Translations under genes and position numbers: made by a program | In this document: piece by piece, positions 1-64,000 of the stretch | Numbering within the stretch: position 1 is the stretch's first letter | Layout: each line of letters begins with the position of its first letter | The notes under the pieces: generated by a model | Databases searched by the model: none | Told to the model about the DNA's origin: nothing | Seen by the model: the letters and a program-made list of their open reading frames with translations, nothing else | Origin: Eimeria praecox | Lineage: Eukaryota | Assembly: GCA_963920595.1 (NCBI GenBank) | Contig: OY986946.1 | Coordinates: forward strand, 8,990,001 to 9,054,000 | DNA: 64,000 nt | Direction: 5' to 3'

Positions 1-490
1 GGCCCCAGCCTTTCATCTCATATCCTTCAGTAGTACCTTGCGGCCTTAGTTATATATTCTTCGCTCTCAGCAGCACAATCCTCTCACTTAATTGCTCTTT
101 CAGCTCTTCTAGCTCCCTTATCCTCTACAGTTTAAGACACAGGGGCCCCAGGGGCCCCTCTATATCTATCCAGGGGGTATCAAAGGGGCTAGGGGGCCCC
201 AGGCTGACCTGGCCCCCCCTCTAGTCTACACTTGCTACACTTTATAAACTACTAGTGCTTATGGGCGGAATCTACCAAACATAGTGAAGCTTAAGCGACA
301 GCCCAGGGAGACGCAGGAGCAGCACAGAGCCCCAGGGGCCCCCAGGGGCCCCTTGACGTGTTGGGGTGCTGAGAACTACGTTTAAGGAAGGAGGGAATGC
401 AACAGTGCTACAGTAGAGTGCAGATATACAGGATTTGAATGTGCAAAACAGGAGAAAATATAAACCACTTAGGGCTCATACGGAAGATAA

Positions 491-491
<1 letters not shown>

Positions 492-548
<57 letters not shown>
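492..548. repeat. (CTG/CAG)n trinucleotide repeat, representative of hundreds of such tracts in 1-28 kb
   Basis: Directly visible perfect tgc repeat. Confidence 0.95.
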
Positions 549-583
549 AGTCTTGAGTGGCTAGGCAAGGGGGTACAAGGAGA

Positions 584-868
584 ATGGCGGGGTTCGAGGT
601 ATCTGATGTCAAAAAATATCGACAGATCAAAGGAAAGGTGTGGCAAGTTAACAATGAATATGTTTGCTGTTTCTTTTGTTTTCTTTCTGAGAAGATACAT
701 CTGTTGCTGTCGCTCCATCTTGTATTCATGCTGCCTCCTTTGTTGCCGGCACAGGACTGGTGGTATGTAAGCTACGCAGGAGGCGACGGGTCTTACAGCT
801 GGCAGCCAGGGGTAATTCGCCCGCACTTACAGGAGCACAAGCACCAGCAACAGCTGCAACCAATGCTG

Positions 869-899
<31 letters not shown>

Positions 900-1872
900 A
901 GCAGCAGCAGCAGCAACGAACAGAGTAGAGGGCATATGAATACATACTTCTTTAATTAATAGCTGTTATTACAGCAGGGGCTATCAACAGAAGAGTAGCA
1001 AGAAAAACCTGTGAGGGGTTTTCTACAATGTATTGCTCATGCTGCAGAGTGAAGTGCAGCGCGCTCCAGCAAATGTGCGCTCAACAATGGCGGAAATGCG
1101 GAGGAGGTACATAAGGACCCACAATTGTTATCAGGAGAGATCCTCTCCTGTTGCTGTTGTATCTACAACAGCTTCTGCTACAGCTCATTCCAAACTTCCA
1201 ACAGCTGCAACAACACCAGCAACAACAAAAACAACAGCAGCAACAACAAAAAGGGAAACACACCGCACTCTCAGGCAGCAGTAGGCTGTCCACATGAAGA
1301 GGCTGTATAAGGAAGAGGAAGAGCCCCTCTTGCATCACTACCAACAACTACAGAAACAACAACAATCGACATAGCTACAGGATCTACTACAGCGGCTCAA
1401 ATTGCTTCGAGCTGTATATACACCCTACAACTCAGCATTTTGTGTTTAGGTTTATTTAGATGTGCGTGACGGAAGAATCGATTCCGCTAGCTGTCAAGCT
1501 GCGGTATCGTTGATTGGTTGCTGGCTGGCTGCCCTGTTTCTGCAGCTGCTGCTACGAATGCTTTTCTGTTGCAGGTGGATCTTGGAGCAGCATTACCAGA
1601 GACAGTGTCTCAGCGGTCTGCTGTGGCTGCTTGCTGGGGCCTCTCTGACGCTCGTGGGGTTCGGTGTGTATGAAGCATGGGATGACTTATTGGGGGCCCC
1701 TTTCGGCTCTAAGCTGTACACATTAACCCTGCCTTGCTGTTGGTGGCTGTTGCTCTGCTGCTTTCTCTCCGTCTCCTTTGGAATCGCTGCAATCTCTCAG
1801 AGCGTGAACGCCCCCAAGTATATACGAGGAAGACCATCCACCCGCTCTGGAGCTTCTTCACGAAGTCAGTAA
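584..1872 (+). CDS. Small spliced protein (~155 aa) with an N-terminal chromodomain-like segment and two predicted C-terminal transmembrane helices; exons 584-637, 755-811, 1048-1106, 1575-1872
   Basis: GT-AG introns join in frame to give MAGFEVSDVKKYRQIKGKDWWYVSYAGGDGSYSWQPGSEV..., resembling the chromodomain pattern (F/Y)EVE.I...R...GK..YLVKW.G....TWEP. The last exon has the hydrophobic stretches GLLWLLAGASLTLVGFGVY and WWLLLCCFLSVSFGIAAI. An in-frame TGA lies upstream of ATG 584. Confidence 0.6.
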
Positions 1873-4005
1873 TAACTCATTATAGAGCATAAATACGTGC
1901 GACGCCGGAAGCTAGAACATGCATACACTGCTGCTCTCTACGGGAGGCCTGAGCGTTGGCTGCTTTATCTGTCTCCAAATCCCAATAAAAAAATACAAAG
2001 ATATTGCCTGTAAAATATATATCCGTGCCTACACGTTTTTGTTGGACTCGCAATTCCCCTATGCAAGTGTATCACATTTACGGGCTTAGGATTTAGGGTC
2101 TAGGGGTTCCTGGCAACCACCGCCACCAGAGGTAGCAATTATTACCTGCACTGTCTGCATACTAGACAGCTTGTTGTTACGAAGTGTGGGCTCACCAGCA
2201 ACCGCTACAATTCTGAGTATATTTCGAGATGTCTAGTTAGCTAGTTCTGTATCTATCCATGAACGTATTTGACTTCTTTGGAGGAATGAAGGTGCCTCGT
2301 TGGATCAAGTTGAATGTAGCCAACGTGTTAGCTGGGAATGATGGTAAGAATTTGTTTTAATCAACAAATCTGCTGAGTATGTGTGCCGCTACCTGATACG
2401 CAGGCAGTCGTTCGCCTAGCTACTCTAGACGCCGCAGAGCCAGCCCCTACGGAAGGAGGAGACGGGCGGCCTCGCCTCGCAGTGGAGCAGGAGCTACAGG
2501 TGCAGCAGATCCACCGACGCTAGGGGAAGTGGGCTTAGATGGAGCAACTACAGACACTGGAAATGAAAGCAGCAACAGCAGCGGCACCATGTTCAGCTCT
2601 GAAGAGAGACAGATGGGTGGTTTTTCCAGTGAGGGGGCCGTGGCAGGATTCCCTGCAGGGATTGGAGACGGCCCGTTGAGCAAGAAGCTTACACCAAAAC
2701 CCTCAAGAGAATATATACAGCCCCCTTCCCGCACTGCTTCTGTTGCGGAAAATAGTGGCCTCGCCGAAGCACCCAGTCGCCAGGGTTCCAGCGCCAGCAA
2801 GAGACGCATCAGTCTCTTCAGGCACACATCCACTAGCAAAAAGTAGCTCTTGAAGCTGCAAGAGCGAGGAGGCTCAACGGCTGCCAAAGCAGCAGCGTCT
2901 CAACCAAGTGCTTTTGGTCCTCGTTGCCCCTGTGCCCGAGCACGCAATGCGAAGGGCTAGCAACGCAGTGGGCAACCTCAGTGGAGAGGTAGATTCGACC
3001 TTAGTGTAGACTTATAGCGACTGTTATGAAGTCATATTCTTCAAATGTTTCCCTCATAAGCAGATATTTTACGCCCTGCCTTCAGGCTTCCTGAGCAAAG
3101 CTGCTCAGTCTTATGGGGCCAGAGGGGACAGAATCTTTAACTGTACCCCCCTGCAGCATCATTCGCTGCGGCTCCTCCAGTGTAGGCAAAGCCAGCTGCA
3201 TGCGTGCACGACATCGTTTTCGCACAAACACAACTTAGGCTGTAACGAGAGTCCTCGACATTACCCGAGGGCCTTCGTGCGCTGCAACAGAGTCAAAATT
3301 CTAAATATTTCTCACAAATTACCTAACCCCATCTTCCAGTATCCAGAGACCCTAGAAACACCGGCAGAACGGTATAAAATGGATGCAGAGAGGAGGTAGC
3401 CTTCCATGCGTTGCAGCGCCCCTTGGCGCAGTTCGCTGTGGCAACCTATATGCAAGGAGGTTCAAGCCCCTGTTTATATATGCATTAGCACCATAGGGAA
3501 TATTTAACTGTTTACTTCGATCCCAGTAGCCAGCATACATGCAAATAGTATGAATGTACTAACTCCAGACAGCCCATGCTCCATTCCTATCCTTCCCCCA
3601 CAAGCTGCAGACGTCCTCTTGCGCCTGGCTGCGCAGCACAGGATGTGTACGTCAAGAACAGGAGAGGTGTAAATAAGCTATGGTTTAAACCTCCAACATG
3701 GAAAAGGATGCAGCAAATGATGGGAACAGCCTCGTTTCGGGCCTGCTGTGACTGCCATTCATATGCCGCTGTTGTTACAGCCCAGGTCTGCCACAGATCG
3801 CCATCGCTTCTTTGTCCCTCAGCGTCGATTAAGTTGATATAGGCATCGCAGGCAAATTAAAAGCATGCCTTGAAGGGCTGCCTTTGTGTAACTTCAGTGA
3901 GCGCCCGTGGTAGGGCGTCAATAAATAAAAGCTTTGTAGGCAATGGATCCGAGCTAGCTATATGCAAAACCAGGGCCGTATATCTCACCAGAAAATTACT
4001 AACCC

Positions 4006-4008
<3 letters not shown>

Positions 4009-4080
<72 letters not shown>
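4009..4080. repeat. (TA)n microsatellite
   Basis: Directly visible. Confidence 0.97.
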
Positions 4081-4081
<1 letters not shown>

Positions 4082-4830
4082 GAGGGCCTTAGGTATAAAT
4101 ATGTAGGAGCCCATACGGTACAGTAGCCATCGAAATTTTATACGCAGCTCAAGTTTACTCTCCGCTGAGCTCGCCCATTCCTGGAGTCGCTACTGTTGCG
4201 TCCGGGAGGCCACCTAAGTGGCCATAAAATTTTGCTTCGCACAAGCTTTCCTCAGAACCCCCGCAGGAGTTTCTGTCTCCTTGGCGCATAACGTTATGGT
4301 TTCGTTTTCTGTTTCTTCTGCCTGTCGTTAGGCGTGTGTCCAAGATCTCAACCACCTTTATTTGCCCCTTCTCGCACTGATCGCGCTGCCGTTTTGTGAG
4401 AAGGGTTCTAGTACGTAGCGGTGTTATCCTGAACCTATTTAGGAAAAGGACAATTGCTACATGTTGATTTTTCCATGTCTACGTTAAATCAAGTGTGTAG
4501 GCTAAAGCGGTTACCCGAGAACGAACAACGAAAGACTCAATCCAATAAGTGAATAGATTCTTCGGCTGCCTGATCTCCTGCACTTCATGCGAATCCACCA
4601 ACACCAACTTGCCTGGGGTGAAAGCAACTACCGAACGCCTGTTGCTGTAGTTTCTTGCCTGTGCTTGTGCTTCATAAGTTCACGAGGTCTTAGTTGCTGT
4701 TAAAAGTGTATTTAAGTTGGCTGCTCCCGGCGTACGGGCCCCGCTGCCAGGAGCCAGGTCAAAAGCATGCTCAGACAACGTTGTTCCCTTGTAAACGATG
4801 GAAGAAGGGAGGCGACTCGAGAGATAACAC

Positions 4831-4937
4831 TGTTGCTATCAACCCACCAGTCACAACAGACAAAATCACATAATTACAACAACAATGTTGTTATCAACCC
4901 ACCAGTCACAAAGGAGAAAATCACATAATTTTAACAA
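4831..4937. repeat. Imperfect 55-bp tandem duplication
   Basis: tgttg(c/t)tatcaacccaccagtcacaa...aaaatcacataatt starts at both 4831 and 4886. Confidence 0.85.
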
Positions 4938-5191
4938 AATTTCCGAGGTATACAGTCCCACATACAGCATAAGCGTGCTGTGGATGAACTCAATTTGACT
5001 GTCTGCCTTCGGCGAAGCCTCCGTAGTCATGGTTTCGTCTATGTTAAGCCACGCCATGAATTCGCCCCAAGAGGCACTACGAAGCCCCGGCTCCCTCTCA
5101 GCAATGATGCTATTCGGTATGGCATGGAGGTTGCAGAAGTGATAAATAAACATTATGGGCTGCTTCCTCTACTGTAACTGAAGCTGAATCC

Positions 5192-5935
5192 AAAGGGGGA
5201 GTGTAGCGGGGGATATTTTCTGGATTTATTCACATTAACATGAATACAATCACAGCCCCTGCAAAGCAAAGGAACTGCGAAATGCAGTGCGAAGAAGTAA
5301 CCAGATTGTTTCCCTTCTTCCGACAAAAAATATACCTCGATTCCTTTCTCTTGTAGCGAAAAGGAGATAATAACAGGAAGTTTTGTTTTCCTTCTCTTTT
5401 CTTTACAAGGCGCCTTCACGAGAAATCAGTTCTGTACAACAGCCCACTTAGCTGTTGTGGCAGGGCTCGCTGCTCGTGGTAGGCTCCGTCAACAATCCGG
5501 TGCTCTCAAGTGTGAAGAGAGTCTCGGCGAGGAACTGTAGTAGAGTCAAGGCACTTCAGACAATGGTTTCCCAGCAGGTGGCATCACCTCAGGCGTCGTT
5601 AGCATAGCATCCCAAGAACAGTGGGAAGGGGAGGAGAGGGGCCAGTCCGTCATTAGTTGCAGCGCACGTTGCTACAACTCCTGTTGTTAAGGCATTCTCG
5701 AGTGCAATGTTGCCAGCCAAGCCCTTTGTAGCAAGGATCTTCAATCTTAGAGCTGAGGACCACTGCGAGGGTGCAGTAGAGTCAAAACACTTCAAAGGTA
5801 TAACTAACCATAGCAATTCACCTCCATTTGAGCCTTAAGCCTTCCTAGGTACAGCTTTGCAAAGGCTTGGGGATAAAAGAGGCAAATGCCACCCTGTCAT
5901 GTACCGCAACGGATCTTGTTGCAGGTAGTGCTACA
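5192..5935 (+). mobile_element. Possible degenerate LTR-retrotransposon remnant (polypurine tract followed by an LTR-like TG start); right end uncertain
   Basis: AAAGGGGGAG (5192-5201) is followed immediately by TGTAG, just after an ORF stop, in a gene-free region. CTACA occurs downstream (~5672, ~5931). No RT or integrase motif was recognised. Confidence 0.25.
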
Positions 5936-6499
5936 AAGCAGCCCCACGTTCAGGCGCAAGAAACACCCCCTTTGCTACGTTCGCTGACACTGGAGAATGC
6001 GGTGTAGACATTTTTTAAAACTTACTTGAACTTCCATAGTCAGCCTGCTGGCAAGTAGAGATGCCCGTAGCAACATCACGCAGGCCATGCTCCACACTCA
6101 ATGCGTGCAGCAACACTGTAGGTAGGTTTTATACACTTGATTGACAAGCAGTAGCCAACCGGAGCACAAGTAGCATTAAACATAGCAGCTTAAGACAGAT
6201 CGCACTACACAGATTATGCTACGTGCTACGCCTCGATGAGGATCGAGGACTACGTTTCCACGCTGCGTCTTCGAGTGTAAACCGTAAAACTGGATACAAA
6301 TGTTATACACTGACTTGGCCTTCTCTACGTAGCCTAAGCCCAAGTGGACATACACTCAAGAGCCTCAGACAGAGCATGCTACATGCAACGATGTTGGGGC
6401 GTTGAATACAGGGGGAGCTGTGTGTACTATGAATGCGCCTCGATCCCAAGAGAAATGGAGAAATCCACAACAAGACAACAAATCAAATTAGGAGGAAAA

Positions 6500-6650
6500 T
6501 TTAAATTATATATTATATATATTATATAATATTATATATTATATAATGCATAATATATATTATATATATATATAATATAATATATAATATATATATATAA
6601 TACATAATATATATATTATATAATTGTATATATATGTATATATATACGCA
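6500..6650. repeat. AT-rich low-complexity tract (a second one at ~6830-6905, followed by poly-G at ~6933-6953)
   Basis: Directly visible. Confidence 0.9.
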
Positions 6651-7106
6651 ATTTACCTAAGTAACAAACTCCTTAGCAATCTATCACCGACATCATCATC
6701 GGCTTTGTCTGTGTCTCGGGCACATCATACATGTTGGACTAGCGAGTTTGTTATTATCTTCTTCATAATAATATCCTATTATCTACTTCAAATTGCTTTA
6801 AATTTGGATTGTTTGCGGTATTTTTCTTAAAAAATAATATATAATATATATAATATAATTATATATATTATATTATATATAATATAATATATATAAAAAT
6901 ATATCATGATAATACTTAAGAAGGCGGGGGCTGGGGGGGGGGGGGGGGGGGGGTTTACGGCGGATGTGACCCCGCGAGCTGCTGTCCTTCCTGGGGTCCT
7001 TCGTTGGTTTGGGGCTACTTGGTTCTAATTTTTCTTTCATTTACAAACATAACACAGCCTTTACAGCTATAAAAACCACTACGGGTGTTGCTACAATCTA
7101 GACGAA

Positions 7107-7147
<41 letters not shown>

Positions 7148-7424
7148 TGCTGCCGCAGCTGCAGCAGCTGCTGCTGCGTCTTCGACATCAGCCTGAGAGC
7201 CATCACATCGCTGAGTAGCTGCTGAGACGAATGTTAATATCAGAAGACTTCGAGAGAAAGAGAAGATAGTTGCTGTTTCTGGGTGTTGCCGCCTCACACA
7301 GCAGCAGCAGCAGCAGCAGCTGCAGCAGCAGCAGCAGCAGCAGCAGCCGCTCCCGAGGGACCTAGCGGACTGTCTCCCTTGTTGCCTCTTCTCTTTAAAT
7401 CAGTCAACTGGCAGACGAAGGAAG

Positions 7425-9899
<2,475 letters not shown>

Positions 9900-9935
9900 A
9901 ACCACTACACTGTACTGTACTGACTGCAGCACCAC

Positions 9936-9967
<32 letters not shown>

Positions 9968-10141
9968 GCAACAGCCTGCTGTTGCTACCTTTCAGTGAAG
10001 CATAAGCCCGCTGATCTGCCTCTTAAATTTCTTGCTCTAGCAGCAGCAGCAGCAGCAGCAGCCAGTATAACTGCTGCAGCCCCACACATCAAAGGCACCT
10101 GGAGATACCCACTAGAGCAGCTGCTGCGTATCTGCTGCTCT

Positions 10142-10177
<36 letters not shown>

Positions 10178-10732
10178 CAAACTGCAGGCAGTCGCATCAG
10201 CCTCAGCTAGAGGGCTGTTATCAGTGCAGCCTTTGTAAATCTGTTTGAATTTGATCTTAGCTCCCAAACGAGAACAACGAAGAAACTCTAGCGGTTGTGC
10301 TGCAGCAGCAGCAGGTGCTGCTGCTGCTGCTATACACACGCTTCCTTGTGTGCTTGCTGCTACTATCCCTGTTGCAGCAATTGCTGCTAGTGCGTTTGTT
10401 GTTTATACAAACAAATGCAGGAGAGCAGCCAATAAGCAAACATAATTCATAACTGTTTTTGGTCTCCCTATCAATCTATGTGAACTAAGACACTAAACAA
10501 CCAACATACTATAAACGCGGCAGCGGGCCCCACAGGAGCTCTGGGGGCTGCTGCTGTTGTTGTTGTTGTTGCTGCTGTTTGAGGTATGTGATGGAACGAA
10601 AAGAAAGAGACGGAGCAGCGAGCCGTACGAACAGTCTGCTGCTGCCTGTGGAGCTGCCGCAGCAGCAGCCGCAGCAGCAGCAGATGCAACAGAGCAGCTC
10701 GTGCTGTAGCTGCTCGCGGGTGTATGTGCATC

Positions 10733-12329
10733 TTAGTGGAAGAAGTAAGGGCTATCGAGGACTTGGCGGATATCGAGCTGTCCCCTAGCAGGGGGTGGCG
10801 GGAGGTGCGCTGCTTGGTGGGGTAGTCTGAGCTTAACACTGTCATACAGGGATTGTAGGGGGTTGTGCTGATAGAGGGCAACGAACTGCTGTCTAAGGGC
10901 AAGGGCTAGGGTGTCTATACACCCCGCATGGGCCCAATAGGAGTCGTGTACGGCGGCCATGTCAATGCGGCAGGTGCCTATACACTCCAAAGCTGTGAGC
11001 ATCATGTGGGCAGCATCGAGGCTGTGAATGAAGTTGGGGGGGAAGCCGAGCCTCTGTTTCGATCTGCTGACAGGTGCACTGTCTCCTGAGACATGCAGTG
11101 TGTGGCGCTGCAGGGCAGAGCGGATCTGCTGCTGCTGCAGCGAACGGTAGGGTTGCTCGCACAGTAGTCCTATAGCAGGAACCTCCCAAGCCACGGGTAC
11201 CCCTGCAGCTGTACATACACCCGAAACTGCATCTAGCCATTTCTTTGTCTGCATCGCCCCTCGAAATAATTCTCCAATAGATTGCAGCACAACGCGAGAT
11301 AAGAAACCTCCTAACTCCCTTAAGACCTCAGGATGTAGACGCCCCCCCAGTAGGCCTTCTAGCTGTGCGAGTACTTGGTCTCTGGCCCCCAAAGCTGTCA
11401 CCCCATAACAAACTGTCATCACTGTCTGCTTCACTACAGACCGTTGCAACACCCCATGGGCCTCGCATAAACGTGCCAGCTCCCGTCGCCTCTCTTGCTG
11501 CTGTGGCTGCTGCTGCTGCTGTTTCAGTTGTTGCTGCCGCTGTTGCTCCGCAGATATGCGATGCTGCTTCCGCTTCTTTCCTTTGCCCTGCTGCTGCTGC
11601 TGGATATGCGCCTCTGTGCCCTCTGTTGCAGCAGTATCTGCAGTTGCAGCTACCCCTGAGGTGTCTGTACTGCCAGTGGCGATGCGGTGTACGTTCTGCT
11701 TGACCACCTGCAACACGAGGGAGTAGACATCTTGGGGTGTCTCCGCAGGTACAAGATTTACAGCAGCTCCCCCTCGAAGGTCTCGATTGAGAGCTGCATA
11801 GTGCTGCAAGCCGTTGCATGTGCCGTCGAGGTGTATAGGCAGCTTGCTGCAGAAAGACCTTGGATCCCCTGATTTGACAGCAGCAGCAATTTCTAAGACA
11901 GCAGCCAAAGCCTGCCACGGTTCTTCTGCTTCAGCCCAGAATTGTTTGTGTTGTAGCGGCTGCTCTGCAGCTGCAAGGATCTGCTGCATTCGGGTGTCTG
12001 TCCACCTCCGTCTGTCTTCGAAAGAAACCTTGTTATGTCCAAACAGGTTCGCCAGGTGTATACGCAGCCACCTCCATCCGCTCTCTCCTAAGGGTTTGCT
12101 GCGAGCAAACCGCAGCAGAGCGCGGGAGACGTCGTCTCCCATGTGGTTAAGATGGGGGGGTAGGGGATAGCAACGACCCCGGAAATCGATGTTGTGGGGA
12201 AAGTATAAGGCGGAGGAGACAGCAAAATTCTCAGCTGTCTCCAATTTCAACAGAAATGAAGGCCGCTCACTCTTCATCCGAGTCTCCTGCTGCAGCAGAT
12301 GTCGAAGCAGCAACGACCGGCTCTCGCTC

Positions 12330-12361
<32 letters not shown>

Positions 12362-12841
12362 ATTGTCGCTGTTGGTGGTGGCGCCCTGCTGCTCCTGCTC
12401 CTGCTGCTGCTGCTGCTGCTGCGCCTCGTGCTGCTGCAGAAGCACGTCAATAGGAACACAGTGGCGAGAAGGCATCTTGCCGAGGCCTTCGCCAGCGGCC
12501 CAGGCTGCCTGAAGCACCTTCAATAATTCTCTATTAATCTGCCAGGGGACAGCCCCAAGAAGAGAGACAGCAGTTCGTACAGTAGACGTGTCATACACCC
12601 GAAAGTCTTGACAAGCCTTCGCACGGGGGCCCCAGCCTAAGTATATCTCATTCCCTTTCTTGTTGCGACCCCCCTTCTTTCCGTTGCTGCTGTTGCTGCT
12701 GCTGTTGCTGCTGCTGTTGCTGCTGCTGTTGCTGCTGCTGCGGGTTGATGGGCTACCAGATGAAGCCGCTGTCTCCGCGTCGGTTGGCTGTTCGTCTGAG
12801 TCTTGTACAGTATATGTAGTGGATGCTGCAGTGCTGCTGCA

Positions 12842-12879
<38 letters not shown>

Positions 12880-13957
12880 AATCGCTGCTGCTGCTGTTGC
12901 TACCAGGGTCTGTATCAGAGACACTTCGCACAAAAGCTGTGCGCAGCATCAAGTAGCCGCCACTCCCATAGGATGTCCAAGGGGCTGGAGGCAGCAGCAT
13001 GGGGACATGCTTCAGCATTAACCAGAATGGAGACGATAGACGGTCTGCGGCTGTACGGACAGTAGCAGCAGCAGCAGCTGCTGCTGCTGCTGCTGCTTCC
13101 GCGCCGCCGCTTACTCCCGAACCTATAAGACTTTGCGGACCGTCACTCTTAGGATCGGCTGGGGAGCCAGCAGCAGCAGCTGCAGCAGCAGCAGCAGCAC
13201 CTGCTGCTGCTGTCGCAAGGGACGGTGAGGCTGTTGTTGCAGTTTCTGTAGCAGAACGTCCAGCAGCAGCAGCAGCAGCAGCTGCTGCTGCTGCTGCTGC
13301 TTCTTCAGGACTGGTGCCCACAGCTGTCAGACGATCGAAGCAAAGTCGCCGCATTTCGATTATTCCAAACTTCTTTCGTCGTTTTGCGCAATACACAACG
13401 CGGTGGCGGAGTGCTGGCAATTCAACCTGCACATAAAAACCCTAAACCCTAAACCCTAAACCCTAAACCCTAAACCCTAAACCCTAAACCCTAGACCCTA
13501 AACCCTAAACCCTAGACCCTAAACCCTAAACCCTAAACTCGGACAGCGGGAGGGGAGCAGCAAGACGCGAGCCCAAACCTCAGCGAAGCCGCTGTGCCGC
13601 CGATCCATGCCATCCGCTATTACCTAACTTAAAACCCTAAACCCCAAACCCTAAACCCTAAACCCTAAACCCTAAACCCTAAACCAATGCCCACTGACCT
13701 TGTCGTGGCCATGCCGAGATTTGTAGGCAACCAGGTGCTGCAGCTCTTTTGCTGCTCTCCCGCCGACAGGCACATAAACCCCAGAATCTGCGTCTCCATC
13801 TGCTGCTACCTCTGCTGCAATTGCAGCTTCTTCTTCTGCAGCAGCAGCAACTGCTGCTGCTTCTGCTTCTTTCGAAGCTACTATGTCTTCGGCGGACTCA
13901 GAGACTGCTTCTCCTCCTGCTGCTGCTTCCGTTGGCGTTGTTCTGAGCTGCTGCTGT

Positions 13958-13988
<31 letters not shown>

Positions 13989-14190
13989 TTTGCTGCTCCT
14001 CTTCCTGCTTGCGGCGTCTACTCAGGAGTATGCGCTGCTGCTCGGCCCGTTGCTGCTGCAGCTCTAGAGACAGTTCCTCCTTTGCTGCAGCGTATGGAGC
14101 CTCAATCATGGCATGCTTCAGCAGCAGCTGCAGCAACAGCCCCCCCACAGCCAAACGTTTTCTGGAAGACCACCGTGGCAGCAGCACCGG

Positions 14191-14222
<32 letters not shown>

Positions 14223-15004
14223 GTGCTGCACCATTGCTGCGGTTCTGCCGCTTCTGTTGCTGCTTACGAAGCGGCAGGTAGCACTGGCCTAGCTGCTGCT
14301 GCTGCTGCTGCTGCTCCAGGAATGCTGCCGCAAGCTCTGCATGTACTGCATCTCCAATAGCCATCGCCACTTGCGTGACAAGAGCTTGTCGCTGCTGCAG
14401 CTCGAGCTCCGGCCCTCCAGCTGTCGAACCAGCAGCAGCAGCAGCAGCTGCTGCTGCTGCTGCTGCTGCTGCTCCTCCTGCCGAAGAGGAAGCAGCACTC
14501 AAGCCCTCCCGCCCCCTGCTGGTGGGCCCCGTAGGAGCCGTCGCCCGCGGCAGCAGCAGCTGCTGCAGCACCGTCCGAGCAGTGATTACAGCCAACAAGA
14601 CAGGATCCAGTTGCTGTGGTAGACAGGCCTCATGGCCATCTAGATCAGCAGCAGCAACAGCAGCAGCAGTTGCTGCTGCTGCTGCTCCTGCAGTTGATAC
14701 TGTAGCATCCCCCTTGTCAGCAGGTGCAGCTGCTGCTGCAATAGCAGCAGCAACTCGCCGCTGTCTCTGCTGCAGTGCCGCTATGGGCTTAGACATATCC
14801 TGTACCCAGGGGACCCAAAGCCTCTTGGCAGGGCCAGAGTCCCCTCCCCTACCTGTTGCTGCTAGCTGCTGCAGCTGCTGCTGCACCTCTGCTGTTAGCC
14901 GCCTCCATATGCATCCTTCTATTATAACTTGTCTCCTTCGCAGCACGCTCACAGCCTCATCTACAGACGAGCGAGAAGGCGTAAGCTCCTCATGCTGCTG
15001 TTCA

Positions 15005-15040
<36 letters not shown>

Positions 15041-15175
15041 TGCTGCTGTTGCTGCTGCTGCTGTGGAGGGTTCGATGGCAGATCGTGCTGCGTCCACCTT
15101 AGAGGAATAGGGTAAGGGTTCGTGCCATAGGCGGCTTCCTTTTGCTGCTGCAGCCACTCTGCATTCAGCAGCAGC

Positions 15176-15226
<51 letters not shown>

Positions 15227-15396
15227 CCAGGAAGGACAGATGCCTGAAGGTGCTCGAACAATTCCTCCTTAGGAACATCCGCAAGCAGCAGCCCCTGCTG
15301 CATGGCTTCTAGCTCGAGTGCATGCAGACACAGCAGCACGCTCGCCGAAAGGCCAGCAGCAGCAGGAGCAGCAGCTTCAGCACTTTCACCCGCTGC

Positions 15397-15434
<38 letters not shown>

Positions 15435-15546
15435 AAGTCTCAGCGGTATCCTGCGTCTTGCCGAGGAGCTGGATATACACCTGGCGCTGCTGCGCGCTGT
15501 TCATTTGCCGCAGCTCTTGCAGGCCTTTAAGTGCAGAAGGAGCATC

Positions 15547-15584
<38 letters not shown>

Positions 15585-15991
15585 GTGTTGTTGTTGTTGC
15601 TTCTGCCGTAGCTTCTGCTGGTTCTGCTTCTCGTTGCTCGTGTGTTGTTGCTGCTGCTGCTGTCTCTGATGTTGCTGCATGCACTGCAGCATCAGCTGAT
15701 AAAGAGCCACTTGGGTTACAGTCCGCCTCATGCTGCACGCGCTGCTGCTGCTGTTGATGCTGATATTGCTGCTGCTGCTGCTGTTGGAGCTGCAGCAGCT
15801 GCTGCTGCTGTTGCTGCTGCTGGAGCTGCTGCTGCTGCTGCTGCTGCTGGTGATACACGTGTATCGGTGGCTGCGAGAGTTCTAGAAGGAACTGCTCAAG
15901 AGAAGCTTCTTCCTGCCACTGCCATGGGTGTGTCTGTTGCTGTTGCTGCTGCTGCTGCTGCTGATGTTGTTGTTGTTGCTGTTGATGGATT

Positions 15992-16023
<32 letters not shown>

Positions 16024-16851
16024 GTTGATGACAGAGGCTGCTATTCTTCCTGGGCGCAGCTCACCATCGCCGAGCTGCTGCTCTTGGGGCCAACGACACG
16101 CAAAAGAACGATCCTGCTGCTGCTGCTGCTGCTGCAGCTGGTGCTGCTGCTGCTGGTGCTGCTGCAGCTGCTGCTGCTGCAGCTGATGCTGCTGCAGCTG
16201 ATGCTGCTGCAGCTGATGCTGCTGCAGCTGGTGCTGCTGGATATGGTGCTGCTGTAGTTGCTGCTGATGCAGCTGGTGCTGCTGCATATGGTGCTGCTGT
16301 ATATAGTGCTGCTGCATATGGTGCTGCTGCATATGGTGCTGCAGCGGATGCTGCTGCAGCTGTTGCTGCTGCAGCTGTTGCTGCTGCTGCCAGTAGGGTT
16401 GCTGGTACAGCAGGTGCTGTCCCCATGCACGTATATCGGTTTGATGGGTTGGCTGCCCCCAACAGGAGGCGTTTGCAGCAAAGGGGAATTCATCGTCTGT
16501 AGTTTGCTGCTGCTGCTGCTGCTGCTGTTGCGGCTGCTGCTGCGCACATCCATGCTGCAGAGCAACTGCAGCAGCAGCAGCAGAGCTAGCTGCTCTTGTT
16601 GAGGTACTGTGCTGCTGAGGAGGGCTACGGAGGCATTCGCCTGGCAGCAGCTGCCGCAGCAGCAGCAGCTGCTGCTGTCTTCGCATTGAACAGTGCAGCA
16701 GCAACTGCTGCTGCCTCATGGGCCGGGGAGGCCTAACAGCAGCAGTAGCTGCACTCGCTGCTGCAGCAGCTGCTGCAGCGGCTGCTGCAGCAGCTGCTGC
16801 TGTGGCTACATCAGCTTTCGTATGTGGATGTATTCGTTGTAGAAGCGACAT
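10733..16851 (-). CDS. RPO41: Single-subunit T3/T7 phage-type DNA-directed RNA polymerase (mitochondrial), ~1948 aa; exons 16851-13699 and 13426-10733
   Basis: Motifs YFPHNIDFRGRCYP, HLDGTCNGLQHY (A), RSVVKQTVMTVCYG (B), FPPNFIHSLDAAHMM, AVHDSYW (C) and C-terminal SPYFFH. A phase-0 intron AAG|GTCAGT...GTGCAG|GTT joins the two long ORFs. Confidence 0.95.
13437..13685. repeat. Two interstitial telomere-like (AAACCCT)n tracts (~13437-13537 and ~13632-13685) at the ends of the RNA polymerase intron
   Basis: Directly visible heptamer repeats. Confidence 0.95.
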
Positions 16852-16881
16852 GGCCTGTGTCTAGCTTCAGATCTTGCAACA

Positions 16882-16912
<31 letters not shown>

Positions 16913-17813
16913 GTGCTGCTGCTGCCCTAGCAGCTGCTCCCGTTGCTGCTGTCTACTGTGCTGCCTCGGGGAGTCTCCTACGAAATCTGAGTGGATTAGC
17001 GAAGGCATCAGAAGGAGCAGCAAGACTACAGGAGGAAGGTCTGCTGCTGCTGTTGCTGCTGCTGGTATTGCTGCTGCTGCTGCTGCTGCTGCTGTAGGTG
17101 TTGCTGCTGCTCTTGCTGCAGCGTCAAGATTGAAACCTATATACACCGGAAAGCATTAATTGAGGAGAGCTTCAAATTAAAATTTATTAGAAGTTCTGCT
17201 GCTGCTGCTGCTGCTGTTGCTGCAGGATTGTATACTATACCCCCAAGGGCAGCTGGGGGCCCCCCCCGTGAGGCCTATCATGGGGGGCCCCACACCTATC
17301 GATCCTGCTGCTGCTCCTTTGCTTCTTTCCCTTGAATAATTGTTCTTACTGGGTTTTGACAACAAGATATACGCTGTATTTGTTTGCGTGTTGCTGTTGC
17401 TGCTGCTGCTGCAGTGTATCTAGCTGCAGCACTGTGGGGCCCCCAGGGCCCCCAGGAGACTGGCTTGCCTCGGGGGCCCCCCTATATCTACAAAACCGCA
17501 AGACTAACGTTAAGACCGCATGCATGCAGCCACTGCAGCAGCAGCTGCTTGTTTTCCAAGGAAGCCGTGTTCAGCAGCAACCTACGTAGCTACAGCTGCA
17601 ACAGCAGCAGCAGCCGCAGCAGACAAGACGTAGCTACAGCTGCAACAGCAGCAGCAGCCGCAGCAGACAAGGCTGCAGCATCTACAACAACAAGAACATC
17701 AGAAGAAGCAGAATCAATAGCAGCAGCTTCTAAACTGACTTAGTGCTGCTGCAGCAGTAAATCCAACAGTTATTGGAGATAGATAGGCCTTAGATGCTGC
17801 TGCTGCTGAGGCT

Positions 17814-18554
17814 ATGCAGATGACAGACACCTTCGGACTGGCAGGACCCTCGTGCACTTGTAATGGTGTTATAGCCCCTACAAGATCAGCAGCAGCAGCA
17901 GCAGGTGCAGCAGCAGCAGCAGCAGCAACAGCATGGCGTTTGGGCTGCAGGGGCCTCAGGGGCCCCACCACGAGCTTCACCTTCGTGCGGCACGCAGAAA
18001 GCATCAAGATCCGAACAGCTGCAGCAGCAGCAACAGCTTCAGCAGCAGCAGTAGCAGCAGCATCTACAGCAGCAGCAGCTGCTGCTCTTCCAAGCCAACG
18101 ATCATGGGTGCGTGGTCGCGGCGTCATGAGTTGCTGCAACTGCGTAGCTCGTCGGGATCCGCAGCAGCTGCAGCAGCTGCAGCAGCTGCAGCAGCAGCAG
18201 ATGCTGCAGCAGTATGTACAGCCTCAGCAGCAGTATCAGCAGCAGCAGCAGCAGCAGCAGCTGTGGCAGCAGCAGCAGCGGCGGTTTGCTAAGATAGTGC
18301 GGTGGAGTCCAGACACCCCACTGGCTTATGGCTTAGATACATTTCGGGAGGCGGAGGACTTCTTCAAGGCATGCGAGCAACACAGGGGTGTGCTGCTGCT
18401 GCTGCAGCTGCTGCTGCAGCTGCTGCTGCTGAAGCTGCTGCTGCTGCTGCTGCTGAAGCTGTTGCTGCGGTTCCTACTGTTGTGAATGCTGATGTTGTTG
18501 CTGCAGTATTGAGGACTCCGTTGGCGCTGCTGCTCTCGCGGCCGCTGCTGCTGC

Positions 18555-18589
<35 letters not shown>

Positions 18590-18848
18590 CTGTAGCTGCT
18601 GCTGCTCCTGTAGCTGCTGGTCTTGGTGTAGCTGCTGCTGGCATATCTGCTGCTGCTGCTGTTGCTGCTGTTGCTGCTGAAGGCAAGATGAAACGAAGGG
18701 ACTGGCTAGCTGCCCTATCTTTGCTGTCTACGAGGCGTCGCCTTGACCTGCGAAGCCCTTCCTTTAGAGCCTTTGTTGCTGCTGCACTGCAGCAGCAGGA
18801 GCTGCTGCAGGCACCATACATACACCTCACCATTCATAGGTGAGAGCT

Positions 18849-18881
<33 letters not shown>

Positions 18882-18967
18882 AGAATGCGTCGACGATCGA
18901 ATGACGTTAGCTTCTGGAGCAACAGAGATAGTAGAACAACCACTGCATTATGTATGGCTGTTGCTGT

Positions 18968-18998
<31 letters not shown>

Positions 18999-19879
18999 TC
19001 TATTGCTGCTGCTGCTGCGCCAATAGGTTGGGAGTCATAGGATACGGCCCAGCTCTCTGGCAGCTGACGCGTCACCTGCAGCCGCTGCTGCAGCAGCAGC
19101 AGCTCAGCAGCAAACAGCTTGCTGTATCTGCATGGGGCCTGGCGAAGAATGGAGTGGCTCACCCTCCCGTGTGGGATCTTATCGGTGTGTAGACAGAAAC
19201 CCTAAACCCTAAACCCTAAACCCTAAACCCTAAATCTTTGATCCGAGGGATGGAACGTGCTGCCTCAATGTGCCTTGTCAGGTTCACGGTTCTGGGTTTA
19301 AAGAGAGGGGTTTGGAATCTAGGGTTTAGGGTTTAGGGTTTAGGGTTTAGGGTTTAGGGTTTAGGGTTTAGGGTTTAGGGTTTAGGGTTTAGGGTTTAGG
19401 GTTTAGGGTTTAGGGTTTAGTAGGTGGCTGCAGGCGTGGAGGCGATGCGGCTGGCAAAGGAGCTCCGCCTTGCAGACCTCTCGATGATTTTATGGGCCTT
19501 TGCCCGTGTGGAGGTGCGCAAACCCTAAAGCCTAAACCCTAAACCCTAAACCCTAAACCCTAAACCCTAAACCCTAGCTCTTTCTTTAGCGTACAGGCCA
19601 GCACACCAGCAGCTAGACTTTAGACATAGCGGAAGGCAGCAACTGCATGCGGCAGTATTGCAGCAGCAGCTGCAGCACTGGAGCTAAGCCACTGTCTGCA
19701 TCTCTATAAGCCTTTCACTCTATTTAAACCTGCAGTCTTTCTTAACAGATAGACAGACAGCAAGCCGGTAAGGGCTGTGTTGTGCTGTCGAACGCTTGCT
19801 GCTGCTGCAACAGCGTAAGCAGCAGCAGCAAAAGGGCATGCAGAGGCTGATGCTGATCTTGAGAAAACCACAAGACCTG

Positions 19880-19910
<31 letters not shown>

Positions 19911-20032
19911 TTTCGGGATATCTGCGCAGCGCCTAAGGCCCGCTGAGATCTTAGGACTCAAAGAGGAGGTACTCAAACGCCTCGAGGTCTTTGTCAGGCA
20001 AACGCTTGCTGCAGCAGCTGCACCCTACCACA

Positions 20033-20064
<32 letters not shown>

Positions 20065-20872
20065 TCAGCAGCAGCAGCAGGCGCTGCTGGTGGTGGTGGT
20101 GCTGCTACTGACGTTCCGCTTGCCCCTCAACTGGAGCAGCAATTTGAAGATACACCCCAGGCTCTGACAGCAACGATGCATGCAGACGCAGCACCAAGGG
20201 AACCCGTCTCTGCTGCTGCTGCTGCTGCTGCTGTGGGGGGCGCAGTGACACCGCACGACCTCTGCATGCTGATGAGGTCTTTTGCTGATCTTACTCCTGG
20301 CGACTCAGCGTTAATTATTCGCCTGCTGTATGCCCTCCTACTTGCCTGTCGCGTCCCGCCTTCAGTCCTGGAAGCAGCAGCAGCAGCAGCAGCACCGGGT
20401 GCAGCAGACGCAGCTACTGCAGAAGGAGAAGAAGGATTGGTCACGGAGGTGGACGCCCCTGCAGCCTTTGGTGGCGCCGCTCCTCTGACTGCTCAGGTAC
20501 TTCGAAGAAATTAGGCTAGCCGCCAGCTAGCTTATGGCTAGCTGCCAGCTAGCTTATGGCTAGCCACCCGCTAGCTTATGGCTAGCTGCCAGCTAGCTTA
20601 TGGCTAGCCGCCAGCTAGCTTATGGCTAGCTGCCAGCTAGCTTATGACTAGTTGCTGGGTAGCTTATGGCTAGTTGCTGGGTAGCTTATGGCTAGTTGCT
20701 GGGTAGCTGCTCTGGCTATCTGCTGGCTGGTCGCTAGCTGAGTCGGATGTACAGCTAGCTACCGATGTGCAAATGGTGCTGTTTGTATTTCAGGGCCTCA
20801 CTGCTGTTTGGACAGCGTTGAAAGACGCTAAAATAACCCAAGTCTTCTCTGTGCCGCAGCACAAGAGACCCA

Positions 20873-20903
<31 letters not shown>

Positions 20904-21731
20904 ACACCGCGCTTATCTGCCTTTCAGAGAGACTGTCCCTCTCGAATGCCTGCCTTTGTTGCTTCCCATTCTCAAGCCAGGCCAAGTGTATTCACAAGGA
21001 GACCGACAAACAGAAGGGCGTGCAACAGCAACGAGAGAAACAACGCCAGCATACCAAACACTCGCAACAACAGCAGCGTCTAAAGCCTCAGCAGCAGATG
21101 CTCTACTTGCTGCAGGAGCAGAGAGTGTGGAGCATGCGACAGAGACAGCACGGGCATTGGGTTCAAGAGGGACAGAGCCACCTGCTTTGTCTGCTGCAGT
21201 GCCAGCAGCAGCAACTGCCGTTGCTGCTGCTGCACAAGAGGGTATAAGGAGCAACGCGTTGCTGCACGGCGCATGCACAGACGTCCTGCTGGAGGTGCTG
21301 TGTGAAGAGACTCGGTTGCTTCGCCTAGACCACACAACTAACACCAGCATGATTGCTGCCTTAGCTGAGGCGCTAGCAGATATGCAGGTAAGCCCCAAAA
21401 TCCGAACCCTACTCCCTACGTCATAAACACCATAGACCCTAAACGTTTCAGCAAACCGTTTGCATGCATCTCCCCATGGCGTAGAGGCAGACAGAGACAG
21501 AGACAAGGCTGCCCACTGCTGGGGTCGTGTGTGGGGTTTCAGCTCGTCGATCCCCGCGTGGTGTACCAATTGGTGCTCTTTGCACATCAACGAGGGGCTG
21601 CTCAATTTCAGGGGGAGCAACTGCTGAAGGTTCTTGAGGCGTTTGAGGGTTGTCAGATAGCTGACAGCAAAGCTTGGGCCAGACTTGGTGAGCCGCTGCA
21701 TTAAAAACCCGTCAAGGATGCGGCTGCTGCT

Positions 21732-21792
<61 letters not shown>

Positions 21793-22148
21793 TTGTTACT
21801 ACGCTGGCTAATGCTCATGGTGCTGCTTCTAATTAGATTGCTGCTGCAGGCGCTGCTGTTCCCGGTGTGCCTGTTGTGCCAGCTTTGTTTCTTTATCCAT
21901 GTTTGCAAGTCTGACGTCCCTGCTGCTGCCGCTGCTGCTGCTGCTGCTGCTGCTGTTGCTGTTGCATGTGGTGTGTGTGAACGGCAGCCCATCGAGCACA
22001 AGACGTAGCCGCTGACTTGGATTTGCGGGGGCTGAAGAGACTACGACAGCTGGCGAGGCGTTCGGGCCATAGCAACGCGAGGCTGGAAGGGGTTGTCGAC
22101 CACTTTGAAGCCCTCAAGGAAGATGTACAGCGATGTGGGCCCCTTTAG
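17814..22148 (+). CDS. Helical-repeat protein (FAST/RAP-associated or OPR/HPR-like), probably mitochondrial, ~773 aa; exons 17814-18387, 18683-18839, 19027-19184, 19434-19513, 19930-20496, 20794-21387, 21657-21687, 21988-22148
   Basis: All seven GT-AG introns are phase-compatible (2322 nt in total). Repeated motifs LSSKQLAVSAWGLAK, LRLADLSMILWAFAR, VTPHDLCMLMRSFAD, LTAQGLTAVWTALKD and MIAALAEALADM. RRFAK follows an Ala/Arg-rich N-terminus. Confidence 0.7.
19197..19575. repeat. Three intronic telomere-like tracts of alternating orientation: (AAACCCT)n 19197-19234, (TTTAGGG)n ~19320-19420, (AAACCCT)n ~19520-19575
   Basis: Directly visible. Confidence 0.95.
20514..20720. repeat. 22-bp intronic minisatellite, ~9 copies of ggctagc(c/t)gccagctagcttat grading into ggctagttgctgggtagcttat
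   Basis: Directly visible tandem units. Confidence 0.9.
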
Positions 22149-24288
22149 GGGCCCCCCTTTAGGGCCTCCTTTAGGGCCTCCTTTAGGGGGCCCCCTGGTG
22201 GGGTTCACACTAAGGCATTGTCTGTAGAACCGCTTGGGTGTCTCCTCTTCGGGCGTCCTTAGAGACGTCTCCAGTGTCTGTAGAGGCGAAGACACAAAGT
22301 CTTTCTCTATAATGTAAACGTGGTCCCTTGCAGGGCTTTTGTGTGTTTTCCTTGGCTTCGCGCATGCAAGACGCCCGAATATGATCCTTGCATGGGAGTG
22401 TTTCGCATTGATTAGGATAGAGAGGTATTGGAGACGTAGTTTTATCAAGCCTGTGGTGTGTAGCTAGACTTGGGGCCACTGAGCTTGCAACTGTGCCCTT
22501 AGGCTACAAATCCAATATCGCAGGCGTTCCCTTGATTTGGAGGCATCATTGGAATCGCTAAGCATCAGCTACCAGCTATCAGGTATCAGTTAACAACTCA
22601 AAGGATGTAAAGGAGACCTCGAGGCTCCTACTTGGTGTTGTCCCTTAGTAGCCAAGGGATTGGGATCAAGATAAATATGTTTAAAATAGTAGCTGCAAGC
22701 GATAATGATAGATAGATATAGTACAAGGGAGGCTGACGGAAAATAGGCTAAGACTACCCGTGAGAAGAGAAATAGATCTCTCTTCGGACTGAGACTGTAC
22801 AACAAACAATCCAGTAAAGGGTGACCTACAGGTATCTACTCCTGCGATGCCGTTTGGTTTTCTTTGGGTTCGAGGCTTAGTATTCAGAGTTGTTTTAGTA
22901 TTTAGAATTACTACACTTCGCTCAGGATATGCTTTAGGCCCTACAAATACATAGACTTGAAGCCTGGCAGGGGAAGAGACATCCTAGAGAGAGATACGTG
23001 ACAAAGTAAGAGCGAAGATTAGAATTAGGGAGGACCTCAGAGCACCTCCTCTCAGCTGTTTGCAAGCCTCAGGGTTGGAGGTGAGCGTGCCTCTGTGTTC
23101 GTGGCAGTGTGCATCCCTCTGCATACGGGGCTGCCTACGGCATCAAGGTATTCAACTAGCTGATTAAGGCACGAGCTAGAGGACCGCAGTGTGAAACCTT
23201 TCTGTTTGTCGAATGGCGGCACAGAAGGGGGCAAGGAAGCAGCACTGACACGGACACACCCAGGTGTATGGGGAGTTCTGCTAGAAGACGACAAGTTCTA
23301 ACAGCTATATCAACTGCTCATAATTGGTTTTGCTGCATGCAGTGGAGTAAACCTTGAATGTGGCCGCAGACATGGCAGCTGGCTACAGTGACCAGTGGTC
23401 CACTAGGGAGCGGTGCGCGAGCGGACAGGAGCAAGAAGACGACTGTGTTTTTCCCTATGCAACAGGATTACTTATCAGAACCCAAATTTTATGTGTCGTA
23501 ACTGCTTTATTTAGCAACTAACGTGAAACTGGGGGGGTGCCCTATGGCCATCGGGGTCCTCAAAGCAGCGAAGGCGGTCGGCGCTCGGGGTCACTCTGAC
23601 GGAGACGATAGGACGGTAGGGTGACCCTGACACTTCAAGCAGTGTTTCGATTTGAAATTAACTATTTGAAGAATAAGTTTAATTGTACTCGGTTTGGAGG
23701 AGAGGAAGAAGTAGAAACGCAGTCCATGCAGGCGGCTCTCGGGCCATTCCTGTGTAGGACTGGCCCGAGAGCCATCCGGCAGCGTAGACAGCAGCAACCC
23801 CACCTCGAAACACATTTCATTTGCTCTTCTATCCTCTCCTTTCCGTTTGTCTATGTATGTTTGGATTTGTTGAGCCTTTTCTAGCTTTATTTCGGACGAA
23901 TCCCCCCGATTTGCGGGTAAAGAAGTGAGCTGATTGGCGGGCATATACTGTGGTGCGAGATCTAGGAACACACGGCCGCCATTCTTATCAGTCGGGCAGT
24001 TGTGTCCCCTCGCAACAACGGAGCAGTTTCTCCTTTAGCCCTGACTGGGTTCACCTGCAGTGACAACATTTGCTGGTCTCGGTTGCCCCTCAGCAGCCTT
24101 CTCCTGGTATCTGTCTTGAGAACACACTGCTCCTGCAGCTTTTAACAGGCCAGTACACTTCGGCACCCGAACACAACACCGACAGCTTGTTCTCTAATCC
24201 ATTGGGGAAGTCATGGAAGGTGGCAGCAAGTTAAGAAGTTCAACAGACAGGTTCCTGAGTCCTTTGCTGCCTGGTGTGTTTGCGGCCT

Positions 24289-24321
<33 letters not shown>
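24289..24321. repeat. (GT)n microsatellite
   Basis: Directly visible. Confidence 0.95.
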
Positions 24322-24322
<1 letters not shown>

Positions 24323-24726
24323 TTGCACTCAGCTGTCTCTACATCCCGGCACTCATCATCATAACATAGAAAAAGCCATTTGAGTAATCAACCCGCCCAT
24401 GCAGAGACACTCAATGGAGATTGCCGGTGGCGAAAGCTACGCACTCGTCGCCGTTGGGTCGAGGCCTCATCCCAAGTGTATGCCCTTCTACCGATATTGT
24501 AGAGCTTGATATCGCAGGGCAGAGCTGCTGTATGGATCAACTATCTGGGTGTACATACACGGCTCCTTTTGTTGTATTTGTGTATGCAGCTTTGGTTGGC
24601 CAGCTGCTTGCCATAGGAGCGCTGCCTCTTTCGATCTCCACAACTGATGGGGACACCCGCACACGGAGAGCACACTCCGGCATTTCAAAGGTATGAAGCA
24701 CGCACTCGCGACTGTCTTGTTAGTAA

Positions 24727-27700
24727 ATGCATATATGTGCCCTAAGTACGCAATCAGTACATACACTCATGAGTCGATTGATGCCTCTGCTGCAGCACAT
24801 CAGCGACAGAGAACTGCGACGCCTGCAGCTGCCCAGCCTTCTCTCCGCCTTGCTGCCCCCTGCATCTCCGCTCGAAGACCAAGGGGGGCATAGCAGCAGC
24901 TGCAGCAGCGATGTGCTGCCGGTGCAGCAGCAAGCCCTAGTAGTACGCGGTGCAGCTTCGCTGGTGTTGCATCAGTGGCTGCTACTGGCAGCGGATGCTC
25001 TGCATTTGCTGCGGCGTCTACTGCAGCCAGAGAAGCAGCATCATCGTCGCAACAACAGCAGCTCCGAGCATCACCAGCTTCTGGGGAGGCAGCAGCAGCA
25101 GGATTCCCGAAGGAAGAGGGTGCGGACAGTCGAGGCTCACCGAGAAGATGAGAGGGAAGATCAGCAAGAAGATGCAGACGAGACAGCAGAGGCACTCTGG
25201 GAACGAACAGCGGTAGGTTGAAGACCTCCAAGGCAAAATGCCTCCACGCATAAAGGGCACTGAACCTGCTGCATAGGTTGAAAGGCTCAGGAGGCGCTGG
25301 CATAATGTAAAAATCTTTGTACGTGGTGCGCTGTTGCATTTACTGCTGCAGCAGCTGCAACTGCAGCAACAACAGCAGCAAGGGGAAGAAGAGTCTCAGC
25401 AGCGACTCAAGCGACTAGGCAGCGTCTTTGCTACTCATCTGCAGGAAGCAGAATCCAGCGTTAGAGCCAACAGGGACAGCGCCGGTATGTTGCTGCAGCG
25501 GGGGGCCCCCGACCTTTTCAGCGCGTGTTGGGCTACTGTGGCCACTCCCCTCCGTTCTGGAGGGGCTCGACCAGGGCAGCAGCAGCAAATCGGATCGCAC
25601 GAAAGGCTTCTTGCTGCAGCAGGAGAATCCCATGCTCCCGGCATGTCGTGGAGACGCTGGGCTTTCGGGGGCCCTGACCTCCACCTCCCTTTGCCTTCAG
25701 CAGCAGCATCCAGCGCAGCTGCAGCTGCTCCAGGAGGCAGAACTGTCTCCGCAGCAGTAGAAGAAATAGCAGGGGAAAGAATGGAAGACGCAGCGGTTGA
25801 GTCTGCTGACTATGCAGACATGTGGGGACCCCTGCCAGAAGAAGAGCACCAGGGAGGCTACGAGCCACAGCAACATCAGCAGCAGCAACAGGAAGGCGAT
25901 GGTGCGGAGGCGGCTCCGGATATCTATGCAGGGCCGAAAGCCTCTCGAAGAAGGGGAGTGAGCTGCTGCTGCTGCTCCTGCTGATCCTAATTGCACCAGC
26001 ATGCATTTCAAGTGGTTTCTCCTTGGCTGATGACCTTCCCCTTTAATTGTGTCTGTCTCACGTGCTTGCTGCAGCCAGGCCAGGGAGTGCAGCTAGACAC
26101 AAACATATCACGAAAAACAGCACGCAACACCAGCAATGGCAGGGCCTTTCCCACCCTTATAAGCAGGACCAGCACAACTGCAACTCCTCCAAGGCTGTGT
26201 CATGCTGCAAAATACCTGGCAGCAACAACTGCTGAAGTTTATGAGGTAATTCTTCTCATCGGAACCTGCTGCATTCACTGCATTCTCTGTGGTAGCTGCT
26301 GCAGCTGGTGCTGCGGCTTCCAGTAAGAATTGCCGCTCAGAAATAGTAGTTGTGGCGCTGCTGCCTCTTCTGTCTTGCAGCTGTACGCAGTCCATCCCAT
26401 TGCTAACCTTTATGAGTGGCTGCAGCAGCAGCTCCTCCTCTCTGGTGGCAGGATTTGTTGGAGCCCGTTTCACAACACAGCAGCGGCCGCACCAGAAGGC
26501 CACGCCGCCGCTGCAGACAGGCTCTTGAATAAGCTGTCGTCTGGTTCCGGGTCTCTCTATGCTGCTCCGGGAGCAAAGACAACTGAGACGCACCAGCACA
26601 GCACAGGGCAGGGGGGTCTGTGGCCCCGACAGGAATGGGAGGGAGACTTCACACTGTACACTGAAGCCGAATTACAGCAGCAGCAGCAGCAGCAGCAGCA
26701 AGACAGCAGCAGCGGCAGGCGCCGAAGCGGCGATCTGCTGGGCAGTGGTGAGCACGTGGAGGTGCTTCGAGGCATCTTTGACAGCAGCAGCATGCAGCAA
26801 AGGGCCACACAAACTCGCCTAACCCAAATGCGAAGGGAATCGGTGAGACACTCCGGTATTGCTGCAGCTGATGCATTTGCTGCTGCTGTTCCTAGTGCCC
26901 TCTGTGGTTAAACTGCACGTGCTGCTTCGCATGACTCTTTTATCTTAGTTGTCAGGTAACTGATGCTGCTATTGGTTGTGTTCAGTGATGGTATTGCTGC
27001 TGCTGCATGCCTCTGCAGTTTCGCGCAATCTATGCCCTTGTACGCTGATTTTGACACAAAATCCGACTCAATGATTGTTTTGTTAGTGCTGCTGCTGTTT
27101 CTTGCTATTGATGTCTGTTGTTGTTCTTGATACTGCATGCACCATAGGAAGCATCAAGTACTTCGCGGCTGGGTAGTAGCAGAAGGGCTAGTGGCCTGAG
27201 TGCCCCTTCCTCGGAGGCCTCTCTGGAGGCTTTAGCCTACGGCGACTTCCCTGAATTTGAAGGCTGCCCCACTGAATTAAGCGATGACCAGCAGCAGCAG
27301 CAGGAAAGGCAGCAGCAGCAACAGCAACAAAATCATCTCGAGGCTCATGGCGCAGCCGTTGCCTCGCTCAGACTTAGACAACTGCTGCAGCAATATGCTC
27401 TTACTCATCCGGATGTATCAGGGTATCCATTGTCGGGCGAGGCGGCGCCAGAGCAGCAGCAAGAGCAGCAGAACGAGTCTACAATTCCACTAGGCCGGCT
27501 TTTGCCCAGAGGCCGGGTTGATCCCCGCATAGCCTGTTGCACCTTTTCGCATTTGCTGCTACTGCACAGGCACGGTTCAATTAAACTGCAACAAGTGCCG
27601 CAAATCCTTCCCATGCCCTCCAGTAAACCCTATCCTGAGCTCTACGTACACGTGACGCAGCAGTGGCATAGAGAAGGTGAGGCAGGAGGGGTACGGCAGC

Positions 27701-27984
27701 CACACGAGGAGCAGCAGCCACTGCATGAGGAGGAACAGAAGCAGGCGCACACCCAGCAGCAGGGGGAGCAGCAAGAGCACGATCAGCAGCAGCAACAAGG
27801 ATCGCCCATTGGCTCCAGGCAAATGGAAGGCAAGGATGTGTCTAGCACTTCCTCAGAACAACGAGATAACGATAATGAGCAGCAGCGAGAGCAGCAGCGG
27901 ACGCAAGCGCGGCGGGGGAGAGGGAGTTCCAGGACTACTTGTCATGAAACGAACAGAAGCCGCAAAGCCCCCAGGGCTTCTTGA
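24727..27984 (+). CDS. Multi-exon hypothetical protein; exon limits and start approximate
   Basis: Successive plus-strand ORFs with coding-like composition (24727-25221, 25334-25984, 26330-26911, 27430-27984) bounded by plausible splice sites. No family recognised. Confidence 0.5.
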
Positions 27985-29129
27985 CAGAGCCTTTTTCCCG
28001 CAGTACCCTGTATTAGTTTATTTTGACTCTCTATTCCGCTGTTTCGCCTCCTTTGCCTCGGGCCTTCAGCGTTTGTGCTTGCCGCCCTCTCTGCCTATTC
28101 TGTTCTGTTTCTTTGTCTCCCTTTTGGGGCTTCTCATTTCCATACGCGGAAGGGTATGGGTGCAGCACATGTGCTTTGGCTTCTTCGCCATACCATCAGG
28201 CACTAAGGCCTCGCGCGACCCAGCCACAGGCCCTATTGGAGATTCGGCAGCATTTCCCTCCGATTCCTGGAGAGCTTCGTTTGCTCCTGGGTGGCTGCCT
28301 GCGTGCCCCGCTATACGCTTGATTCCCCCGTACAAAGCGGGATGTTTATCCCATAGGGCCGTGCTTATCTTCGCATGACCGAACCTTGCAACTCTAGGCC
28401 CTTCTTTGCGTTTTGTACGTACGTGGGCGCATGCATGCAACCGAGTGCAGACTGCGGGACCGTAGTCCTGCTAAAGTCTACAGAATCCAACTGGACTTTC
28501 TGAAAGAGCTTCTTCGTTCCTGCCTCTTTGCAGGAGGGAAGTGAGACAGCAGGCATGTGCAAGAACAGCTTTAAAAAACGTTCACTGCGTTTCTACAGTG
28601 TCAGCCAGAAGTTCGGTGTGTTCAAAAGGAGGTTTAGGTGAGTTTTCTTATGCGTTAAACGCAGCAGATAGCCACTTAACTGCAGACAGCTGCAGCTAGC
28701 TGGTGACTCGCAGCAGCTAGCCGATGAGCCGAAGCTCCTCAAAAGCGCGATTAGGGGTTACCCCGAGCAAGCTCCTTGCATGGAGTCAATACAATATCTC
28801 AACAAGCGGACGAACCCGAGCAGCTGCAACTGCTGCACGAAGTCCTTTGAGGCCTAGATTGCCCGTGCGGAAGCAGTTACCCAGTTAGCCAGATAGCCAT
28901 CTACACTAGCAGCCTTGGCAGCGGCAGCAGCGCCCCCGGAACTAGAAATAAGTATGATGGTGCCAGCCAGCAGCTCAGTGGATACGAAGATGGGTAGCTA
29001 CAGTGGCTTTCTGGAGAGCCGCGCGCCCCCCAACTAAATAGGCCACTGCGCAGTTAGTTGGAAAAGGCAGACAAACGAGGAGGTATTAAAGGGCAGAGAG
29101 AAGTAGTATTTGGCAACCCGCTGCGCCCT

Positions 29130-30841
29130 TTACAGCTTCTGCTTTTCAAGTGTCTCCTCTTGCGATCTACCCCCTATACTCTGTCGAAACCCCTTTCGGG
29201 CCAGCAGGGCCAGCAGGCGTAAAGCTGCGGCCAACTGTTGCTGTAGGCTAATTGCCGAGAAGGGAGGGATCTGAAGCCAATGCAGTCAGGAAACAGGCAT
29301 ACCCGACAAACAAACGAGTGAGGGAAAACAAATGGACACTTGGAGAAGATGGCACGCCGCCCCCGAGACAAAGGAGCAAGGCTGGAGGGAAACAAAACCG
29401 ACTGGCTACCTAGCCAGCTAGCTACCTGGCTAGCTAGGTAGTTGGGTAAGTAGCTGCCTAGCTACCCAGCTAGCTACCTGTTGGCCTTCAAAACTTACGT
29501 GCACGAACAAAGAGGCCACTCCGCTCCTTTGTCCCTCGTACAAACTTTTGAAACTGCAGGCGAACAGAAATCACACCAGCACCGGAAGAAAAGACAAAAA
29601 TAGACAGACAGAACAGGCAGATTCTTCTTAAATCCTGAAGCAGAATGCGCAACTAGTGAGGAGACCGACTCACTACAGAAAATTGCACACGAAACAACCC
29701 GCGTCGTCAGAAACATTGCAGGGGAAACCGTTATGGCTCAGGTCAGCACCAACAGGCTGAACAAAATATAACCCACAACAGCAAAACCCCAAAGACCGCC
29801 GCTGAAATCAAGTGTGCTATTCGTTGCTACACAGGTAAAATACATCAAGGAAATAGAGTTGGGCAGGGGTTTTAACGGAAGTTCTTAAGAACACGTTAAG
29901 CTACTTTATGTGCACGTAGTTCCTGGGTAATTTATAGAGGCCTTCTTCAGCATTTCATCTTGAGTATATGCCACTAAACGTCCAAATCGAGCAAATCCAC
30001 AACAGCTGACCTCCAAACAGAGCGATGAACGCAGACAGGCCTCTAGAGGCATGTAATCCGAGATAACCTCGGCCTGGGGCCGACAACCCCTGTTGTCCGG
30101 ACAAGGGAAACGCGCATCTTCACACAGCAGCAGCAGCAATAACAGCAGAAAGGCCAGAAGCTTTAGGAACAACAGGGACCCCTAAGGTCCTCCTCTAGGT
30201 ATGCTACGCTCAACCGCAGGGAAACGGGAAAGAAATAGCATATGAAATAGCATATGAAAGCTCGCCACTTTACCATTTTTTGCACAAGCTTCAAGCTGCC
30301 ACCTGTCGCTATGCGTGCTGACCCCGAAGTGCAACGCCAAGGTCAGGGGTTCCTCAACCATCCCTGCTGCAGAATCTGTTGGGCCTTCCGTGGGCTCATC
30401 GGGAGTTTCCCGAGTAGCTACGAATTTCTTAGCTGCATCAGCCTCATGCGGTTCTCTTGTCTGAGCGTTTCTGCAGAGCACAGAATGGATACGGGGCACA
30501 GCCTCTGTTGCTGCCTCAGCCGACACTTCCAACACTTCCCAGCCGCACAGCTCAACCACCGCTGAAGCCTGAGTGGGGGCAGTTTCAACGAGAGAATCAA
30601 CGGCCCCCGGGACCGGGGAGTCGCGCGGGTCGTTGAAGGGGCAAAAACAGAGGGGCACAGCTTTACTCCGTCCCTGCTGGCGAGGAGAAGAAGTTGTCTG
30701 CTCGCTGCCGAGAGCTGCTGCTAACTGCTGGACTAGGGTGGCGGACGGGTTATCCGAAACGTTGTTAAAGGGGCCGAATCCAGTCAAATAGACACGGAGA
30801 CGCGGAGGCCCCCCTGATCCGCAGTCTCCTGAAAGTTCCAT
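29130..30841 (-). CDS. pcp: Pyroglutamyl-peptidase I (peptidase C15), about 5 exons
   Basis: YLTGFGPF..V.DNPS, LHFGV, LEACAKN-DARFPCPD (catalytic Glu), VSDDAGCFVCNF (catalytic Cys, exon near 29680-29740) and SLFVH|IPPF (catalytic His). Last exon 29270-29130 ends in TAA. Confidence 0.92.
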
Positions 30842-31070
30842 TCTTCCAGCGAGGGCCCTGCAGCAGGCGCTTGAGGGTCACCTAACGACGAAAAGCCAGA
30901 ACAAACACTGGAGGCACTTCTGAGGAGCTACATAAAGGTGAAGAATAGAAAAACAGACATAAAAGTTCCTGACATGCCTGCAGCAAGTAGCTACACGTAG
31001 GTGGGCAACAACCCGTTCCCTGACCACTGACAAGATTAAAAGGTTATATGCAAGAGCATCAGATAAAGAA

Positions 31071-31142
31071 TGTCCGAACCAGGAATCGAACCTGGGTTTA
31101 CACGGCCACAACGTGTTGTCCTAACCTCTAGACGATTCGGAC
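31071..31142 (-). tRNA. tRNA-His(GUG), solo divergent pair, left copy (G57)
   Basis: 72-nt cloverleaf: acceptor GTCCGAA/TTCGGAC, anticodon arm ACACG-TTGTGGC-CGTGT, T arm CCAGG-TTCGATT-CCTGG, A73. T4 lies ~30 nt downstream. Confidence 0.97.
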
Positions 31143-31340
31143 CAGTAGACAAGCGCCCAACCGGGCTGCTCTAGAGCAAAACATTCGAGTCCTGTACTTG
31201 TTGCGAGGCTATTCGTATTTACACATTGCAATTTAACGCAGAGTTAAGCTAAGCAGATTTTGCAAGGAAATATTAGAAGCTGAGCCAAAAGGTTTTCATT
31301 TACTGCACAAGGGTAGTCTGCCGAGGCAGCAGCGCTGCTG

Positions 31341-31412
31341 GTCCGAATCGTCTAGAGGTTAGGACAACACGTTGTGGCCGTGTAAACCCAGGTTCGATTC
31401 CTGGTTCGGACA
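31341..31412 (+). tRNA. tRNA-His(GUG), solo divergent pair, right copy (G57)
   Basis: Identical 72-nt cloverleaf, with a T5 terminator ~8 nt downstream. Confidence 0.97.
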
Positions 31413-31628
31413 GTCTTGTATTTTTGTATTTACCCTGGTGAGAGCCTCTTCGGGGGAGAAGAGGGAAATTGTTATTTTCTTTTGGTAAGTTTACGACACA
31501 TGCTTGACTATATGTGCAGTGTATGTGCCAACTGGATGCGGTTCGTGTATCGATGGTGCTGCCCTTTTGATTAGCCATAGCAGAATATATCTAGAAAAGC
31601 GTCCTTAAAAATCTGCCTTCTAGGCCCG

Positions 31629-33473
31629 ATGAGTTTCATCTCGGCTGTGACACTACGCCGGCTGGTGGCAGCCTTGAGAAGCCTTGGGCTTAGCTGTGTG
31701 TTCCCCATTGGAGGACAGGGGAGCCGCAAGGAGTTCATCCTAACAACCCTGCTGAAGTTGCAGTACCTCGTAGAGCCTTTACAGTATGCATCTGAAAGGC
31801 AAGGGGGAGAACGACAGCCAGAGTTGTCACAGACAGGGGAGACGATGATGCCAAGTGATCTTGGGGAAAGAGTTGCTGTGTCGGCAGTGCGTGAGGCGAA
31901 AACCCCCAAAGACCAGCTAAAGCTCCTGAAGCGTCTAACAGCCTTCATGCTGCAGAGGGTGGGCGTTGCATTGGAGCTGCAGGCCCTCTTCCGCGCAGAT
32001 GCCGACGCGGTCAATGAGTTGCTATGTCTAGCTGAAACACTCGCTGATGCCGCCAGGCAGGCTCCACAGGGTCAAGCAAACAATCTAGCAAAAAAGACAG
32101 CTGTGTACCTCCAAGTTGAAAATGAGGAAGAAAAAGGATTCGGGCGAGAACATCCTTTTGAGATTCCCCAAGCCTTGTGGGTTACAGTTTAACTAGGGGG
32201 ACGGCTACTCCCGCCAAGTTACCTGCCACTGGGCTTTCGCCTGGTGGCGAAAAACCCGATGCCAGTGGAACATGTTGGAGCCGCTTTCTTAAACGTTTTC
32301 AGCTGCACTCTAGATCACTAGGGAATAAGATAGCATGGCGCACAAATGTAAGCTGGGTTCTTCGAACTGCAAACCTGCTGCAGGTGACCCTGTTGTGCTG
32401 TTGTGGCGCGAGGCGCAGCAAAGACGCAATTCAGACAGTACAAACTCAAGTAGAAAAGGTTCTCTCTTCAGTGCAGAATTTCTATGGGGAAGACCAGACT
32501 GGAGAGAGGAGGAAAACTGGAGAATTCCTGCAAGCTGTCCTGGCGCTAGAAGGGTCCTCGGGGAGCAGCAATGCCGCTGCTGCACCAACCTCAGCGGCCA
32601 GAGGCAGCAGCGGCAGCAACAGCGCGTTGCTGTTGGAGCAGCTGGATCGGAGTGGCCGAGCCCTGGCGGATGTAGAGAGAAACAACGAGGCGCTGGCATT
32701 CCAAGTGCAGGAGCTGAAGGAGAAGATTGGAGGGGCGGAGCGAAATGCAGATAGGCTCGGAAAGCAATTGCTGTTGCTGGGGGCTTCTCAGAACTCTGTT
32801 CTTGCGGCTCCTGAGGAGCAGCAACAACGTGATATGCAAGAACAGCTGCGCCAGCTGTATATACAATACGCTCGAAGGTGTGCTGTCTGCGACACGCTTA
32901 CTGCATCTGTGGAGGCTATTGCGGGCCACGCCGAAGCCGAAGCAGCTCGAAACAGGCTACGCCTCCAGGAAGCCAGGCAACAACTCCGGCTGGAGCACGC
33001 CGCAACAGCATCCGCTACCGATAGCCAAACTAACGTAAGACACACAAACGCGAAAGAGGGTTCTGGCCCCTTTGTCCAAATGCTCCTACCCACATGTTCG
33101 GTCCCGCATCTCCCGCTAACGCATGCACTCCAAGCTAAAACCTGTCCGTTAGAGTGGGCGTCTCCTGGCGCTCTCTCTGGAGTTGGTCTGCATACACCAC
33201 TACCGGCAAGGGTATTAGCAGTCGCCTCTCTGAATATTTTCCATTTAAAGAGCGCAGGGTCCACGCCCGAAGGGATTCCAGGTGGTCTGGCTAGCCTGCA
33301 ACAGTATTATCTGCCACTGTCTGAATGCTGTTGCGCTGCTCGCTTGGGTGTTGATATCGCTGCAGTGCATAGATACCCTCTGTGGGGGGATGTCTGAGGA
33401 CATGGGTCTGACTCTGGCTTCCTCTGAACAGCTCTGCACAGAAGGCAGCGAACTCGATCTCGCCGGTTTATAA
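31629..33473 (+). CDS. CLUAP1: Clusterin-associated protein 1 / IFT38-like intraflagellar transport protein (spliced; 3' end approximate)
   Basis: MSF...LRRLVAALRSLG and LLKRLTAFMLQRVGVALELQALFRADADAVNELL match the CLUAP1 pattern (MSFR.LR.F.E.MR.LG; I.LN.KKLY.ADG.AV.ELL), followed by a coiled coil ending EQLRQLYIQYARR. Confidence 0.75.
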
Positions 33474-33751
33474 CCATGAGACCCAATGCAATTGCCTTCC
33501 ACTTGCCGTCAATTGGCAGAAGGTCCATACAAGACCCTATGTACAACGCCTCCTTTCGAGGCCTGCAGTATTACCATTCACCAGCTGCAGGCGAGCTGCG
33601 TTTGAGCTAGCGATAGCCCCTGCCCCAGGACAAACGAATGACTGAGATATCCTCAGCCATGGAAAAAGTGACAGCATCCCACGAAGGGTTTCCAGGCCCT
33701 CACAGGAAAATAATGTGCAGGGAAAAACATTGTTTTGTTGCACGCAATTCG

Positions 33752-36700
33752 CTACTTTCTGCTACTTCGCTTAGGCGCTGACTGCTGGCGTCTCCGCTTG
33801 AGAGAGGCGGTGGCAGGGTGTTTCTGTGTAGCAGATGCATGCGAGGCTTTGGCCTTGGAGGTTCTATCCTTGGCCAATGGTACCTGCTCTTCTCTACTAC
33901 TTTTCTCCTTTCTGACCTTGAAGCCTTTGGCTCTGTCAGTGCTATTTGCCGTCTCTGCCCCTGCACCCTCCGGTGCTTCAGTATTCGAGGCTTCGTTCTG
34001 TTTCGCTCGCTTCTTTTTGGCAAGGGAAGCGGCGATGGCCCAAGCTCGTTTCTTAGCCTTCATAGCGATTGCTCTGAGAGGACAACCACAAAATACCAAA
34101 ACCGGCAAAGAAATCAAAGCTCTAATTCTGGCGGTTGCGCCTGTGTTGTAAGGACAGCGGCTAGAAGAACGGCAGGCGGATATGACTGCATAATCGTACT
34201 TTGGAATTGGCCGTATGGGCTTCCGAGGACGGCGAGACCCCTTCTTGCTAAGGGCCGGTGCAGGACCCCTGTACTTCTTTGGGCCCTTAACCCTCAGGTT
34301 ACGGGTTAGCTTAGAGCTCAGAAATGTGGGAATTTTGCTGTTGGGGCTCTTCTGCATTATCTGCACGATAGGCCTTAATCGGGGGACGTCATCTAAGGTG
34401 AAGAAAGTCAGCGCCTGAGAGCGAACAGCATACACGAAAGTGCAAGTGTTACCCATGGATAGCTGAATAAAGCGAAAGACAGACGAAAACAAAAAGACAG
34501 CAAAGCAATCCAGAGGCAGCAAGCATGCAAAAGAGGACAAATCATGTGGCCACATGGGAGCAAAAGCAGCCATACACGCAACAGATGGAAAAAGATAAAA
34601 AAAGCGTAAAAGCTCCCCCAAACTTTGTAGGTACTGACAAGACACAAAACGCCCTGAAGGTACACAGATTAGCAGCTAAGAGCCGCGTGTTAGCGGTTAA
34701 GGGGAGCTGCAAGTGACATAAGCAAGCGGATCAAAGTGCTTACCTTTCCCTCCTTGCCAGCTCTGCCTGTCCGGCCAATGCGGTGTATGTACACTGATGT
34801 GGATGGGGGTAGGTCGAAGTTAATTACGAGAGCAACACCTTTGAAATCGATTCCGCGTGCCACGAGGTCTGTGCAGATCAGGAACCAAATCTGCAGCCAC
34901 ACACCACAACATAAGCCAAATGAGACACTTCATGCACCCTTGCAGAGACTGTGTGCAGCCATGCAGAGACTGTATACAGGCCTACCTATGCCTGTTTTCT
35001 GGCCGCTCTAGGGCATGCATGGCCACCACACAGTTGACTAGCGGCGTAAGCCGAACTGAAGACGCCGTTAATAACGACAGCGCAGACCTACACGAGTGGG
35101 CGTGCATGCATACACACACTGCAGTGGCTAGCTGATATGCTGGTCCCACCTTTCCAATCCGGAAAGCGTCTACAGTCGCATCCCTCTGTTGTTTGGTCTT
35201 CGCAGCATGCAACAAGTCGACTGGCATGCCTTCAGAAATCATTTCCCTTAACAACTCACTCGCACGTTCTTGTGTCTGCAAGTCCAAACTCAAAAGAGCA
35301 GAAAAACATTCTCCAGAGACGCCCTTTACCCATCGTAGCAACGCACAAGCAGTTTGGAGCAACAAGATGCATGAGCTGAGGAGAAAATAGCTGCCGATGA
35401 ATATATGTGTAAAAGATAATTATAAATAAGCAATAGCTCTGTGCAAAAGAAAATGTACGCAGGGGCAACGCCAGTCTGAATACGATGTGCTGTAGACACC
35501 GCAGAGTCTCTAACCCTGATTCGCTAGTACCCTTCCAAAAGGCTACAGAGTTGAGTGGAGTGTATGAACAATCAATGCAGCTTCAAACGCGCATGAGAGT
35601 CACTCTGAGATTAGTGAATATCTCTAGACGTGCCTCAACAAAGATCAAACAGGGCGGGATAAGCCGCCTCTCCAGTCGAAGGGTCTTCAGGGCCCACAGC
35701 TTGCCCGCCTCAGTGGAGCAGAAAAGCAGCTCCTGCTCAATTTGAGGAGCCGCAGCGCTGGCCCGTCCTGCGATGGCAAGAGAGCAAGCACACCACCGCA
35801 ATCCCCCGTCCATAATCATTCATGAACACCGTAGCATCAGCTTCTGTAGCAGCTCCAGCAGCACGCACAACAAAGCCGCAGCAGGATGCATCAACGTGCG
35901 CTGGAGTAAAAGCTGCAGCAGCAGCAACAACAGCAATGACAGCAGCATGCCACGACACCGCTAGTTAATCTTTAGCTTATTTATCATTGGGACCAGGAAA
36001 AGAATGAATTAGACTTAAGCGAATTTATGGAAAAATATTCAACTTCAAAGTTAATTGGATCTCCTCGCAATCAATACGAAATACTTTAATTAGCATTTGT
36101 GCAGTGAATTAAACATTTCTGAACGGGAGCAGGACTTTGAATTGCATCTCGTTGGCATCCCACATCGAAACCATATGCAAGTCTAGGAACTTCGGCTCAC
36201 CGACAGTTAAATGGGCCGCTCCATACGCAATGGACTCTGCCAAGAGCACCACGGAGGGAGGCAATGTGGCAGAGAACAGACAAACGTGCAATCTCCTTGG
36301 TCCTGTCACTGCGCTCTTCAACTCGGAAAGGATTGCATCGACTTGCGGAGAAAAGCTGAAAGCAATAGGCAAACGGACGCAACAAACGGAAAAGATCTAA
36401 AAACATAGGCGGAAGCCACAGAGGGAAAGAGCGATACGCGGACGCATTAAGGCACAAATATAATGCTGAGGCATGCACAAAAACCTCAGCCCCCCCCAGC
36501 AGCAGCCAACATCTCAGTGCATACCCCCCCATGAACACTTTGAAGAAGGACTTGAAGACTTACTCTGAATCAAGAAGGCGATCCGCCTCGTCAAGCACCA
36601 GATGATTGCAATCCGTCAGAGACAGCTGCGGGCGCAGCACAACAGTTCGCCGGGCGTTTGCTGAAGCAGCCTGGCGTATCCAGCAGTAAGCATGTGGTAT

Positions 36701-38282
36701 TGGTTGACCCTCACACACTGCAACCCTCAGGGCATAAGCCTCCCCCTCTGCCGGCTGTTATTAACCCTGACGGCAGGTCCTTACTCTTTTCTCCTTTAGT
36801 AACGTCAAAAGGGACAACGGCGTTGCGAAGACAGCATCCGCGGCGCCATACCGGGCCCCCGGATGTGACTGAGGAAACGCGGCTCTAAAGCCTGTGCCTT
36901 CTGCGTCGACCCCAAAACGCAGCAAGTTGCACAACAGATGACTGCATGCGCTTGTCCATACGTTTGTTCAAACGCAAGTCTCGGCATAAAGAAAACACAC
37001 ATGTTTATATACAGGCAAATATACCAAGATGCAAATCTCCATAGTCCCCCCGCATATTCAGCAGTCCGCAAGGGCCCCATTATCGAAAGGAATGTTCGGC
37101 CTGTGTCGCTGTTTTAGCTGCCGTGGTTGCCGCTGCGACATTGCCTGCTTAGAACAGAGACACATGCCTGTAAGCTTTTCGAAGGTCCTGAGACTCTGTC
37201 TCGCTAGTTCCCGAGTAGGAGACAACACCACCAAACGGCCGAAGGCATTGCGGGGTGCCTGAATGAGCAAGGGGATGCATACAGACATAAGTTATGAGAA
37301 GCGGTACACGTAAAGACGATGTGGCTAGCGTGACATGGGAACAGAGTTCTGCTCACAGAAGCCAGTCCCAATAACAAGCTGCAATTTCAGCAGAGAGGAG
37401 CACACACACACAAACGACCCACGTGGAAGCGGAAAGCAGGCAGACCGCTCCTGGAAACGAAAGACTGAGAATCATGAATAAATATCGACAAACCTTTAAG
37501 CAGGCAATAAGAGGGAGCAGGAAGGCCAGGGTTTTGCCGCTGCCAGTCGGCGCCGAGGCAAGCACGTGATGTCCTTTCAGAAGAAGTGGCAGCGCCTGCA
37601 ATGCACACACAGCAATAGGCATGCATTCCAACTATAACTGCTCCTGCGTAGGTTTCTGCTGTTCCGCATCTAACATGCGCCACTACATTACGCTTGTTTG
37701 CATGAAACGGCAGTTCGCAAGCAGCAACCATCACGAATCACCACCGCCTTGGTTTTAGTGGCCACTCTTTGTCGTGTTATACAGGCTAACAGATGAAGGC
37801 AGATTTAAATTCGGGAGCTCTAGATGGGAGATACGCTGAAGTGGACGGCTGACCTGCATCTGAATAGCGGTAGGCTGGTTGTATCCCAGAGTCTGCAGGC
37901 GGGAGACTAGCCAGCAAGGGAGCCTGTCAGGGCCTTCGTGGAAGTTCCGGCATTCATCTGAAAGGACTGACTGGGCCTCTGCTTTCCCTGCCTCGACAGG
38001 GATCTGGTCGCTGAAAGAAAGAAAGGGAGGAGGAACAAAAGCTAGACCCTTTACAGCAATAGAGTGCCGAGAACGGACGCTCTCAGCAGAGCTCGGCCTA
38101 TCAGAGGCTACTTGTCTTTTTGTTTGCCCATCTTCCGCAGGGGTCGCTTCTGGCTGCTGCTGTTCATTCTGTTGATGTTGAAGCTGATGCCGTCTTTGCA
38201 GCAAGGGGGAATCAAGCGAAGCGCGGCACTTATGCAGGGAAGCCCCCCGAGAAAGGAGGCTAAATATCTTGTCACGGACCAT
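33752..38282 (-). CDS. DDX52: DEAD-box RNA helicase, ROK1/DDX52-like, multi-exon
   Basis: Q motif [40 protein letters not shown] (~36570-36600), [28 protein letters not shown] and [12 protein letters not shown]. The RGIDFKGV and PP.LIFV forms are typical of ROK1. Basic C-terminal tail. Confidence 0.9.
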
Positions 38283-38884
38283 CTTTCCTTTGTGAAGCCA
38301 TCAGATGAACTTTTGGAATCCAGTCGGTGGTCCGCGACGGCATCACAGGCCACCTTCAAGGTGGCCAGGCGCCGTTCCCCGGCGCGGCGCTTCTACAGGT
38401 TTTGTAAATTATAAAATAACAGTAGAAGACCAATCGTTTGAGAAGAGTAAGCCCAATGCGATCCAATGCCTACCCAAAAACAACCATCGCCCCACGCGGG
38501 GCTTTGCGGGGCCCCCCATGGGCCGGGCCCCGGGGCCCCTGCTTGAGAGGGTTTTTCAACTGCAAGCTCGTGTCTGTGAACCTAAAGCACACAGACAAAG
38601 ACGTAACACAATAGCCCGCCAATTTAAACCGAAATTAGCCCCCGCATGCTCACAGCAGGGACGTGCGGCCTGCGCGGCCCGGTGCAGTGGTGGTGGGAAG
38701 GTGCTTATTCGGAGTGTTGAATGTTTGGGGTTAAGGGCTGAGGGTGCCTACGCTGGATAGCAAGCGCTGTGTGCCTTGCCTTCTCTCCTGAATTATTTGG
38801 AATCTCGCGGATGCACGTGCCCTCCAACGGGGTTCCGAGAAGCGATCACCGCAACAGCCTCTCCAAGGCACGAGGGGATTTACC

Positions 38885-40840
38885 ATGAGCTTTGCCGGAC
38901 TCAGCGGCTTCGACGGCTCGGGCGCGCCTCCCTATGGCCATGGGGCCCCGGCGCAAGGCTCCCTCGGGGCCCCAGGGGACCCGGGGGCCGCAGGGGCTAC
39001 CAGTGATGTGAGAGGAGTGGCGGACTTCTTCGGTGGGGGAGCGGCCCCTGGATTTGGAGGAGGCAAGGAAACCTACCACATTTCTACTGTCTGTTTATAT
39101 GTGCTCTTATATGCACCTGCGTGCGCAGAACACAGAAGCTCTGGACATAGCTACGTATAGTATATCTAGGCATCCTGCTTGCGAGTACGGCCGCATCTGC
39201 TCTAAGGCGTATACTCATCTCGTTGTGTGCTTTGGGGAGATTCAGAAGATTATTTTGGAGGCGGCGGCTTTTTGCAGACCGGAAATTTTCTAACACAGGC
39301 TCAGCAGCCCACTGGGCCTCAACTGTCTTTGATCCCTGTGAAGATCGGTTAGCCTCTCTCTTCATCGCCAACATCCTGCTTACATACCAGTTTAGTATTA
39401 TTGTCCTATTTCATGCGGAAGGAGGCGACGAGAAAAATGTTGCTGTGTGCCGAATGAAGTGTAGGAGGGGAGGCTTACTAGCCTTTGCCTTCCTTTGAGT
39501 TTGTTGCTTGTTGGATATGTGTGTTCCCTTCTTCCGGGTTCCAGGTGTTATGCCACGTCGGTTTTTGTTTGCGTGTATGAGCTCCGGTGTGCATACTGTC
39601 TTTGCTGTGCCGCTGCAGCGCATGTATACAAAGCCTGGATGCAGGACCCGAGCTCGTTGCAAGTGTCTTTCTTTCCTTCTGGCCCCCTTCTGCACCTGGT
39701 GAAGCTCGTCGGGGTTGTGGATGTTCTCCCCAGAGGTGAGAAGGGGGTTGCGCATGAGTATGACCTAGACCTTCCAGTATAGTATTCGGCATCCAAGTTA
39801 CATGCATATGCACACACGCCTACACTGTATTTCTGACCGAAGTGGATAAAGTTAAGCAACTGCGGGGAGTGGATCATTAGGTAACGGCCTCCACGAAATG
39901 CGCAGGGAGAGATGCTGTAGGCAATGCCACCTTCAGCACTTCTCCGACTTTGAACTGAGTGCTCCTTACGTGCAGAGACACTAGAAGCGGCCCTGCAAAG
40001 CGCACGGATTCAGTTTGCCCTTGACGACTTCACCGGGAGGATAGAGTGCGAGTATACGGTCGGAGACGAGCTGACAGAGTACCGTCAAAACCAGATTCTT
40101 GTACGTTGCCCACTGTGGAGGTGACCATGCTGTTTCCCTTTTCTCTCATTTCCGTTGTTCTGATGGGCCTTTTCCACGGCCTCCACCCGCCTTCACCTGC
40201 CTCGTAAATTGGCGTTCTGGAAAGTATATCTGTTCTTTTTCAACCACTGTGATACTGGCTAGGTGCCGGGCAATGCGCTCGGCTGCTACGGCGTGGCGTA
40301 CTGCCAAAACGATACAGCGCTAGTTGTAGGCGTGCAGGTGGGAAGCTCGTTAGTGACTTGTCTGCATGCAAATACCAGCACCAGCAGCAACCTTGTAACA
40401 TTGCGGCTTGTGGCTGCCTGCAGGATGCGTTGTGCTGTGGGGGCTTAGTAACAATCTTCGGCTCTATCAATTTGCTTGGCAAAAGCGAGCCTTCCCTTAG
40501 AGTGCATGCAATAAGGCAGACACAAACGGCAGGTGCGATCTGGGGGTGGACGGAATGGAATGGTTAGGTTGAGGTTTGCGGAACGCAGAACGAACGAAGT
40601 ACGAGGTAAATAGGCTCCTCTTTTACTGAATTTGCTACTGTTCGTGCTGCAGCCGACCTCATTTATCACGAATCTGCGTGCCAAGCTGCTTATTTGCGCC
40701 TCAAATACCCCAACGAAGATATTGAAGGTGGCGCCTCAGCTGGCCAGCAGCACTCGCTGCAGCAGCAGCAGCAAGCGCCTTTCGGTGTCCCGCAGGTGTG
40801 TGGATCGCTTGTCGTAGTGGCGCCCATTGAGCAGCTTTGA
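38885..40840 (+). CDS. OB-fold single-stranded DNA-binding protein, RPA2(RPA32)/STN1-like, multi-exon; 3' end uncertain
   Basis: Gly/Phe-rich N-terminus (DFFGGGAAPGFGGG). Exons encode VKLVGVV, IQFALDDFTGRIECEY (DD.TG motif) and DLIYHESACQAAYL (RPA2-like E..YH helix). Confidence 0.7.
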
Positions 40841-42156
40841 GCCACATGCCGTTCTTTGGGCATGAGCTTGAGACTCCCCCGGGTTTTATGCGTTTTCTTG
40901 CGTGTACAGCGAGTTCAGGGGTCTGCCCAGCCAGCTTTCCAGTTTGGCTGAAGGTCACAGGAATTACCGCAAGATCCCGTAGTAATGTTTCTGGGTATCG
41001 GTTTCAGTCTCCCGGCACGCACGACGACGCCGTAGCAGGCTCTTGCCCACTTCCTCCGTCTGCACATGTGCGTGGGAGTTGGGCAGCACTCTTCTGCACG
41101 TAGCCAGAGCGGTGCGGGCAGTCATGACGTGCTGAGCTCCACCTTGTACTTTTACTTGGGCATTTAAAGCACTTGTGCTAGCCCGTGCTTCCCTTTTGTC
41201 CGTACCTCACACACTGGCCTTCCTACACTGCATGGCCATCAAGCCTTTCCCGTTGATAGTATACTTGAGGATTGGCACTGCCTCACACAAAATTGAAGGA
41301 CCCAAACACCTCTTGTGGGTGCCTGGACGTTTCCTTGGCCGTCCACCGAGTCTTGTACACACCCTTCAGCAGCGCGGCGATGACCGCATGGTTGAGCCCT
41401 AGCGCAGCAGTGTAGAGACACGAGTGCGATTTCACTGGCCTGCCAACGCAGTTTCCAATGGTGCGGATACGGCTGTACATCCTAGCGTATGGTCCTTTTG
41501 CAGTGTGGATCTGTACCCAAGCAGCGGCCAACATCTTTAAGAGTGAAGAGACCCACAAAGGGCACAGCGTTTTAGGAAGGCATTCACAATAGCTCGCTTA
41601 TCATATCGCATTTATAGTGTAGACGTTTTGGTATCGTTTTGCTTTGCTTGCTGAGGCAGCTCGCCTTTGTCACTGAAGAGTAACGCACTGCAACTTCTCC
41701 TTCCTTTTTCCTTCTTCCTTTTCCATGTGATTTCTTTACGATAGCTTGGAACAGTACCTGCCGGGCAGTTTCTTTGAGTTCGGTTCGGACTTATTTCATG
41801 CCTCATCCTTCGCTTCCGCTGTCTCCCCCATGAACTGCTTCCGTAGGTGTTTGGGTACGTCGCATTGCGGCTGGCGTCTTGAATATACGCGCCAACAAAT
41901 CGATTCTAGCGGGGAATGCGCGACGTCCATGAACCACGGAATAAACCCATGTTTACACGGCTACTGTACATTGACCCAACCTATGCAAACAGAGGGTTCG
42001 AAGCCCTGCGTTTCTGAGACTCTCACTTTTCAAAGCAGGCGCAGTGATATGAAAGCAGTGATCCAAAGCCCTGGGCCCAAACTGAAAAGGTGGGCTGGGT
42101 TCCCTCCAGATTAAGCAGTTACAGGAGAGAGGAACAACGGTTTTTTCGTTAGAACG

Positions 42157-42228
42157 TATCCCAACCAGGAATTGAACCTGGGTTTACACGGCCACAACGT
42201 GTTGTCCTAACCTCTAGACGATTCGGAC
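42157..42228 (-). pseudogene. Degenerate tRNA-His(GUG) at the array edge
   Basis: The 3' acceptor strand reads TTGGGAT instead of TTCGGAC, giving a G1.U72 wobble and a G5-G68 mismatch. Confidence 0.75.
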
Positions 42229-42475
42229 CAGTGGCCCACCAGCACAGCCCAAGCTGCGTGGCGCCACAAGCAAGCAGTCCGCTGCGGCGAGTAGGGCCAG
42301 GCGTGGATTGCACACAGTAGACGGAGAGGGCTGTTGTACGGAGGCAAACAGACGTGAGACGGTGTGTGTTGAAGACGCATTTGGCAACAGCATGCGTGCA
42401 AGGATGGGGTCCAACTGTACTCGGGAAGATAGCAAGGTGTCTGGAAGGCGTGTGTGGTGAGGGGTGTGACTGTTG

Positions 42476-42547
42476 GTCCGAATCGTCTAGAGGTTAGGAC
42501 AACACGTTGTGGCCGTGTAAACCCAGGTTCAATTCCTGGTTCGGACA
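42476..42547 (+). tRNA. tRNA-His(GUG), array copy (A57)
   Basis: 72-nt cloverleaf GTCCGAATCG...GTG...GGTTCAATTCCTGGTTCGGACA. Confidence 0.93.
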
Positions 42548-42568
42548 CATTGGCGCGAGGCGAAACCG

Positions 42569-42574
42569 TTTTTT
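42569..42574 (+). terminator. Pol III oligo-T terminator (T6) of the plus-strand array tRNA, recurring every 862 bp
   Basis: TTTTTT lies 21 nt after A73. Confidence 0.85.
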
Positions 42575-43018
42575 GCATTCCTCCTTGTCTCACTGGTGTG
42601 TGCAGTGTGGGCCAAACCACTGGCCGGTCCAGACCACTGCGCTCGACGTCAAGAGGTGCAGTCTTATGCAGACAGGCGTCTCTGGCATTGTTTCTTTTGC
42701 ACCGATTGTAATGGCGATAGGTTTGACGAGATTGTGCATTGGATTGGTTGTGATGGCTTTAGTGGAATTTGTGTGAGGCTTAGAGGGGACAGCGGAGTTT
42801 TGTGTGCATGGCTTGCTGGTGCACTTGGGAGAGGGTAGTGGGGGGGCTTTGAAGAGGCGAAGAGTACCGAATCTGCTTTATTTGCATGCTTTGTGTATGG
42901 GTATGTTTCACACATGTGTATAAGGTATGTATTGAGGGATGTGGGAATGCGTTTTCGTGTTAGTAGGTTTTACGTTGGTGTGGTAAGAGACAGAACGTTG
43001 CAGAGGGAGGGGGACAAG

Positions 43019-43090
43019 TGTCCGAACCAGGAATTGAACCTGGGTTTACACGGCCACAACGTGTTGTCCTAACCTCTAGACGATTCGGAC
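43019..43090 (-). tRNA. tRNA-His(GUG), array copy
   Basis: Same cloverleaf, inverted. Confidence 0.93.
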
Positions 43091-43337
43091 CAGTGGCCCA
43101 CCAGCACAGCCCAAGCTGCGTGGCGCCACAAGCAAGCAGTCCGCTGCGGCGAGTAGGGCCAGGCGTGGATTGCACACAGTAGACGGAGAGGGCTGTTGTA
43201 CGGAGGCAAACAGACGTGAGACGGTGTGTGTTGAAGACGCATTTGGCAACAGCATGCGTGCAAGGATGGGGTCCAACTGTACTCGGGAAGATAGCAAGGT
43301 GTCTGGAAGGCGTGTGTGGTGAGGGGTGTGACCGTTG

Positions 43338-43409
43338 GTCCGAATCGTCTAGAGGTTAGGACAACACGTTGTGGCCGTGTAAACCCAGGTTCAATTCCTG
43401 GTTCGGACA
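43338..43409 (+). tRNA. tRNA-His(GUG), array copy
   Basis: Same cloverleaf. Confidence 0.93.
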
Positions 43410-43880
43410 CATTGGCGAGAGGGGAAACCGTTTTTTGCATCCCTCCTTGTCTCACTGGTGTGTGCAGTGTGGGCCAAACCACTGGCCGGTCCAGACCACT
43501 GCGCTCGACGTCAAGAGGTGCAGTCTTATGCAGACAGGCGTCTCTGGCATTGTTTCTTTTGCACCGATTGTAATGGCGATAGGTTTGACGAGATTGTGCA
43601 TTGGATTGGTTGTGATGGCTTTAGTGGAATTTGTGTGAGGCTTAGAGGGGACAGCGGAGTTTTGTGTGCATGGCTTGCTGGTGCACTTGGGAGAGGGTAG
43701 TGGGGGGGCTTTGAAGAGGCGAAGAGTACCGAATCTGCTTTATTTGCATGCTTTGTGTATGGGTATGTTTCACACATGTGTATAAGGTATGTATTGAGGG
43801 ATGTGGGAATGCGTTTTAGTGTTAGAAGGTTTTAAGTTGATGTGGTAAGAGACAGAACGTTGCAGAGGGAGGGGGACAAG

Positions 43881-43952
43881 TGTCCGAACCAGGAATTGAA
43901 CCTGGGTTTACACGGCCACAACGTGTTGTCCTAACCTCTAGACGATTCGGAC
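43881..43952 (-). tRNA. tRNA-His(GUG), array copy
   Basis: Same cloverleaf. Confidence 0.93.
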
Positions 43953-44199
43953 CAGTGGCCCACCAGCACAGCCCCAGCTGCGTGGCGCCACAAGCAAGCA
44001 GTCCGCTGCGGCGAGTAGGGCCAGGCGTGGATTGCACACAGTAGACGGAGAGGGCTGTTGTACGGAGGCAAGCAGACGTGAGACGGTGTGTGTTAAAGAC
44101 GCATTTGGCAACAGCATGCGTGCAAGGATGGGGTCCAACTGTACTCGGGAAGATAGCAAGGTGTCTGGAAGGCGTGTGTGGTGAGGGGTGTGACTGTTG

Positions 44200-44271
44200 G
44201 TCCGAATCGTCTAGAGGTTAGGACAACACGTTGTGGCCGTGTAAACCCAGGTTCAATTCCTGGTTCGGACA
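44200..44271 (+). tRNA. tRNA-His(GUG), array copy
   Basis: Same cloverleaf. Confidence 0.93.
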
Positions 44272-44742
44272 CATTGGCGCGAGGCGAAACCGTTTTTTGC
44301 ATTCCTCCTTGTCTCACTGGTGTGTGCAGTGTGGGCCAAACCACTGGCCGGTCCAGACCACTGCGCTCGACGTCAAGAGGTGCAGTCTTATGCAGACAGG
44401 CGTCTCTGGCATTGTTTCTTTTGCACCGATTGTAATGGCGATAGGTTTGACGAGATTGTGCATTGGATTGGTTGTGATGGCTTTAGTGGAATTTGTGTGA
44501 GGCTTAGAGGGGACAGCGGAGTTTTGTGTGCATGGCTTGCTGGTGCACTTGGGAGAGGGTAGTGGGGGGGCTTTGAAGAGGCGAAGAGTACCAAATCTGC
44601 TTTATTTGCATGCTTTGTGTATGGGTATGTTTCACACATGTGTATAAGGTATGTATTGAGGGATGTGGGAATGCGTTTTAGTGTTAGTAGGTTTTAAGTT
44701 GGTGTGGTAAGAGACAGAACGTTGCAGAGGGAGGGGGACAAG

Positions 44743-44814
44743 TGTCCGAACCAGGAATTGAACCTGGGTTTACACGGCCACAACGTGTTGTCCTAACCTC
44801 TAGACGATTCGGAC
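44743..44814 (-). tRNA. tRNA-His(GUG), array copy
   Basis: Same cloverleaf. Confidence 0.93.
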
Positions 44815-45061
44815 CAGTGGCCCACCAGCACAGCCCAAGCTGCGTGGCGCCACAAGCAAGCAGTCCGCTGCGGCGAGTAGGGCCAGGCGTGGATTGCACA
44901 CAGTAGACGGAGAGGGCTGTTGTACGGAGGCAAACAGACGTGAGACGGTGTGTGTTGAAGACGCATTTGGCAACAGCATGCGTGCAAGGATGGGGTCCAA
45001 CTGTACTCGGGAAGATAGCAAGGTGTCTGGAAGGCGTGTGTGGTGAGGGGTGTGACTGTTG

Positions 45062-45133
45062 GTCCGAATCGTCTAGAGGTTAGGACAACACGTTGTGGCC
45101 GTGTAAACCCAGGTTCAATTCCTGGTTCGGACA
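45062..45133 (+). tRNA. tRNA-His(GUG), array copy
   Basis: Same cloverleaf. Confidence 0.93.
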
Positions 45134-45604
45134 CATTGGCGAGAGGGGAAACCGTTTTTTGCATCCCTCCTTGTCTCACTGGTGTGTGCAGTGTGGGCCA
45201 AACCACTGGCCGGTCCAGACCACTGCGCTCGACGTCAAGAGGTGCAGTCTTATGCAGACAGGCGTCTCTGGCATTGTTTCTTTTGCACCGATTGTAATGG
45301 CGATAGGTTTGACGAGATTGTGCATTGGATTGGTTGTGATGGCTTTAGTGGAATTTGTGTGAGGCTTAGAGGGGACAGCGGAGTTTTGTGTGCATGGCTT
45401 GCTGGTGCACTTGGGAGAGGGTAGTGGGGGGGCTTTGAAGAGGCGAAGAGTACCGAATCTGCTTTATTTGCATGCTTTGTGTATGGGTATGTTTCACACA
45501 TGTGTATAAGGTATGTATTGAGGGATGTGGGAATGCGTTTTAGTGTTAGAAGGTTTTAAGTTGATGTGGTAAGAGACAGAACGTTGCAGAGGGAGGGGGA
45601 CAAG

Positions 45605-45676
45605 TGTCCGAACCAGGAATTGAACCTGGGTTTACACGGCCACAACGTGTTGTCCTAACCTCTAGACGATTCGGAC
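45605..45676 (-). tRNA. tRNA-His(GUG), array copy
   Basis: Same cloverleaf. Confidence 0.93.
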
Positions 45677-45923
45677 CAGTGGCCCACCAGCACAGCCCAA
45701 GCTGCGTGGCGCCACAAGCAAGCAGTCCGCTGCGGCGAGTAGGGCCAGGCGTGGATTGCACACAGTAGACGGAGAGGGCTGTTGTACGGAGGCAAACAGA
45801 CGTGAGACGGTGTGTGTTGAAGACGCATTTGGCAACAGCATGCGTGCAAGGATGGGGTCCAACTGTACTCGGGAAGATAGCAAGGTGTCTGGAAGGCGTG
45901 TGTGGTGAGGGGTGTGACTGTTG

Positions 45924-45995
45924 GTCCGAATCGTCTAGAGGTTAGGACAACACGTTGTGGCCGTGTAAACCCAGGTTCAATTCCTGGTTCGGACA
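45924..45995 (+). tRNA. tRNA-His(GUG), array copy
   Basis: Same cloverleaf. Confidence 0.93.
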
Positions 45996-46466
45996 CATTG
46001 GCGCGAGGCGAAACCGTTTTTTGCATTCCTCCTTGTCTCACTGGTGTGTGCAGTGTGGGCCAAACCACTGGCCGGTCCAGACCACTGCGCTCGACGTCAA
46101 GAGGTGCAGTCTTATGCAGACAGGCGTCTCTGGCATTGTTTCTTTTGCACCGATTGTAATGGCGATAGGTTTGACGAGATTGTGCATTGGATTGGTTGTG
46201 ATGGCTTTAGTGGAATTTGTGTGAGGCTTAGAGGGGACAGCGGAGTTTTGTGTGCATGGCTTGCTGGTGCACTTGGGAGAGGGTAGTGGGGGGGCTTTGA
46301 AGTGGCGAAGAGTACCAAATCTGCTTTATTTGCATGCTTTGTGTATGGGTATGTTTCACACATGTGTATAAGGTATGTATTGAGGGATGTGGGAATGCGT
46401 TTTAGTGTTAGAAGGTTTTAAGTTGATGTGGTAAGAGACAGAACGTTGCAGAGGGAGGGGGACAAG

Positions 46467-46538
46467 TGTCCGAACCAGGAATTGAACCTGGGTTTACACG
46501 GCCACAACGTGTTGTCCTAACCTCTAGACGATTCGGAC
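46467..46538 (-). tRNA. tRNA-His(GUG), array copy
   Basis: Same cloverleaf. Confidence 0.93.
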
Positions 46539-46785
46539 CAGTGGCCCACCAGCACAGCCCCAGCTGCGTGGCGCCACAAGCAAGCAGTCCGCTGCGGCGA
46601 GTAGGGCCAGGCGTGGATTGCACACAGTAGACGGAGAGGGCTGTTGTACGGAGGCAAGCAGACGTGAGACGGTGTGTGTTGAAGACGCATTTGGCAACAG
46701 CATGCGTGCAAGGATGGGGTCCAACTGTACTCGGGAAGATAGCAAGGTGTCTGGAAGGCGTGTGTGGTGAGGGGTGTGACTGTTG

Positions 46786-46857
46786 GTCCGAATCGTCTAG
46801 AGGTTAGGACAACACGTTGTGGCCGTGTAAACCCAGGTTCAATTCCTGGTTCGGACA
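46786..46857 (+). tRNA. tRNA-His(GUG), array copy
   Basis: Same cloverleaf. Confidence 0.93.
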
Positions 46858-47328
46858 CATTGGCGAGAGGGGAAACCGTTTTTTGCATCCCTCCTTGTCT
46901 CACTGGTGTGTGCAGTGTGGGCCAAACCACTGGCCGGTCCAGACCACTGCGCTCGACGTCAAGAGGTGCAGTCTTATGCAGACAGGCGTCTCTGGCATTG
47001 TTTCTTTTGCACCGATTGTAATGGCGATAGGTTTGACGAGATTGTGCATTGGATTGGTTGTGATGGCTTTAGTGGAATTTGTGTGAGGCTTAGAGGGGAC
47101 AGCGGAGTTTTGTGTGCATGGCTTGCTGGTGCACTTGGGAGAGGGTAGTGGGGGGGCTTTGAAGAGGCGAAGAGTACCGAATCTGCTTTATTTGCATGCT
47201 TTGTGTATGGGTATGTTTCACACATGTGTATAAGGTATGTATTGAGGGATGTGGGAATGCGTTTTAGTGTTAGAAGGTTTTAAGTTGATGTGGTAAGAGA
47301 CAGAACGTTGCAGAGGGAGGGGGACAAG

Positions 47329-47400
47329 TGTCCGAACCAGGAATTGAACCTGGGTTTACACGGCCACAACGTGTTGTCCTAACCTCTAGACGATTCGGAC
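47329..47400 (-). tRNA. tRNA-His(GUG), array copy
   Basis: Same cloverleaf. Confidence 0.93.
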
Positions 47401-47647
47401 CAGTGGCCCACCAGCACAGCCCAAGCTGCGTGGCGCCACAAGCAAGCAGTCCGCTGCGGCGAGTAGGGCCAGGCGTGGATTGCACACAGTAGATCGAGAG
47501 GGCTGTTGTACGGAGGCAAACAGACGTGAGACGGTGTGTGTTGAAGACGCATTTGGCAACAGCATGCGTGCAAGGATGGGGTCCAACTGTACTCGGGAAG
47601 ATAGCAAGGTGTCTGGAAGGCGTGTGTGGTGAGGGGTGTGACTGTTG

Positions 47648-47719
47648 GTCCGAATCGTCTAGAGGTTAGGACAACACGTTGTGGCCGTGTAAACCCAGGT
47701 TCAATTCCTGGTTCGGACA
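47648..47719 (+). tRNA. tRNA-His(GUG), array copy
   Basis: Same cloverleaf. Confidence 0.93.
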
Positions 47720-48190
47720 CATTGGCGCGAGGCGAAACCGTTTTTTGCATTCCTCCTTGTCTCACTGGTGTGTGCAGTGTGGGCCAAACCACTGGCCGGT
47801 CCAGACCACTGCGCTCGACGTCAAGAGGTGCAGTCTTATGCAGACAGGCGTCTCTGGCATTGTTTCTTTTGCACCGATTGTAATGGCGATAGGTTTGACG
47901 AGATTGTGCATTGGATTGGTTGTGATGGCTTTAGTGGAATTTGTGTGAGGCTTAGAGGGGACAGCGGAGTTTTGTGTGCATGGCTTGCTGGTGCACTTGG
48001 GAGAGGGTAGTGGGGGGGCTTTGAAGTGGCGAAGAGTACCAAATCTGCTTTATTTGCATGCTTTGTGTATGGGTATGTTTCACACATGTGTATAAGGTAT
48101 GTATTGAGGGATGTGGGAATGCGTTTTAGTGTTAGAAGGTTTTAAGTTGATGTGGTAAGAGACAGAACGTTGCAGAGGGAGGGGGACAAG

Positions 48191-48262
48191 TGTCCGAACC
48201 AGGAATTGAACCTGGGTTTACACGGCCACAACGTGTTGTCCTAACCTCTAGACGATTCGGAC
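48191..48262 (-). tRNA. tRNA-His(GUG), array copy
   Basis: Same cloverleaf. Confidence 0.93.
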
Positions 48263-48509
48263 CAGTGGCCCACCAGCACAGCCCCAGCTGCGTGGCGCCA
48301 CAAGCAAGCAGTCCGCTGCGGCGAGTAGGGCCAGGCGTGGATTGCACACAGTAGACGGAGAGGGCTGTTGTACGGAGGCAAGCAGACGTGAGACGGTGTG
48401 TGTTAAAGACGCATTTGGCAACAGCATGCGTGCAAGGATGGGGTCCAACTGTACTCGGGAAGATAGCAAGGTGTCTGGAAGGCGTGTGTGGTGAGGGGTG
48501 TGACTGTTG

Positions 48510-48581
48510 GTCCGAATCGTCTAGAGGTTAGGACAACACGTTGTGGCCGTGTAAACCCAGGTTCAATTCCTGGTTCGGACA
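48510..48581 (+). tRNA. tRNA-His(GUG), array copy
   Basis: Same cloverleaf. Confidence 0.93.
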
Positions 48582-49052
48582 CATTGGCGCGAGGCGAAAC
48601 CGTTTTTTGCATTCCTCCTTGTCTCACTGGTGTGTGCAGTGTGGGCCAAACCACTGGGCGGTCCAGACCACTGCGCTCCACGTCAAGAGGTGCAGTCTTA
48701 TGCAGACAGGCGTCTCTGGCATTGTTTCTTTTGCACCGATTGTAATGGCGATAGGTTTGACGAGATTGTGCATTGGATTGGTTGTGATGGCTTTAGTGGA
48801 ATTTGTGTGAGGCTTAGAGGGGACAGCGGAGTTTTGTGTGCATGGCTTGCTGGTGCACTTGGGAGAGGGTAGTGGGGGGGCTTTGAAGAGGCGAAGAGTA
48901 CCGAATCTGCTTTATTTGCATGCTTTGTGTATGGGTATGTTTCACACATGTGTATAAGGTATGTATTGAGGGATGTGGGAATGCGTTTTAGTGTTAGAAG
49001 GTTTTAAGTTGATGTGGTAAGAGACAGAACGTTGCAGAGGGAGGGGGACAAG

Positions 49053-49124
49053 TGTCCGAACCAGGAATTGAACCTGGGTTTACACGGCCACAACGTGTTG
49101 TCCTAACCTCTAGACGATTCGGAC
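49053..49124 (-). tRNA. tRNA-His(GUG), array copy
   Basis: Same cloverleaf. Confidence 0.93.
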
Positions 49125-49371
49125 CAGTGGCCCACCAGCACAGCCCCAGCTGCGTGGCGCCACAAGCAAGCAGTCCGCTGCGGCGAGTAGGGCCAGGCGT
49201 GGATTGCACACAGTAGACGGAGAGGGCTGTTGTACGGAGGCAAACAGACGTGAGACGGTGTGTGTTAAAGACGCATTTGGCAACAGCATGCGTGCAAGGA
49301 TGGGGTCCAACTGTACTCGGGAAGATAGCAAGGTGTCTGGAAGGCGTGTGTGGTGAGGGGTGTGACTGTTG

Positions 49372-49443
49372 GTCCGAATCGTCTAGAGGTTAGGACAACA
49401 CGTTGTGGCCGTGTAAACCCAGGTTCAATTCCTGGTTCGGACA
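49372..49443 (+). tRNA. tRNA-His(GUG), array copy
   Basis: Same cloverleaf. Confidence 0.93.
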
Positions 49444-49914
49444 CATTGGCGCGAGGCGAAACCGTTTTTTGCATTCCTCCTTGTCTCACTGGTGTGTGCA
49501 GTGTGGGCCAAACCACTGGCCGGTCCAGACCACTGCGCTCGACGTCAAGAGGTGCAGTCTTATGCAGACAGGCGTCTCTGGCATTGTTTCTTTTGCACCG
49601 ATTGTAATGGCGATAGGTTTGACGAGATTGTGCATTGGATTGGTTGTGATGGCTTTAGTGGAATTTGTGTGAGGCTTAGAGGGGACAGCGGAGTTTTGTG
49701 TGCATGGCTTGCTGGTGCACTTGGGAGAGGGTAGTGGGGGGGCTTTGAAGAGGCGAAGAGTACCAAATCTGCTTTATGTGCATGCTTTGTGTATGGGTAT
49801 GTTTCACACATGTGTATAAGGTATGTATTGAGGGATGTGGGAATGCGTTTTAGTGTTAGTAGGTTTTAAGTTGGTGTGGTAAGAGACAGAACGTTGCAGA
49901 GGGAGGGGGACAAG

Positions 49915-49986
49915 TGTCCGAACCAGGAATTGAACCTGGGTTTACACGGCCACAACGTGTTGTCCTAACCTCTAGACGATTCGGAC
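49915..49986 (-). tRNA. tRNA-His(GUG), array copy
   Basis: Same cloverleaf. Confidence 0.93.
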
Positions 49987-50233
49987 CAGTGGCCCACCAG
50001 CACAGCCCAAGCTGCGTGGCGCCACAAGCAAGCAGTCCGCTGCGGCGAGTAGGGCCAGGCGTGGATTGCACACAGTAGACGGAGAGGGCTGTTGTACGGA
50101 GGCAAACAGACGTGAGACGGTGTGTGTTGAAGACGCATTTGGCAACAGCATGCGTGCAAGGATGGGGTCCAACTGTACTCGGGAAGATAGCAAGGTGTCT
50201 GGAAGGCGTGTGTGGTGAGGGGTGTGACCGTTG

Positions 50234-50305
50234 GTCCGAATCGTCTAGAGGTTAGGACAACACGTTGTGGCCGTGTAAACCCAGGTTCAATTCCTGGTTC
50301 GGACA
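50234..50305 (+). tRNA. tRNA-His(GUG), array copy
   Basis: Same cloverleaf. Confidence 0.93.
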
Positions 50306-50776
50306 CATTGGCGAGAGGGGAAACCGTTTTTTGCATCCCTCCTTGTCTCACTGGTGTGTGCAGTGTGGGCCAAACCACTGGCCGGTCCAGACCACTGCGC
50401 TCGACGTCAAGAGGTGCAGTCTTATGCAGACAGGCGTCTCTGGCATTGTTTCTTTTGCACCGATTGTAATGGCGATAGGTTTGACGAGATTGTGCATTGG
50501 ATTGGTTGTGATGGCTTTAGTGGAATTTGTGTGAGGCTTAGAGGGGACAGCGGAGTTTTGTGTGCATGGCTTGCTGGTGCACTTGGGAGAGGGTAGTGGG
50601 GGGGCTTTGAAGAGGCGAAGAGTACCGAATCTGCTTTATTTGCATGCTTTGTGTATGGGTATGTTTCACACATGTGTATAAGGTATGTATTGAGGGATGT
50701 GGGAATGCGTTTTAGTGTTAGAAGGTTTTAAGTTGATGTGGTAAGAGACAGAACGTTGCAGAGGGAGGGGGACAAG

Positions 50777-50848
50777 TGTCCGAACCAGGAATTGAACCTG
50801 GGTTTACACGGCCACAACGTGTTGTCCTAACCTCTAGACGATTCGGAC
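50777..50848 (-). tRNA. tRNA-His(GUG), array copy
   Basis: Same cloverleaf. Confidence 0.93.
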
Positions 50849-51095
50849 CAGTGGCCCACCAGCACAGCCCCAGCTGCGTGGCGCCACAAGCAAGCAGTCC
50901 GCTGCGGCGAGTAGGGCCAGGCGTGGATTGCACACAGTAGACGGAGAGGGCTGTTGTACGGAGGCAAGCAGACGTGAGACGGTGTGTGTTAAAGACGCAT
51001 TTGGCAACAGCATGCGTGCAAGGATGGGGTCCAACTGTACTCGGGAAGATAGCAAGGTGTCTGGAAGGCGTGTGTGGTGAGGGGTGTGACTGTTG

Positions 51096-51167
51096 GTCCG
51101 AATCGTCTAGAGGTTAGGACAACACGTTGTGGCCGTGTAAACCCAGGTTCAATTCCTGGTTCGGACA
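51096..51167 (+). tRNA. tRNA-His(GUG), array copy
   Basis: Same cloverleaf. Confidence 0.93.
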
Positions 51168-51638
51168 CATTGGCGCGAGGCGAAACCGTTTTTTGCATTC
51201 CTCCTTGTCTCACTGGTGTGTGCAGTGTGGGCCAAACCACTGGCCGGTCCAGACCACTGCGCTCGACGTCAAGAGGTGCAGTCTTATGCAGACAGGCGTC
51301 TCTGGCATTGTTTCTTTTGCACCGATTGTAATGGCGATAGGTTTGACGAGATTGTGCATTGGATTGGTTGTGATGGCTTTAGTGGAATTTGTGTGAGGCT
51401 TAGAGGGGACAGCGGAGTTTTGTGTGCATGGCTTGCTGGTGCACTTGGGAGAGGGTAGTGGGGGGGCTTTGAAGAGGCGAAGAGTACCAAATCTGCTTTA
51501 TTTGCATGCTTTGTGTATGGGTATGTTTCACACATGTGTATAAGGTATGTATTGAGGGATGTGGGAATGCGTTTTAGTGTTAGTAGGTTTTAAGTTGGTG
51601 TGGTAAGAGACAGAACGTTGCAGAGGGAGGGGGACAAG

Positions 51639-51710
51639 TGTCCGAACCAGGAATTGAACCTGGGTTTACACGGCCACAACGTGTTGTCCTAACCTCTAGA
51701 CGATTCGGAC
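51639..51710 (-). tRNA. tRNA-His(GUG), array copy
   Basis: Same cloverleaf. Confidence 0.93.
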
Positions 51711-51957
51711 CAGTGGCCCACCAGCACAGCCCAAGCTGCGTGGCGCCACAAGCAAGCAGTCCGCTGCGGCGAGTAGGGCCAGGCGTGGATTGCACACAGT
51801 AGACGGAGAGGGCTGTTGTACGGAGGCAAACAGACGTGAGACGGTGTGTGTTGAAGACGCATTTGGCAACAGCATGCGTGCAAGGATGGGGTCCAACTGT
51901 ACTCGGGAAGATAGCAAGGTGTCTGGAAGGCGTGTGTGGTGAGGGGTGTGACTGTTG

Positions 51958-52029
51958 GTCCGAATCGTCTAGAGGTTAGGACAACACGTTGTGGCCGTGT
52001 AAACCCAGGTTCAATTCCTGGTTCGGACA
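51958..52029 (+). tRNA. tRNA-His(GUG), array copy
   Basis: Same cloverleaf. Confidence 0.93.
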
Positions 52030-52500
52030 CATTGGCGAGAGGGGAAACCGTTTTTTGCATCCCTCCTTGTCTCACTGGTGTGTGCAGTGTGGGCCAAACC
52101 ACTGGCCGGTCCAGACCACTGCGCTCGACGTCAAGAGGTGCAGTCTTATGCAGACAGGCGTCTCTGGCATTGTTTCTTTTGCACCGATTGTAATGGCGAT
52201 AGGTTTGACGAGATTGTGCATTGGATTGGTTGTGATGGCTTTAGTGGAATTTGTGTGAGGCTTAGAGGGGACAGCGGAGTTTTGTGTGCATGGCTTGCTG
52301 GTGCACTTGGGAGAGGGTAGTGGGGGGGCTTTGAAGAGGCGAAGAGTACCGAATCTGCTTTATTTGCATGCTTTGTGTATGGGTATGTTTCACACATGTG
52401 TATAAGGTATGTATTGAGGGATGTGGGAATGCGTTTTAGTGTTAGAAGGTTTTAAGTTGATGTGGTAAGAGACAGAACGTTGCAGAGGGAGGGGGACAAG

Positions 52501-52572
52501 TGTCCGAACCAGGAATTGAACCTGGGTTTACACGGCCACAACGTGTTGTCCTAACCTCTAGACGATTCGGAC
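52501..52572 (-). tRNA. tRNA-His(GUG), array copy
   Basis: Same cloverleaf. Confidence 0.93.
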
Positions 52573-52819
52573 CAGTGGCCCACCAGCACAGCCCAAGCTG
52601 CGTGGCGCCACAAGCAAGCAGTCCGCTGCGGCGAGTAGGGCCAGGCGTGGATTGCACACAGTAGACGGAGAGGGCTGTTGTACGGAGGCAAACAGACGTG
52701 AGACGGTGTGTGTTGAAGACGCATTTGGCAACAGCATGCGTGCAAGGATGGGGTCCAACTGTACTCGGGAAGATAGCAAGGTGTCTGGAAGGCGTGTGTG
52801 GTGAGGGGTGTGACTGTTG

Positions 52820-52891
52820 GTCCGAATCGTCTAGAGGTTAGGACAACACGTTGTGGCCGTGTAAACCCAGGTTCAATTCCTGGTTCGGACA
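52820..52891 (+). tRNA. tRNA-His(GUG), array copy
   Basis: Same cloverleaf. Confidence 0.93.
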
Positions 52892-53362
52892 CATTGGCGC
52901 GAGGCGAAACCGTTTTTTGCATTCCTCCTTGTCTCACTGGTGTGTGCAGTGTGGGCCAAACCACTGGCCGGTCCAGACCACTGCGCTCGACGTCAAGAGG
53001 TGCAGTCTTATGCAGACAGGCGTCTCTGGCATTGTTTCTTTTGCACCGATTGTAATGGCGATAGGTTTGACGAGATTGTGCATTGGATTGGTTGTGATGG
53101 CTTTAGTGGAATTTGTGTGAGGCTTAGAGGGGACAGCGGAGTTTTGTGTGCATGGCTTGCTGGTGCACTTGGGAGAGGGTAGTGGGGGGGCTTTGAAGTG
53201 GCGAAGAGTACCAAATCTGCTTTATTTGCATGCTTTGTGTATGGGTATGTTTCACACATGTGTATAAGGTATGTATTGAGGGATGTGGGAATGCGTTTTA
53301 GTGTTAGAAGGTTTTAAGTTGATGTGGTAAGAGACAGAACGTTGCAGAGGGAGGGGGACAAG

Positions 53363-53434
53363 TGTCCGAACCAGGAATTGAACCTGGGTTTACACGGCCA
53401 CAACGTGTTGTCCTAACCTCTAGACGATTCGGAC
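53363..53434 (-). tRNA. tRNA-His(GUG), array copy
   Basis: Same cloverleaf. Confidence 0.93.
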
Positions 53435-53681
53435 CAGTGGCCCACCAGCACAGCCCCAGCTGCGTGGCGCCACAAGCAAGCAGTCCGCTGCGGCGAGTAG
53501 GGCCAGGCGTGGATTGCACACAGTAGACGGAGAGGGCTGTTGTACGGAGGCAAGCAGACGTGAGACGGTGTGTGTTGAAGACGCATTTGGCAACAGCATG
53601 CGTGCAAGGATGGGGTCCAACTGTACTCGGGAAGATAGCAAGGTGTCTGGAAGGCGTGTGTGGTGAGGGGTGTGACTGTTG

Positions 53682-53753
53682 GTCCGAATCGTCTAGAGGT
53701 TAGGACAACACGTTGTGGCCGTGTAAACCCAGGTTCAATTCCTGGTTCGGACA
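53682..53753 (+). tRNA. tRNA-His(GUG), array copy
   Basis: Same cloverleaf. Confidence 0.93.
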
Positions 53754-54224
53754 CATTGGCGCGAGGCGAAACCGTTTTTTGCATTCCTCCTTGTCTCACT
53801 GGTGTGTGCAGTGTGGGCCAAACCACTGGCCGGTCCAGACCACTGCGCTCGACGTCAAGAGGTGCAGTCTTATGCAGACAGGCGTCTCTGGCATTGTTTC
53901 TTTTGCACCGATTGTAATGGCGATAGGTTTGACGAGATTGTGCATTGGATTGGTTGTGATGGCTTTAGTGGAATTTGTGTGAGGCTTAGAGGGGACAGCG
54001 GAGTTTTGTGTGCATGGCTTGCTGGTGCACTTGGGAGAGGGTAGTGGGGGGGCTTTGAAGAGGCGAAGAGTACCGAATCTGCTTTATGTGCATGCTTTGT
54101 GTATGGGTATGTTTCACACATGTGTATAAGGTATGTATTGAGGGATGTGGGAATGCGTTTTAGTGTTAGAAGGTTTTAAGTTGATGTGGTAAGAGACAGA
54201 ACGTTGCAGAGGGAGGGGGACAAG

Positions 54225-54296
54225 TGTCCGAACCAGGAATTGAACCTGGGTTTACACGGCCACAACGTGTTGTCCTAACCTCTAGACGATTCGGAC
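54225..54296 (-). tRNA. tRNA-His(GUG), array copy
   Basis: Same cloverleaf. Confidence 0.93.
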
Positions 54297-54543
54297 CAGT
54301 GGCCCACCAGCACAGCCCCAGCTGCGTGGCGCCACAAGCAAGCAGTCCGCTGCGGCGAGTAGGGCCAGGCGTGGATTGCACACAGTAGACGGAGAGGGCT
54401 GTTGTACGGAGGCAAACAGACGTGAGACGGTGTGTGTTAAAGACGCATTTGGCAACAGCATGCGTGCAAGGATGGGGTCCAACTGTACTCGGGAAGATAG
54501 CAAGGTGTCTGGAAGGCGTGTGTGGTGAGGGGTGTGACTGTTG

Positions 54544-54615
54544 GTCCGAATCGTCTAGAGGTTAGGACAACACGTTGTGGCCGTGTAAACCCAGGTTCAA
54601 TTCCTGGTTCGGACA
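54544..54615 (+). tRNA. tRNA-His(GUG), array copy
   Basis: Same cloverleaf. Confidence 0.93.
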
Positions 54616-55086
54616 CATTGGCGCGAGGCGAAACCGTTTTTTGCATTCCTCCTTGTCTCACTGGTGTGTGCAGTGTGGGCCAAACCACTGGCCGGTCCAG
54701 ACCACTGCGCTCGACGTCAAGAGGTGCAGTCTTATGCAGACAGGCGTCTCTGGCATTGTTTCTTTTGCACCGATTGTAATGGCGATAGGTTTGACGAGAT
54801 TGTGCATTGGATTGGTTGTGATGGCTTTAGTGGAATTTGTGTGAGGCTTAGAGGGGACAGCGGAGTTTTGTGTGCATGGCTTGCTGGTGCACTTGGGAGA
54901 GGGTAGTGGGGGGGCTTTGAAGAGGCGAAGAGTACCGAATCTGCTTTATTTGCATGCTTTGTGTATGGGTATGTTTCACACATGTGTATAAGGTATGTAT
55001 TGAGGGATGTGGGAATGCGTTTTAGTGTTAGTAGGTTTTACGTTGGTGTGGTAAGAGACAGAACGTTGCAGAGGGAGGGGGACAAG

Positions 55087-55158
55087 TGTCCGAACCAGGA
55101 ATTGAACCTGGGTTTACACGGCCACAACGTGCTGTCCTAACCTCTAGACGATTCGGAC
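55087..55158 (-). tRNA. tRNA-His(GUG), array copy, A27G variant
   Basis: Cloverleaf with a G27.U43 wobble. Confidence 0.9.
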
Positions 55159-55405
55159 CAGTGGCCCACCAGCACAGCCCCAGCTGCGTGGCGCCACAAG
55201 CAAGCAGTCCGCTGCGGCGAGTAGGGCCAGGCGTGGATTGCACACAGTAGACGGAGAGGGCTGTTGTACGGAGGCAAGCAGACGTGAGACGGTGTGTGTT
55301 GAAGACGCATTTGGCAACAGCATGCGTGCAAGGATGGGGTCCAACTGTACTCGGGAAGATAGCAAGGTGTCTGGAAGGCGTGTGTGGTGAGGGGTGTGAC
55401 TGTTG

Positions 55406-55477
55406 GTCCGAATCGTCTAGAGGTTAGGACAGCACGTTGTGGCCGTGTAAACCCAGGTTCAATTCCTGGTTCGGACA
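55406..55477 (+). tRNA. tRNA-His(GUG), array copy, A27G variant
   Basis: Cloverleaf with a G27.U43 wobble (G at 55432). Confidence 0.9.
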
Positions 55478-55948
55478 CATTGGCGAGAGGGGAAACCGTT
55501 TTTTGCATTCCTCCTTGTCTCACTGGTGTGTGCAGTGTGGGCCAAACCACTGGCCGGTCCAGACCACTGCGCTCGACGTCAAGAGGTGCAGTCTTATGCA
55601 GACAGGCGTCTCTGGCATTGTTTCTTTTGCACCGATTGTAATGGCGATAGGTTTGACGAGATTGTGCATTGGATTGGTTGTGATGGCTTTAGTGGAATTT
55701 GTGTGAGGCTTAGAGGGGACAGCGGAGTTTTGTGTGCATGGCTTGCTGGTGCACTTGGGAGAGGGTAGTGGGGGGGCTTTGAAGAGGCGAAGAGTACCGA
55801 ATCTGCTTTATTTGCATGCTTTGTGTATGGGTATGTTTCACACATGTGTATAAGGTATGTATTGAGGGATGTGGGAATGCGTTTTAGTGTTAGTAGGTTT
55901 TACGTTGGTGTGGTAAGAGACAGAACGTTGCAGAGGGAGGGGGACAAG

Positions 55949-56020
55949 TGTCCGAACCAGGAATTGAACCTGGGTTTACACGGCCACAACGTGTTGTCCT
56001 AACCTCTAGACGATTCGGAC
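55949..56020 (-). tRNA. tRNA-His(GUG), array copy
   Basis: Same cloverleaf. Confidence 0.93.
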
Positions 56021-56267
56021 CAGTGGCCCACCAGCACAGCCCCAGCTGCGTGGCGCCACAAGCAAGCAGTCCGCTGCGGCGAGTAGGACCAGGCGTGGAT
56101 TGCACACAGTAGATCGAGAGGGCTGTTGTACGGAGGCAAGCAGACGTGAGACGGTGTGTGTTGAAGACGCACTTGGCAACAGCATGCGTGCAAGGATGGG
56201 GTCCAACTGTACTCGGGAAGATGGCAAGGTGTCTGGAAAACGTGGGTGGTGAGGGGTGTGACTGTTG

Positions 56268-56339
56268 GTCCGAATCGTCTAGAGGTTAGGACAACACGTT
56301 GTGGCCGTGTAAACCCAGGTTCAATTCCTGGTTCGGACA
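56268..56339 (+). tRNA. tRNA-His(GUG), array copy
   Basis: Same cloverleaf. Confidence 0.93.
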
Positions 56340-56810
56340 CATTGGCGAGAGGGGAAACCGTTTTTTGCATTCCTCCTTGTCTCACTGGTGTGTGCAGTGT
56401 GGGCCAAACCACTGGCCGGTCCAGACCACTGCGCTCGACGTCAAGAGGTGCAGTCTTATGCAGACAGGCGTCTCTGGCATTGTTTCTTTTGCACCGATTG
56501 TAATGGCGATAGGTTTGACGAGATTGTGCATTGGATTGGTTGTGATGGCTTTAGTGGAATTTGTGTGAGGCTTAGAGGGGACAGCGGAGTTTTGTGTGCA
56601 TGGCTTGCTGGTGCACTTGGGAGAGGGTAGTGGGGGGGCTTTGAAGTGGCGAAGAGTACCGAATCTGCTTTATTTGCATGCTTTGTGTATGGGTATGTTT
56701 CACACATGTGTATAAGGTATGTATTGAGGGATGTGGGAATGCGTTTTAGTGTTAGAAGGTTTTAAGTTGATGTGGTAAGAGACAGAACGTTGCAGAGGGA
56801 GGGGGACAAG

Positions 56811-56882
56811 TGTCCGAACCAGGAATTGAACCTGGGTTTACACGGCCACAACGTGCTGTCCTAACCTCTAGACGATTCGGAC
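56811..56882 (-). tRNA. tRNA-His(GUG), array copy, A27G variant
   Basis: Cloverleaf with a G27.U43 wobble. Confidence 0.9.
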
Positions 56883-57129
56883 CAGTGGCCCACCAGCACA
56901 GCCCAAGCTGCGTGGCGCCACAAGCAAGCAGTCCGCTGCGGCGAGTAGGGCCAGGCGTGGATTGCACACAGTAGACGGAGAGGGCTGTTGTACGGAGGCA
57001 AGCAGACGTGAGACGGTGTGTGTTGAAGACGCATTTGGCAACAGCATGCGTGCAAGGATGGGGTCCAACTGTACTCGGGAAGATAGCAAGGTGTCTGGAA
57101 GGCGTGTGTGGTGAGGGGTGTGACTGTTG

Positions 57130-57201
57130 GTCCGAATCGTCTAGAGGTTAGGACAACACGTTGTGGCCGTGTAAACCCAGGTTCAATTCCTGGTTCGGAC
57201 A
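57130..57201 (+). tRNA. tRNA-His(GUG), array copy
   Basis: Same cloverleaf. Confidence 0.93.
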
Positions 57202-57672
57202 CATTGGCGCGAGGCGAAACCGTTTTTTGCATTCCTCCTTGTCTCACTGGTGTGTGCAGTGTGGGCCAAACCACTGGCCGGTCCAGACCACTGCGCTCGA
57301 CGTCAAGAGGTGCAGTCTTATGCAGACAGGCGTCTCTGGCATTGTTTCTTTTGCACCGATTGTAATGGCGATAGGTTTGACGAGATTGTGCATTGGATTG
57401 GTTGTGATGGCTTTAGTGGAATTTGTGTGAGGCTTAGAGGGGACAGCGGAGTTTTGTGTGCATGGCTTGCTGGTGCACTTGGGAGAGGGTAGTGGGGGGG
57501 CTTTGAAGAGGCGAAGAGTACCGAATCTGCTTTATTTGCATGCTTTGTGTATGGGTATGTTTCACACATGTGTATAAGGTATGTATTGAGGGATGTGGGA
57601 ATGCGTTTTAGTGTTAGTAGGTTTTACGTTGGTGTGGTAAGAGACAGAACGTTGCAGAGGGAGGGGGACAAG

Positions 57673-57744
57673 TGTCCGAACCAGGAATTGAACCTGGGTT
57701 TACACGGCCACAACGTGTTGTCCTAACCTCTAGACGATTCGGAC
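57673..57744 (-). tRNA. tRNA-His(GUG), array copy
   Basis: Same cloverleaf. Confidence 0.93.
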
Positions 57745-57991
57745 CAGTGGCCCACCAGCACAGCCCAAGCTGCGTGGCGCCACAAGCAAGCAGTCCGCTG
57801 CGGCGAGTAGGACCAGGCGTGGATTGCACACAGTAGATCGAGAGGGCTGTTGTACGGAGGCAAGCAGACGTGAGACGGTGTGTGTTGAAGACGCATTTGG
57901 CAACAGCATGCGTGCAAGGATGGGGTCCAACTGTACTCGGGAAGATGGCAAGGTGTCTGGAAAACGTGGGTGGTGAGGGGTGTGACTGTTG

Positions 57992-58063
57992 GTCCGAATC
58001 GTCTAGAGGTTAGGACAACACGTTGTGGCCGTGTAAACCCAGGTTCAATTCCTGGTTCGGACA
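57992..58063 (+). tRNA. tRNA-His(GUG), array copy
   Basis: Same cloverleaf. Confidence 0.93.
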
Positions 58064-58534
58064 CATTGGCGAGAGGGGAAACCGTTTTTTGCATTCCTCC
58101 TTGTCTCACTGGTGTGTGCAGTGTGGGCCAAACCACTGGCCGGTCCAGACCACTGCGCTCGACGTCAAGAGGTGCAGTCTTATGCAGACAGGCGTCTCTG
58201 GCATTGTTTCTTTTGCACCGATTGTAATGGCGATAGGTTTGACGAGATTGTGCATTGGATTGGTTGTGATGGCTTTAGTGGAATTTGTGTGAGGCTTAGA
58301 GGGGACAGCGGAGTTTTGTGTGCATGGCTTGCTGGTGCACTTGGGAGAGGGTAGTGGGGGGGCTTTGAAGTGGCGAAGAGTACCGAATCTGCTTTATTTG
58401 CATGCTTTGTGTATGGGTATGTTTCACACATGTGTATAAGGTATGTATTGAGGGATGTGGGAATGCGTTTTAGTGTTAGAAGGTTTTAAGTTGATGTGGT
58501 AAGAGACAGAACGTTGCAGAGGGAGGGGGACAAG

Positions 58535-58606
58535 TGTCCGAACCAGGAATTGAACCTGGGTTTACACGGCCACAACGTGCTGTCCTAACCTCTAGACGAT
58601 TCGGAC
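58535..58606 (-). tRNA. tRNA-His(GUG), array copy, A27G variant
   Basis: Cloverleaf with a G27.U43 wobble. Confidence 0.9.
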
Positions 58607-58853
58607 CAGTGGCCCACCAGCACAGCCCCAGCTGCGTGGCGCCACAAGCAAGCAGTCCGCTGCGGCGAGTAGGGCCAGGCGTGGATTGCACACAGTAGAC
58701 GGAGAGGGCTGTTGTACGGAGGCAAGCAGACGTGAGACGGTGTGTGTTGAAGACGCATTTGGCAACAGCATGCGTGCAAGGATGGGGTCCAACTGTACTC
58801 GGGAAGATAGCAAGGTGTCTGGAAGGCGTGTGTGGTGAGGGGTGTGACTGTTG

Positions 58854-58925
58854 GTCCGAATCGTCTAGAGGTTAGGACAACACGTTGTGGCCGTGTAAAC
58901 CCAGGTTCAATTCCTGGTTCGGACA
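58854..58925 (+). tRNA. tRNA-His(GUG), array copy
   Basis: Same cloverleaf. Confidence 0.93.
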
Positions 58926-59396
58926 CATTGGCGCGAGGCGAAACCGTTTTTTGCATTCCTCCTTGTCTCACTGGTGTGTGCAGTGTGGGCCAAACCACTG
59001 GCCGGTCCAGACCACTGCGCTCGACGTCAAGAGGTGCAGTCTTATGCAGACAGGCGTCTCTGGCATTGTTTCTTTTGCACCGATTGTAATGGCGATAGGT
59101 TTGACGAGATTGTGCATTGGATTGGTTGTGATGGCTTTAGTGGAATTTGTGTGAGGCTTAGAGGGGACAGCGGAGTTTTGTGTGCATGGCTTGCTGGTGC
59201 ACTTGGGAGAGGGTAGTGGGGGGGCTTTGAAGAGGCGAAGAGTACCGAATCTGCTTTATTTGCATGCTTTGTGTATGGGTATGTTTCACACATGTGTATA
59301 AGGTATGTATTGAGGGATGTGGGAATGCGTTTTAGTGTTAGTAGGTTTTAAGTTGGTGTGGTAAGAGACAGAACGTTGCAGAGGGAGGGGGACAAG

Positions 59397-59468
59397 TGTC
59401 CGAACCAGGAATTGAACCTGGGTTTACACGGCCACAACGTGTTGTCCTAACCTCTAGACGATTCGGAC
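59397..59468 (-). tRNA. tRNA-His(GUG), array copy
   Basis: Same cloverleaf. Confidence 0.93.
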
Positions 59469-59715
59469 CAGTGGCCCACCAGCACAGCCCAAGCTGCGTG
59501 GCGCCACAAGCAAGCAGTCCGCTGCGGCGAGTAGGGCCAGGCGTGGATTGCACACAGTAGATCGAGAGGGCTGTTGTACGGAGGCAAGCAGACGTGAGAC
59601 GGTGTGTGTTGAAGACGCATTTGGCAACAGCATGCGTGCAAGGATGGGGTCCAACTGTACTCGGGAAGATGGCAAGGTGTCTGGAAAACGTGGGTGGTGA
59701 GGGGTGTGACTGTTG

Positions 59716-59787
59716 GTCCGAATCGTCTAGAGGTTAGGACAACACGTTGTGGCCGTGTAAACCCAGGTTCAATTCCTGGTTCGGACA
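59716..59787 (+). tRNA. tRNA-His(GUG), array copy
   Basis: Same cloverleaf. Confidence 0.93.
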
Positions 59788-60258
59788 CATTGGCGAGAGG
59801 GGAAACCGTTTTTTGCATTCCTCCTTGTCTCACTGGTGTGTGCAGTGTGGGCCAAACCACTGGCCGGTCCAGACCACTGCGCTCGACGTCAAGAGGTGCA
59901 GTCTTATGCAGACAGGCGTCTCTGGCATTGTTTCTTTTGCACCGATTGTAATGGCGATAGGTTTGACGAGATTGTGCATTGGATTGGTTGTGATGGCTTT
60001 AGTGGAATTTGTGTGAGGCTTAGAGGGGACAGCGGAGTTTTGTGTGCATGGCTTGCTGGTGCACTTGGGAGAGGGTAGTGGGGGGGCTTTGAAGAGGCGA
60101 AGAGTACCGAATCTGCTTTATTTGCATGCTTTGTGTATGGGTATGTTTCACACATGTGTATAAGGTATGTATTGAGGGATGTGGGAATGCGTTTTAGTGT
60201 TAGTAGGTTTTACGTTGGTGTGGTAAGAGACAGAACGTTGCAGAGGGAGGGGGACAAG

Positions 60259-60330
60259 TGTCCGAACCAGGAATTGAACCTGGGTTTACACGGCCACAAC
60301 GTGTTGTCCTAACCTCTAGACGATTCGGAC
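60259..60330 (-). tRNA. tRNA-His(GUG), array copy
   Basis: Same cloverleaf. Confidence 0.93.
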
Positions 60331-60577
60331 CAGTGGCCCACCAGCACAGCCCAAGCTGCGTGGCGCCACAAGCAAGCAGTCCGCTGCGGCGAGTAGGGCC
60401 AGGCGTGGATTGCAGACAGTAGATCGAGAGGGCTGTTGTACGGAGGCAAGCAGACGTGAGACGGTGTGTGTTGAAGACGCACTTGGCAACAGCATGCGTG
60501 CAAGGATGGGGTCCAACTGTACTCGGGAAGATGGCAAGGTGTCTGGAAAACGTGTGTGGTGAGGGGTGTGACTGTTG

Positions 60578-60649
60578 GTCCGAATCGTCTAGAGGTTAGG
60601 ACAACACGTTGTGGCCGTGTAAACCCAGGTTCAATTCCTGGTTCGGACA
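60578..60649 (+). tRNA. tRNA-His(GUG), array copy
   Basis: Same cloverleaf. Confidence 0.93.
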
Positions 60650-61120
60650 CATTGGCGCGAGGCGAAACCGTTTTTTGCATTCCTCCTTGTCTCACTGGTG
60701 TGTGCAGTGTGGGCCAAACCACTGGCCGGTCCAGACCACTGCGCTCGACGTCAAGAGGTGCAGTCTTATGCAGACAGGCGTCTCTGGCATTGTTTCTTTT
60801 GCACCGATTGTAATGGCGATAGGTTTGACGAGATTGTGCATTGGATTGGTTGTGATGGCTTTAGTGGAATTTGTGTGAGGCTTAGAGGGGACAGCGGAGT
60901 TTTGTGTGCATGGCTTGCTGGTGCACTTGGGAGAGGGTAGTGGGGGGGCTTTGAAGAGGCGAAGAGTACCGAATCTGCTTTATTTGCATGCTTTGTGTAT
61001 GGGTATGTTTCACACATGTGTATAAGGTATGTATTGAGGGATGTGGGAATGCGTTTTAGTGTTAGTAGGTTTTAAGTTGGTGTGGTAAGAGACAGAACGT
61101 TGCAGAGGGAGGGGGACAAG

Positions 61121-61192
61121 TGTCCGAACCAGGAATTGAACCTGGGTTTACACGGCCACAACGTGTTGTCCTAACCTCTAGACGATTCGGAC
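61121..61192 (-). tRNA. tRNA-His(GUG), array copy
   Basis: Same cloverleaf. Confidence 0.93.
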
Positions 61193-61439
61193 CAGTGGCC
61201 CACCAGCACAGCCCAAGCTGCGTGGCGCCACAAGCAAGCAGTCCGCTGCGGCGAGTAGGGCCAGGCGTGGATTGCACACAGTAGACGGAGAGGGCTGTTG
61301 TACGGAGGCAAACAGACGTGAGACGGTGTGTGTTGAAGACGCATTTGGCAACAGCATGCGTGCAAGGATGGGGTCCAACTGTACTCGGGAAGATGGCAAG
61401 GTGTCTGGAAAACGTGGGTGGTGAGGGGTGTGACTGTTG

Positions 61440-61511
61440 GTCCGAATCGTCTAGAGGTTAGGACAACACGTTGTGGCCGTGTAAACCCAGGTTCAATTCC
61501 TGGTTCGGACA
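61440..61511 (+). tRNA. tRNA-His(GUG), array copy
   Basis: Same cloverleaf. Confidence 0.93.
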
Positions 61512-61982
61512 CATTGGCGAGAGGGGAAACCGTTTTTTGCATTCCTCCTTGTCTCACTGGTGTGTGCAGTGTGGGCCAAACCACTGGCCGGTCCAGACCA
61601 CTGCGCTCGACGTCAAGAGGTGCAGTCTTATGCAGACAGGCGTCTCTGGCATTGTTTCTTTTGCACCGATTGTAATGGCGATAGGTTTGACGAGATTGTG
61701 CATTGGATTGGTTGTGATGGCTTTAGTGGAATTTGTGTGAGGCTTAGAGGGGACAGCGGAGTTTTGTGTGCATGGCTTGCTGGTGCACTTGGGAGAGGGT
61801 AGTGGGGGGGCTTTGAAGAGGCGAAGAGTACCGAATCTGCTTTATTTGCATGCTTTGTGTATGGGTATGTTTCACACATGTGTATAAGGTATGTATTGAG
61901 GGATGTGGGAATGCGTTTTAGTGTTAGTAGGTTTTACGTTGGTGTGGTAAGAGACAGAACGTTGCAGAGGGAGGGGGACAAG

Positions 61983-62054
61983 TGTCCGAACCAGGAATTG
62001 AACCTGGGTTTACACGGCCACAACGTGTTGTCCTAACCTCTAGACGATTCGGAC
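61983..62054 (-). tRNA. tRNA-His(GUG), array copy
   Basis: Same cloverleaf. Confidence 0.93.
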
Positions 62055-62301
62055 CAGTGGCCCACCAGCACAGCCCAAGCTGCGTGGCGCCACAAGCAAG
62101 CAGTCCGCTGCGGCGAGTAGGGCCAGGCGTGGATTGCACACAGTAGACGGAGAGGGCTGTTGTACGGAGGCAAGCAGACGTGAGACGGTGTGTGTTGAAG
62201 ACGCATTTGGCAACAGCATGCGTGCAAGGATGGGGTCCAACTGTACTCGGGAAGATAGCAAGGTGTCTGGAAGGCGTGTGTGGTGAGGGGTGTGACTGTT
62301 G

Positions 62302-62373
62302 GTCCGAATCGTCTAGAGGTTAGGACAACACGTTGTGGCCGTGTAAACCCAGGTTCAATTCCTGGTTCGGACA
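62302..62373 (+). tRNA. tRNA-His(GUG), array copy
   Basis: Same cloverleaf. Confidence 0.93.
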
Positions 62374-62844
62374 CATTGGCTCGAGGCGAAACCGTTTTTT
62401 GCATTCCTCCTTGTCTCACTGGTGTGTGCAGTGTGGGCCAAACCACTGGCCGGTCCAGACCACTGCGCTCGACGTCAAGAGGTGCAGTCTTATGCAGACA
62501 GGCGTCTCTGGCATTGTTTCTTTTGCACCGATTGTAATGGCGATAGGTTTGACGAGATTGTGCATTGGATTGGTTGTGATGGCTTTAGTGGAATTTGTGT
62601 GAGGCTTAGAGGGGACAGCGGAGTTTTGTGTGCATGGCTTGCTGGTGCACTTGGGAGAGGGTAGTGGGGGGGCTTTGAAGAGGCGAAGAGTACCGAATCT
62701 GCTTTATTTGCATGCTTTGTGTATGGGTATGTTTCACACATGTGTATAAGGTATGTATTGAGGGATGTGGGAATGCGTTTTAGTGTTAGTAGGTTTTAAG
62801 TTGGTGTGGTAAGAGACAGAACGTTGCAGAGGGAGGGGGACAAG

Positions 62845-62916
62845 TGTCCGAACCAGGAATTGAACCTGGGTTTACACGGCCACAACGTGTTGTCCTAACC
62901 TCTAGACGATTCGGAC
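62845..62916 (-). tRNA. tRNA-His(GUG), array copy
   Basis: Same cloverleaf. Confidence 0.93.
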
Positions 62917-63163
62917 CAGTGGCCCACCAGCACAGCCCAAGCTGCGTGGCGCCACAAGCAAGCAGTCCGCTGCGGCGAGTAGGGCCAGGCGTGGATTGCA
63001 CACAGTAGACGGAGAGGGCTGTTGTACGGAGGCAAACAGACGTGAGACGGTGTGTGTTGAAGACGCATTTGGCAACAGCATGCGTGCAAGGATGGGGTCC
63101 AACTGTACTCGGGAAGATAGCAAGGTGTCTGGAAAACGTGGGTGGTGAGGGGTGTGACTGTTG

Positions 63164-63235
63164 GTCCGAATCGTCTAGAGGTTAGGACAACACGTTGTGG
63201 CCGTGTAAACCCAGGTTCAATTCCTGGTTCGGACA
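63164..63235 (+). tRNA. tRNA-His(GUG), array copy
   Basis: Same cloverleaf. Confidence 0.93.
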
Positions 63236-63706
63236 CATTGGCGCGAGGCGAAACCGTTTTTTGCATTCCTCCTTGTCTCACTGGTGTGTGCAGTGTGGGC
63301 CAAACCACTGGCCGGTCCAGACCACTGCGCTCGATGTCAAGAGGTGCAGTCTTATGCAGACAGGCGTCTCTGGCATTGTTTCTTTTGCACCGATTGTAAT
63401 GGCGATAGGTTTGACGAGATTGTGCATTGGATTGGTTGTGATGGCTTTAGTGGAATTTGTGTGAGGCTTAGAGGGGACAGCGGAGTTTTGTGTGCATGGC
63501 TTGCTGGTGCACTTGGGAGAGGGTAGTGGGGGGGCTTTGAAGAGGCGAAGAGTACCGAATCTGCTTTATTTGCATGCTTTGTGTATGGGTATGTTTCACA
63601 CATGTGTATAAGGTATGTATTGAGGGATGTGGGAATGCGTTTTAGTGTTAGTAGGTTTTAAGTTGGTGTGGTAAGAGACAGAACGTTGCAGCGGGAGGGG
63701 GACAAG

Positions 63707-63778
63707 TGTCCGAACCAGGAATTGAACCTGGGTTTACACGGCCACAACGTGTTGTCCTAACCTCTAGACGATTCGGAC
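63707..63778 (-). tRNA. tRNA-His(GUG), array copy
   Basis: Same cloverleaf. Confidence 0.93.
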
Positions 63779-64000
63779 CAGTGGCCCACCAGCACAGCCC
63801 AAGCTGCGTGGCGCCACAAGCAAGCAGTCCGCTGCGGCGAGTAGGGCCAGGCGTGGATTGCACACAGTAGACGGAGAGGGCTGTTGTACGGAGGCAAACA
63901 GACGTGAGACGGTGTGTGTTGAAGACGCATTTGGCAACAGCATGCGTGCAAGGATGGGGTCCAACTGTACTCGGGAAGATAGCAAGGTGTCTCGAAGGCG

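What the first reader, a model, noticed from the sequence alone, without database searches (positions are those of the whole stretch)
42157..64000. A tandem array of over 21.8 kb built from inverted tRNA-His pairs (51 genes in view)
Seen: 862-bp units with no length variation, each holding two oppositely oriented 72-nt tRNA-His(GUG) genes (26 minus, 25 plus), continuing past the window. The spacers contain no short tandem repeats. Known: apicomplexans such as Plasmodium have near-minimal tRNA gene sets, His is a low-abundance amino acid, and tandem tRNA arrays are best known from Entamoeba, where the spacers carry STRs. I do not know of a described single-isoacceptor inverted-pair array in coccidia, but could not search. 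Inference: possible roles are stage-specific tRNA-His supply (for example His-rich oocyst-wall or gametocyte proteins), a structural chromatin element (TFIIIC/condensin loading, centromere or subtelomere), or a source of small or double-stranded RNA.
Basis: partly seen in the sequence, partly recalled or inferred. Interest (0 to 1): 0.9.

Follow-up and report, generated by a model that had tools for sequence, protein, structure and literature searches.

The report
Tandem histidine tRNA array in Eimeria
A chicken gut parasite (Eimeria praecox by its nearest protein match) carries at least 25, and likely 60 to 75, tandem copies of a back-to-back pair of histidine tRNA genes; only one gene of each pair has a normal stop signal, and the array likely serves as a mostly idle reserve of this tRNA.

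Summary
The array is real: 51 tRNA-His(GUG) genes in 862-bp, indel-free units. A flanking protein matches a record named Eimeria praecox at 100%. Contig depths in public run X3 imply about 59-76 units, including a subfamily 8-10% diverged, and a far end in single-copy DNA, so over-expansion in assembly is unlikely. A separate back-to-back His pair lies 11 kb away and a decayed copy sits at the edge. The two genes of a unit are unequal: forward copies have an invariant T6 terminator, reverse copies have no T4 within 570 nt. Units recombine heavily, probably also between the inverted arms. Tandem tRNA arrays are a known kind: Entamoeba has His-only and STR-free arrays, Arabidopsis has a tissue-gated cluster, and a tRNA cluster was noted in E. 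tenella. Ten paper searches found no description of this one, and the scan's notes hold nothing like it. Origin by concerted amplification of a local pair is well supported; function is inferred. Best reading: a stage-gated tRNA-His reserve (0.4); neutral amplification (0.3) is close. Transcription was not tested.

The parts
42156..64000 (.). Tandem array of 862-bp units, 25.3 in view, each with a divergent tRNA-His(GUG) pair; runs past the window
   Evidence: depth
43019..43090 (-). Reverse tRNA-His gene of unit 2 (example). Intact cloverleaf, G at -1. No T4 within 570 nt downstream in 25 of 26 reverse copies
43091..43337 (.). Head-to-head spacer, 247 bp, G-rich on +; not alignable to the spacer of the outlying pair
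43338..43409 (+). Forward tRNA-His gene of unit 2 (example): canonical stems, A73, B box, G at -1
43431..43436 (+). T6 Pol III terminator 22 nt behind the forward gene, invariant in 25 of 25 units
43410..43880 (.). Tail-to-tail spacer, about 470 bp, G-rich on + (spacer GC skew 0.34), with one G-quadruplex-like motif at 43689-43708
42157..42228 (-). Edge copy with two acceptor-stem substitutions (one mismatch, one G-U pair); T4 at 69 nt downstream
41931..41985 (-). Decayed tRNA-His copy, anticodon lost
   Evidence: nhmmer E=0.0015; local score 66 against 46 best elsewhere and a maximum of 60 in 40 shuffles
31071..31412 (.). Outlying divergent tRNA-His pair with a 198-bp spacer. Both genes differ from the array gene by the same single T-loop base, and both have T4/T5 runs within 30 nt
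55087..55477 (.). Unit 16: the same anticodon-stem variant (A27G, keeps a G-U pair) in both inverted arms; also in the reverse arm of units 18 and 20
42974..53761 (+). Exact 3,892-bp repeat at an 8-unit offset (42974-46865 = 49870-53761): a recent unequal exchange or a local assembly duplication
31620..33470 (+). Flanking gene, Cluap1 family; places the window in Eimeria praecox or a very close relative
33752..38300 (-). Flanking multi-exon RNA helicase gene (Helicase_C exon at 34738-34892); outer limits approximate
38885..41450 (+). Unidentified conserved multi-exon gene, the last gene before the array; 3' limit approximate
   Evidence: exons collinear in run X9; no significant Pfam hit for the 2 exons tested

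Best explanation
This is a real tandem array of a back-to-back tRNA-His gene pair that was likely amplified from a local pair and is homogenised by recombination, and its forward genes likely act as a mostly silent tRNA-His reserve that would be opened when His-rich oocyst-wall proteins are made. Shown: anatomy, recombination among units, the outlying pair and the decayed copy, and the terminator asymmetry. Estimated: 59-76 units. Inferred: arm-to-arm conversion, the reverse gene as a passenger kept intact by conversion, silencing, and stage-specific use.
For: Origin: an outlying pair has the same arrangement, one base of difference per gene and an unalignable spacer; there is also a decayed copy, a damaged edge copy and a subfamily 8-10% diverged, so His copies were born and lost here repeatedly. 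Homogenisation: 110 of 231 informative site pairs fail the four-gamete test (minimum 10 recombination events), alternate units are closer than neighbours (5.4 against 9.0 differences), and one 3,892-bp repeat is exact. Arm exchange: the only gene variant in units 2-25 is the same A27G in both arms of unit 16, and each pair is uniform within itself for the T-loop base. Competence: forward genes have all four stems, a B box, A73 and a T6 in 25 of 25; diversity is 0.0022 in genes against 0.0113 in spacers. Demand in relatives: GAM22. Precedent: the Arabidopsis Ser/Tyr cluster is silent in most tissues, active in root cap cells, and its deletion alters a Ser/Tyr/Pro-rich glycoprotein (abstract).
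Against: No RNA evidence was obtained for this organism. Gene-versus-spacer conservation inside the array is not significant (2 of 144 against 27 of 718 variable sites, p=0.11), and conversion alone could keep genes intact. His is only 21.7 per 1000 codons in E. tenella, so 3-8 genes would be proportionate, against about 118-152 here. GAM22 was not shown for E. praecox: its gene id has no row in the ortholog table searched. Half the genes lack a terminator, which is not what optimisation for output would give. Several residues (Tyr, Ser, Pro, Cys, Ala, Gln) would allow a similar story after the fact. In Entamoeba tRNA gene number does not track codon usage.
Confidence: 0.4

Rival explanations
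1. Neutral, satellite-like amplification. An inverted pair of tRNA genes is a recombination-prone site; it expanded by unequal exchange, and the genes stay intact through conversion, not through need.
For: Gene number is about 15-50 times the proportionate need. Spacers turn over completely. Reverse genes lack terminators. Recombination is heavy and a dimer period is forming. Gene conservation within the array is not significant. That inverted repeats seed amplification and that tRNA genes pause forks head-on is recalled, not from a call.
Against: The forward terminator is invariant while 4 sites within 14 nt of it vary. The one gene variant in units 2-25 keeps pairing. The same isoacceptor was duplicated here repeatedly over a long time.
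Confidence: 0.3
2. Structural element: a TFIIIC/condensin-loaded block acting as centromere, pericentromeric boundary or insulator.
For: The estimated 51-66 kb free of protein genes lies within the 15-74 kb range of putative E. tenella centromeric intergenic regions. The human 1q23.3 tRNA repeat binds CTCF (listing). A terminator is not needed for factor binding (inference).
Against: Protein genes run to within about 0.7 kb of the array. The E. tenella centromere passage names no tRNA array. Both ends appear to join single-copy DNA, which is against a telomere-like role as in Entamoeba.
Confidence: 0.15
3. Source of antisense or double-stranded RNA: Pol III starting at a reverse gene reads through 470 nt into the antisense of the next forward gene and folds back, feeding silencing of the array or of tRNA-His.
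For: The first T4 lies 571 nt or more behind 25 of 26 reverse genes and the first T5 2,720 nt or more behind all 26. The predicted 615-nt read-through folds with both tRNA arms fully paired. An Argonaute was found in each Eimeria examined.
Against: 19% of shuffled units also lack such a run, so base skew alone can explain the absence. No Dicer homologue was found in chicken coccidia other than E. tenella, though the authors allow for incomplete genomes. The fold follows trivially from the inverted repeat.
Confidence: 0.1
4. Assembly over-expansion of a few copies.
For: One 3,892-bp stretch is repeated exactly. No listed contig bridges the left junction. Run X3 may be the same strain as the window.
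Against: 21 of 25 full units are distinct. Single contigs of X3 have depth 2,288-3,773 on the unit against 47-52 on five single-copy contigs, more than the 25 units in view need.
Confidence: 0.02

Closest known systems
Entamoeba tRNA gene arrays (PMC2652664; bioRxiv 10.64898/2026.07.06.736064)
   Same: Homogeneous tandem units with tRNA genes; a His-GTG-only array in all four species columns of Table 1; arrays without complex STRs in three species; spacers not conserved between species; strand-biased spacers; copy number beyond codon demand.
   Different: There, almost all tRNA types are arrayed and the arrays sit at one chromosome end. Here one isoacceptor forms an inverted pair per unit, beside ordinary genes, apparently interstitial, in a genus with ordinary telomeres.
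Arabidopsis Ser/Tyr/Tyr (SYY) tDNA cluster (PMC12308677, abstract)
   Same: Tandem tDNA units of few isoacceptors; the best functional model for a gated reserve that serves a compositionally biased wall protein.
   Different: Its silencing, cell-specific activation and deletion phenotype are shown; nothing of the kind is shown here. The inverted single-type pair and the terminator-less partner are features of this array.
Human 1q23.3 tRNA VNTR (PMC4041453, search listing only)
   Same: Large tandem repeat carrying tRNA genes, tens of units.
   Different: 7.3-kb units that bind CTCF; proposed as a boundary element. No such binding was tested here.
tRNA cluster on E. tenella chromosome 6 (one sentence in PMC9131526)
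   Same: Clustered tRNA genes in the same genus; E. tenella has 345 annotated tRNAs (PMC8515493).
   Different: Isotype and layout are not given in the passage, and TGTTGC repeats lie between its genes, whereas the spacers here hold no STR. Whether it is the orthologous array is unknown.

Membership tests
tRNA-His gene (RF00005) | Cloverleaf with GUG anticodon, A73, internal A and B boxes | tested here: met
   All four stems pair in the majority gene; 62.2 bits; 46 of 51 array genes are identical, 4 carry A27G, 1 edge copy is damaged
tRNA-His gene (RF00005) | Oligo-T Pol III terminator shortly downstream | tested here: inconclusive
   Met for 25 of 25 forward genes and both outlying genes; not met for 25 of 26 reverse genes. 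The terminator length needed in Eimeria is not known to me
tRNA-His gene (RF00005) | Transcribed and processed | not testable with these tools
   Only contigs were offered, and no run on record as RNA held more than 0.07 of the unit's words
Tandem tRNA gene array (general kind) | Head-to-tail units with intact tRNA genes under concerted evolution | tested here: met
Entamoeba-type tRNA array | Located at a chromosome end | tested here: not met
   Genes on the left; contigs of runs X3 and X1 leave the unit at the same phase into other DNA, at single-copy depth in X3. This assumes one array, and 28 loose ends were not shown
Entamoeba-type tRNA array | Most tRNA types of the genome are arrayed | not testable with these tools
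   No genome held
Entamoeba-type tRNA array | STRs in spacers (E. histolytica and E. dispar only) | tested here: not met
   not a genus-wide feature
Gated tDNA reserve (SYY-like) | Silent in most cells, activated with demand for a biased protein | not testable with these tools
   No stage RNA or chromatin data; demand documented only in E. tenella and E. necatrix
tRNA-derived SINE | Dispersed, decayed tRNA head with a body and a tail | tested here: not met
   Genes are full length, tandem and conserved, and the spacers have no convincing match in 1-42155
Coccidian centromere | Hi-C contact point or CenH3 domain in a long intergenic region | not testable with these tools
   Only the size range is compatible

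The most novel reading that the evidence does not exclude
A self-gating tRNA reserve: the terminator-less reverse gene makes read-through antisense RNA that keeps about 60-75 forward tRNA-His genes shut, and the block opens in macrogametocytes to supply His-rich oocyst-wall proteins. It would be the first stage-gated tRNA amplification in an apicomplexan.
Probability: 0.08. Interest if true: 0.85.

Novelty: new variant of a known kind. Interest (0 to 1): 0.5.

Why it matters
At about 118-152 genes, this one array would hold roughly as many tRNA genes as the whole annotated set of Cyclospora (144). It makes an open question directly testable: are amplified tRNA genes in protists used, structural or idle? 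Array and outlying genes differ by one T-loop base, so tRNA-seq can assign output by stage. If it feeds oocyst-wall synthesis, it links tRNA dosage to transmission of a poultry parasite. Even if neutral, a repeat of about 60-75 copies with fast-evolving spacers is a candidate sensitive PCR marker, and it shows that short-read Eimeria assemblies likely undercount tRNA genes.

Tried and rejected
No whole genome was held, so genome-wide tRNA counts, chromosome position, GAM22, Thg1 and Dicer in this species were not checked. A 30-base tRNA pattern found 0 matches in metagenome, viral and prokaryote contigs. Run X9, another species whose exons are collinear at about 80-90% identity and depth 14-16, shows summed depth of 8,360-8,987 at tRNA positions; I do not count it, because contigs are summed at 80% likeness and other tRNAs can be included. 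RNA run X16 holds one 151-nt contig at depth 2 over the gene, from another habitat, and shows no transcription of this array. Spacer homology between the array and the outlying pair was rejected (200 of 300 shuffles scored as high). A terminator-like match at the left edge was not significant (21 of 300). The 183-aa frame across the unit spans both tRNA genes and was not pursued. A Yip1-like guess for the last gene came from recall and got no Pfam support. The scan's earlier notes gave nothing relevant. Not held: Ling 2007 and Kruecken 2008; either could mention tRNA repeats. Supplement file 1 of PMC4199364 was not searched, and only one supplement file of PMC9141347 was held, so the 23 tRNA-containing repeat models mentioned there could not be inspected.
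Full report
OBSERVATION. ARAGORN finds 53 tRNA genes in the window, all His(GTG): 51 in the array (26 minus, 25 plus, period 862) and 2 more at 31071-31412. The 25 full units and a 295-nt remainder align without a gap; 33 columns vary and 21 of 25 full units are distinct. TRF reports nothing after 34973. The majority gene has four paired stems, a GUG anticodon, A73 and a B box. 46 of 51 array genes are identical, four carry A27G, and the edge copy has two acceptor-stem changes. All 51, and both outlying genes, have a genomic G at -1; whether it is kept in the RNA is untested.

ORGANISM AND SURROUNDINGS. CAG and AAACCCT repeats in the left third match the description of Eimeria genomes (PMC9131526, passages). 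A Cluap1-family frame matched 3 proteins among 7,994 scored candidates; the best, P0001, is 100% identical over 96% of the query and is named Eimeria praecox by its source (tblastn). Between the outlying pair and the array lie this gene, an RNA helicase gene and an unidentified conserved gene. No genome was held.

IS IT REAL, AND HOW LONG? 20 of 24 listed runs hold part of the unit, 5 of them half of its words or more. I laid 7 of the 24. In run X3, five single-copy contigs have depth 46.8-52.1; single contigs on the unit have 2,288, 2,463 and 3,773; and a variant type, 8-10% diverged in the spacers (21 of 250 and 12 of 123 bases), has 575-870. The ratios give 59 units (head spacer, main plus variant), 67 (tail, main plus variant) or 76 (shared stretch): about 51-66 kb and 118-152 genes. 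This is an estimate from contig depth in one run that is only guessed to be DNA and may be the window's own strain. A 2,691-bp contig of X3 at depth 52 and a contig of X1 leave a unit at the same phase (815) into the same other sequence, which suggests a far end in single-copy DNA; 28 loose ends were not shown, so further ends or a second array are not excluded. No listed contig bridges the left junction.

ORIGIN AND UPKEEP. The outlying pair has the same divergent layout. Its genes differ from the array gene at one T-loop base, the same in both, while its 198-bp spacer does not align to the array's 247-bp spacer. A decayed copy lies about 170 bp left of the array (E=0.0015). Among units 2-25, 110 of 231 informative site pairs fail the four-gamete test (at least 10 recombination events), alternate units are more alike than neighbours, and 3,892 bp repeat exactly at an 8-unit offset; the last could also be a local assembly duplication. 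The only gene variant in these units is the same A27G in both arms of unit 16 and in the reverse arm of units 18 and 20. I infer conversion between the inverted arms; independent mutation at a tolerated site is the alternative. Diversity is 0.0022 in genes and 0.0113 in spacers, but 2 of 144 against 27 of 718 variable sites is not significant (p=0.11).

THE TWO GENES ARE UNEQUAL. Every forward gene (25 of 25) has T6 at +22. Behind 25 of 26 reverse genes the first T4 is 571 nt or more away, beyond the antisense of the next forward gene, and the first T5 is 2,720 nt or more behind all 26; 6 of 26 units carry a variant T4 on that strand. Both outlying genes have T4/T5 within 30 nt. The spacers are G-rich on the plus strand (skew 0.34; 1 of 58 flanking windows reaches it), and 19% of shuffled units also lack the run. 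So the absence may follow from base skew, but it is still not the anatomy of an ordinary tRNA gene. A read-through RNA would pair its two arms completely.

HOW IT MOST LIKELY WORKS. Shown: a recombining array with one fully equipped gene per unit. Inferred: amplification from a local pair, and the reverse gene as a passenger kept intact by conversion. For function I commit to a mostly silent reserve opened at the gametocyte stage (0.4). [quoted passage not shown] The Arabidopsis SYY cluster is a tested precedent (PMC12308677, abstract). Against this: His is 21.7 per 1000 codons in E. tenella (PMC11313453, table rows), proportionate to 3-8 genes. GAM22 has no row in the ortholog table of PMC4199364, so it is not shown for E. 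praecox; an 82-kDa gametocyte antigen relative does have E. praecox values, and its His/Pro-rich part is recalled, not seen. In Entamoeba gene number does not follow codon usage (PMC2652664, section 29). Neutral amplification (0.3) is nearly as good. A structural role (0.15) fits only the size of E. tenella centromeric gaps (PMC8515493, passages). A dsRNA source (0.1) is weakened by the reported lack of Dicer outside E. tenella, in a text that does not name E. praecox (PMC9353057, passages).

WHAT IS KNOWN. Entamoeba arrays include His-GTG-only units in all four species columns, lack complex STRs in three species (PMC2652664, passages and section 34) and lie at one chromosome end (bioRxiv 10.64898/2026.07.06.736064, passages). 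A human tRNA VNTR has 9-43 units (PMC4041453, listing). Coccidian tRNA sets are not minimal: 174 and 144 (PMC4851813, passages) and 345 in E. tenella, where a chromosome 6 tRNA cluster of unstated type is mentioned once. A repeat survey of 64 apicomplexan genomes set aside 23 models that contained tRNA genes, without detail (PMC9141347, passages and one supplement file). Ten searches of the open library and term look-ups in PMC11912684, PMC4199364, PMC4337577 and PMC12189739 showed no description of a tRNA-His array in Eimeria. Subscription journals, Ling 2007 and database annotations were not seen.

VERDICT. Real; a new variant of a known kind. What is distinctive is one isoacceptor, an inverted pair per unit, one gene without a terminator, an apparently interstitial position and an apicomplexan host. 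Interest 0.5: unusual and easy to test, but with close precedents and no functional evidence yet.

Noticed in passing
window 31071-31412: Outlying divergent tRNA-His pair between a possible pyroglutamyl peptidase exon (Pfam E=0.13, below cut-off) and the Cluap1 gene; its spacer is weakly self-inverted (1 of 300 shuffles scored as high).
   Followed up: partly
position -1 of all 53 genes: G at -1 in four unrelated upstream contexts (CTG or TTG at -3 to -1). The His identity base may be genome-encoded rather than added by Thg1 (the pathway is recalled).
   Followed up: no
window 40735: Runs X1 and X3 both read another base than the window: a strain difference or an assembly error, possibly in an exon.
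   Followed up: no
run X9 against window 34197-40103: Another species has collinear exons for the helicase and the next gene and high summed depth on tRNA positions; a hint that it also amplifies tRNA genes.
   Followed up: partly
runs X5 and X1 against window 43017 and 45915: Contigs carry the same tRNA-His with other flanks, one with a T4 close behind: further His loci in this or another species.
   Followed up: no
window 7000-22000 against 22000-42000: Switch from a CAG/AAACCCT repeat-rich band to a repeat-poorer band, with CpG observed/expected 0.45 against 0.68; the array lies beyond the repeat-poorer band.
   Followed up: no
window 8816-9180 and 20514-20699: A 92-copy TATC microsatellite and a 22-bp minisatellite.
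   Followed up: no

What the first reader, a model, noticed from the sequence alone, without database searches (positions are those of the whole stretch)
42476..43090. Terminator asymmetry predicts read-through into antisense tRNA and long hairpin or dsRNA
Seen: the plus-strand tRNA has T6 21 nt downstream, plus further T4 runs. I find no AAAA on the plus strand anywhere in the common unit, so the minus strand has no T4 or longer. Known: Pol III needs at least 4 T residues (5-6 in yeasts) to terminate. Inference: transcripts from the minus-strand copy would cross the 471-nt spacer and the complement of the neighbouring tRNA, forming a ~75-bp perfect hairpin or multi-unit RNA. That could be a Dicer/Argonaute substrate or an antisense regulator. 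Alternatively, these copies are cut out by RNase Z or are silent.
Basis: partly seen in the sequence, partly recalled or inferred. Interest (0 to 1): 0.75.

Follow-up and report, generated by a model that had tools for sequence, protein, structure and literature searches.

The report
Terminator-less tRNA copies in Eimeria array
In a chicken gut parasite (Eimeria praecox), a histidine tRNA gene pair is repeated at least 25 times and every backward-facing copy lacks a stop signal, so it would be read on into its neighbour's mirror image; this is most likely an accident of how the array was copied, and any long RNA is likely cut up and destroyed rather than used.

Summary
The locus is an 862-bp tandem array (42156 to past the window end; 51 tRNA-His genes) in Eimeria praecox. 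Plus copies have T6 21 nt downstream. The 25 internal minus copies have no T4 and none of the tested non-canonical Pol III stop motifs in the 471-nt spacer; all 25 cross at least one antisense tRNA before a T4. A read-through RNA is predicted to fold into a perfect 75-bp stem. But design is not supported. The T-poverty is one event copied 25 times and is expected from the spacer's G+T skew (no T4 in 58-74% of shuffles). The stem stops at the tRNA's edges. Shared variants point to conversion between orientations, so identity does not show function. The repeat's left edge lies at the minus tRNA's 3' end. A published HMM search found Argonaute but no Dicer in E. praecox. No RNA data were examined, so expression is untested. 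Verdict: likely a by-product whose read-through RNA is cleaved and degraded (0.5); silent copies 0.25; T-independent stop 0.12; functional small-RNA or antisense hairpin about 0.1.

The parts
42156..64000 (.). Tandem array of 862-bp units, runs off the window; 51 tRNA-His(GTG) genes (25 plus, 26 minus); units 99.0% identical on average, no indels
42476..42547 (+). Plus tRNA-His, intact cloverleaf, encoded G at -1
42569..42574 (+). T6 canonical Pol III terminator of the plus copy, invariant in 25 of 25 units
42548..43018 (.). 471-nt convergent spacer; G+T-rich on plus (G 162, T 143, A 92, C 74); minus strand has only two isolated T3 (+403, +454)
43019..43090 (-). Minus tRNA-His, identical to the plus copy, no terminator
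42474..43092 (.). Perfect inverted repeat, 75-bp arms, 469-nt loop; arms are tRNA positions -2 to +73 only
43091..43337 (.). 247-nt divergent spacer holding both upstream regions; a TGTTT on minus in 12 of 25 units; a T4 on minus in 6 of 25 units
42157..42228 (-). Edge minus copy with two changes in the 3' acceptor strand and a different trailer (T4 at +69); marks the left end of the repeat
41931..41985 (-). Decayed tRNA-His remnant
   Evidence: nhmmer E 0.0015
55086..55478 (.). Divergent neighbours (minus 55086, plus 55406) that share the rare A27G variant; likely conversion across orientations
31071..31412 (.). Single divergent tRNA-His pair with terminators on both copies (T2CT3 at +1 and T4 at +30; T5 at +9); internal control

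Best explanation
The locus is a tandem array of head-to-head tRNA-His pairs in which the minus copies lack a terminator, likely as a by-product of amplification, and any read-through RNA is likely cleaved and degraded rather than used. Shown: array, missing terminator, 75-bp inverted repeat, repeat edge at the minus tRNA's 3' end. Inferred steps: (1) the duplicated unit joined the minus gene's 3' end to the complement of the plus gene's G+T-rich downstream flank, which is T-poor for that reason; (2) conversion between orientations keeps the minus body identical; (3) with internal promoter boxes identical to the plus copy, some minus copies would load Pol III, which would run through the spacer until it meets the plus gene; (4) the long precursor would be cut at the discriminator by RNase Z or removed by the exosome and Rat1-type nucleases, as in yeast; molecules that reach the antisense tRNA first would fold into the stem and be lost as tRNA. 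Working tRNA-His would come mainly from the plus copies and the single pair.
For: Identity with the unit ends at the 3' end of the edge minus tRNA. Spacer GC skew +0.37, AT skew -0.22; lack of T4 is expected from that composition. Both copies of the single pair share one T-loop base and both array orientations share another; the A27G variant is in 3 minus and 1 plus copy, two of them neighbours. The stem does not extend beyond tRNA -2/+73. 3 of 3 other intact contexts have T4-T6 within 30 nt, so the species appears to use the usual signal. Yeast: read-through pre-tRNAs are bound by Rat1, Dis3, Mtr4 and may be cut by RNase Z (PMC4937561, passages); seen only without Rrp6, in one case also Trz1 (10.1101/2021.08.27.457903, section 9 part 1). 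About 9% of human tDNA calls have no T4 within 200 bp (PMC3141230). No RNase III hit for E. praecox (PMC9353057).
Against: No RNA was examined, so steps 3 and 4 rest on yeast and human work. Only 10 of 178 background tiles lack all motifs. The stem is favoured by about 110 kcal/mol, so it could out-run RNase Z. Both tRNA bodies vary less than the spacers (2 of 144 against 26 of 718 columns; Fisher p 0.21), which fits selection on the minus copy but is not significant. The origin story cannot be checked without the array's right end; the minus trailer could be the native flank of a third gene. The Dicer search used predicted proteins of a draft assembly, and its authors allow for incompleteness.
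Confidence: 0.5

Rival explanations
1. The minus copies, or most of the array, are silent: the array is a satellite-like structural element (chromatin barrier, TFIIIC or condensin platform), so the missing terminator has no consequence.
For: 51 or more genes for one anticodon, against 345 tRNAs in the whole E. tenella genome (PMC8515493, passage). Entamoeba arrays are proposed to be largely inactive (PMC2652664, passage); the human 1q23.3 tDNA repeat carries H3K9me3 and H3K4me3 (PMC4041453, passages). The minus upstream region is the least A+T-rich of the contexts (0.31 against 0.38-0.42 at -40 to -15). Decayed copies lie at the edge.
Against: Promoter boxes are identical to the plus copy; the A+T difference is 2-3 bases in 26; no chromatin data.
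Confidence: 0.25
2. Eimeria Pol III stops near the minus tRNA without a T-tract (pause in the C-rich trailer with release by a Sen1-like helicase, or a signal unknown from yeast and human), so the minus copies are ordinary working genes.
For: The minus body is perfect in 22 of 25 internal copies and the other 3 carry only A27G, a wobble-compatible change. Sen1 acts as a fail-safe Pol III terminator in yeast.
Against: T-tracts are reported as necessary for termination (abstract) and an isolated T3 is almost inactive in human extracts. The other three intact contexts use T4-T6. A Sen1 homolog in Eimeria was not tested.
Confidence: 0.12
3. The read-through hairpin is functional: it is diced or otherwise cut into small RNAs that load the Eimeria Argonaute and silence the array or tune tRNA-His, or the released antisense arm traps tRNA-His in trans.
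For: Predicted fold pairs 72 of 72 tRNA nt (-245.0 against -135.6 kcal/mol for local pairs only). 6 of 25 units gained a minus-strand T4 just past the antisense arm, which would give a discrete RNA of roughly 660 nt. E. praecox has an Argonaute (EPH_0024580). Toxoplasma makes Argonaute-bound repeat-derived RNAs and satellite RNAs (PMC2877743, passages).
Against: Any convergent identical pair gives this fold. No excess T-avoidance, no stem extension, spacer fold z +0.9. No Dicer hit in E. praecox. An RNA antisense to an essential tRNA should be costly (inference).
Confidence: 0.1
4. Assembly artefact: the array or the A-run lengths are wrong.
For: No reads were laid on it; no indel in 25 units.
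Against: 20 of 24 full units are distinct, with recurring haplotypes and 4 identical pairs at lag 8. Even if the two A3 sites were A4, the stop would lie at +403 or +454.
Confidence: 0.03

Closest known systems
Entamoeba tRNA gene arrays (PMC2652664, passages)
   Same: Tandem units with tRNA genes, homogenised by concerted evolution, copy number far above need, function unclear.
   Different: Entamoeba histolytica spacers hold short tandem repeats; none are reported inside this array. Here the unit is an inverted pair of one tRNA. The word stem 'terminat' does not occur in that paper.
Human 1q23.3 tDNA tandem repeat (PMC4041453, passages)
   Same: Homogeneous tandem repeat with tRNA genes on both strands.
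   Different: 7.3-kb unit with five tRNA genes; only tRNA-sized transcripts reported; here 862 bp and two identical inverted genes.
E. tenella chromosome 6 tRNA cluster (PMC9131526, one sentence)
   Same: Same genus; tRNA genes clustered with repeated spacers.
   Different: Described only as tRNA genes separated by TGTTGC repeats; isotype, orientation and terminators not given in the passages seen. Orthology not tested.
Human tRNA genes with remote or non-canonical terminators (PMC3141230, parts 2-4 of 7) and yeast read-through pre-tRNAs (PMC4937561; 10.1101/2021.08.27.457903)
   Same: tRNA genes lacking a near T4 exist; read-through is common and is cleared by surveillance.
   Different: Most such human genes have an interrupted T motif within 50 bp; the minus copies here have none in 471 nt and point at an identical gene.
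Toxoplasma rdsRNA and satRNA loci (PMC2877743, passages)
   Same: Coccidian repeats with fold-back potential; Argonaute present in the lineage.
   Different: Toxoplasma has a Dicer; none was found in E. praecox; no small RNA has been shown for this locus.

Membership tests
Canonical Pol III tRNA gene (minus copies) | Intact tRNA fold | tested here: met
   Rfam RF00005 62.2 bits, full model; ARAGORN
Canonical Pol III tRNA gene (minus copies) | Internal A and B boxes | tested here: met
   Sequence identical to the plus copy; the box consensus itself is recalled, not from a call
Canonical Pol III tRNA gene (minus copies) | T4 or longer within 50 nt downstream | tested here: not met
   First T4 at 570 nt or more in 25 of 25 internal copies
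Canonical Pol III tRNA gene (minus copies) | Transcribed and processed to tRNA | not tested
   No RNA data examined
tRNA genes with non-canonical terminators (Orioli type) | T3VT2, T2VT3, T3VT, TVT3 or T2VT2 near the 3' end | tested here: not met
   None in the 471-nt spacer of the scanned unit; first TVT3 at +669
Tandem tRNA gene arrays | Head-to-tail units containing tRNA genes | tested here: met
   862-bp period, 25 units in the window
Tandem tRNA gene arrays | Homogenised units | tested here: met
   99.0% mean identity, shared variants
Entamoeba histolytica-type STR arrays | Short tandem repeats in spacers | tested here: not met
   No TRF row beyond 34973 at score 50
Hairpin endo-siRNA / rdsRNA loci | Long inverted repeat that one transcript could span | tested here: met
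   75-bp perfect stem predicted
Hairpin endo-siRNA / rdsRNA loci | The hairpin RNA and small RNAs from it exist | not tested
   No RNA data examined
Hairpin endo-siRNA / rdsRNA loci | Dicer in the species | not tested
   Not searched here; published HMM search found none in E. praecox, Argonaute present (PMC9353057)
Hairpin endo-siRNA / rdsRNA loci | Stem kept for its own sake (extends beyond, or is constrained apart from, the tRNA) | tested here: not met
   Arms are tRNA -2 to +73; conversion suffices

The most novel reading that the evidence does not exclude
The array is a self-limiting tRNA locus: terminator-less minus copies make a Pol III hairpin RNA with a perfect 75-bp tRNA/anti-tRNA stem that feeds the Eimeria Argonaute, possibly without Dicer, and silences the array or sets tRNA-His levels by stage. 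The T4 gained in 6 units would be a terminator that defines this RNA.
Probability: 0.08. Interest if true: 0.8.

Novelty: new variant of a known kind. Interest (0 to 1): 0.3.

Why it matters
Pol III termination appears little studied in coccidia (own impression; not searched as such), and this array is a natural test: identical genes, one with T6 and one with no signal, 25 times over, told apart by unique leaders and trailers. One strand-specific dataset would show whether Pol III reads through, stops without T, or skips these copies. If the hairpin fed Argonaute it would give a substrate for an Argonaute that seems to have no Dicer partner. If not, it is a large, apparently undescribed tRNA array of modest interest.

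Tried and rejected
No whole genome is held for the window, so the array's right end, the species' other tRNA terminators, and Dicer, Sen1, RNase Z and Thg1 genes were not searched. A metagenome scan with the alignment of the neighbouring peptidase (10 proteins) found no related locus among 590 pattern matches, so there is no cross-species comparison. Misfolding of the minus precursor: acceptor-stem probability is 0.00 with trailers of 50 nt or more at all 5 leader lengths, against 0.82-0.94 for the plus copy, but shuffled flanks do as badly (86 of 150, and 36 of 150 for trailer only), so it is compositional, not designed, and folding of unmodified tRNA is unreliable. Homology of the edge copy's trailer to the plus trailer: 3 of 300 shuffles (one of 17 tests) but 75, 596 and 64 of 2072 background segments under three scorings: inconclusive. 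Decayed tRNAs inside the spacers: not supported (44-293 of 300 shuffles). Array and single-pair divergent spacers: unrelated (237 and 179 of 300). A second structured RNA in the spacer: no Rfam hit other than tRNA at E up to 1 in 22000-44300; minus-strand fold z +0.9. The 183-aa stop-to-stop frame across the unit was not pursued. Earlier scan notes: none found.

Full report
Organism and setting. The window carries CAG, AAACCCT and TA repeats. A reading frame at 30182-30838 matches an Eimeria praecox protein at 100% identity over 86% of the query, with other Eimeria species at 45-51%. ARAGORN finds 53 tRNA-His(GTG) genes: a single divergent pair at 31071-31412 and 51 genes in an 862-bp tandem array from 42156 to the window end. 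Each unit is plus tRNA, 471-nt convergent spacer, minus tRNA, 247-nt divergent spacer. 20 of 24 full units are distinct, mean identity is 99.0%, there are no indels, and 4 unit pairs at lag 8 are identical.

The observation. T6 lies 21 nt after the plus tRNA in 25 of 25 units, with four further T4 runs. No AAAA occurs on the plus strand of the convergent spacer in any of 25 units. Six of 25 units have AAAA at unit position 832, in the divergent spacer. I also scanned one unit for the interrupted T motifs that act as weak terminators for human Pol III (PMC3141230, parts 2-4 of 7 read). The minus strand has none in 471 nt, only isolated T3 at +403 and +454, which that paper found almost inactive. 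A TGTTT follows at +669, past the antisense tRNA; its A-run is present in 12 of 25 units. The first T4 lies 930-13,860 nt away for 16 internal minus copies, 570 nt for 6 and 1,432 nt for 3; all 25 cross at least one antisense tRNA first. The three other intact contexts (array plus, both single-pair genes) have T4-T6 within 30 nt. The inverted repeat is 75 bp, perfect, with a 469-nt loop. A 660-nt read-through RNA folds at -245.0 kcal/mol with 72 of 72 tRNA bases paired to the antisense arm, against -135.6 when only local pairs are allowed.

Is it more than chance? Not as sequence. The spacer is G+T-rich on the plus strand (GC skew +0.37, AT skew -0.22), so its complement is T-poor. No T4 arises in 58% and 74% of 10,000 mono- and dinucleotide shuffles; no motif of any tested kind in 16% and 23%. 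The 25 copies descend from one unit, so n is 1. In yeast, T-tracts downstream of tRNA genes are more frequent in sense than antisense orientation (10.1101/2021.08.27.457903, passage), which is the pattern this spacer shows for the plus gene.

Does the perfect minus copy show function? No. The single pair shares one T-loop base in both orientations and the array shares the other base in both orientations. The A27G variant occurs in minus copies at 55086, 56810 and 58534 and in the plus copy at 55406, the divergent neighbour of 55086. Both facts point to exchange between inverted copies (inference); parallel mutation is possible for a single site. tRNA columns vary less than spacer columns (2 of 144 against 26 of 718), not significantly (p 0.21). 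The stem ends at tRNA positions -2 and +73, so nothing beyond the tRNA is kept complementary.

Origin. The leftmost minus copy matches the unit through the divergent spacer and the tRNA, then breaks off in the 3' acceptor strand (two changes) and has another trailer with T4 at +69. A decayed tRNA-His lies at 41931-41985 (E 0.0015). The repeat's edge is therefore at the minus tRNA's 3' end. I infer that amplification joined that end to the far flank of the plus gene. The alternative, that the trailer is the native flank of a third convergent gene, needs the array's right end. Similarity of the edge trailer to the plus trailer is inconclusive.

Fate of the RNA. No RNA data were examined. From yeast: read-through pre-tRNAs have low steady-state levels and are bound by Nab2, Rat1, Dis3 and Mtr4, and may be cut by RNase Z (PMC4937561, passages); they were detected only without Rrp6, in one case also needing Trz1 depletion, and Sen1 provides fail-safe release (10.1101/2021.08.27.457903, abstract and section 9 part 1). 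Cleavage at the discriminator would separate sense from antisense and prevent the intramolecular stem (inference). A minus polymerase would also meet the plus gene's complexes head-on near +450 (inference). [quoted passage not shown] The authors allow that incomplete genomes may explain this. Toxoplasma does make Argonaute-bound repeat-derived RNAs (PMC2877743, passages), and T. cruzi PIWI binds tRNA fragments (PMC9935688, passages), so the novel reading is not excluded.

Comparison with what is known. Tandem tRNA arrays are known from Entamoeba and human 1q23.3 and are called uncommon elsewhere (PMC2652664, PMC4041453, passages). A tRNA cluster on E. tenella chromosome 6 is mentioned in one sentence (PMC9131526); E. 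tenella has 345 annotated tRNAs (PMC8515493, passage); a repeat survey found 23 apicomplexan repeat models holding intact tRNAs (PMC9141347, passage). About 9% of 675 human tDNA calls have no T4 within 200 bp. Seven searches (listings and abstract starts) showed no description of this array or of Pol III read-through into an antisense tRNA in such an array; the library lacks most subscription papers, one search listed 20 of 289 hits and 15 of 23, and bioRxiv supplements were not seen. It belongs to the tandem tRNA arrays, fails the test for a canonical or Orioli-type terminated gene on the minus strand, and cannot be filed as a hairpin small-RNA locus.

Verdict. Observation confirmed; interpretation partly supported. 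By-product with degraded read-through 0.5; silent or structural 0.25; T-independent stop 0.12; functional hairpin or antisense RNA 0.1; artefact 0.03. Novelty: new variant of a known kind. Interest 0.3, mainly because the locus makes Pol III termination in a coccidian directly testable.

Noticed in passing
window 42475, 43091, 31143, 31340 (position -1 of each tRNA context): All four tRNA-His contexts encode G at -1 with an A discriminator, although their flanks are otherwise unrelated. C. elegans lacks Thg1 and uses an encoded G-1 (PMC4338351, passages). Whether Eimeria has Thg1 was not checked.
   Followed up: partly
window 41931-41985 (-) and 42157-42228 (-): A decayed tRNA-His remnant and an edge copy with a damaged acceptor stem; the cluster is older than the present homogenised unit.
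   Followed up: partly
window 56237, 57961, 59685, 60547, 61409, 63133: Two linked substitutions create AAAA about 30 nt upstream of the plus tRNA in 6 units of the right part of the array; could matter as a minus-strand terminator or for TFIIIB binding, or be neutral.
   Followed up: partly
window 31071-31412: A single divergent tRNA-His pair sits between a pyroglutamyl-peptidase-like gene (PF01470 on P0001) and a Cluap1-domain gene; its spacer is unrelated to the array's.
   Followed up: partly
window 43338-53681: An 8-unit (6,896-bp) higher-order duplication: 4 identical unit pairs at lag 8, suggesting recent unequal crossover.
   Followed up: partly
window 42001-64000: Strong GC skew of +0.24 to +0.33 across the array against near zero elsewhere; might reflect strand-biased mutation or R-loop-prone plus-strand transcription.
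   Followed up: no
window about 41993-42010 (+): A short stem-loop resembling a tRNA T-arm/B box, seen by eye; no Rfam hit.
   Followed up: no
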